DNA from: Girardia tigrina
Lineage: Eukaryota
DNA: 50,927 nucleotides
NCBI GenBank assembly: GCA_001938485.1
Contig: MQRK01224578.1
Coordinates: 52,130-103,056 of the forward strand
Direction: 5' to 3'
Position 1 is the first letter of the stretch, and every line of letters starts with the position of its first letter. This document shows positions 1 through 50,927 of this stretch, piece after piece. A program made the translations under genes and the position numbers. The notes under the pieces were generated by a model that did no database searches, had not been told where the DNA came from, and saw only the letters and a program-made list of their open reading frames with translations.

Positions 1-443
1 TCAACACATTTAAATAATTTTCACTTCTCATGGTGGTGTTTGGAGGCAAGTATCATTTTGTGCACTTAATGTGTAGAAAATGTGAAAGTCAACAGACTTT
101 TGTCCACAGCTGTATATATGATTCATAAAGACACAAGGTGAACTTGTCTTTTTAGACCTTGAGTTAATTTGATTTAAAATCATTAATAAATATTATTTAG
201 TTGACTTTGTTTTAAAACTTTTTTTCAATTTTTGTAGAAGTAATCCGAACATTAAAGTGATTAACATTAAACAGGAGATTAATTATTTATTATTACCACA
301 ACCGTTTTCCAAAATTGTTAAACCAAACCAACTAGTGAATGTCTTCTTGTTTTTTAATCCACAGAAATATTTAGGAACTCCATCATTTAATAAAACCTAG
401 CATATGTTTTGTGTTGCGATTATCTTTTCTTATTAAAGATGTA

Positions 444-895
444 TGTTAAGAGAACTCACACATTTGACAAAACATTTATTACATTCACATTTTTTATCAT
501 CTTTATGATGATCAATAGTATTGCTTTCACTTAAGTCCATCATTCAATTTTCAATATCTCTTATTATAATCTGAACTATACTTGAGAAGATTATTTTATT
601 TAAAAATATTTAATTTAAATTTTATTGGCTAAGATAAAATATTTTTATAGTCATTTTTAAACATTAATTTGATTTTAATTATTTAAAAATTTACAAAAAT
701 CAATAAAATTATTTAAAAGTTGCAATAATAAAAATTAGCAATTTGAATATTACATCTAAATTTAAATAAATTAGTTTCAGATTATAAGAATTAAAATATT
801 GATCATCCATCTGATTAGAAGAGGCACAATCCCAAATCAACACAAAACATTTAAACACACTACAAAAAACAATTACACACCCTATATTCCTCACA
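444..895 (-). mobile_element. Solo-LTR-like element, subfamily A (TGTGAGG...TTAACA)
   Basis: Flanked by the 5-bp direct repeat ATGTA (439-443 / 896-900). TG...CA ends; AATAAA about 30 bp from the minus-strand 3' end. Colinear with 5589-6044 and 38094-39106. Confidence 0.85.
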
Positions 896-3781
896 ATGTA
901 TATTTTTAATATTATTTGTTATGATATTTTTCTAAAAATTATGTAAAAGTAATTTTGTTTAAATTTGTATTTTTTGTTCAATTTTCGGAAATATTTATAT
1001 TTTTTTATTGGAAGTTGATCTTTATTCGAAACTATTAATAGTGATTATACCCTACGAACGCAACAAGTTTTAGTCGTGATATTCAACTCTTAATTCTAAA
1101 GAAAACTGTATATTTCGATAATTCTTTTCGTATAATTATTTTAGAAAACAAGTACTTTTTTCTCCATCTCCAACAAAATTGATGACTGGTGGGACATTAG
1201 AAAATTTAGAGAATATTAATGGCATCTGATTTCGAGTTTCTTTGTAGGCATTCATTTCAAGAAGGTCTTGTTTGAAGAGGCAACTATTACCTTTCCCTTT
1301 GGACCCTTGAATCGATCCTATGATTTAAATAATGAAGCTTTAAATTAGTAATGATTATTAAAATACTAGTATTATAAAGAATTTAGTAAATGCAGAAATT
1401 TTTGTAATTATGGCATAATTTGAGATGAAACATGAATTTATCACTTCGATTTTGCGTTCATAATAGTGCTGGACACAAAAAACGGTAAATAAAGTGCAAT
1501 TTTGTTTGAAAAATTAGATAAAATTTCTTATTATGGCATTATTTCCACTAATATTTTCACGATTTTAACTGATTAAATTTTTATTTAATAATGTCAATTG
1601 ATTGCATCTTGAGTCATATGATGTCGAAAATAGTTAAGAAATATTCATTCGAGCAAGAATTGCTGAAAGAGATTTTCTTATTCGCAAAAGGAATCAGTGA
1701 TCTTCGTTTTCTTTTGAGAATTTCGAGTGAAGGAGTCTCAACTGAGATTCTTTATATAAAAATCTTTTTAAAATTTCATGCTATGAGAATTCGTCTGGTG
1801 CATGTGTGTGTGAAATCATTTTTTATCACCCTACATAAAATTGCACTTAAAGATTTTATTAAAAATGATGTATTGTGTATATTTTTTTTGAAAATTTAAA
1901 AGTTTATTAGTATAAATTTATTTTTTTAAAAAATCAACGATTAAATATATTTTTAAAGATTCTTCAAATCTTTTAGATTCCGAATAAAATTAAATCTTAA
2001 ATTATGAGGATGATACAATAGATGACATTCGAAAAATAAAGAAAAACATAACCCTATATGTAAGAGTTCAAGCCAAAAGTTTTCAGAGAAACTACGATGA
2101 TACAAGTAAAAATACAGCACATTCAATCATTCAGTTCCTATAATAATGAAGGATGCATGGTTGTGTGGTATATTTATTTCCATTTTTCTAGTTGTTCTCA
2201 ATATTCTTTACTTGTATCTTGAAAACATAATATATATATCGCACAATTAGACAGGCATTCACTAGTTCAAATAATAAAATATAAGAAAAAATGATAAAAC
2301 AGCATATGTAGATGAGTTGTTTCACTTAAGAATATCATGACTTATCTAAACAGAATACACGTTTAACTTTTGACGACACTAATGGAAGACACAGCAGTAC
2401 CATAAGCATACATCTCTTACAGTTTTTACAAAGAAAGTCTGGGGATTGATAAACTCGGGATTATTTATAAATCGTATTATACTATTTAACTAAGTGTTCG
2501 ATTCACATTGGGGGCCGATATCGAAGTAAACCCCCAAAAATAAAAAAAAATCGTCACTTAACATTCGTGAAACAAAATTGTCGAAAAATTGTGAAAATGA
2601 GTCGAAAAAAATACGAAAAATGAAACTTGAATTCGATTCGTCCCGATTTGCTACTCTATTGGATTTAGATTCTATCACGGAAACCAGAATTTTGTTTGGA
2701 AGTTGATTTCAATAATTATCTTAGAGTTGTTTGATAAATGTTTACATTTATTTCACTTCAAAAGAAAACTATATTTGTTGTAACAATTCTTGTGTATTTA
2801 TTCAATTGATTAATTTGGAATCCTACCAATAAATTTCAGAAAAATTTTACATCTAATTGAAGTTTGAATGTATAACTGAAAAGAAAATTAAGGTTTTTTT
2901 TTGTAAAGTGAAAATTTTTAAAAAGAAATCATATTTTGTGAAAATGTTTTATTAAATAATTTTGTGATTGAAAAAAAATTGTATTAAAAAATATGATTCG
3001 ATTTGTTTAAATCGATTAATTGATTATTATGAAACTAGCGAAAAATTAAAAATGTACATGACAGAAAATGAATGTCATTTGAAAATATTGGATTGGCGAA
3101 TGTTGTAAAAATAAGGTTGTTGAACTTAGTCTCTCGTAAATAATAATTTTTTTGTGGAAAATGTTTGAAGTAATTGAAGTGGAAAATTGGTCTATGTGTC
3201 AAATATAAATTGGAAGAAATGCTACTTGTTGAGATGGAAAAATCAAGATCATCTCATGAACTCGGGGGAACCTGATGAACATTTAAATTGCGATGCGTTA
3301 ACTCGAGAGTATCACCGACGAAAAAAATAAAAGAACTGACGAAACGAGTTCAATTGCCCCAAACAATTAATGACACTAACCGGATAATGGAGCATCTGAT
3401 CAAATCGATTGAGTATTCAAAAATAAAAAACTATAATTCGAAGATCGATCGGATGCGCGTGTGTGGGAAGATTTCCTAGTCGGTTTTTTTCCCTCCTGGT
3501 GAACTGAAATTATTTTATTCCCATCATCCCGTAAACACCGACTACCCAACCCGGGACCCCGCGACCGCGCTGCGCTTGCTCTCACACCAATACTAAGTCA
3601 AAGCATATTCCTAACCTATCAGGCCCGACACGGTCTACCTAAATGAGTTATTATTATGTATAAGAAATGTTTACTGATTAATGCAGTTAGTTATATAATT
3701 TCGACTCAATTATTTTTATTTACGTCTTAAAATATTATTTTAATATAAATACGCATTCGTCAAAATTATTTGAATTGTGTA

Positions 3782-4365
3782 AATTAAGAACACTGATTTT
3801 CAATACTTTTATTCACATCACAACTCGAATTGCTTCCAGGACAATTCTCCAAAAACTTTCGTATTTATACATCGTTTTACATTCATTATTTTTAATTCTA
3901 TTTCTAAAACCTCTAATTATTCGATCAAATTAAAATTACAATGTAATTTACAATTTAAATTACAAAAAATTTAAATATTTAAATGTATTTTAAATATATT
4001 ATTTATGATTAAGATATTATTATATATTTAATGATTAAAATATATTAATTTAATTTTAAAGTTGTTGTAAATTTCATCCATCAACTATTAAAAACAAGAA
4101 AACTCGATTTTTGAAATTTTTTATTATTTAATAATTTGGATTATTAAAACAACATTTGTTATTTTAAAATACCTTTTTTAATTATTTAAATAATATTTTT
4201 AATTTAAGTAAATGCACTTTACAGTTGTTATTTAAATTTTGAACGTGTCCGAATAATCTGACGGTTCAAAACATTTGAAATATCAATCTTCCATTTGGGT
4301 GGGAGGAACACAATCATTCAAACAAAATACAACACAATAATCACCATTTGAAAATATTCCTCATA
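3782..4365 (-). mobile_element. Degenerate solo-LTR-like element, subfamily B
   Basis: Starts AATTAAGAACAC and ends AAATATTCCTCATA. Near-perfect direct repeat GTGTA/GCGTA. Shares the CCATTTGGGTGGGAG core with 10405-10924. Confidence 0.7.
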
Positions 4366-4935
4366 GCGTATTTAATTAATTTTTACATTCTCTTGAAACA
4401 CTTTACTCAATTTTTAGATACGGTATTAAGTTTATAATTTTTCGATAATGGAAATATTACAAATCATACTGTCAGTGTATCAGAATAGTTACAACTCATA
4501 TGGGACAGGACTCATACATCACAAATTGTTTTATGGTCCCTCCATACATTACGATTTTCAGAAAAATTCCTTGAACTAATAACTAAATTCATGAACATTA
4601 AAGTAACAAGCACTTATTTGATATCAAATCTTTGAAATTTAACATGTTTAAGTTTACTATCTCATTTGATGAAGGAAATTTGAAATTTCTATAATTACAA
4701 AATTTTTTAGAAATTCTTGCTTGCGTTGTTAATTTACCGAATGCTAATTTAGAATTTTACCTGCCAATAAATTTTGTTTTTACCATAAATTGCATGTACA
4801 AAAACGCTAATAGAAAAACGGAACAAATAAACCAAGACTGAAAAAAATAATTTTTACATTTTTGATACAAATAAAATGTAATATTAAATATGAATTGTTA
4901 AATTCATGTGGTAAAATATAAATATAAGTACGTAC

Positions 4936-5248
4936 TTTTCTGTGATTTTTCTGATGAATTTTGTGATTTTTGGGTGACAGAACTACTTGGAGATGTTGTA
5001 TTGGAATTGGAAACACTACCTGTCCGACCAAGGATGGACTGACCACTCAACTGGGAATTTGATTTTCGTGATGATTTTTCATCTACTTTTTCATTTTCCG
5101 AATCTGACTTATAAGAACTGGAGTCAGAGTCTAAATTGTCATCACTATCATTGTCTTCATCACTTGACTCAGTTTCGTCATTTATTTTGATATCTGCGTC
5201 AATTTTACTATCGTCGTTTGTAACTAAATTTTCTGAATCATATACAAC
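4936..5248 (-). CDS. Internal exon of an unknown gene, Ser/Asp/Glu-rich (VVYDSENLVTNDDSKIDADIKINDETESSDEDNDSDD...SEKSQK)
   Basis: About 104 codons open on the minus strand. Bounded by a 24-nt GTATGC...TTTTCAG intron (5249-5272) and a GTACGT donor at 4935. Hydrophobic exon-like segments follow at about 4785-4837. Confidence 0.5.
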
Positions 5249-5413
5249 CTGAAAAAAAATACTAACGCATACTTCAAATCACAAGAGATATTTGATTAAT
5301 TATCAGTTTTTAGTATTAGTAAAGTAAAAAATAGCTTATGATGAATGTGATGACATAAACTTTTATTGTTATTTTTAAGTCGAATCTTTTTGAAGTTTTT
5401 TAAAACATGTCTA

Positions 5414-5480
5414 CAGTAAAACCTCCCTATATTGAACATCATTTAGTACAAAAATAGTTCAATATATTGAGGTTTTACTG
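5414..5480. mobile_element. 67-bp pogo/Tigger-like MITE
   Basis: TIRs CAGTAAAACCTC...GAGGTTTTACTG with internal TATATTGAAC/GTTCAATATA, flanked by TA on both sides. Confidence 0.8.
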
Positions 5481-5588
5481 TATGTGTGAAAATAAATTAC
5501 TTTCATGGAAATGTTGACAGTGTCCAATAAGTGCCACTTTGACAAAATACTCTTAGCTGCAAAGATAAAAACTTCTAGTATTCATATT

Positions 5589-6044
5589 TGTTAAGAGAAC
5601 TCACACATTTGACAGACATTTATAACATTGACAATTTTGATAATCTCTATGACAATCAATAGTATTGCTCGCACTTAAATCCATCACTCAATGTTTAATA
5701 CTCCTCCTTACAATCTGAACTAACTTGAAGAAAATTATTTTATTAAAATTATTTAATTTAAATTTTATTGGCTAAAATAAAAATAATCATTTTTAAACAA
5801 TAATTGGATTTTAATTATTTAAAATTTTACAAAAATAAAATCAATAATATTATTTAAAAGTCACAATAATAAAAATAAAAAATTTGAATATTAAATCTAA
5901 ATTTAAATAAATTAGTTTCAGATTATAAGTATTAAAATATTAATCATCCATCTTGTATTGGGAGAGGCACAATCCCAAATCAACACACAACATTAAGCAT
6001 GCAAACACGACACAAAAACATCAACACACCAAATATTCCTCACA
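5589..6044 (-). mobile_element. Solo-LTR-like element, subfamily A
   Basis: TGTTAAGAGAAC...TTCCTCACA with the direct repeat ATATT (5584-5588 / 6045-6049). Colinear with 444-895. Confidence 0.85.
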
Positions 6045-6599
6045 ATATTCTTCCCAGAAAAGTAAAAAAATGTTATTCAAGGAAATTTAATTATTTCGAA
6101 CATTAAAAATTAAATTTAGAAAGAAATAGATAAACTCCCTTTATATATAAACTAGTACATGATACACTTGGTTTGAGATGATCTGTTTCAGCATTACATA
6201 AATTATAATTTCAAGACATTTAATGAAGCCAAAAATAATATTTTTATTAAAATCAAATTATAAATTTAGATTAACTAAATGAATTGTTAATATTTTTATC
6301 AGTTAATTGGACAGACGGAAATTAATCTTTTTGTCATTATATTGCTTGTATAAAGAAACTTTCATCACGTAAGTAGCTATGAATTTAAATTATTATATAT
6401 TTACAACAACTTATATCTTTGGCCTTAACATCCAATAGTCATTGAATTTGAGAAAATTCGTAAAACATTAACTAATCTGGAATTATATTTAAAGAAAATA
6501 GAAAATAATAATAATCTACTCAAAATTTACGCGTATAAATGTAAAGCAGCATAATAATATATCTACTTAGATTCATTTTAACTATCTGCTTATTATTAG

Positions 6600-7262
6600 C
6601 AAATGATTCATCTATATGAAGAAGGTAGATCATGTCCTAATACGCATGGCTGAGATTATTAACCAATTACATCTTCTGGTTAATGACTCAATTCCGTCAA
6701 TAGAGCAAATGTTTGTGATAGCTTCCTTTCAATTATAAAATCTTTCTTTACTACCTGATCTCAAGGTGATGATCTGAGTAATATGGATAATTTTCGTATG
6801 ATATTATGTAGAGTATTTCCTCATTCTTGACAATTTATTATGAACTTTAAGGAAAAACAACTCACAATTAGTCTGGCACGAGCAACTGAACTGTAGATTT
6901 CGAATAACGGGTGTCAGGAACATTATAAAAAGTACATAAATGAATGTTGTTATTGCAGATGAGAAACAAAGGAAATGAGTAAGATCATGGCACCTTTACC
7001 GAGCTTCTGAGTGATTTAGCCGGGCGGAGTGTTTGTAAACGTAGCGGTAGACTACGCCGGACCATATGTATCAAGATTGGACGAGGAAAGGTGAGAGAAA
7101 ACGATACATATGGGTGTTTACCTGTCTTCAAAAGAGAGCGTTTCATTTAGAAATATACCAAAGTCAAGAGACAGGAACTTTCCTACGGGTATTCGAACGA
7201 ATGATTGGCAGAAGGAGGTATTCGGTACAATACCCAAGTTGCACTAGAGAAGGACTGGTGTA
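6600..7262 (+). pseudogene. BEL/Pao retrotransposon integrase fragment
   Basis: Frameshifted motifs MAPLP, VAVDYAGP and KRYIWVFTCLQKRAFHLEI, typical of BEL/Pao integrase. Confidence 0.7.
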
Positions 7263-7429
7263 GCAGAGTCATGGTATTAGATTTGCTGATATTGCTCGTG
7301 CTGGGCGCATTTTAAGTTTTATAATTAGTTGTTCATTTTAAAATCGTTAACAAATGCAAAATTCAAAACTCAAAAATAGTCACAAAATAAATTTATACAA
7401 TTAATCAAAATTTCATAACTATATAACGA

Positions 7430-9674
7430 ATAATTTTTCAATCTCCGTAGTAATCCAGTTGTCGAAAATGTAATCGGTTCTCACTCATACCTTCGTAGCC
7501 TCCTCGAAAAAAATGATTTAGGGTTAATACATTGCTCCTTCAAAATTTTGAATCCACAATTAGCCTTTCATTCAAAATTTTAATCATAACCATTAATAAT
7601 TCTTCATCGTAGATTATATCATCTCCAAAGACTTTTCTCAGAACTTTCTTGGTCTCCCTTATCATCACGTCAGACACTCATCTGAAAGGAGGCGTTTCAG
7701 GTGTATTTAAAATCAAATTTCATTTTATTTTTCAAATTTTTCTTGCTCAGAGAATACATATCGACGAATATTAGGTTTTTTAAAAAATAATGTCGTTTTT
7801 TGAGGGGTCCTGATTTTTTGACATGTTTTGAAATAAATCTTTATGATTTATTTATGTTTTATACATAATTTTAAAGCTTATGAAAAACTCTGTATTTCTA
7901 TGATACTTTTTTTTAAATATTAACTTTAAAATAACGTGTTTATTTAAATAGTTGTCAATATGCAAAAAGTGCAATTACGAGCAATTTTTTATATGAATTC
8001 AAACTTGACCACAAAGCATCGGAGCCCGCCCGTAATATTAACGGGGCATTGGACGATGGAAATACAAACGAACGTATGTTACAATGTTGGTTCAAAAAAT
8101 TTCAAGAAGGAAATGAGACCCTCAAAGATTATGATGGCTGTGGACGGAAATCTGCTATTGAAAATGAAAATTTGAAGGCTCTATTAGAAGCAAATCCACG
8201 CAAAACAGTTCGAGAGCTTGCGGAGGAACTAGGTGTCACGATAGGAACAATTTCAAACCATCTGCATGACATTGGGAAGTCGAAAAAACTAGATAAATGG
8301 ATTCCTTACGAATTAAATGGCAATAAAAAATGCTTCGTTTTGAGGCATCGTCTTCATTTCTTCTGCGGAACAAGAATGATCCGTTTCTGGATCGAATTGT
8401 AACGTGTGATGATAAATGGATTCTCTACGACAATCGGTTACGTTCTTCTCAATGTTTGGACCACAATCAAGCTCCGCAACCCTTTCCGAGGACGAAATTG
8501 TACCAAAAAAGATGATGGTGACTGTTTGGTGGTCTGTAGCCGGTGTTATTCATCGTAACTTCCTAAATCAAAGAGAAACAATTACGGTAGAGAGATACTG
8601 TCAGGAAATTGTCAAAATGAACCAGAAACTCCAACACAACAACCAGCATTATTCAATAGGAAGGGGCCTATTCTTCTCCACGACAACCCTCGGCCACACA
8701 TCGCACGTCTGACAATGCAACTGTTGAACGAACTTGGCTATGAAACTTTGAGTCATCAACCACACTCACCAGACCTCTCGCCTACTGATTATCACTTTGT
8801 CAAACATCTTGACATTTTCCTCCAGGAGAAATACTTCAAAAATCAATGGGATGCTAAAACTGCCTTCAACGATTTCATCGCCTCCAGAAAGCCAGAATTT
8901 ATGGAACCGGAATAAATAAAATTGTGCAACATTGGCAAACGTGTATTGATGCTAACTGTTTTTATTTCGATTAATAAAATTGATTCTACGCTGAGATATA
9001 TTAGTCTTTAAAGATTAAGGTTAAAAAACGACATTATTTTTTAAACAACCTTAAATTTGTCCCATTATCAGAAATAATGATTGCAGGAATCTTGCCATTA
9101 ATCTCTCGAAAGCTCTGGAAAATGAATATGTGTCTAAAACAGCTGGTCACTTCCAAATGTATTGCAAAGAGGAAAATTAACACAAATATCTTTTCTGGTA
9201 GATTTTTCCTGTATAGTCAAAGAAGGTCCTGCCAAACCCACTACAGTATTGGCAAATACCATAAATGGCTCTTCAAGTCGGAGTCATCTTTTGGATGGTG
9301 CTTGTTTTAGTTTCGGATTGACAACGCTCACAATCTTTTTTCACCTCTATTTATTTTCTCGTTCCGATAATCTCGAATTTTTTATTTAATTCAATCAATA
9401 AATAATTTTTTCCATCATAATGATTCGTTTTTTCATGTAAATCAATGATTACTGATTTCGTAAACATTGATTTCGTAGGTAAGATTATTGGATACTTCCT
9501 TTTGTAAGGTAACCAATTTACATTATTAATTAGAGAGTTACTTCTTTTGATCTCATCCTCATTTAGATACGGATTCAGAAATTTTAATTTACTGTCATTT
9601 GACACATCTAACTCTCTTTTCAACCTTTTGATATCTTCGGGAAATTTTTTTGTTTTGAACTGAAAAGAAGACAT
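7430..9674 (-). pseudogene. BEL/Pao integrase remnant split by a mariner insertion
   Basis: Upstream part reads LNPYLNED...KYPIILP...LHEKTNH and IISDNGTN (about 9054-9080). It continues left of the mariner as NTPETPP...KKVLRKVFG...ILNER...LTLNHF. Confidence 0.7.
7771..9053 (+). mobile_element. Full-length mariner element with frameshifted transposase (about 7959-8975)
   Basis: TIRs TTAGGTTTTTTAAAAAATAATGTCGTTTTTT / AAAAAACGACATTATTTTTTAAACAACCTTA. Motifs WIPYEL, IVTCDDKW, HDN and HSPDLSPTDY spread over several frames. Confidence 0.92.
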
Positions 9675-9679
9675 AACGA

Positions 9680-11075
9680 AGTTGTTTTTCTTTAATTTTC
9701 CGTATCATATCTTACAATTTGTTGCAGTAGACATCTGCTGTGATTTAAGAACAAAATTTCATGAAGTCATAATGAATTGCACCTGTGGTAGACCAAAAAA
9801 GATTCACCGTCAGCTTCCTTTGATAAATCCTGTGCTTTTGACTGTGTTTTAGTGCTTCATTCGTGTTCACACAGCTTGCTAAACGTTTGTGATTATCATG
9901 TTTGATCTAATTTTCATCGCAAGTGATGACTCGATTAAAAAAATGATCACATTTATAAGAAAGAATCATCAAGGAAGCATTCAAACGATTTTGTTTCTAC
10001 TTTTCATTCAACTTATGTGGAATTCACTTATCCTACTTTTTCACGTTGCCAATTTTAGCCAAGTGATTCAATATTATTTGCTTTGTAACAGTAAATGTTA
10101 GCGACAAATTATGAGCACTTTGTAATGGATCCGACTCCATGGTTACTTCCAGTTCTTCATTATCTACCTGCATTCTTTTGGTGACTCCGAGACTCACTAT
10201 TGAGGTTTAAATTATCTTTCACGAATTTCTTGAAATAATTTGACAGTCTGCTGCTTAGTATCGTATCTCACTACACTATTGATGTTTCGCTTTGTGTCTA
10301 ATGTTGAAGTTCAACGTAAGATTTCATACTTCAAAATAATTTGAATTTCTGATTTTTCCAATTTTTAAAATACTGATTATTAAAACAAAGGTATCAATAA
10401 TTTTTATTAAGAACACCAACATGGGTTTCCGAACTTTTATTTTCGATACAATTATAATTGTCTTTTGGACAACTCTCAGCAAAGCTTTTGTAATTCGACA
10501 TTATTCTAAATTGATGAATTTTAGTTAATGTTTTTAATAAACAATTATTCGAACAAATTTTTCATTATTTTCAGATTTAATTTTTAAAGTTCTAATTTTG
10601 TAATTTTAAGTAATAATTTTATCTACATATTAATTTTATTTAAAAATGATTTTATGTAAAGAAAGAACATTTATTTAATTTAAAACTTAGTTAAAAGCTA
10701 TTTACTTTATTTAAATTTTTAACATGCAAATTTGAAACGATTTAATATTTTTTAAGTTTTTTTAAATATCTTTTGATGTACTTTAAAATGCAAATTATAC
10801 TCGAATAATTATTTATCATGAACATCCAAAATATCAATTTTCCATCTGGGTGGGAGATGCACATTTCCAAATACTAAACTCAACATACAAAATTCAACAT
10901 ACCAAATTTAAAATATTCCTCACAATTTTAATTTTTATTGATGAGTTCAATAGCCAAGATATGTAACAATCAAACAAATAAAACTGAGCAACAAAATGTT
11001 TAATGATTGTCAAATTATAACTTTTTGAATTTATTGTAATCATGCCTACAAATTTCATACATATAACAAAGATAA
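9680..11075 (-). mobile_element. Truncated mariner copy, interrupted by a solo-LTR-like element
   Basis: Colinear with 22270-23058. Minus-strand start MKYEILR at about 10331. The 5' UTR is interrupted at 10405-10924. Confidence 0.8.
10405..10924 (-). mobile_element. Solo-LTR-like element, subfamily B (TGTGAGG...TTAATA)
   Basis: Direct repeat ATTTT (10400-10404 / 10925-10929). The empty site is visible in the paralogous mariner at about 22950-22985. Colinear with 20833-21372. Confidence 0.9.
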
Positions 11076-12102
11076 TGTAATCATAAGTTTATAATATTAA
11101 GTTATTTGAAAATTCTAAAAAAATGAAACATTTTGATAATCGATGGAGCGTCGAATTGTTGATACAAAATTATAGGTAATTACTTAGTTATGTAGAGAAA
11201 TAGAAACATCTTTACAAACGTTAGACATTCGAAATTTCAAAAAATACACAATAATTCATTGCGATGGCCGGCATCAGCATAGAGGAACAATAGCAGTCTT
11301 CAAAAAGTCATTCTCTCTTCTTAGAGTAACTTAACTTTTCTTCAGTGAAAACCTTTGTATTTTTTTAAAAAATTGTTTATTCGGTATCATTATACTCGGG
11401 TTTAAACTGCGTTTAATAAACAAATATTTGATGACAAAAGTTCAGAGATTTGACGTTGAAAATAGACAAAATTGATCATTGTGTAATGAACAAACAATTT
11501 TCAATAGTGTTCTACTTTGAATCACGAGTTTCGAATAATTTATTGCTTTCAAATATTGTGCTAATTAGTGCCATAGAAATGTTTGTTGATACCACTTCGA
11601 TGACATTTACCGCTCATTATTATTATTATCGCTATTTGAGTTTCAACGCGCGTAAGAAGAGGTATAATTTGCATTTTTAGATAAGTAGAAATTCATCAAT
11701 TAATCCTTGAAATGTTAAGAATATTTGTACTAATTTACTATAGATTGTTTCTAATACTCATTTTTTTCTAATACTCAATTCTTTTAAAAATTATGAAAAC
11801 TTTTCAATTTACTCCAATAATTACGTTACTAGTTTATTTAATTAACAAATCAATTTAGTTTTAATAATAAAAATAACAATTTTAAAATAAATTACTTAAT
11901 TTTATAAGAGGATTTTTAAGGGACTCGAATTTTATTTTTTAATTTAAACTTTTTAATAGTTTATAATTAAAATAAGTCACTAAATCTCAATCTATCTAAC
12001 AGTTGATTGTTTTCTATATGTAAAATGGTTAACAAATTATTTACCAGGCATTTGAAAGGATAAAAATACTTGGATCAGTGGTATACACAGGAAGTAAATT
12101 AA

Positions 12103-12330
12103 CCCATTAACGCCTAAACAGGAATTTTGCAGTAAGATATGATATTGCAGTGACTGTAAAATCTCAACCAGTCATATTTAAAACAAAGTAAGGGCATTGG
12201 CTCATTATAGAAGTGATGGCATATATATATAGACGTGATAAAACTTGAAAATTTCATAAACATTCTTCTCAAGTCACTGGATATTTATTTTTTCAAGCGT
12301 CCTCAAACGAGGACGGCCGGAATAAATGGG
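12103..12330. mobile_element. piggyBac-type MITE
   Basis: TTAA|CCCATTAA ... ATAAATGGG|TTAA: TTAA target duplication with CCC/GGG termini. Confidence 0.75.
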
Positions 12331-12768
12331 TTAATGCGATAAGTCCCCCCCACAAAAAAAAATCAAAATAAAATAAAATTATAAAAATACATTTCAAAAC
12401 TGCTAACCTTTTAATAGGCTTATTAAATATGTAGGATATTACAATTTTAAAGCTTAATGAACCTATTCAAATTTTGCAAAATTTTATTCTTGATTTAAGC
12501 ATAATTGTATTTATAAGAGAACTATCTTCATGCTTTATTTTTGGCATTACTTTTTTAGTATTGGATGTTTGTCCGGGGGATTTTTATTTGTGTCTTAAAT
12601 TTAATTTACTAAAAAAATGTTTAGGAAAGTTAGAAAACAAAGTGGGACTGATTTGATGAAAAACTTATACAAACTCAACTATATAAACTCAACAGGTCAT
12701 CATAGAAATATCAAATATCATAACCACCTATAAATTTTTTGATGGACTAATTTTATCTGCACCAAGTT

Positions 12769-14436
12769 TAAACCATTTAAAGATCAAATTCAAACTTTGA
12801 AAGGTCAAATTCGAAATTTCTAAAGCGAAGTCATCTTATGACAAATGTAGAAAGATTTAATTGTTATCATTTTTTGGTTCGTTTTACTTTGTAGTTCTTT
12901 GTTTATTTATATCATTTGGCAGCTGTATTCACTATTTATAGAACACTGCTTATTTTCCAATTACCTTTTCACATCATCGATAACATTTCGATGCCTAAAT
13001 AGAACTTTTGTTTCAGTCGGTGAGTTCAGTGAAACTTTATTCTATTTTAGCTTCATTAAAGAATATTTTTTTAGTTTTGAATTGCGATTATAGACAGTTT
13101 TTATTTTAAGTTATTTACGATAGTGTATAGGGTAACGAAGAAGTAAAAAAGATAGGTAGTAAAACAGGTGTTTGAAGAGGAGCTTATGAAAGATCAACAT
13201 AAGTTATTCATCGTCGAGTTATACTATCGTATGACAATGGAGAGAATTGGTAAGCGGTAGCGTCAGCCAATGGCACCAAAAGAGGAACTGCTTACGGATG
13301 GATCCGCAAAGTGATACATGTTCAGAAAAAAACCAGAAGCAGATAACAGCCTGAAAAATAAACGGAAAAGAAAAGAATTTGTCGAATCTTTCATGCAGTT
13401 TGGTCTTAATAGCATGTAGTACATTTTATGTATTCATGCACATTTTCTTTTTAAATTTAGGCGAACGGGAATGGAAAATTATTGTACATGGATGAAAGCA
13501 ACGAGAACCTTTTTAAAAAAGAGAAATGGAGAGATCTGCAGTTTGCTAGAGAGCTTTTATGATACTGCTGTCAACAAAAGGCTCCAGTGTGCATATGATT
13601 ATGGTCATGACACAAACTGACGTTGTGCATTTAACGAGAAAGCGTGGATTTTTCAAGACTTGCGATTGTAACAATTGATTGAAGGATGACATAAGCAAGC
13701 TGGTAGAAAAAAAGGAATTCCAGCACAAAATTATGTAATAGTTCAGGATAATGCACAATGGCATTCTCGAATTGAGTCTTTTGAAGAAAATGGATTCACG
13801 ATTTTGCGTCAGGTACCATATTCACCAATGTTAAATCCAGTGGAGTCGGCTTGGAGCGTCATTAAGAGTCATTTGAAACAAAAGGAAGCAGCGTCGGTAA
13901 CAAACAATTTTAACAGCAAACCATTGAGGCCTCTCACAAACGGAATGGTGATTGAGATACGTCGAGAGATTAATTGATTAAGTCTTAGAAACCATTACAC
14001 CTTTGATGACTTTACAAATAGTTCTGGATCATTTCCAATCATTTTTTTCGGATGCTTTGCAAATAAAGGATATTGGACCAGGTCTAGGAAGTTTTTCATA
14101 CGATGAACTTGTATTAATGTTCCTTTTATTTTCAATGATTAGAAATTATATACATACTGAGTAGAGAGAATTGCTTTATATTTTGCATGGTTTATAACTC
14201 ATATTAAATGTACAAGGAAATAAATGAAGAAATATTCAATCTGCATTATTCTTTATCGTGATCGACTCAAAAAATACTCTTACAAAAGATTATAACTGAT
14301 AAATTTGCAAGGGTTTACAAATTATTTACCCTTTAATCTTACAAATTTTGAAATTTGATTTTACAAAATTTGAATTTGGTTTTACGAAATTTGAATTTGA
14401 TCTTTCAAAGTTTGAATTTGATCTTTAAATGGTTTA
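12769..14436 (+). mobile_element. Decayed Tc1/IS630-like DDE transposon
   Basis: Long TIRs AAACCATTTAAAGATCAAATTCAAACTTTGAAAG / CTTTCAAAGTTTGAATTTGATCTTTAAATGGTTT. Broken ORF with YMDESN, QDNAQWHS and PYSPMLNPVESAWS. Confidence 0.85.
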
Positions 14437-14992
14437 GTTTGGGATTAATTTATTCAAACTTTTTCTAACTCTCCCAACATCATTTTCTAATTGCATAATT
14501 AAAATTACTTTGCATTTTCGTATTATAAGATTAACGTAATGAAATATAACGTTATTTAGGATTAAAAATTAAATAACAACCAAAACTCTCATACAACCGT
14601 GGAACTTTATTTTATAACGTATTTAAAAAGTAAGTAACGAAATATATACAACCATTTTAATTGTTAATTAAAAATAATTATTATTAAGTATCTTTTAAAT
14701 TAAAACATTTTAATGTAATTCGAAGAAGAGTTTCTTCGCATATTTAAGCATAGTTTAAGTTGTTTAATTAACAACGCTATAAAGATTTGATAATACGTAT
14801 TAAAGTTGTACAAGAATATTTGTCAATTAAAATTAAAAATTAATTAAATGATAAGTAATATTTATAGATGAATTATTAAGGATTATAGAGAAAAATTTTG
14901 AATCTTTTAATCGTTTTTGTTTTTCTCTAGAATTTTTAATAACCTTGTAACTTATTAAAATAGTGATAAATATTTGATAAAATATTAGTTAA

Positions 14993-16110
14993 CCCTCGTG
15001 CATTTACAATTGTGAGGGTACAAATTTATGGCAGATTTTGTTTAATAAACCACTTTACTCTGTTCGGCTCGACATAACACAATCATGAGAGTATAGAGAA
15101 CAGAAATCACGAATATTTTGTCTCTTGCTTCACCTAAACGCCAATATTGAAACCTTAGAATTTCAACAAATTCTGTTGCAGTTGGCTTTTGCGCCCTTGC
15201 TGTATATTTACTGATAGAGCGCCATTTTCTACGCTGTAGTTTTATGTTTATTGGAAGCTTATTGTCCACAAAAGTTCGTATAACATGTAAATACACATTT
15301 AATCAAGTAATTATTTAAATTTTATACAATATAACATTTTTAATATTTAATATCACATTTGTGAGGTTTGGGTCTCACTATGACGCTTCCTAATGTAAAT
15401 CTTTAATTTCTTCAATCTTTTGCTTATGATTTTTTCATAAAATCTTTAATATTTTAGATTAAACATTTGATTCTTAATAATTACAAGCAGATGGAAATAA
15501 TTATTTTATGAAAATGAAAGAAATAAATACCTTTAACTATCTGAATATATTTGTAGAAAATTGTGGTTATTTTTTATGGTGCAACAAACAGGGAGAATGA
15601 CAATGTTAATTTGGATGATTTGGAAGACATCAATGATGAACATAATGAGTCACTCTTTGTTGAGCCATGCAGCTCACTGAGAATTAGAACGAAACCCATG
15701 CCAAGCACTTTGGCTTTATGCCAACAATTTCGGCTAATTGTGGAGATTATAAATGGCATAAAAGGAAATTTTCACGAATAAACACCACTGAGAAACCAAT
15801 TTATGAAAATATAATTACTGTAATTTTATAATGCTTTGAAGAATGATATTCAATTAACGAGTACTGATGTAAAAGTATGTTTCTTATAATTTTAGGATAA
15901 CCTTACTCCAATTGAGTATTTCTCTAAGTACTTCTCAAAAGATTTGTTTGACCAGTTGACCGTTCACACAAATCAGTAGTATTGCTAAAAGTAAAGAAGG
16001 ACTTCAAAACAACAAAGTTTTTTTTAATACATGCCTTTTATGAGCTGTTTTAAAAATCCTAGGATTAAATTGTACTGGAGTAAACGCTTCAATATGGATG
16101 CCTTCTTGTC
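14993..16110 (+). mobile_element. 5' part of a decayed piggyBac-like element with a 21-nt intron (15875-15895)
   Basis: TTAA|CCCTCG left end and an acidic N-terminus. After GTATGTTTCTTATAATTTTAG comes DNLTPIEYFSKYFSKDLFDQLTVHTNQ, matching the piggyBac TP..YF..F..TN motif. Confidence 0.65.
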
Positions 16111-16541
16111 ATCGACATTGACATATTTGAATCAAATCTTGAAAAATGCTTCTATTTGTATGTATATATAATTTTTATGATTTTCAACTAAAGTTTTTAA
16201 AGAAGTAAAATTCAAGTCGACTTTATTAGTACATTTACAGTCAATTCATATTCTTATGACTTTGGTATTTATATTTTATGAACTTGTTAGATTACACTAA
16301 AAGGTTAGTAATGGTGCGAAAATCCAAAAACATTCAAAGGTTACATAAGTAATGAAAAGATTCTAAAAACAACACACTTTCATACTTGAAATGATAATCT
16401 TCGGTGTTTCTATTTTCAAATGCAAAAGATTGCTCCACTAAAAATTTGAAATATGAATTGAATATGAAACATTTTATTAAAAGACAACAATGATTTTATT
16501 GGATCAATTTTTATTGGATAATTATATATTGCATTACATGC

Positions 16542-16760
16542 TGTGAGGAATATTTTGAATGTTTGATGTTTTGTGTTTGAATGTGTATGTTGATTTGGAA
16601 TTGTGTCTCTCCTTTCCAGATGGATGATTAATATTTTAATTCATATTATCTAAAAATGTGTAATGTTTAAATTTATTTTTAATTTAAAATAATTGTAAAA
16701 TTTTAAATAAGTTAATTAATTTTTACATTTTTTCATAAATAAATCGAATTAATATTTTTT
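16542..16760 (+). mobile_element. 3'-truncated solo-LTR-like element
   Basis: Begins TGTGAGGAATATTT. Nearly identical to 39103-39310 for about 200 bp, then the similarity stops. No direct repeat is recoverable. Confidence 0.75.
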
Positions 16761-17549
16761 GTCCTTTTTCCATAAATTGTCGCTGGTAAATATTCAATAA
16801 ACTACGATGGCTGTGAAAGCAAAATGCAATTTAATAAAATATTTTATGGATTGAAAAATTCACGAAAGAATGAAAAATTCAGTATAAATATAATCAAATT
16901 GTAGATTATTTTTTTATTCTTTGATTTATTATATTCAAGTTGGCAATTTATTGCTATATTAATTACACTTCTTTAGGGAAATTAAAAATATATTAAATTT
17001 TAAAAAATATAAAATTATATTTTTAAGATAGTAATAATGGCATGAAATAAATTTATAATGTACATTATTATAATATTATTTCACATAAAAATCATTACAA
17101 TAACATTAATATTTTTTTTTTAAATAAAGAAATTATTTTTAATGAGTCATTTATAAAAATAATTTTAATAATAAGATTTTATAACAATACTATAAATTAT
17201 TTTATTCTTTATTAATTTACAGAATTAAAATTTCTGCATAACAATATTCTTTTAAAACAAAAACAATTGAATTCCAAATCAAAACAATAATGTAATAAAT
17301 GTAATTTATATTTTAAATTTATGTTAAATAAATTGCTAAGTAAAATATTTTTTGTTAAATTATCTAATGATTTTTTAGATAAATAAATACTAAATTAAAT
17401 CAACGAAATTAGTGAAAAACAAAACTACGAAAAAGACCTTAAAATAATTTAAATAATATTTTTTGAAAATTCAATGTTTTTAAAAATATATTATTTTATT
17501 AAACGTTATCAGAAATGAGAATTAAAATATTAATTCTGTAGAAAATATT

Positions 17550-17765
17550 TGTACTTTGGATTCTTTTGTTTGAGCTGTTGATGATTCGTTTTGGTTTACG
17601 TTTTCAACAGAAGCAGACTTAGAATTCGGAGAAGCTTCACTAATCTGATCAGTGTCTTCCGATTCGGAGTCCGTCGAAACAATGGAGCCACGGCTTTCAT
17701 TATCTGTGCTGGTAGCATCGTTTGATTCTTCATTATCACTTTCAGAACTACTGGATAAGAAATGA
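17550..17765 (-). CDS. Possible exon of an unknown gene, Ser/Glu/Asp-rich (SSSSESDNEESNDATSTDNESRGSIVSTDSESEDTDQ...TKESK)
   Basis: GC-elevated open frame in an extremely AT-rich context. Composition resembles 4936-5248. Confidence 0.4.
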
Positions 17766-19360
17766 TAATGAATTGTGCCCAGAGATGTTTTTAAATAAAA
17801 TATATTTTGAAAGATTTTTGAAATTTAGAAAGAATTTTAATCCAAGTAGAATAATACCATATAAAGATTTTAAAGCATATTTCTTTTTCTTTCAATAATT
17901 GTGAAACCCTTCAAGATGAAGGAGGCAAAAGTATGTTCCAGTGGTAGTCAAGAATTATTATTTAAATTAGTTTTGAGTATGATCTGTTGTACAAAATACT
18001 GCTTTTATTACTTCTGATAGAAATTAACACTATTTCACATAGATGAAATGATGCGTATAAGCTTTTGTAATATTAATAATATCGTTTTACTATTAGATCG
18101 CTTTAAGAAAATTATTCAGAATTAAATAGAAAATTGAAGTCGATTTATCAAAAATAAACAATAAAAAGGACTTATAGTTTTGTTTTATTTTTAGAGCTTT
18201 ATTCTTTGAACATTTACACAATTTAATAAACGCTCAGAAGCACTTCAACTCACACGTTTTAAGTTGAGAACATATAAATGCTCATCAATATCAAATCAAA
18301 ATTAATAAGCCTTTCAACACCGAAAGCCTTGATTAACGCAACAACCTCTTCTCTTCCTAATGCTGCAATAAGAGCAAACTAGCGAAAAAAGCAGTAGTAA
18401 TGTATATATCTATCTATGGATGAGACTTCCTAATTGATTACTCGAGAACAATGAATCGCAATATGTTACTTGGTGTCTCTAATAAAACAGGCATGCAAAA
18501 ACCAAATCAAATATGTTGTATTAATAGAATAATAATATTTTCATTAGAATAGGGTTTTTTTCAAATTTCTAAACTACTGCCAATTTGTGAAAGGCAGACA
18601 AAATCCCTATTGTTTAAGGAACAAAATGAAATCGCTCAATTTTTCAGTAAATAAAACTAAACGGATATTAAATAAATATTTACGTAGTGTATGAACTTAA
18701 GACAAAAGTATAGAAATATTTTTTTTTCAAACTTTTAATTATTATTTCAAATATATCGAACTGCTGTTGTATAATAATTATATAATTGTATAAATTATAA
18801 TGAAAATAATATGGTTCTATAAACTCACTAGAACATAATACTAAATAAATTTTTTATTTTTACACGGTATCTTGCCATGAATTTTTTGAGTAATCAAAAT
18901 AGATTCAAGAAGCTTAAGATAACCATAAACTTTATTTTTATTGAAATACTATTTCTAAGGGTTTTTCCCTTCTTTTTCTCTTCGAATTTCTGTTTTAGAT
19001 ACACTTATTAAACTCAACAAATTTATATCCTAATTATAATAAGTATATAATACATATGTCAAATAAATTTTTTTCGACCTTAGCCGTTGGGCCGTGGGTG
19101 CATCCAATCATGCAAGGCAAGTAATCTGGAGGTGCATATGTCCTCTCCAGGTCTGGATGGCCGTTGGCTTCAAGGATCTCATCCGCCCTTTGCCATGTTT
19201 TGTTTGTTATCCTGTTGGGTATCCACGAACTCTCTTTACCCAGGTTATTTTGGGTAAGGGAGCTGGTTTAGTTACCAACCATCCGACCATAGAACAGGTA
19301 GTACATGTTTACATGGTACATGTTGCAGGCATGCTTGCCTGACCTGACCTGACCTGAAAA

Positions 19361-19473
19361 GCAAATGGTCCGCATATTCACAATCGGTCAACCATATAAA
19401 TACTAACGCAACCGTTGGTTGTTTGACTTCAGAGATCGGACGAGATACGATGTACCCAACCGCGGCCATTGAT
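19361..19473 (-). rRNA. Divergent 5S rRNA gene or pseudogene
   Basis: The minus strand has ATCTCGTCCGATCTCTGAAGTCAAAC, GTTAGTATTTATATGGTTGACCG and GAATA at 5S spacing. Terminal helix CAATGG/CCATTTG, followed by TTTT. About 113 nt, so slightly short at the 5' end. Confidence 0.75.
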
Positions 19474-19844
19474 TATCGGATAAATAATTTACATACAGAA
19501 TTATTTTAGATACAAAGAATCAAAACTGTAGTTAATTCACCATGAATCAGAAATCAGATTTATTATATGAGACCGTAGCAACACATTTTTTCAGATTATC
19601 GGATATCCATTAACCTCTTTAAACTTTTCTCCAATTAGACCTATCAGTGTGTGTTTAAATTTATCATCTCAAGGAGTTATAGATGTCCTCCAAATTTCTC
19701 TGAAGAGTTTCTTTTTGAATAAAGTAAAGAGCCTCAGCATAATTTGAACTACTCTTTCACGTATCAGTTGCTTTGTATGGACTCTGACTTCGCTTTCATT
19801 CCATTTCAGTCTAACTCCAAAGATGAGTTTTACACAATCAACTC

Positions 19845-20275
19845 TATTAACAACATCACAATTTATCATTTATTGACAACACAAACAGATTCTTCACAAC
19901 AATTTTCAGAGAGGATCTTTCCTTGATTGATATAGTTTTTGTTTATGTATTCAAATCTAAAAAAACAATGAATGGGAAAGTTTTTAATATTAATTTTTGA
20001 TTTCTTAAATTTTATTGGATAAAAAGGCATTGCGTAATTTTTTTTAAATGAACATTAATTTTTAAAATATATTAAATTTAATAAGTTAAAATTGTTTACT
20101 GAAAATAATATTAAAATTCATAATTATAAAACTTTAATTAATTAGTACTTAAAACTAATATCATTAGATTCAAATAATCAATCAATAAACATATCAATCT
20201 CATCTGAGTAGGAGAGTTACAAATCAAAACAGCATACAAACAACAAACTTACAACATTCCAAATTATCCCTCACA
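19845..20275 (-). mobile_element. Solo-LTR-like element, subfamily C
   Basis: TATTAACAAC...ATCCCTCACA with the direct repeat AACTC (19840-19844 / 20276-20280). Colinear with 23186-23632. Confidence 0.85.
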
Positions 20276-20537
20276 AACTCGTTTCTGCTATGATATTTAA
20301 AATACACTTAAAATTGAAACTAGATATTTTAATTTTTATATTAAATTACAGATAATTTAAATATTCTATTAAATATTTATACATATCAATTAATTTAAAA
20401 ATGAAACATTATAAAATTTTTAAATATTTAGTAATAGTATCGTTGTTATTAAAAACACAATTTTGAAAGTTTCAACTGTTTTATAATTTCATATTACTAA
20501 CATTTTATAGTGAATATGTTTTAACATTTCAAATGCA

Positions 20538-20763
20538 ATGATTTGAGTATACATAAATGTTTTGGTTAGCTTCGAATTACGGAACTTATTACAGTTTTAA
20601 TATTTATATCCAACAACTTCACACGTTATAACTTTTCCCATCTAAAGAAATATCTTTAGATGGGAAAAGTTATAACGTGTGAAGTTGTTGGATATAAATA
20701 TTAAAACTGTAATAAGTTCCATAATTCGAAGCTAACCAAAACATTTATATATACTCAAATCAT
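20538..20763. repeat. 226-bp palindrome (111-bp arms, 4-nt loop, 2 mismatches)
   Basis: The arms 20538-20648 and 20653-20763 are reverse complements apart from two transitions. Confidence 0.95.
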
Positions 20764-21900
20764 CCGTAATTGTATGTGTACTATCCCATTATAGTTGCGA
20801 CGGTAGATGCTTGAGTAACAAATTTTTATATTTATTAAGAACACCAACATGGGTTTTCAAACTTTTATTTTCATTACAATCAGAATTGTCTTTTGGACAA
20901 CTCTCAGAAAAACTCTCGTCATTCAACATCGTTCTAAATTGATAATTTTTTGTTAATGTTTGTTAATAAACAATTATTCGAACAAATATTTCATTATTTT
21001 CTGATTTTATTTTTAAAATTCAAATTTTGTAGTTTTAGTATTAATTTTTATTTACATATTAATTTTATTTAAAAATTATTTTATGTAAAGAAAGAACATT
21101 TTATTAATTCAAAACTTAGTTAAAACTATTTATTTTATTTAAATTTTAATATGAAGATTTGAAAAGATTTAATATTTTTAATGTTTTTAAATATCTTATG
21201 TTGTACTTTAAAATATAAATTATATAAATTATACTCGAATAATTATTTATCGTGAACATCTAAAATATCAATTTTCCATGTGGGTGGGAGAAATACATTT
21301 CCAAATACTAAACTCAACATACAAAATTCAACAAACCAATTTCAACATACCAAATTGAAAATATTCCTCACAATATTCATTGATTTTGTCATATCTTTAA
21401 TTATTTTGAACTCAAATGTTTTCAGATTATCCGAATGAATTTCTTTCGGTGCTCCGAATCTCAAGATTCATTTCGTCAATACGGTGACTTTAATAGTTTC
21501 TTCATCCTGTTTTCTGACAAAGATATGTGCCTTGCTGCAATATTCTTTTTCTTTCTCCAAGACTTCTTTAGTGGTCCACATATGTCTATGTACAACTTCT
21601 AAAATTTTTCATTTGCGAAAAGTGTCATTCGTTCTTCCTTTGTAGCAATCCTTAATGTTTTACTTTTCTGACATGACAAAGGTTTTATTATTTCATCCCA
21701 GTTGATCATGTCATTATTTTCTCTGATGTATTTCGACAATTTCTCTGCGCTTGTATGTGACAAAGATTATGTATCTGTATGATCCTTTATTCTCTTTTCG
21801 ACTTTGGTATTCAAATTTCCCAGAATTCATCTTCAATGATAAATTTTCTACCTTTACATAAATTAAAGTTCTTTTAATTTCTTCTATTTTTCCTATTGAA
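20764..21900 (-). pseudogene. Gypsy integrase remnant interrupted by a solo-LTR-like element
   Basis: The minus strand reads HTSAEK...CQKSK, then QDEETIK...ILRFGAPKEIHSDN. It resumes beyond the insertion as NIKICYSSIYRRNYNGIV. Confidence 0.65.
20833..21372 (-). mobile_element. Solo-LTR-like element, subfamily B
   Basis: TATTAAGAACAC...TTCCTCACA with the direct repeat ATATT (20828-20832 / 21373-21377). Confidence 0.9.
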
Positions 21901-22004
21901 ATTTGAAAATATCAGATATACCGAGAATGTTTATCTTCCGACTTTATCTTTTATATTTTTGAATCTTCTTAAGCCATCAAGTATTGCATACATGTATTAC
22001 ATAT

Positions 22005-23058
22005 TTGAATAAAAATTGGTGGGCGAAAATCTATAATTTCTTAGAAGGCAATTTTTATGAGATCTTCGAATTGAATTTTTTTCCTATTAAAACGTTGTTC
22101 AAATTGAGGAAGAAATGGTAGTCCGTTGAGGCTAAGTCTGCTGAGTATGAAAAGGATGCAGAAGTTCCCTGTAGTCCCCAGAAGTTCCCTTATCAAAGTC
22201 TTACGTGCAATATGTGGCTCTGCATTGTCGGGGAAAAAGATGAGAGTCGACCTATTTACAAAATGCGGCTGTTTTTCTTAGAGTTTCCGTATCATTTCTT
22301 CAATTGGTTGCAGTAGATATCTACTGTGATCGAAGAACTAAGTTTCATGAAGTCATAATAGATTACACCTGCATTAGACCACAAAAGACTCATTATCAGC
22401 TTCTTTTGATGAAAAGTGTATTTTTTTACTGTGTTTTGGCGCTTCATTCGTGTCAACAAAGCTTACTGAACGTTTGCAATTTTCATATTGAATCAATTTT
22501 TTCTCACAACTGACGATTCCATTCAGAACGTGATCACATTTTTAAACAGAAAGCATCACTAAGACCGTAAGCAAAGGTTTTTGTTTCTGCTTTTCATTCA
22601 ACTCATGTAAAATTCGGTTATCCTACTTTTTCTTTTTTGCTTTGTAACAGCAAACGTTAGCGATAAATCATGAGCACTTTATGATGAATTCGACTCCATG
22701 GTTACCTTCAGTTCTTCATTGTTTACATGCAATTCTAGGCAACCCCGAGACTCATTATTGAGGTTAAAATTACCTATCACGAATTTCCTGAACCAATTTG
22801 AGACCGTTTTCTCCGCAGAATTATTGTATCCGATAATTATTGATGTCTTCCATGGTTTCTGATACTGAAGTTCAACGTAGAAACTCGTACTTCATAATAG
22901 TTCGAATTTCTGACTTCCTTTTTTTTAAATACTGATTATTAAAACAAGTTATCAATAATTTTAATTACTTTTTGATGTTCAATAGCCAAGATATGTAGCA
23001 ATCAAACAAAAAATTTATTATAATCATGCCTACAAATTTCATACTTGACAACCTAATA
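22005..23058 (-). mobile_element. Decayed mariner element
   Basis: 5' TIR TATTAGGTTGTCAAGTATGAAATTTG. Start MKYEFLR at about 22895. Motifs DNAEPH and YSADLASTDYHF. Confidence 0.85.
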
Positions 23059-23185
23059 ATATAGCCATATCTATTTTTTATCGATTGTCTCTTCAAAGCT
23101 ATCCATCGAATACTAATCTCCCCAGAGGTACAAAAAATAATAATTTATATATTTTATTGTTTCATTCAAATAATATTACAATGTC

Positions 23186-23632
23186 TATTAGCAAGATCAT
23201 AATTTGAGTGTAAACATTTCTTAACAACACAAACATTTTCATTAGCAGTTTCTGTAGGAAGCATCTTTTTTGATTAATGTCTTTGTAGCTATATTCAAAT
23301 CTCTAAATTAATTAATGAGATAAGAATAAAATATTAACTTTTAATTTCTTAAAATTTTATTGGATAAAAATGCATTAATTAATTTTTAAAATCAACATTA
23401 GTTTTTAAAATATAAATAATTCAATAATTTAAATCGTTTACTAAAAATATTATTAAACTCTATAATTATAAAACTTTTAATTAATTAGTATTTAAACATT
23501 AATCTCATTAAATTAATTTCATTAGATTTAAATAATTAATCAATAACATATCAATCACATCTGAATAGGAGAGTCACCAATCTAAACAGCATACAAACAA
23601 CAAACCTACAACATTCCGAATTTTCCCTCACA
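23186..23632 (-). mobile_element. Solo-LTR-like element, subfamily C
   Basis: TATTAGCAAG...TTCCCTCACA with the direct repeat ATGTC (23181-23185 / 23633-23637). Confidence 0.85.
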
Positions 23633-23794
23633 ATGTCTATTAATTTTGCTTCACATAGTGTTAATATTTTATAGATCAAATTACTTTATTTGTTTTATTT
23701 ATATCTTTTTTATAAAGAAATTTAAAGATTTCAATTATTCCCATCTATCATCTTAATTAATTAAAATATATATTAATTAAAATATTATTTATAA

Positions 23795-25042
23795 TCACCT
23801 GGAGTCATCAAAAAAGTCTCTAGTTTCGACAGTTTCGTTAAAAGTGACGCTCTTCGGTCGTGTAAGACTTTTACCAGCCGGTGATTTCCGTTGTTCGTTC
23901 TCCGCCATTTCGAGATCAATTCGAGTTTTGTCTTTTTCACGTTTCACTATATCGATATTCGTCGTCGCATTCGATTGAGTTTCGGGTATTTTCAACTGAA
24001 TTTGTTTAATTTTTGCCGGCTCTGATTCGGTTTTTAAGGAATTGGCATTCGCAAATAATTCCTCATTCGAAACGGGTTTAATATCAGAATAAACAACATC
24101 AATATCCAACATTGCTTCTTTTCGACGCTGTTTTCGATACTCTTCAACTTCTTGTTTTACCTGAAGATAGAGACTCTGGGGCTTGGAATTCTGGAAAAGC
24201 AACGGCGTGTTTTTCCCATCAGATGATGACTTGTTGGGTTGGGATATCAGCGACGGTTTTCGATTAGGATTATAAATCAACGCATCGGTTTTATAGGATT
24301 TCACGTAGTACTTGGCAGAAACATCTCTATTCGAATTGATAGAAGAAGAGTTATCGGTTATAACGGGTGCTGCAGTAGTTGGTCGAATTTTATCACGAAG
24401 TTTTTGATTGAAATTGTCATTAAAAAAACCCCCAGAAAAATTTGAGACATTTTCCGTGAGAATTGAGTCCTTTTTAGGATGAGAGTTTGGAGTTAAAACA
24501 GTCGTTGGTTGTATTTTATGGATCAATTTATCATTAGAATGAGTTACAGCGGGGATCGTTTCGATTGGTTTTGAGAGATCATTCGAAAGTTTTCGTTGGA
24601 GGTTTTCCGAATTATCGGTTCGAGTGGATTGGAGACGTAGAAAGACATTGTCGGAGAAATCGTTTGTTTTTAAATTTTTCGAAGATAGTTTAATAAAATT
24701 ATGACCGTATTGCAATGGATTATTATTATTATTAGTGTTACTATTATTATTATTGATATTATTTTCTCTGTTAAATAAACTCGTCGATTTTAACCGATCT
24801 AAACTCAGTGGCTTTAAATATGGATCAGAAATTATCGATCGTTTTTCAGGATTGCCATTGACATTACCGTTTAACCGCGAGAAATTGTGTAAGAGATTAT
24901 TGAGACTAGATTGAGAACTCAAACCGAATTCCATGAAAGGAAACGGTGACGAAAATCCATTCGGTGATTGATTAACGAATTTATGGAAATTCGGTCGTTG
25001 GATTTGATCACGATGGAACACTGGATTTTCTTTATTCATCAT
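23795..25042 (-). CDS. 415-aa hypothetical Asn/Ser-rich, probably disordered protein with a C-terminal RVxF-like motif (KSVTF)
   Basis: Long uninterrupted ORF with higher GC than its flanks. No recognisable domain. Confidence 0.75.
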   Translation of the reverse strand: MMNKENPVFHRDQIQRPNFHKFVNQSPNGFSSPFPFMEFGLSSQSSLNNLLHNFSRLNGNVNGNPEKRSIISDPYLKPLSLDRLKSTSLFNRENNINNNNSNTNNNNNPLQYGHNFIKLSSKNLKTNDFSDNVFLRLQSTRTDNSENLQRKLSNDLSKPIETIPAVTHSNDKLIHKIQPTTVLTPNSHPKKDSILTENVSNFSGGFFNDNFNQKLRDKIRPTTAAPVITDNSSSINSNRDVSAKYYVKSYKTDALIYNPNRKPSLISQPNKSSSDGKNTPLLFQNSKPQSLYLQVKQEVEEYRKQRRKEAMLDIDVVYSDIKPVSNEELFANANSLKTESEPAKIKQIQLKIPETQSNATTNIDIVKREKDKTRIDLEMAENEQRKSPAGKSLTRPKSVTFNETVETRDFFDDSR

Positions 25043-25824
25043 CTATTTTGTCTTTTTTATAATTATTTCGATAATTAATAGAAAGAAGCATGAAAATACT
25101 TTCATATTGTCCGGCACCAAGAAAATATATTGTCAAATTTGATTTTATGATAATTGTTTAAATTATCATAATTTTTCATCAAATAAAATTTTCAAAAATA
25201 TTTTTTCTGTAAAAGATAGTGTTATAATCATAAATGAGTAAGTTCAAATTAAGCCCACAAAGTTTCGTATTTTATATTATTTCACTTAAAATTTATTTTT
25301 AATTAATATTTAAATATTACTACAATAATTATTAATAATAAATAATTGGTAATAAATAAAAATATAAAAATTAAATTAAATTGTCATTAATTAATTATTT
25401 ATTTTTATTAATTATTTTAAATTATACAAAAATAAAAATTTTCATCAGAACCGACAGAAATAATAGCTATCGCTAATGCCGGTTTAGCAAACGATGTCGA
25501 ACGACGCGAATTAAAATCACATTTATCGACATTAAATAACCAAATCAAAGATATCATCACTTCATGGTCGTCATTTGCAACAATCATCAATTGAGTCGGA
25601 TTATTTTTTATCAAATCGATTTTTTATGATTTTAACATCGGATTTTCCGTCCCGAGAGTCGGTGAACGCGTTCTGTTTCTATAGTGACAATCTCCCAGCC
25701 GATATCGAATCGGAAATCATCAATAATTACTATTGCAATTGTTTATTTCCACAACAGCTAGTTTCTTTTTAGTAGTGATTATTATAATTTATCTTCTTTT
25801 ACACCCTCTATTATCCAGTCACCA

Positions 25825-26685
25825 GATTCTAGTGTTTTTGTAATAAAGAGACTCTGGTGCATGTTTTGACCGAGTGTCCTTATAGTGTCGAGTTAAAAAA
25901 TGGACATAACGCTGTCTTGTATTTTTTGGCGGAACAAATTACACAGTACTTAGATTGTGAAATACATATTGAAGCTGTGTTTGCATATTTTCTGTCACAA
26001 GAACGGGTAAACCCAGGACAGAACGCTCTATATTTCATAAATGTCAAGTGTCCATATGACACGCAGAAACAACATGGAAAACAGCAATACTAAGACCTTG
26101 AATCACTACAAGTCCTTGGCTATTGCTTGAAGAAGGGCCATATAGAATATAATTGTACTGCTCTACAACCTCCAGGTAGGGCTTATCGGAATTTGGCTAA
26201 AGCGCAGAAGAAATATTCTGATTAGTCTAATTATCCGGCCAGAGACTTTTAGAAACACTGTCATGGCGTGCTCAATATCCAATGTTAAATATTCTTCGAC
26301 GCAATGGTTATTTCATAGAGATGAAAGATGCCCAGGGATCCGCAGACTAAACTGGATCGAGATACGTGAAGAAGAAACACCAATGGACTTCATACTGTAG
26401 ATGGATGAACCAGATGGAAGTCCTCGACGAGTTGCTCAATTAATGATCATACAGAGTTGATCAACTTGAAGAAGAGGACAATTACTTCTCCTCTGATGAG
26501 GAATCATCAGAGGATGAAGTATAAGGTATAGGACACTTAGGTAGCCAAAAATGAACATACAAATCAGTGGTGCCGGGGGAGGCCGCACTAAAAGAATCCC
26601 AGCCGTGCGGATTTATATAAGACTGACCGGGTACTTTTACCCACAGATAAAAAATGTATATTACCAACATAAATTATATTGAATA
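25825..26685 (+). mobile_element. 3' fragment of a non-LTR retrotransposon with a restriction-like endonuclease (R2/NeSL/CRE type)
   Basis: C..ETLVHVLTEC zinc knuckle, then HNAVL and YFINVKCPYD. Broken frames, with a 3' UTR ending near AATAAA. Confidence 0.65.
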
Positions 26686-26748
26686 AATTTTTAAAAGAAT
26701 GACATTTTTATAAAACAAAAGATATGTCATTTTAAAATATATTTTATC

Positions 26749-26790
26749 ATGATAATATATTTCGTCGATTTTACCGTCATCTTCAGATCA
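26749..26790 (-). ncRNA. Minimal hammerhead ribozyme (Penelope type), slightly degenerate
   Basis: TGAT-CTGAAGA-T-GACGG-TAAAA-TCGAC-GAAA-TATA-TT-ATCA. One mismatch in stem II. Confidence 0.6.
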
Positions 26791-26813
26791 CTGATTTTTA
26801 GCTTGTTTTATTG

Positions 26814-26846
<33 letters not shown>

Positions 26847-26852
<6 letters not shown>

Positions 26853-27808
26853 AAAATAATAGACGCCATTTTAAAAGTTTTTTATTTCCCAAAACATGTT
26901 TCGCCATTACGGCATCATCAGTTGTGAAGTAAATNNNNNNNNNNNNNNNNNNNNNNNNNNNNNNNNNNNNNNNNNNNNNNNNNNNNNNNNNNNNNNNNNN
27001 NNNNNNNNNNNNNNNNNNNNNNNNNNNNNNNNNNNNNNNNNNNNNNNNNNNNNNNNNNNNNNNNNNNNNNNNNNNNNNNNNNNNNNNNNNNNNNNNNNNN
27101 NNNNNNNNNNNNNNNNNNNNNNNNNNNNNNNNNNNNNNNNNNNNNNNNNNNNNNNNNNNNNNNNNNNNNNNNNNNNNNNNNNNNNNNNNNNNNNNNNNNN
27201 NNNNNNNNNNNNNNNNNNNNNNNNNNNNNNNNNNNNNNNNNNNNNNNNNNNNNNNNNNNNNNNNNNNNNNNNNNNNNNNNNNNNNNNNNNNNNNNNNNNN
27301 NNNNNNNNNNNNNNNNNNNNNNNNNNNNNNNNNNNNNNNNNNNNNNNNNNNNNNNNNNNNNNNNNNNNNNNNNNNNNNNNNNNNNNNNNNNNNNNNNNNN
27401 NNNNNNNNNNNNNNNNNNNNNNNNNNNNNNNNNNNNNNNNNNNNNNNNNNNNNNNNNNNNNNNNNNNNNNNNNNNNNNNNNNNNNNNNNNNNNNNNNNNN
27501 NNNNNNNNNNNNNNNNNNNNNNNNNNNNNNNNNNNNNNNNNNNNNNNNNNNNNNNNNNNNNNNNNNNNNNNNNNNNNNNNNNNNNNNNNNNNNNNNNNNN
27601 NNNNNNNNNNNNNNNNTTTATTGTACTTCGGATCACAGAAACTCATAGGATTATTGTATAAACCCGTGTCAGTACTCTTTCGAAATACTTCAGTTTCATA
27701 GCCCTTCGATTTTCTTTCAATTAATACATCCAAAATGAAATAAAAAACTTTTAAAATTGCGTCTATTATTTTTATTTTTTACAAATAAATTGCCATTAAA
27801 TCTTAATG

Positions 27809-27810
<2 letters not shown>
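26847..27810 (-). mobile_element. 5'-truncated Penelope-like element with inverted pseudo-LTR, set within (TA)n (centre is an assembly gap)
   Basis: RT C-terminus LDVLIERK...TEVFRKSTDTGLY (27617-27733). Inverted repeat 26847-26888 / 27737-27778. (TA)n on both sides. Confidence 0.8.
26889..26925 (-). ncRNA. Minimal hammerhead ribozyme (Penelope type)
   Basis: CAA-CTGATGA-T-GCC-GTAAT-GGC-GAAA-CATG-TT-TTG. Confidence 0.8.
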
Positions 27811-27847
<37 letters not shown>

Positions 27848-29063
27848 TGATGATTGAGCAATCTATTAAGTAAAATTAATCGGAAACTCTTAACAAGTTG
27901 GTTTAGAGTACCTTTTGAACATTAATTTTAGGGTCACGAGATCTTAACAAAGCTTTTCACGACACTCTTCAAATAAGTTTTAAAAGGCTTACATCGAATT
28001 TTGAAATAATTTATACTCAAATTATATTTACAAGTTGTCCTATGTTCAGTCATATTACTCTTACCCCCTCTATAAGCGTGTTCTTTGACTAGTTATATGA
28101 TATTATACCGTCGAAATATATTATCATGAAAAAATATATTTTGAAATGGAATATCTTTTGTTTTATAAATTATATTATTTAATTTTCTTCCCTGTAATAA
28201 AAGCGGGTTCATTGAATCATTATTATTCAGTGAACTCCTTATTATAATATTGATCGAAAACTCCCATATTTTCGAAATTATTAAAAAAAATAACAGAAAC
28301 AAATTTATAATTAAACCAAAACACAAAAAAGGACATTTAAACAACTTAAATGAAAATAATATAAAAAGACGAATGTCTAATACACGGATTAAGTTAACTT
28401 GTCCATAGGTTGACACTTTCAAACCGATTGGGATCGATAAACACATACACCCGAGAATTCTTATTTCATTTGAAATAAAATTCAAATTTTTTTTGGAAAA
28501 TTCATAACCGAAAAATTCAAAAATAATTTCAATCAATATTCTTTATTAAAATGAAAACTATTTTTAAAAACAATAGTGGGTAAAAGTGACATTTATTTCA
28601 CTTATTTGCGTTCAATATGAAAGTATTATCGAAACGAATAAAAATGATTTCAAATTGAATTTAAATAAAAAATGAATCGTTGTTTTATGAATACGTTTTT
28701 TCAAAAAAAAATAAGAAAATTAAAATAACAATATGATAAAATTTCAATTACGATTTGAATAAATCAACTTACATCGATAATTCATAGATTTTAAAACATC
28801 TCGACTGGATTTTATATGTTAAGCAATTTATTTAAACAAATGTGTGAAAATTGTTTTCATTTGCATAAAGAATATTAATTTATATTATTTTTGATTTTTT
28901 TTCGTTGTGAATTTTATGAAAAATAAATTTCAATTTAAGTTAAATGAAATGAGAATTTTTTTATTAATAATTAAAGAAAACAGAATGTAGTTTTAAATCG
29001 AAATTTTCAAAATTTGTGGTATGATTAATATAAAATGTGTGGAATTTAATTTAATACAAAGAC

Positions 29064-29600
29064 TTAGTTGTAAAAAATAAAGTTAATAAAAAATAATAAA
29101 GTATAGATTATATTGACATATGTCAATTGTTGTTCAATATAAAGAGATACTGTTTGTTGAAATAGACTAGATTTAGAAATGTTACTGCTAAAATCAAAAT
29201 TATTTAGTCTGTATTCTGTTATTAATAAGTTTCCATTAACTATTTCGGGTAACTGTGTATACAAAGTAAACTATGATAATCAGCATTGGCACTCAGGGTA
29301 GTAAATCATGGGCTTTGTAATGAGTGCAAACTTAAAAATACAACTTTGATCATCTGACACGGATTCGGATACGAGAAGTGACAGCCTTCAGTGTACGAGC
29401 ACGTTTCGGTTTGTCTCTAAGAACTGACATATTATGATCCATATAACAGTGGTTTTGAAAGGCTTTCGTTGAATAGGCGCACTTATTTCAATGGTGGAAG
29501 GACAAGTTGAATAATCTTCTATCCGTTTGCATTATCCAGCCGTGTGCCAAATTCCTGTTTGTGACTATATTTTGATTACTCTTATCAATAATTCCGATAG
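29064..29600 (-). pseudogene. Possible 3' part of a surface/membrane protein gene, either broken or with unresolved tiny introns
   Basis: GC-elevated segment ending in a hydrophobic C-terminal tail (YVNIIYTLLFFINFIFYN*). Upstream frames are interrupted. Confidence 0.25.
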
Positions 29601-29949
29601 ACAATGGAAAATTAGTTTAAAATCATAAAAATAAAAATATTCGTAAAATAACATGAATTAATTACTTTTGAAAGTATAACATTATAGTTCGAGTTTTTTG
29701 TGACATTCTTATTACAAAAGTTATTATTATTCTTTTATTTATGACTATTTTTGATTAAGTAGAAATAAATTTGTCAAAGAGTTTCGGAAAAACAACAAAT
29801 TTATCAAAAGTTTAGCCATAGCCATACCACGGTTTGATCAAACCTAGCCATACCAATGGGTGATTTTTCAAATCACCTCAAAATCCCTCAAACTAAAAAA
29901 AAATTTTCAAAGCTAGTCACTACCAAATTTTATTTTTTCATGAATTACA

Positions 29950-30505
29950 AGTTTCCATTAAAGAACACAAGTGTTGCACACTACTCCAAGTACAGTAGAA
30001 TGCTTTCCACAGACTAGATCAGAACCATCTTTCGTAGGATTACAGTTTCTTGGAGTTTGCCTTCTTTCTTACATATTGAGCATCGACGTTTCTGTGGTGG
30101 ATCACCTACCGGTACGTGTGGTGCTTCTGTAGGACGAACTTACTTCTTCAAAATTAGTACAAGGGGCTTTTGCAAGACTTTCTTGTCTTTCAGTCTTATT
30201 TCCATAGACTCTCTGGCCAGTTCAGTCGACAGAGACTTCAAGAGCAATCGTATTTTCTCTTTGATTCTTACTTCAGTCCAATCAGAATGACATACATTGT
30301 AAATGGTGTCGGTATTTATCGTACCTACATCCAGCAGAATATGGAAATATTCCATTGGCCAACGATTTGTTGTGCATCTGGTGGTATATTATTACCACAT
30401 CTGATCGAAAAAACTACGCCAGCCTTTGTTTGATTTTACTCCAAGATAATGTCCGGTGTTTTTTTTCTTCTGCACCGGCGACCTGTTTATCATAATGTTT
30501 TGTTG
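29950..30505 (-). pseudogene. piggyBac transposase C-terminal fragment
   Basis: KTPDII...NQTKAGV..FDQM...TTNRWPMEYFHILLDVGTIN, followed by the Cys-rich KRRCSIC domain. Confidence 0.8.
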
Positions 30506-30509
30506 AAAG

Positions 30510-31999
30510 CATATGGATCACTTTCTTTGGCTATGACGTATATGCGCACATGCTAGCCTTTCTTTCGGGACCACCAAAGACGTGACTAAGATCTGGAGTA
30601 AAATCAACAGAAACAGAAAAATATTTTTGTTCCATAATTTCTTTTGCAATAATTTTTGCAATTTATCACCCATAAGCTGGATAAATTCTTCGCATATTGT
30701 GGATGACAAGTACGATGCTCTGCCTTTTCCCTGGTTGCCGTATTTATCAATATGGTTACTTAATTATAGATCAAACTGACTTAATAGTTGAAGAACTCCT
30801 AAATAATTACCATTTTGAGAAGAATTTATCAACTCATCATTTCCCCGAAATGGCAATCCTCGTTCTGCTAAAAACTTTATGACTGCAACAATTCTTTTTA
30901 GAATATTACGCCAATAATTCTCTCCTTTTGTAATTTGACCGTCTATTGTACCAGCATATTGTTATCTTCTAGCCAAAGTTAACATGGCATCTCTATGACA
31001 TTGACTATTTTCATGCTGAGAAATGCATGCTGTTGAATGATTCAAGTCGCTAAATCCATTGTCAGAAGCAAATGCAGAATTTGAATTTGACTTGAATAGT
31101 CGACAATCAAAGCACCAGATACATGTTTTCTGTGTAAATGACATCGTGAAAACTTTCGCTTTCTACCATCGGGATAAATTCTTTCCGAAGCTTCGAAATT
31201 ATCATCATAATGTTGGCAATCATTTGAACCTTTTCTAAGCCAAAATTCACGAATATTATCAGAAATGTTAGTCCACAATGCACAGTCATTACTAAATTCA
31301 ACCTTTGTAAAGTCATGAACATCCTGTGAAGATTCTTCAATATTCAAATATGTGTTTTGATTTTCAACCTCATTCGCTTCAGCCACTTGACTAACTTGAG
31401 GATAAATTACATGAATTTCACCCCTATTGTCTTTTTCATGAATTCCTTCAGAGTTAAATAACATTTCAGCTTCTTCGGAAGCTACGTTTAATTTTGGAGA
31501 ATCTGAACAAAGCATGTCAGTTACTATGACGCTCATATCCGATTCCGACTGATAGTTAACAATGTTCGTTGTTACAGTAAATCCCAATTTAAACAAATTC
31601 ATGTTCTGATTGTTAACTAATTCTTTTTCTTTCTGTTCAACTTTTCGCTTACATTTCAGCGCTCCACTTAGATAAACACGCTTGTCTGATATTTTTTATT
31701 TCCGATTGATCGATTATCGATAAATATTTTTAAATAAATTTTAGTAATATTAATTTGATTTATCTATTTAATTTAAAAAATAAATTTCTCTTGCTAATAA
31801 GAACTAGTGATGATGTCATGACGTGACGTATTTATTTTTTAAATAAAAAACATACTACGGAGTCAGATAGGGGAAAATCAGAAATACGAGTTTTATTTTT
31901 TAATTTTTTTTACATTTTTGGGACTGGATCCAGCGGGCCCCATAAAATCTCGGGGCCCTATGCTAACGTACAGTTGACACAATGGATAATTCGGCCCTG
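30510..31999 (-). mobile_element. 5' half of a hAT element (Tip100/ZMYM1-like, TTF zinc finger)
   Basis: Left end CAGGGCCGAATT at 31999. N-terminus KRVYLSGALKCKRK. TTF-like WCFDCRLF...GFSD...HENSQCH, then GKGRASYLSSTICEEFI. Confidence 0.8.
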
Positions 32000-34742
32000 G
32001 ATCGTTTAATGTGTTTGTGTTGATTATCGGGTACCGCGTTCAACTTGAAATTGAAATTCGGCGGACAAATAAAACGGTTCATTGTTTTAATGAGAATATA
32101 TCAATTAAACTCGATCGATAAGAGCAAATTAAAAAAAATCTAACGAAAATGATTTATTAAAACAAAACCATTATGTTTTTCTATCAAACAAATCTTTCAT
32201 TTAATAAGGGATTTTTTACACAGATCAGAAATTCTAACAGAGAAAAATATATACAATACCAATTTTTGAATTTAAATAATTTGTTATTTTCATTACGGAT
32301 ATGTTAAATTTTTCGTTTTTGAGATTTTCTTAGAGTGGTAATTTGAAACTTTTTTTCTTTATTTATGTGAGTAGAAATGTGGTGGTACACGATGCAAATA
32401 TTCTTAAAAGTCTCACTCATCAAATCAAGGAGACGCCCCTTGTCCTGAATAAACTCACAATTGGCCATTTGAGATTTACAGATATCTTCGCTGTATGTAT
32501 TCTATCCTAATGAGAAAAGGGTAAGTAAATCATGTTACTCCTGGTGTTTATAAAAATTAGCAAAAACACAAATGATTTTATAAAATTATTTTTTAATGTG
32601 CAGGTTAATTACAATCGAGATAAAACGTTAACTGTTATTTGGCCCCTTGCCGATTTTATAATCACTGAGAATCTTAGCACCTACTCGGCCCTTTTTGTTT
32701 AAATAAATCGAATCTCTGATTAGCTTAATTTAATTTAATTTCGCTCGACTTCATCGTACTTAACTATTTGACTGTCACATCTTTCAAAATACACCATACC
32801 GGAGCAAAAGAGAGACTTCTTACTCACTTCTCTTTGTACCCACAATTGGAGCAGTACCAAAGTCGAGAGATATTAATAACAAATTAATGAGAAAAATAAT
32901 TTTTCTTTAAAATTTCTCAATTACTAGTAGAAAAAAATTTCGGAAAAACATGAAAAATATATCAATAAAAGCTTAGAAGTTAAAAAAAATCAGAAAACAT
33001 CTGTGGATTATTGGCAAATTTAAGTTCGTTTTCTAATTCATCTAACGGCTCGTTTGAGGACGAATTTCAGTTCTCACCACACCGTATTAGCCGAATCCCC
33101 AAACAATATTTTAAAGAATAACATTTGTATTTCAAAAAATAAAAATTGTATTGAAAAAAATAGCAAATTTATTTAGGTATTTCTTTTTGTATTTGATTTT
33201 TTCTATTAAAAAAAATAAATGATAATTTATTAATTATTACAATTTTTAATCAAGCATCTAAATAAATTCGTACTTAGACACACTGCAATATACTGTACAC
33301 AATACTAGCTTCAGTCAAATTATGTTTCGGAATTTAAATTAAAATTATTATATTTTTATCTTTACTCCTGTCCAATGTCAATTTTAATTTGGATAAAAAT
33401 TGCTACTTTGTTATGGCTGAATTATTGGGCATTTTATTGATGATTTATAAATATGTAAATACCAAAGAAAGCAAAATTAAATAATTTAATTAATTTATTG
33501 TAAAAGAATTACAAAAATTTAATTTAAAGTAATAATTGAACTTTGTTCAATAATAAGTTATTTCTTTGATTCCTTAAGAGTCTTAATAACAGATCAGTTC
33601 AGGGCCGGTGTGTCATGTTGAGAGTCAATAATCGGCCGATTGCTGAGTAATTGAAATGGCTCACTTAGATTAGTTAATCATGTGACTCATTTTCATTTTA
33701 ACTGGACATTATGTGTGCCAGAGTGAAAATCGAAATTAAAAGAAATGAATGTTTACTTTTTACTTTCACAATGACATTGTTTCTATATTCGATGGGCAAT
33801 TTTTCATTATGATTCTCAGCTTTTTGTTTTCGATTAGGCTGATGTAATTTATGGATTTATGAATAAAAATTTATCGATAGAGGATTTTGTTAATGTCAAT
33901 TTATGAAATCTTTTTGGTGATTTTGCTGAATCATAAAAGTCGAACAAAGATTGAATTTTATTTTGAACTTTGTCGAATTTTTAGAAAATTGAAAATGAGA
34001 TGATTGATGATTTAAGTCTTTTAAGTTATAAGTCGAAAGTGATAGTGGAAAAATTTTAAATATATCGAAAAGAACTAGCGGTTTTTGTTTAAATGCTTTT
34101 AATTATTCTCCACTTTCATCGATCTTAAATGAACTGTTTAATAATGATCCAAATTTACTGTATATAATCAATGATAACGATGATAAGATTTTTTCAACGG
34201 TTACAAAAGCCCTGTTCGATTTTTTTATCATTATATGGGTCAAGCACACTGAGAGCGAGCAACCTTTATAAAATCTGGCACCGTCTGCTACCACCTGGGG
34301 ATCGAACGGATTATACCTATTTTTCTTTCTGTTATTGTTTTTTAAGCTTTTTAATATAATTTTTTGTAACGTTAATTCAATTTTTATGAATTATGTTTGT
34401 TTAAAGGCGAGTTCATAGATTAACAAACACATCTTTTAATCCTTTAACTCGTTTTTAACAAATACAATTATAAATCTTAGAAATAAAATTTTTACAAATT
34501 TTTATTTACGAATTTAAAATACAATTGCTATTTTTTGAAATAGAAGTTAAAATTGTGTAATTAATTTTTCTAAAATTTACCTAAATTAAATCATTTTATG
34601 TTGTCTCTTTTTCCTATCTCCGACGAAATCCGAAAGAAAATTGAATAACGATTCAAAAAACAATCCAACAAAAAAATAAACATTTATTAGAAAATCAAAA
34701 TTTGTTTAAATATTCACAATTCACCGAGCGGTCTATTCGAGT

Positions 34743-35285
34743 ATGCCCAGGCAAAACAACAACATCACCGTCTATCGGAAACGGAAGTTCGTCATTCAAA
34801 AACTCAAATCGGCTCTGCCTCTACCGAGTGAAACACTCAAGCTCTTCCAATTGGGCAAATCGGTCGGATCAAACGTGTACCAGGCGTTCTTCCCGGACAA
34901 GCGCGACACGCTGTTGTCAATGCCCACCAAGTTTCGCGACACGATCTACGTGAGTGCTGGCATGTTCGTGCTGGCCGAGCACATCGCCGAGAACGACAAA
35001 GTTTGGGGAGAGATCACGTTCGTTCTGATGCCGGAACACATTGATCACATCCGCGCAAGCGATCTCTGGCCGCGGGAGTTCTCCGAGGAATCCATGGAGA
35101 CTACGAAGACGAGCAGCGACCGGTACCTGAGCGAAGACTTGCTGCCGCCGAGCGACGATGAAGAAGAAGATGATGAAGAAGAAGACGAAGAAGAAGAAGG
35201 AGAAGAAGAAATAGAAGAAGGAGAGAGAGAAAGAGAAGAAAGAAAAGGGGAAGAACGATATGAGGGAGAGAGCGATCTGTGCTGA
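34743..35285 (+). CDS. EIF1AD: eIF1A-domain RNA-binding protein (EIF1AD-like), single exon
   Basis: KRKFV...LP, GSNVYQ, LLSMPTKFR..I.V..G.FVL, KVWGEITFVL..EHI..I....LWP.EF and an acidic tail match the EIF1AD family. Confidence 0.88.
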   Translation: MPRQNNNITVYRKRKFVIQKLKSALPLPSETLKLFQLGKSVGSNVYQAFFPDKRDTLLSMPTKFRDTIYVSAGMFVLAEHIAENDKVWGEITFVLMPEHIDHIRASDLWPREFSEESMETTKTSSDRYLSEDLLPPSDDEEEDDEEEDEEEEGEEEIEEGEREREERKGEERYEGESDLC

Positions 35286-35471
35286 GATTATAAAGAGCTG
35301 GAAGCAGAATAAAGAAGGTCAACCAGTGATCTGGAAAATTATGATTGGATAAGAAATTCTGCAGGGATTCTTTTGTGATTATGTAAAATATAATTTGCGA
35401 TTGTTTTTTTCCTTTCTTTATGTTAGCTGCTTGTTATATTTATGTTTTATGCCGAATTCGCGAACTATTTG

Positions 35472-37040
35472 ACAAATTTACATTTTAGTATGAAAATTAA
35501 AAGTTAAAAAAATATAAATTAAATTTGAAAATATCTCAAATTATTGTGCCAAATAGACTCCAAATGTAAACAAATTTACATTAGTATGAAAATTAAAAGT
35601 TAAAAAATATAAATTAAATTTGAAAATATCTCAAATTATTGTGCCAAATTGACTCCAAATGTAAAATTTTTATTCAGTTTTTACAATTTGGTTGCAAACT
35701 GAATTGCAATAGTATGTTTTCATATTTAAAGCAGAATTTTCATAAATAAATACATATTTTAATTAATATTTTTTTCATTAAATGTTAATGTTAATTTCAT
35801 AATTGAAATAAAAAAATGGGTATAGTACCGTGCGGGCCCGAGCAAATATAAAAAATATCAGTATTCCAAGAAAAATAAATTAAAAATTTTTAAGTAACCT
35901 AATTGCCATGGAAAACACCTATATTGATTACATAATTACTAGCTTCTAAATTTCCAATTATTTAATATTTTTTCTTATTTTGCATAGAAAAATAAATTGA
36001 AAATAATTTTAAAAAACAGAAAATTTAAAAAAAAATATTCATTTAAATATAAAAAATTAAAAAAAATATAATGAGTATGAAATCAAATTATTAATTATTT
36101 ATTTAATTCTGAAATCGTGGTACAAATATTTCCAATATTAAGTCGAATAATTTCTAAAATAAATCAGTGAAACCAATGATTGCGCAACCAATACATATAT
36201 TTTCCTTTGAGATTTTATATAAAACATTTTACTTTGACTTAAAAAAAAATATATAAATGTTTAAATTATTTTTCCTGGAATGTTGATAATTTTTTATACA
36301 AATGTTAAAGTTTGGAGAAAATTAATTTAGTAAAAGGCCTTCAAAAATAGGTTTCTAAATTCATAAATTCGGCAATAGATTGCTAAAATGGTGCAATTGC
36401 CGAATTCACTGACTATATGAAAAGGTATCAATTTAATGTGAACAAAATCTCACATTAATAAGCAAAATAGACTCCAAATGTAAACAAATTTACATTAGTA
36501 TGAAAATTAAAAGTTAAAAAATATAAATTAAATTTGAAAATATCTCAAATTATTGTGCCAAATTGACTCCAAATGTAAAATTTNNNNNNNNNNNNNNNNN
36601 NNNNNNNNNNNNNNNNNNNNNNNNNNNNNNNNNACAAATATTTCCAATATTAAGTCGAATAATTTCTAAAATAAATCAGTGAAACCAATGATTGCGCAAC
36701 CAATACATATATTTTCCTTTGAGATTTTATATAAAACATTTTACTTTGACTTTAAAAAAAAATTATATAAATTTTTAAATTATTTTTCCTGGAATGTTGA
36801 TAATTTTTTTATACAAATGTTAAAGTTTGGAGAAAATTAATTGAGTAAAAGGCCTTCAAAAATAGGTTTCTAAATTCATAAATTCGGCAACAGTTTGCTA
36901 AAATGGTGCAATTCATGAACTAGTCAAATTTTACGAATTCACTGACTATATGAAAAATTATTAATTTAATATGAAAAAGTATCAATTTAATGTGAACAAA
37001 ATCTCACATTAATAAGCAAAATAGACTCCAAATGTAAAAT
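35472..37040. repeat. Local tandem duplications around an assembly gap
   Basis: A ~100-bp unit occurs twice at 35472-35665 and again at about 36480-36583. About 350 bp at 36122-36480 recurs at 36634-37040. Confidence 0.8.
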
Positions 37041-38285
37041 TTTTAGTCATAATTAGGTTATACTACAGTACGTACAATTAATTTTCTCCAAACTTTAACA
37101 TTTATTCAATTTCGATGACAATGAATGATAATGTGAAAATTTGATTAAATTAATAAATCAAATTTTTTGTCAAAAAAATGTTTTACGATTATCCGCAAAT
37201 GTTTAAACTGTTAAATAGAAATGTTTTGTTTTTTCATTCCATGCTTTATAATAAATTTATTATTTTATTAGTAACTATTTATTTGCAAATGGAGTTGTAA
37301 AAATTTTTGGTATGAAATTTTCCATTCTGAAAAAGATATAAATATAACTAATAAGCTATTAAATTAATTTATTGTAAAACTAGTATATCAAAAAAATTTT
37401 TCATCAATTCTTTATGTGGACAGAACACTACTTGACCAACAGAATTCTTAGTTATCTTTTGTAGAAGGGAAAATTTGCATTAAATTTTTAAATAAATTTA
37501 TTGTTATTAGCAATAAATTTATTAGAAAATTTTGATTTACTAGTTTACAATAAATTAATTAATTTAATTACTTTTTCATTTAAAACTGTGACAACTTCAT
37601 TTTTTAATTTGAATTTATGAAATTCTATTTTTTGTATGATAAGTTTTTAAAAAATTTTTAATCTTTTATTTTTTAAAATTTTTATCTGTTTTTTTTGTTT
37701 GCTTATTTCGCAGATCTTTATCATTTATACTTATTTCAAAATATTTTGTAGTAAGTTTGTATTGCCTGCTTTAGTTTGATTGATTTATAATTAAATATAA
37801 TGAATGTGAACGATGCGTGTTGATACATCCAAATGCGGTCCAATGGAGTAAAGGCGAATTGTGAATTTCAAAAAATTTGGAACGCGTTACATGTGATATT
37901 AAGGCGCTATTTATTTTACGTCCGTTGTATTTTACAATGTGTTTTTTGCTTTTTTGAATTGTAAGTGTTATTGATGAGTTAGTTTAAATTTACTCTTCGC
38001 CAAAATAGTTTATTATATTTTTAATTTGAAAGTTTTAAAAAGTTAAATAAATACAAAAAGTTTTAAAATTAAAAAGATATTATAAAGAAAAAAACATTTC
38101 TTATCATCTTTATGATGATCAATAGTATTGCTTTCACTTAGATCCATCAATAAATTTTCAATATCTCCCATCATAATCTAAACTATACTTGAGAAGACCA
38201 CTTTATTTAAAAATATTTAATTTAAATTTTAATGGCTGAAATAAAATAGTTTTATAGTCATTTTTAAACATTAATTTGATTTTAA

Positions 38286-38942
38286 AATCAAAACTTGAAA
38301 GCCAATTAAAAACGTTTATTAATTTCGACGGTTTAACCGTCATCGTCAGAACAAATGGTTTTTCAAACGAAATTTACTTATATAGTGCAGTTAATGATTA
38401 TGTAACCAATACGTAATCAGTACATCATTTAAAAACTCTCAACAAAGTTGTAGAGAGTGCAGTTTGAACGTTAATTTTAGGATCGAAAGATCTAATATAT
38501 AACGCTTCACAAGTCACTCTCTCCCAATAATTTTTAAATTGAGTGCACAGAATTTTAAAGTGTTGTGAATTTATATCTCCTTTACATTGTCTTCTATGTC
38601 CTGCAATGTTACTTCCACCTTCATTGCGANNNNNNNNNNNNNNNNNNNNNNNNNNNNNNNNNNNNNNNNNNNNNNNNNNNNNNNNNNNNNNNNNNNNNNN
38701 NNNNNNNNNNNNNATGAGATCCGAACACAATCCCAATGGCGTTGGAGATTTATTGCCGAACATGCTTTCAATTTTCTGTGTACGGGATATTACTTTTAAA
38801 CTTATTGCATTATCTAACGCTTTCAAAATAGATTTTTTAAATATTTTAAATGACGGTTAAACCGTCGAAATTAATAAACTTTTTTAATTGGCTTTCAAGT
38901 TTTGATTTTAATAACTTGCCAATTTTATTTCAATTTATTCAC
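38286..38942 (-). mobile_element. 5'-truncated Penelope-like element (GIY-YIG end) with inverted pseudo-LTR
   Basis: ORF ends HFKIL...ERVTCEALYIRSFDPKINVQ. Inverted repeat about 38283-38343 / 38850-38911. 13-bp target duplication AATTTGATTTTAA (38273-38285 / 38943-38955). Confidence 0.88.
38311..38353 (-). ncRNA. Minimal hammerhead ribozyme (Penelope type)
   Basis: GTT-CTGACGA-T-GACGG-TTAAA-CCGTC-GAAA-TTAA-TA-AAC. Confidence 0.75.
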
Positions 38943-39102
38943 AATTTGATTTTAATTATTTAAAAATTTACAAAAATAAAATCATTAAAATTATTTAAAA
39001 TTTGCAATAATAAAAATTAAAAATTTGAATATTAAATCTAAATTTAAATAAATTAGTTTCAGATTATAAGAAATTAAATATTGATAATTCATCTGGTTAG
39101 GA

Positions 39103-39528
39103 GAGGAATATTTGAATGTTTGATGTTTTGTGTTTGAATGTGTATGTTGATTTGGAAATGTGTCTCTCCTACCCAGATGGATGATTAATATTTTAATTCT
39201 TATTATCTAAAAATATGTAATGTTTAAATTTATTTTTAATTTCAAATAATTTTAAAAAAGTTTATTAATTTTTATAATATTTAATAAATAAATCAAATTA
39301 ATATTTTTTAAATAATCAATTATCATTTTAATTATTATCCAATAAGTTTTGAGTGAATATTTTATTAAAATATTTATTTCCCCATTTGCTAAAAAAATAA
39401 TAAGAATTAATTCATTAATCAATTTCGCTTTGAATGCAAATGTACGAAAGTTTTGACAAAGATTGTCGTAAGGACAATCAAAATTGTTGTTTAAATAAAA
39501 ATAAAAAGTTAAATTGGTGTTCTTAATA
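39103..39528 (+). mobile_element. Solo-LTR-like element (B-related) lacking its first 3 nt
   Basis: GAGGAATATTT...GGTGTTCTTAATA. Its 5' half matches 16542-16760. Confidence 0.8.
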
Positions 39529-39529
39529 T

Positions 39530-39845
39530 GCATTGTGGATAAAGTACCTCCAAAAGATTATAATATCACTGAAAGGCTGACGGATGTGCTGAAAAAGTGT
39601 CATCATTTATCGAATTTTCCAACTGATACAATAAGAAAGTCGCCATCAAAAGAGAAATGACTTTTAGTCAATCGACTGATCAGCGTGGGAAAATAAATAT
39701 AAATACTTAATAACTATTCCACGTACAACTATTGATGCATAGCGAGCTTTCTCTGCCAGTGTTCTTTATATGACAAAGCTTCGCTCCGGACTTTGTGATG
39801 ATACTATTAGTAAACTCACTTTATTGAAATTTTATTTTGAACATA
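39530..39845 (+). pseudogene. hAT transposase C-terminal dimerization-domain remnant
   Basis: IDA*RAFSASVLYMTKLRSGLCDDTISKLTLLKFYF matches the hAT ERxFS...RsrL.d.t...L motif. Confidence 0.75.
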
Positions 39846-39872
39846 TGGATGACTGTTCCGTCCGACCCTCGA

Positions 39873-40549
39873 TTAGCCCGAGAATCGGACGGAGGCAACA
39901 GGGTTGCGCAGTGGTTTATTTTGATTTGGCTGGGCCCTTTGAAACATCATAATATTGAGACTGAATCTCCAATTGATCGCTACATCGAGTTTAACGGCAT
40001 TGAAATCGAGGAGCTCATCTTTAGTTAATGCGATTTTTGGACTCCGTTCCAAGTGCTCGGACAACGCCAAGATTGCCTCCAAGTCGTGCTCGCGCGTCGC
40101 ACAGAAATCGCTTTGTTTGAGAGATTTAATCAAAACGGAAATTGTCTCCTCATACGATCGACCGACCATGTGACCAAGTTTGTGATAGATTTCTCCGAGA
40201 GATGCGATTGCAGCCAATCTCGTAGGTAGATAACTCGGACTGTCGTCATTTGACTTGACATAATCATTGCAAATGTTGATGGCAAGATGCAAGGTGTACG
40301 TATCGCCTACGCTGAACAGAGTGCCGATATTCCGGGCGATTAATATTCTCGTGGTAGGTCCGGGAGACTTTTCGAGTTGATTTAACAATATCTTTAGAAT
40401 ATGTTCTTGTTTTTTTATATCAGCTTTGTTGACGACATGTAATTCTTTGTCCAAAATTCTCAACAATTCATAAATAAAACTGGCCGTTTATCGTTTGGTA
40501 ATTTCACCAATGCATTCTCATTTAAAATTAAACTCTGTGCTAATTCCAT
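39873..40549 (-). pseudogene. HEATR5: 5' fragment of HEAT repeat-containing protein 5, with a 1-nt frameshift near codon 25
   Basis: MELAQSLILNENAL...KRPV / LRILDK...SPGPTTRILIARN...LFSVGDT...DDSPSYLPTRLAA...LGHMVGRSYEET...KSLK matches the HEATR5A/B N-terminus. Only about 230 codons of a normally ~2000-aa protein are present. Confidence 0.85.
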
Positions 40550-41094
40550 TTAAATTTGGCTATAAGCGGTAATTTGGATTTGTAATTTTAGATGAGTTGA
40601 ACAAATGAAAATTAAGATATGTTCACGAACTTGAAATTCTCTGAGTCAATTTTCAAAAAAATCGTATCAAATAGATTCAGTATAAAAAAATCATTATCAA
40701 AATCTTCCAGAAAAAGATAACTTTTATTTTTTTTATTTACAAATTTTTGATTTTATTACAGATAAACGAATTCTCAAGGTCATTACAAATTAATCAAAAT
40801 TATGTTCGAAAACCAATTTTTTCTCAAAAAAATCATTTTCTACCACAAAAAATACAAGAAAATATTTTGAAAAATCGATTATAATTTGGGCGATAGAAAA
40901 TTTTCGGATTTCTTTTCGATTATACAATTAATGATAATAATTAAATTTTCAAATATAATAATTTAAATATTTGAATCCCGAACGATGACTGTATTCAATT
41001 GAATTAAGTTGTATTAAATATATAATTTACGGAACAAAGTTTTTCTTTCTATAATTTTCTTATTATAAATTTTATATAAAGAACTTCATTAATC

Positions 41095-41150
41095 AATCCC
41101 GAAAGTCCGGGATCCCAGAATTATAAAAACGACTGGGATTGACTTCCCTA
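41095..41150 (+). mobile_element. Probable hAT right terminus
   Basis: CAATCCCG...CCGGGATCCC...GGGATTGACTTCCCTA: a TAGGG-type TIR with ATCCCG subterminal repeats. Confidence 0.55.
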
Positions 41151-41151
41151 T

Positions 41152-41265
41152 ATGCAAGCTATAAGTATATTCAGGCGGATACATGAAGTATGTCGATATA
41201 AAAACCAGAAGTTATTTGTGATATTCATCGATTTGGAAAAGTCATTTGATAGTGTCCCACGTGTA
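41152..41265 (+). pseudogene. Short non-LTR reverse transcriptase fragment
   Basis: QAISIFRRIHE...FVIFIDLEKSFDSVPR. Confidence 0.7.
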
Positions 41266-41476
41266 TTCTTCAAACAAATCATTAAAATTCTATATTCTGA
41301 AGGATTTAGAGCGTTTAAGAGGAGTATTTGTAGAACAATAAGTAGTGCTAAAATAGTCTCTGTCAAATCCAAAGTTCAAAGTTTCTTCTCAAACAAATCG
41401 AAAACAGTTTGAGATTTTCAAGCTAATCTGGTATATAAATTTAATTGTCACGGGTGTCAAAACTCATACATCGGAG

Positions 41477-43537
41477 GCTTGGAAAACGGCGAAGGTGGTG
41501 ATCCTATACAAAGAAAAGGGGTCCAAGAAGGAACTAAACAATTATAGATGAATATTCCTACTTGATGTAGGAGGAAAGATTATGGCCCGAATCATTGCAA
41601 ATAGATTAATGCCACATCTTGAAAGGATACTGGACGACTGGCAATTTGGTTTCAGACCAAATAGAAGCACGGCGCACGCAATAGGTATCATACGAAAGAT
41701 ACAAGAAGAGGCCAGATACCGAAATATAAATATTTTTGCTATCTTTATCGACCTTGAAAAGGCATTCGACAGCGTACCCAGGAAAGTTCTCTGGAAGTAC
41801 CTTCAAGTAATTGGAATACAGGATCGGATGCTGAGCATTATCATGAAGTTTCATGAAGGTTTCACGGGCAGCATAGGAAAGGATAAGTTCAGAATGGACA
41901 AAGGATTCCGCCAAGGTTGCGTATTAGGACCTCTATTATTCAATCTTGTCTTTGTTCATGCAATTAAGACCGCAATCAAAGAGGGACTATCAGGCGGTGT
42001 GAAACTGAACTACAATGGTAAAGAGCTGACCGTTAACAGGCTTGCTTATGCAGACGACATGTGCTTACTGGACGAGGACTTTGGAAACATCGAAAGAAAT
42101 CTCACGTGTTTCAACACTGCGTTCTCGAATATGGGGCTCAAAATCAACATTGGGAAAACGAAGATCCTGAATCTCAATGGAGCAAAATACATTACGGCAA
42201 GGGACGAGTTGAATGCAGGAAATAAATGGGTGGACGAATTCTGCTACATGGGATCGATAATTGAGTGTAGGGCAAACTCAGGTACGGACATCAAGGCCAG
42301 GATTCAGAAAGGAACAGCGAAACTACGAGCGACCAGACCAGTGTTGAAGAACAACAAGCTATCTCTCCGGAACAAGAAGAACATAATCAACAGCTGTGTA
42401 TTCCCGGTGGTTTACTACATCTGTGAAAACTGGAGAACAAACGAAGCACACGTGGAAAAGCTGAAAGCATTTCACAATCTGTGCACTCGGCGAACTCTGG
42501 GGATATCAAAAACTGAAAGAATCAGGATGGATGAGATATCTATTGGACTGCAAAGCCCAATGGATATCATTGCGCGGAGAAGAATCATCCACAATGTAAA
42601 AATAGATTTAGGAGACTGCCCGGAGAACGTCAAACAGATCAGTGGATGCGAACTCATCGGAGGGAAGAAGATCAGCGGTCGGAGGAAGCAACATCTAGTA
42701 GAATGTCTCAGAGTGGACACTCACTGGCTCTTTGGAGCCGAGTACAGTTTCGGGGAATTTAAGAGAGTCATTTTGCAGGAGAATCTACTGAAGATGGATG
42801 GAAAGATCGAGAAGATATTCCGACTGTGAAGAATTTAAAAGAGTGGGGACGAGAAAACACTGAGTCTGGTGTTACCTCGTTTAAAAGAACACAGCTGCCC
42901 GATAGATGCCTGTAATAGACAGTATGCAAAAGTGAAGGAATTGAACAGGCATCTCAAAAGAGATCACGATGGAGCAGGCCCAATCCCGCGAACACAAAGA
43001 GAGAAGAAAGCCCAGCCGCGTCAGAAGAAAGGAAACTACCAAGGCCAACATTGCCCGAAGGAATACAAACTGCTGGATTCCTAAGGATTCACATTCAGAA
43101 GAATCACAAAGAACCGCCAACATCCAACGCCCAGAGAGAAGAGAACTTGGAAAGATAGAACGAGGAAGAGCCGACATCAAACCAATCCAACTCTCAGTTA
43201 CCGGACGCAACTGTGAGTATGCCGAGGATACAGACAAATAACGATAGCGAAGAAGAACCGCACCTACAATACCGACTGCCAGCCGACTACTCGACAGCAA
43301 GAGGAAAGTTCAAGTGCCCATTTCGAGGCTGTTACGCGTCTACCGTAACAGCCAGAGGTATATATGGCCATGGTACCAAGTTCCATAGCTAGTCGTTCGT
43401 TACTGGCAAGCCGACTGCTCAGAGGCGGAAGGCCACTGACCCTGTAGGAGCCCTATCGGGGGCCCTTAAGGACTTTAGTTTTGGTGGACCCTCTAAAGAG
43501 CCTTAGGCTCAATACCATTGAAAGAGATGGGAAGCCC
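41477..43537 (+). mobile_element. 5'-truncated RTE-like non-LTR retrotransposon (RT ORF 41582-42829, then C2H2 fingers in shifted frames)
   Basis: QFGFRPNRST, FIDLEKAFDSV, GFRQGCVLGPLLF, AYADD and FCYMGS. 9-bp target duplication ACATCGGAG (41468-41476 / 43538-43546). Confidence 0.9.
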
Positions 43538-43938
43538 ACATCGGAGAGACAAATCGTCATCTCAAAACCCGGATTAACGAGCACTCGCAAATGAATCGAT
43601 CGAGTAAGGTTCTTGATCATTGGTTATGTTGTGAGGATAGAACCTCATCCATTTCAAAAGATGAGTTTTCTGTTTTACAAAAGGGTTTTGATTCACATTA
43701 CGAACGACAGTTTTGTGAATCTCTACTAATAAGACACTACAGCCCATCAATTAATATTCAGAATGGGCAAAGTAAGGTTATTTCAATACTTAAAATTTTT
43801 AATTAAAATATTCTTTTTGCCATTATTACCCAATAATAAATAATAATAATTAATTTTTTCGTTACCTTTTAGAGTAAATGTATCTATTAAAATTGTATTA
43901 TTCAAACAATTCAATATTCATATACTAAACATCCAAAA

Positions 43939-43980
43939 ATTGCTGATGATGATGTATGTAAACATCGAAACATGTCCAAT
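43939..43980 (+). ncRNA. Minimal hammerhead ribozyme (Penelope type)
   Basis: ATTG-CTGATGA-T-GATG-TATGTAAA-CATC-GAAA-CATG-TC-CAAT, with a GUC cleavage triplet. Confidence 0.85.
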
Positions 43981-44093
43981 AATTATATAAAAAAGCTTTA
44001 ATCAAATTATGTTTTCGAAATACTAAACTAATGAACAATAATTTGAATTTTTTTGAATAGATATGTGTTAAAGCATTTTTTTTAAAATTCAAC

Positions 44094-44136
44094 GTTGGAC
44101 ATGTTTCGATCACGATTTTTGACTATCTTCAGCAAC
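44094..44136 (-). ncRNA. Minimal hammerhead ribozyme (Penelope type)
   Basis: GTTG-CTGAAGA-T-AGTCA-AAAATCG-TGATC-GAAA-CATG-TC-CAAC. The base of stem II is imperfect. Confidence 0.7.
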
Positions 44137-44696
44137 TTTATTTGTGTTGTATTGATTTTAATAATTTATATCATTTTAAAAGTATATATAGTAATAAATA
44201 AATATAATTAATAAAAATAAATTAAAAAATAATTATTAAATCAAAAGGAATAAATAAATAATGATTAATAATAAATTTTAATAAATTAAATAATTAATAT
44301 GTCTAAAATGTTAGTTTGTTTGTTGGCTTGTCGATCACGCTATGATCAAAATGTGACATTGTGGAGTTACCGGAGCGACTACATATAATGACGTGGTCAA
44401 TCTGGATAGCCCGTCTCGAGACGTTCCGTGGTGTAGTGCCTTCATCGAAAGACATCGGGAAGTCGATGCAATCAAGCGACTGTTAAATCAACACCGAATT
44501 TGAAACAATAAAAATAAATTATAATTTATTATTTATTGTTTCAAATTCAGTGTTGATTTAACAATCGGTCGATTATTATTATTTATAATAAATACTATTT
44601 AAAATTTAAAATAGAAACTTTTAAAGACGAAAATTCAGCTCACCCGTCCTATATGATGGATCTATTTTAGTAACCTATATATTTTGTTTGTTATTA

Positions 44697-46167
44697 CAGG
44701 GTTTGTCAGCACATTTCAGAAAATTGTAATTCAACGTCAGAATTTGTAAATCCGTTTAAGAATTTTGACAATCAATTTAAGAATTTTTTAAGTCAATTTA
44801 GGAATTTGTTTAAATATACATTTAGTTTACAATTATAATTATTTAAATTTGTAAAGTAGAGTAAACTGNNNNNNNNNNNNNNNNNNNNNNNNNNNNNNNN
44901 NNNNNNNNNNNNNNNNNNNNNNNNNNNNNNNNNNNNNNNNNNNNNNNNNNNNNNNNNNNNNNNNNNNNNNNNNNNNNNNNNNNNNNNNNNNNNNNNNNNN
45001 NNNNNNNNNNNNNNNNNNNNNNNNNNNNNNNNNNNNNNNNNNNNNNNNNNNNNNNNNNNNNNNNNNNNNNNNNNNNNNNNNNNNNNNNNNNNNNNNNNNN
45101 NNNNNNNNNNNNNNNNNNNNNNNNNNNNNNNNNNNNNNNNNNNNNNNNNNNNNNNNNNNNNNNNNNNNNNNNNNNNNNNNNNNNNNNNNNNNNNNNNNNN
45201 NNNNNNNNNNNNNNNNNNNNNNNNNNNNNNNNNNNNNNNNNNNNNNNNNNNNNNNNNNNNNNNNNNNNNNNNNNNNNNNNNNNNNNNNNNNNNNNNNNNN
45301 NNNNNNNNNNNNNNNNNNNNNNNNNNNNNNNNNNNNNNNNNNNNNNNNNNNNNNNNNNNNNNNNNNNNNNNNNNNNNNNNNNNNNNNNNNNNNNNNNNNN
45401 NNNNNNNNNNNNNNNNNNNNNNNNNNNNNNNNNNNNNNNNNNNNNNNNNNNNNNNNNNNNNNNNNNNNNNNNNNNNNNNNNNNNNNNNNNNNNNNNNNNN
45501 NNNNNNNNNNNNNNNNAATAAGGGTGGAATAGTAAAATATGTGACCCAAACATCGGCGTTCAACACAGCAACCTTTGCTAATTTCATCGATGAAATTTTA
45601 CAGTATATCAAAGATGAACATATCTGTCGTTCTGTCGTCATTAGGGATAATGTCCGATTTCACAAGCACCAATCCATAAAAGACAAATTTTTAGCAATGC
45701 ATGTGGATGCAAATATATGCGAATTGATTTTTTTGCCACCGTATTCGCCATTCCTCAATCCGATTGAAAATATGTTTTCGAAATGGAAAGGAATGATACG
45801 TGAATCACGACCAAAGTCTGAAGCAGAATTATTTGCCTATATAGATAAGTTTAGTGAATATATAACGGCTGAAGATTGTTCTGGATATTTTAGGAATGTC
45901 TTTTCATTCCTTCCAAAGTGTTTGAGTAGAACACTAATATATGATGGGAATTGAATAAATTTTAGCTATTCATTTTAGTTTTTGTTTCTGTGATTTAGGT
46001 ATTTGTAAACTTGTATATTTCGCAATATTTACACAAAGTCATAAATGAATTGACGAATTTCTTAAATGGAAATACAAAATTCTTAAACTGATGTACAAAC
46101 TTCTTAAATTGATTTACAAAAATCTTAAATGTGATGATGTCATTCTGAAATGTGCTGACAAACCCTG
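44697..46167 (+). mobile_element. Tc1/IS630-like DDE transposon (5' ORF hidden in a gap; C-terminal ORF 45541-45954)
   Basis: Perfect TIR CAGGGTTTGTCAGCACATTTCAGAA with TA flanks. Motifs RDNVRFHK and FLPPYSPFLNPIENMFSKWK. Confidence 0.92.
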
Positions 46168-46676
46168 TAATAAAAATGTTTTGGAATTGTCCATTAAATA
46201 CTGTAATAGGATCACAACTTATTGGGCGCTCTACGTTATTTTATAAATATAAAAACCATTTGGATATTATAGTAGATTTAAAAAATTCTTTAACAATGTT
46301 TATCATTGACCTTAAATAATTAAATTTGAATTTTTAAAAAAAATAGCAATCCTTTCAAATATCAAATTTCATATTAATTAATTATAAATAATTGATGGGT
46401 AAATTTCATTGATTGTTCGTGATGAAGGAGGAAATATTTCCCCGAAGATATGATTATAGTAATGTTTTTGGATGAATATTTCAATATTTATGTTCCCAGC
46501 TTTTACCGAGGGATGAAATAATTATTACCGAAAAAATAATCTTTTCTTCTTTTCAATATTTTTAATATTTGGATCTTTTATTTCTAAGAAATTAAATATT
46601 TAATGATTTAATTTTCTGAGATCAACAATTTTGTTAGAATTGAAAGTTTTAAAACAAATAACAAAAAATATTTTCT

Positions 46677-49553
46677 TATGTAACCTTATAGTCAGTAGTA
46701 TGTGTTATGATAAGAGAATCATATATTTATATTTATATCCATATCTATATTTATACACATAAAGGATCTTAAATCTTATTACAAATGCTCCTGAAATATC
46801 AATAGAAATATTAGAAGTAGAAATAGATGTTGGATGCTTTGAAAGGTACAAAGTGGTTCAGTTCGGTTGATTTAAGGAACGCTTACTATCAGGTAGGGCT
46901 GGAGGAGAATTCGAAACTGAAAACTGCATTTTCATACAAGACGGGTCAGTTTTGTCTTACGCTAATGCCTTTTGGGATAGCGGCCGCTCCAGCAACATTT
47001 CAAAAGTTGATGACTGACGTTTTGATAGATATGTTGTGGACAGAGGCATTAGTGTACTTAGACGACATCCTTATTATTTCTGAAACAGAAACCCAACATC
47101 TGAGAGACTGGATGAAGTTTTCTCAAGGATTCAAGCAGTAGGGCTTCGAATAAACCCTGAAAAATGTAAATTATTTCAAATAGAACTGAGGTTTTTGGGA
47201 CACATTGTGAACAAAGATGGTGTTAAAACAAACCTAGAAAATATCAGAGCAACTCAGAATTTTGAGAGACCTAAATGCGTAAAGAAATTATGGAGTTTCT
47301 TGGGACTATGCAACTACTACAGAAAGTTCATTCAACAGTATTCGAAATTATCCAAACAGTTGGAGGAGATGTGTGGTAGCGGGAAAGATATTGGTCTGTA
47401 GCACGACGGAGGCGTTTGAAAAATTGAAGAAATCACTAATTTCGACCCCAGTGTTATTTATCCCAATTTCAAAAGACAATTTACATTAGATACGGATGCA
47501 TCATTTGATACTATTAGGGCTGTCCGGTCACAAAGAAATGATAGAGGTGAAGAGCAGGTGGTTGCATATGGGTCAAAGTCGAAGTAAAACACGAAATGGG
47601 GTACTGTATCACTGGGAAAGAATTATTGGCGATTTTTCATTTTACACAACATTTCCAACATTACCTATATGGTGCAAGTTTTAAGTTGAGGACCGATCAC
47701 AAAGCGATAGAATTCATGATGACCATGAAGAAACCCATAACACCATAATTCCAGAACAGGATGAACTATTTAAGTAGTCTCGATATGGTGTTAGAATACA
47801 GGAAAGGAATATTGTATCAAAACGCGGATGCACTCTCAAGAAAAGATTGTCAATTATGTGCACAATGCCTCCTTCAGCATGAACAAGAAAAAATGACCAA
47901 GCCAAGGATGAGAATGTTAGCGTTGGATACATATATTTCACCAATCCCGTGGCAACAGGACAAAGAGGAAATTACGAATATATTTTAATCAATAAACGAC
48001 GAAAAGACGATGGAATTTAAATTAGATATTTAATTTAATTAAATAATCACTTCGTCTAACAAAATATGGATTCCAAAGCAGTCTCGGAAGGATTGTGTTC
48101 TTTTCTTTCATAAAGTATTATGTCACGCTGGAGTAAATAAAACATATTCGTTCATGAAGGAGGAATATGATATGGACGGTTTTGCTAAGGAGGTGGAATC
48201 AGTAGTACGAGGCTACCAGACATGTCAAATATCGAAAACATATACTGGGAAAACGAAAGAAAAAACATGCGAATTGATGTCACTTCGTCCGTTAGATGAC
48301 ATTTATATGGATTTCTGTGGACCACTTCCGGCGGTTAATGGAAAGAAGTATATCTTGGGAATCATTGACAAATTCAGTAGATATATTAGTTTGACGGCCG
48401 TTAATAATCAAGACGAAGGAACGGTGATAAAAACATTTCAACACAAGTGGATATATAAATTCGGAGCTCCAGAAAATATCCAAGTTGACAGAGGAAAAGT
48501 TTTTGAGTGCCAGAGTTTTGGAGAATACGCGAAATCAATGCTATTTACAATCCATTTTTCAAGTGAAAATATCATCATAGCGCGAACGGGATAATCGAAC
48601 GACAGTTTCGGACCATCCGGGATGCTCTTAATGCTACATTGAAGGAAAGAGGAGGTTCAAACTGGTTTGACATCCTCCCAGAAGTGGAGTTCAGTTTGAA
48701 CGCTTCCAGTCAAAGTACTATTGGAGTTAGCCCAGCAAAAGTGACATTGGTAAGGTGTATCACATTAAATGTTTCTCGCCACTATGTGCTGGATAATAAA
48801 AAGTTATAGAAGATATTAAACAAAAGAACATTCTTAAAACAAGCCAAGGAGTTATAACGAGAAGATAGACTAAAAGGATCAGACAGATATGAAGGACAAT
48901 ATAAAATCATCCGGAAAATACATGATCGGTGCGAAGAATTGAAAAATAAGATAGGGCGTATAATAACGAGGAATATCAAATGACTAAAGCTATTAAAAGA
49001 AGGGGATGTTAGGATAAGAGAATCATATATTTATATCCATATCTATATTTATACACATAAAGGATCGTAAATATTATTACAAATGCTCCTGAAATATCAA
49101 TAGAAATATTAAAACGTTTTAATATTCAATTGTTTTGGTGTCAAATTTAAATAAATTAATAAATTCTTGTTATGTCTGATTCGACTTACAGTATGCATTC
49201 CTATAGTCGTTGTATGCATTTCTATAATCAGTTGTATGTCACTCTATAGTCATTTTAATGAAAAAGTTGAAAGTTAATATATGGAATCTAATCTAAATTT
49301 AAATCTAAATTTAAAAATGTATTTAATTTTAAAATTTAAATTTCAAAGTTAAAATAATTAAATTTAAATTTCAAAATTCAATTAATTTTTTTAAATCTAA
49401 ATTTAAAATTTAAATCTAAATATTTATTTAACATGAAATAATTATAATTTATAAATACATTGGTTATAATATTTTTTTTATTTTTTTTAAATTTTTTACT
49501 CTACTCAAAATTATGACTATAAGGTTGCACACAACTGACTATAGGAATGCATA
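46677..49553. mobile_element. Non-autonomous foldback/MITE-like element with ~22-bp subterminal repeats, hosting the Gypsy insertion
   Basis: TATGCATTCCTATAGTCAGTTG-like repeats at 46677-46702 plus 49191-49252, with inverted copies at 49513-49553. Confidence 0.55.
46703..49190 (+). mobile_element. Internally deleted, decayed Ty3/Gypsy retrotransposon
   Basis: 5' LTR 46703-46813 (truncated) and 3' LTR 49007-49190 (TG...CA). PPT AAAAGAAGGGGA; TSD GTATG. Frameshifted RT (VDLRNAYYQV, MPFG, YLDD), RNase H (TDAS, TDH) and integrase (MDFCGP, IDKFSR, QVDRG). Confidence 0.93.
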
Positions 49554-50677
49554 AATCTGTAACATAATCTTCATTAAAAACCTTTATTTTAAAGAAAATT
49601 TAAATTATATTTTATGGAATGTTATCCTCAAGAAAACTGGTATGAAAATTTTATAGGAATATAATTAAAGGAAAATTATAATTTATTTATTTACTTTAAT
49701 AATATTAAAAAAAATATTTAATTAAATATTAAATGATTAATTAAATATTTATTTAAGATTAGTAAATAATTAAAAAAATCATTCCTGTGATCTCAAAGAG
49801 GAAATTTCAAATATTTCAATAAGTAGACGAAGACTTCATCAGTTCTTTGAATAAAATTTTTCCAATCAAAAATGGAAAAATAAATATTTAGAAATTTACT
49901 AATCTTATTAAAATAAAATAATTATACAACTTTTTTTCTACATTAAAATAACCACTTTCATTATTAAGAAGCATATTACAAGACAAGTGGTTCTCAAAAC
50001 ATATATCGTTATTAAAATCGTCGGTAATCAATATTTGAGGTATGATTTGGTTCTCTTTCTTTAATTATTAAAAATTTGCTATTTTTTAAAATTGAAACAA
50101 AAATTACTTTTTATTAATTGTTGCACATAGGCCTCCCCCGACTGAACGGATAATTGAGTATTGTAGAGACAACAGTACCAGTATTGTCGTACAAGGTTGT
50201 GAATCATATACTCTGTATCGAGTAGAAACCAAAAATAGGCAATACAGAGCCTACTGACTTTCTCACACGGCATTTGTTGTACAACATTCATCACACCAGC
50301 GTCATTCAAGTATCGTTCAAACATCATACAAACATCCCTCACAATTACCTTTGTACCACAAGAAGGTGTAAGTAATAATGAAACATAATAATCCAACGTA
50401 AATAAATAAGTTTTTTTTAAAAATATTTATATTTCTTTCACTAAAATTCAAAATTTATGAAAAGTATATTTCATTTAAGCATTTGTAAAAAATATTTTGA
50501 TATTAATGTTATTTAAAAATTATTAAAAATGTTATTTCATTTTTTGATTATATTTATTAATTTTTTTCTGTTTAAGAATTTTTAATTAACAATGTAGGTC
50601 GATTTGGCTTTCGTTTAATTTGTAATTTTTTATACCATACAAATCTCAAGTAGGGGAAAAATGTTCCTTCGGCGGCA

Positions 50678-50927
50678 GACCCCCCCCCGGGGGGGTCGTT
50701 ACTAGTTACCGTGGTTGCCATGGTTACGTAACCAGTTACCACGCAAAGTTGCCATGGCAACGGTCGCGATTACCTTAGCAACGGTCGCGGTTACCATGGC
50801 AACGGTCGCGATCACCTTAGCAACGGTCGCGATCACCATAGCAACGGTCGCGATCAACATAGCAACGGTCACGATCACCTTAGGAACCGTTTCGGTTCAC
50901 TTGGTGACGTAACCAAGGTCACGGTTC
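50678..50927. repeat. 21-bp tandem array (CCWTRGCAACGGTCGCGATCA, about 7 units) preceded by a GA-C9-G7-TC palindrome
   Basis: Seen directly. It includes the palindrome GTTGCCATGGCAAC at 50748-50761, and related sequence continues to the window end. Confidence 0.85.

Follow-up and report, generated by a model that had tools for sequence, protein, structure and literature searches.

Ten related non-coding units of 430-585 bp, seven complete and three truncated, lie between positions 444 and 39528 of the 50,927-nt stretch of DNA analysed here (the window), at a high local density of 10 copies, about 4.4 kb in all, in 39 kb (Table 1). BLAST searches and alignment agree at all ten sites with a preliminary description of this DNA, which had also reported that eight copies point one way, with those at 16542 and 39103 reversed in our alignment, and that at least three subfamilies with poorly alignable middles are present; the alignment resolves four sub-groups. 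All copies have some 50 bp of one terminus and some 150 bp of the opposite one in common, and the AT-rich middle between these cannot be aligned. None of the units contains an open reading frame.

Nearest copies are 77-92% identical overall. In sub-group 1, the copies at 444-895 and 5589-6044 share 84% identity, and the two pieces of the copy at 38094-39106 are 92% and 90% identical to 444-895. The two sub-group 2 copies, 10405-10924 and 20833-21372, are 86-87% identical, and the decayed copy at 3782-4365 is their distant relative. Identity is 77% between the sub-group 3 copies (19845-20275 and 23186-23632) and 90% between 16542-16760 and the matching part of the other sub-group 4 copy (39103-39309). 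Judged from their sequences, the copies are old and fall into several sub-groups.

At 38094-39528, two copies are joined tail-to-tail through a 4-nt overlap, GAGG. A nested insertion separates the LTR pieces of the first copy; its 62-nt inverted arms (38282-38343 and 38850-38911) are 98% complementary, and an assembly gap (38630-38713) sits within it. The LTR pieces are collinear with the copy at 444 (its positions 44-235 and 223-381), so that these pieces and the complementary arms make order and orientation across the gap consistent, although they do not fix its length. No run of N crosses the units' own sequence, and the other gaps (26935-27616 and 36584-36633) fall between copies. On its other side, the copy at 39103-39528 borders a HEATR5B-like exon region of the host and not a retroelement interior.

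This exon identifies the host as an animal; its genome is rich in AT (window GC about 28%) and in repeats. Dead transposons fill the window: it carries remnants of mariner-like, LINE-type and Ty3/gypsy-like elements and of two Tc1-like ones, together with nested insertions and repeats of greater age. It contains only one 5S gene, near one copy, and no association of the copies with Pol III genes is evident.

Table 1 Putative LTR units and the Ty3/gypsy-like remnant in the window (strand of the units as in the favoured orientation; TSD, target-site duplication)
Positions	Strand	Feature	Ends or other detail	TSD
444-895	-	Complete putative solo LTR, sub-group 1	+ strand TGTTAAGAG...CCTCACA	ATGTA, 439-443 / 896-900
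3782-4365	-	Complete, decayed putative solo LTR	AATTAAGA...CCTCATA	GTGTA/GCGTA (4/5)
5589-6044	-	Complete putative solo LTR, sub-group 1		ATATT
10405-10924	-	Complete putative solo LTR, sub-group 2	TATTAAGAAC...CCTCACA	ATTTT
16542-16760	+	Truncated putative LTR, sub-group 4	First 219 bp only, start TGTGAGGAATA	
19845-20275	-	Complete putative solo LTR, sub-group 3		AACTC
20833-21372	-	Complete putative solo LTR, sub-group 2		ATATT
23186-23632	-	Complete putative solo LTR, sub-group 3		ATGTC
38094-39106	-	Putative LTR, sub-group 1, both ends truncated	LTR pieces 38094-38285 and 38943-39106	
39103-39528	+	Putative LTR, sub-group 4	Lacks first 3 nt	
46703-49190	+	Decayed Ty3/gypsy-like LTR element		GTATG, 46698-46702 / 49191-49195
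46703-46816	+	5' LTR fragment of this element	91% identical to start of its 3' LTR	
46827-48806	+	Broken pol remnant of this element	RT (partial), RNase H, integrase zinc-binding, integrase core, in order	
48995-49006	+	Polypurine tract AAAAGAAGGGGA	Abuts 3' LTR	
49007-49190	+	3' LTR of this element, 184 bp	TGTTAGGATAAGAG...GACTTACA; AATAAA 35-43 nt before end	

Target-site duplications and independent insertion

Every copy that could be scored is flanked by a duplication of 5 bp, the length given by most LTR elements (PMC6839031). The duplication is exact (5/5) in six of the seven complete copies, whereas the seventh matches at four of five positions, so that the earlier claim of direct repeats at all seven holds with one imperfect case; with a chance of 0.002-0.003 per site, the binomial P is about 8e-16. 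For one copy the insertion itself can be followed: a paralog of an older ~1.4-kb repeat carries a single ATTTT at 22958-22962, matching the insertion of 10405-10924, and the right flank aligns to this paralogous empty site with a score of 119, against 68 +/- 7 (maximum 99) for shuffled sequences. This site proves the insertion of that copy with duplication of ATTTT, and its boundaries. The flanks of different copies share no homology, which establishes independent insertions and rules out segmental duplication as the source of the copies.

Termini, conserved core and poly(A) layout

The units begin and end with T(G/A)T...ACA, their ends reading ...CCTCACA and ...TCTTAACA with no tail. The inverted match between the two ends is imperfect (~7/12) and ~11 nt long, beyond which it is at background (8-12 of 30); long terminal inverted repeats (TIRs) are absent from the units. 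All complete copies end in ...ACA except the decayed one at 3782-4365 (...ATA), and their starts are TG in two, TA in four and a decayed AA in one; of the truncated copies, in the favoured orientation, the one at 16542 starts TGTGAGG and the one at 39103 GAGG. The terminal 13-mer has 14 matches, against 3.0 expected. The core motif CCATCTGGGTAGGAGAG, allowing up to 3 mismatches, occurs eight times, always inside copies, against 0.02 expected, and the alignment reveals more diverged versions in the other two copies, bearing out the shared core noted earlier. Direct terminal repeats within the units were not detected, since scores between the first 40% and last 40% lie within the shuffle range, and no conserved fold was found in the 150-nt block.

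The ends of the units are very unlike each other, and only one of them shows a poly(A)-site layout. Six of eight copies carry AATAAA at homologous sites, 29-37 nt from the ...TCTTAA(C/T)A end, as the preliminary description had observed for most copies at about 30 bp, and the remaining two carry one-base variants; AATAAA would occur by chance within a 12-nt window with a probability of 0.035. A G/T-rich stretch follows this position in the same six copies and in 5589-6044, and is not clear in 23186-23632. The orientation adopted in that description, from TGTGAGG... to ...TCTTAACA, is the one with the canonical arrangement of a poly(A) site, the same as in the short LTR at 49007-49190, which is oriented independently by its polypurine tract (PPT).

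In this favoured orientation, which reads TGTGAGGAATA... to ...TCTTAACA, U3 would comprise the GT-rich tract, the CAGATGG-containing core and a fast-evolving AT-rich stretch; AATAAA would follow, then a CA of the cleavage type and, last, a short U5 rich in G and T. The best-conserved 150 nt would then occupy the 5' end of U3, usually the most variable part of an LTR. Read the other way round, the same block would fall in R-U5, where conservation is expected, but no poly(A) signal would remain. Because the 150-nt block fits the reversed reading and the poly(A) signal the favoured one, the favoured orientation, with the minus strand as the sense strand of the copy at 444-895, is no more than probable.

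Origin of the units

We interpret the ten units as solo LTRs from several related old families of one LTR-retrotransposon lineage, with a probability of about 0.8, because their T(G/A)...CA ends, their constant 5-bp duplication, their size, which is in the range of LTRs, and the poly(A) signal close to one end all agree with this reading, which the preliminary description had also thought to fit. Their identity as LTRs is read from this layout, as no gag-pol interior with a primer-binding site (PBS) and PPT was observed, and an LTR by itself cannot separate Ty3/gypsy, BEL/Pao and Ty1/copia as the parent superfamily. A counter-point is that five of the eight intact starts depart from the canonical TG, mostly as TA. 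TA-starting LTRs are known, however: those of TARE1, an atypical copia-like element of tomato, also resemble the units in their high share of solo copies (PMC3701649), although this is a plant element with short LTRs (194 bp) of unrelated sequence.

Each complete copy would have started as a full element, whose integrase cut the target with a 5-bp stagger and linked the T(G/A)...CA ends to it. Unequal recombination between the two LTRs would then have removed the interior and one LTR-equivalent, leaving one LTR with the original 5-bp duplication on both sides. The three truncated copies would have been shortened by deletion, nested insertion and an inverted-copy junction. This recombination route is inferred. 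The 51 kb contain no full-length or paired copy of the family, and no PBS, PPT or coding interior lies beside any of the ten copies.

The earlier statement that a parent element is missing stands only for this family and for the span 444-39528; it overlooked retroelement coding remnants at 41.5-43.8 and 46.7-49.2 kb. Neither of these, a LINE-type reverse transcriptase remnant (41552-43803) and the Ty3/gypsy-like element of Table 1, is the parent of the ten copies. The Ty3/gypsy-like (Metaviridae-type) element shares with the units a 5-bp duplication and TGT...ACA ends whose outermost bases are alike (TGT.AGGA... and ...CTTA(A)CA), and it too has AATAAA some 30-40 nt from the 3' end with a G/T-rich tail after it, whereas its LTR has no alignable similarity to the units, and BLAST detects none. 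Having its own LTR, PPT and 5-bp duplication, this element, 7 kb downstream, is direct evidence that LTR retrotransposons with the same integration signature lived and decayed here.

A special mechanism had been proposed because parentless copies at this density seemed unusual. We find no such need: a missing parent in 51 kb is not unusual, given how many dead transposons the window contains and how old the copies are, and given that yeast has LTR families known from solo copies alone. In Saccharomyces cerevisiae, Ty solo LTRs far outnumber full elements (427 of 483 insertions, 88%), and some families have no full-length copy, Ty3p being represented by solo LTRs only (PMC3511429). These yeast LTRs (delta, sigma and tau) are likewise non-coding, a few hundred bp long and flanked by 5-bp duplications, with TG...CA-type ends; the units differ in their animal host, in having no sequence similarity to them and in their mostly non-TG starts.

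An unlikely alternative is that the units are non-autonomous, LTR-sized elements that spread as such through another element's integrase, and its reverse transcriptase if copied from RNA. Such elements would explain why all ten copies lack an attached interior, PBS and PPT, why every complete copy has its own duplication and why both ends are conserved across sub-groups despite differing middles, but ordinary solo LTRs predict each of these features equally. The few diverged copies per sub-group (77-92%) look like several old families in decay and not a parasite burst, a lone LTR lacks the PBS and polypurine tract that reverse transcription uses, no structure or ribozyme hints at another replication route, and solo-only families are on record (PMC3511429). 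Nothing in the window's sequence points to mobilization in trans.

Very unlikely, too, is a derivation of the units, as miniature elements, from a cut-and-paste DNA transposon with an integrase-like transposase, of the Ginger or GingerRoot type. Elements of this type have LTR-resembling ends (TG...CA or TA...TA, the latter in most GingerRoot elements) and short duplications (PMC6839031), resembling the T(G/A)...CA termini and duplications of the units, and would account for the absence of PBS and PPT. However, the duplication is fixed at 5 bp here, against 4 bp in Ginger1 and 6 bp in Ginger2 and GingerRoot (PMC6839031), and GingerRoot TIRs extend over 100-150 bp, far beyond the short inverted match of the units. 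The ends are also asymmetric, with the poly(A)-site layout at one only, and an integrase-type transposase gene without reverse transcriptase was not seen in the window.

We regard as highly improbable the broader proposal of self-sufficient, LTR-sized mobile or excisable DNA that never had an interior or can now do without one, whether integrated as bare LTR-length molecules by an integrase in trans or serving the host as boundary or substrate of developmental excision and circle formation. The reading in which a host that eliminates DNA in development, such as a dicyemid, uses the units as signals or substrates for programmed excision or for making circles is barely credible. Chromatin elimination and extrachromosomal circles are reported in dicyemids (PMC6543705, citing Noto et al. 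2003). The host, too, is an animal, and its genome is AT-rich and full of repeats; in yeast, LTRs are a known source of circles (PMC4751563). Against this, the GC content of the window, about 28%, compares with 36.7% reported for Dicyema japonicum, the target-site duplications and the empty site are marks of insertion and not excision scars, excision-boundary marks are absent from the sequence, and the proposal adds nothing beyond solo-LTR decay.

Two further candidates were rejected. In TRIMs and retrozymes, miniature LTR elements that depend on other elements and, like the units, are small and non-coding, a direct repeat at each end encloses a PBS and PPT, and retrozymes carry hammerhead ribozymes; the units have none of these, and no Rfam family, ribozymes included, matches within the copies even at E<=1. 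SINEs and other LINE-dependent retroposons conflict with the fixed 5-bp duplication and the lack of an A-rich or simple-repeat 3' tail.

Implications for annotation and regulation

The units are best read as ordinary genomic debris in transposon-rich animal DNA rather than as mobile or excised DNA of a new class. For annotation, they should be masked and given the label of an unclassified LTR family that comprises four sub-groups, makes a 5-bp duplication and often starts with TA; the window is best treated as transposon-rich, and gene models should not be based on its short open frames. With its E-box-like CAGATGG core, the conserved 150-nt block is a reasonable candidate for the regulatory region of the family, and in this candidate role it could become important if LTRs of this kind were co-opted close to host genes.

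Membership and insertion signature of the ten units

The ten non-coding units reported in the preliminary description at 444–39528 form one family with four sub-groups (table), as BLAST of the ten intervals against the window, a repeat finder and a MAFFT alignment each confirmed. As had also been described, eight of the ten point in the same direction; both members of sub-group 4 are reversed. Seven units are complete and three truncated. Identity between nearest copies is 77–92%; a gap-permissive global identity matrix was discarded because AT-richness inflated its values. On the + strand of the copy at 444, the units share a start, T(G/A)TTAAGA..., with about 50 bp conserved, an AT-rich middle that can be aligned within sub-groups only, and, at the other end, a block of about 150 bp comprising ...AAATAT(C/T)(A/G)ATC.TCCATCTGGGTAGGAGAG.CACA..., a CA-rich tract and ...AATATTCCTCACA. 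The core 17-mer, allowing up to three mismatches, has eight matches in the window, all inside copies (0.02 expected), and the terminal 13-mer has 14 (3.0 expected).

With copy boundaries set by homology, identical 5-mers flank six of the seven complete copies (ATGTA, ATATT, ATTTT, AACTC, ATATT and ATGTC). The seventh is flanked by GTGTA and GCGTA, so that the direct repeats previously ascribed to all seven are exact in six. A random site in the window sequence gives a 5/5 match with a chance of 0.002–0.003 (binomial P ~8e-16). No two copies have flanks in common, which makes each one an integration of its own instead of a segmental duplicate.

An older, dispersed repeat about 1.4 kb long has two copies, 9683–11124 and 22270–23176, that are about 75% identical. 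The second runs uninterrupted through ...tatcaataATTTTaatt...gttcaatagccaagatatgta..., whereas the first carries exactly TATTAAGAAC...CCTCACA inserted (the unit at 10405–10924), with ATTTT on each side. Alignment of the right flank scores 119, against 68 +/- 7 and a maximum of 99 for shuffles. The repeat at 22270–23176 is a paralogous empty site for this unit, and it fixes the unit's boundaries, 5-bp duplication and non-canonical TA start. A reciprocal empty site for the copy starting at 23186 was not found, because homology has decayed there.

Features of the window (coordinates counted within the window)
Feature	Position	Strand	Details
Sub-group 1	444–895; 5589–6044; two pieces inside 38094–39106		38094–39106: nested insertion and truncation at both ends
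Sub-group 2	10405–10924; 20833–21372; 3782–4365		3782–4365 is a distant relative
Sub-group 3	19845–20275; 23186–23632
Sub-group 4	16542–16760; 39103–39528		16542–16760: simple truncation
Junction of two inverted copies	39103–39106		tail to tail, via 4-nt overlap
Element nested in copy 38094–39106	38282–38911		62-nt terminal inverted arms (38282–38343, 38850–38911), 98% complementary
Mariner/Mos1-like transposase remnant	~7935–9386	+	HTH_48 and Transposase_1 matches, several frames
Tc1-like DDE_3 remnant	~12769–14436		inverted repeats (TIRs) at ends
Tc1-like DDE_3 remnant	44743–46129		inverted repeats (TIRs) at ends; holds gap 44869–45516
LINE-type (non-LTR) remnant	41552–43803	+	open 425-residue RT frame, RVT_1 E = 1.7e-29
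Decayed Ty3/gypsy-like LTR element	46703–49190	+	GTATG duplication at both outer ends
5' LTR fragment	46703–46816	+	~113 bp, 91% identical to start of the 184-bp LTR
pol remnant	46827–48806	+	matches, in this order, to RVT_1, RT_RNaseH, Integrase_H2C2 and rve, across three frames
Polypurine tract	48995–49006	+	AAAAGAAGGGGA; abuts 3' LTR
3' LTR	49007–49190	+	184 bp, TGTTAGGATAAGAG...GACTTACA
HEATR5B-like host exon (ORF)	39873–40466	-	adjoins copy 39103–39528
5S rRNA gene	19363–19470	-	Rfam 43.4 bits, above gathering score
Near-perfect palindrome	20538–20763		111-nt arms (98%), 4-nt spacer; between two copies
Asn-rich ORF	23795–25042	-	415 residues; no family match
GC-rich minisatellite	50731–50919		21-bp period, at least 7 units; window end

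Reading direction and poly(A) layout

The 184-bp 3' LTR of the Ty3/gypsy-like remnant, which its polypurine tract orients, has AATAAA 35–43 nt ahead of its 3' end and a U/G-rich tail after the hexamer. The ten-copy family shows this layout only when read in the direction of the preliminary description, from TGTGAGGAATA... to ...TCTTAACA. In that direction AATAAA lies in a homologous column, 29–37 nt from the end, in six of eight copies, with one-base variants in the other two; the earlier statement that most copies carry it about 30 bp before the end is accurate to this extent. CA often follows downstream, and a G/T-rich stretch such as TGTTGGTGTTCTT or TGTGTGAGTTCTCTT comes after the AATAAA position in those six copies and in the copy starting at 5589. 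The tail of the copy starting at 23186 is not G/T-rich (44% G+T over the last 25 nt). Read the other way, no copy has AATAAA in its last 90 nt; the background chance of the hexamer is 0.035 per 12-nt window.

Since the layout appears in one orientation only, we favour that reading direction as the probable one. Eight copies would then lie on the minus strand, and U3 would contain the GT-rich tract together with the CAGATGG core, which is of E-box type. A point against this direction is that it would put the best-conserved block in the 5' part of U3; R-U5 is the more usual conserved part of an LTR, and the opposite orientation would put the block there.

Retroelement remnants, host sequence and assembly gaps around the units

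The preliminary description found no parent element, and for the ten-copy family none is present in the window; it did, however, miss retroelement coding remnants downstream, for which we used the frame pieces as separate queries. The decayed Ty3/gypsy-like element retains an integrase piece that matches retroviral-type integrases in the PDB. GTATG borders it at both outer ends, and the longer string CAGTATG has only two occurrences in the window. As estimated from the spread of domain matches among frames, one large deletion accounts for the loss of most of its 5' LTR, of the PBS region, gag and protease, and of the N-terminal part of RT; what is left of pol carries four or more frame changes and two or more in-frame stops. 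Its 184-bp LTR cannot be aligned with the ten-copy family, and the element is therefore not the parent of the ten copies. A candidate LTR of the ten-copy family ending at CCCTCACA (50343), downstream of the integrase remnant, was likewise rejected, because the GTATG duplication and the 91% match between the two LTR pieces define the 184-bp, family-unrelated LTR instead. The element shows that TGT...ACA, 5-bp-duplicating LTR retrotransposons integrated here and were then eroded by deletion.

The best solved relatives of the RT at 41552–43803 are LINE-1 ORF2p and R2 proteins, which identifies this element as a non-LTR remnant; a Penelope-like assignment, prompted by a weak GIY-YIG match (E = 0.016), was withdrawn. 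Short zinc-finger-like pieces follow the RT frame in other frames.

The ORF beside the last copy is not a parent element but a HEATR5B-like host exon: it shares 55–57% identity with ‘HEAT repeat-containing protein 5B-like’ proteins of annelids and crustaceans and 87% with its closest protein, a 126-aa sequence (P0001) from a 1.65-kb ENA contig, while the ORF itself has no Pfam, NCBIfam or PDB match. The window is thus eukaryotic DNA of an animal. The LTRs may sit in introns of this gene; alternatively, it could be a gene fragment. The copy at 19845–20275 lies about 375 bp to the upstream side of the 5S rRNA gene, a single case from which no targeting can be inferred. The palindrome at 20538–20763 gave only sub-threshold hairpin-type matches to plant miRNA models, and a short C-run/G-run palindrome near 50680 precedes the minisatellite.

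G+C content is about 28% overall, with islands of 35–42%. Four N runs interrupt the window (26935–27616, 36584–36633, 38630–38713 and 44869–45516), and none is crossed by sequence of the ten units themselves. The gap at 38630–38713 sits in the foreign insertion nested in the copy at 38094–39106; the LTR pieces flanking that insertion are collinear with positions 44–235 and 223–381 of the copy at 444, so these pieces keep a consistent order and orientation on the two sides of the gap, although the gap's given length is not reliable. The gaps at 26935–27616 and 36584–36633 fall between copies. Inverted repeats (26707–26888 and 27737–28169) flank the former, and a tandemly duplicated unit of about 0.5–0.9 kb (35450–37050) encloses the latter; as both gaps lie within repeats, their true lengths are uncertain.

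Origin and decay of the copies

We read the ten units as an ordinary solo-LTR family, with a probability of about 0.8 on the sequence evidence. The suggestion that their layout fits solo LTRs is borne out by the 5-bp duplications, the paralogous empty site and the poly(A) layout. When the paired LTRs of an integrated element recombine with each other, a lone LTR is left between the two copies of the original duplication; six, and perhaps all seven, of the complete copies have this pattern. The parent may have belonged to Ty3/gypsy, BEL/Pao or Ty1/copia. Searches with patterns of the family in prokaryote-genome and JGI-metagenome collections gave no match, which shows only that the host genome is absent from them. 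Decay took other routes in the three incomplete copies (table). A clean nested insertion at 39103–39106 was rejected, as the part that the first copy lacks does not reappear beyond 39528.

The preliminary description regarded the situation as unusual, a view that the age of the copies, their split among sub-groups, the surrounding repeat debris and a yeast precedent do not sustain. In yeast, solo LTRs make up 427 of 483 Ty insertions, and all that remains of Ty3p is 15 solo LTRs, there being no full-length copy (PMC3511429); the ten-copy family resembles it in having LTRs that lack a full-length parent, here within the window. With old, sub-group-split copies amid repeat debris, the absence of a full-length parent from a 51-kb sample is expected. 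Mobilisation in trans of LTR-sized units, put forward to account for the missing parent, finds no support in the window sequence and is improbable. Programmed DNA excision, raised in case the host was a dicyemid, is equally unsupported in the window and more improbable still; the published Dicyema japonicum assembly is reported to have 36.7% G+C, 48.9% repeats and 4.1% gaps (PMC6736024), values that do not match the window well, although such a host may still apply.

An integrase-type DNA transposon does not fit: Ginger1 makes 4-bp and Ginger2 and GingerRoot 6-bp duplications, and GingerRoot has TIRs of 100–150 bp, whereas the units have 5-bp duplications and no long TIRs; LTR elements mostly make 5-bp duplications (PMC6839031). 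TIR-type DNA transposons were rejected, as the inverted match between unit tips is about 7/12 and drops to background level (8–12/30) further in. The fixed 5-bp duplication and lack of an A-tail exclude a LINE-dependent retroposon, and comparison of the first and last 40% of the units shows no direct terminal repeats of a TRIM-like unit. A retrozyme or hammerhead ribozyme was dismissed, there being no retrozyme layout and no Rfam match inside the copies at the gathering thresholds, nor with the cut-off relaxed to E ≤ 1; RNAalifold found no common fold in the conserved 150-nt block.

Far from being gene-dense, the region is a transposon graveyard, and the high density of the ten LTRs, about 4.4 kb in 39 kb, is compatible with insertion-tolerant, repeat-rich DNA.
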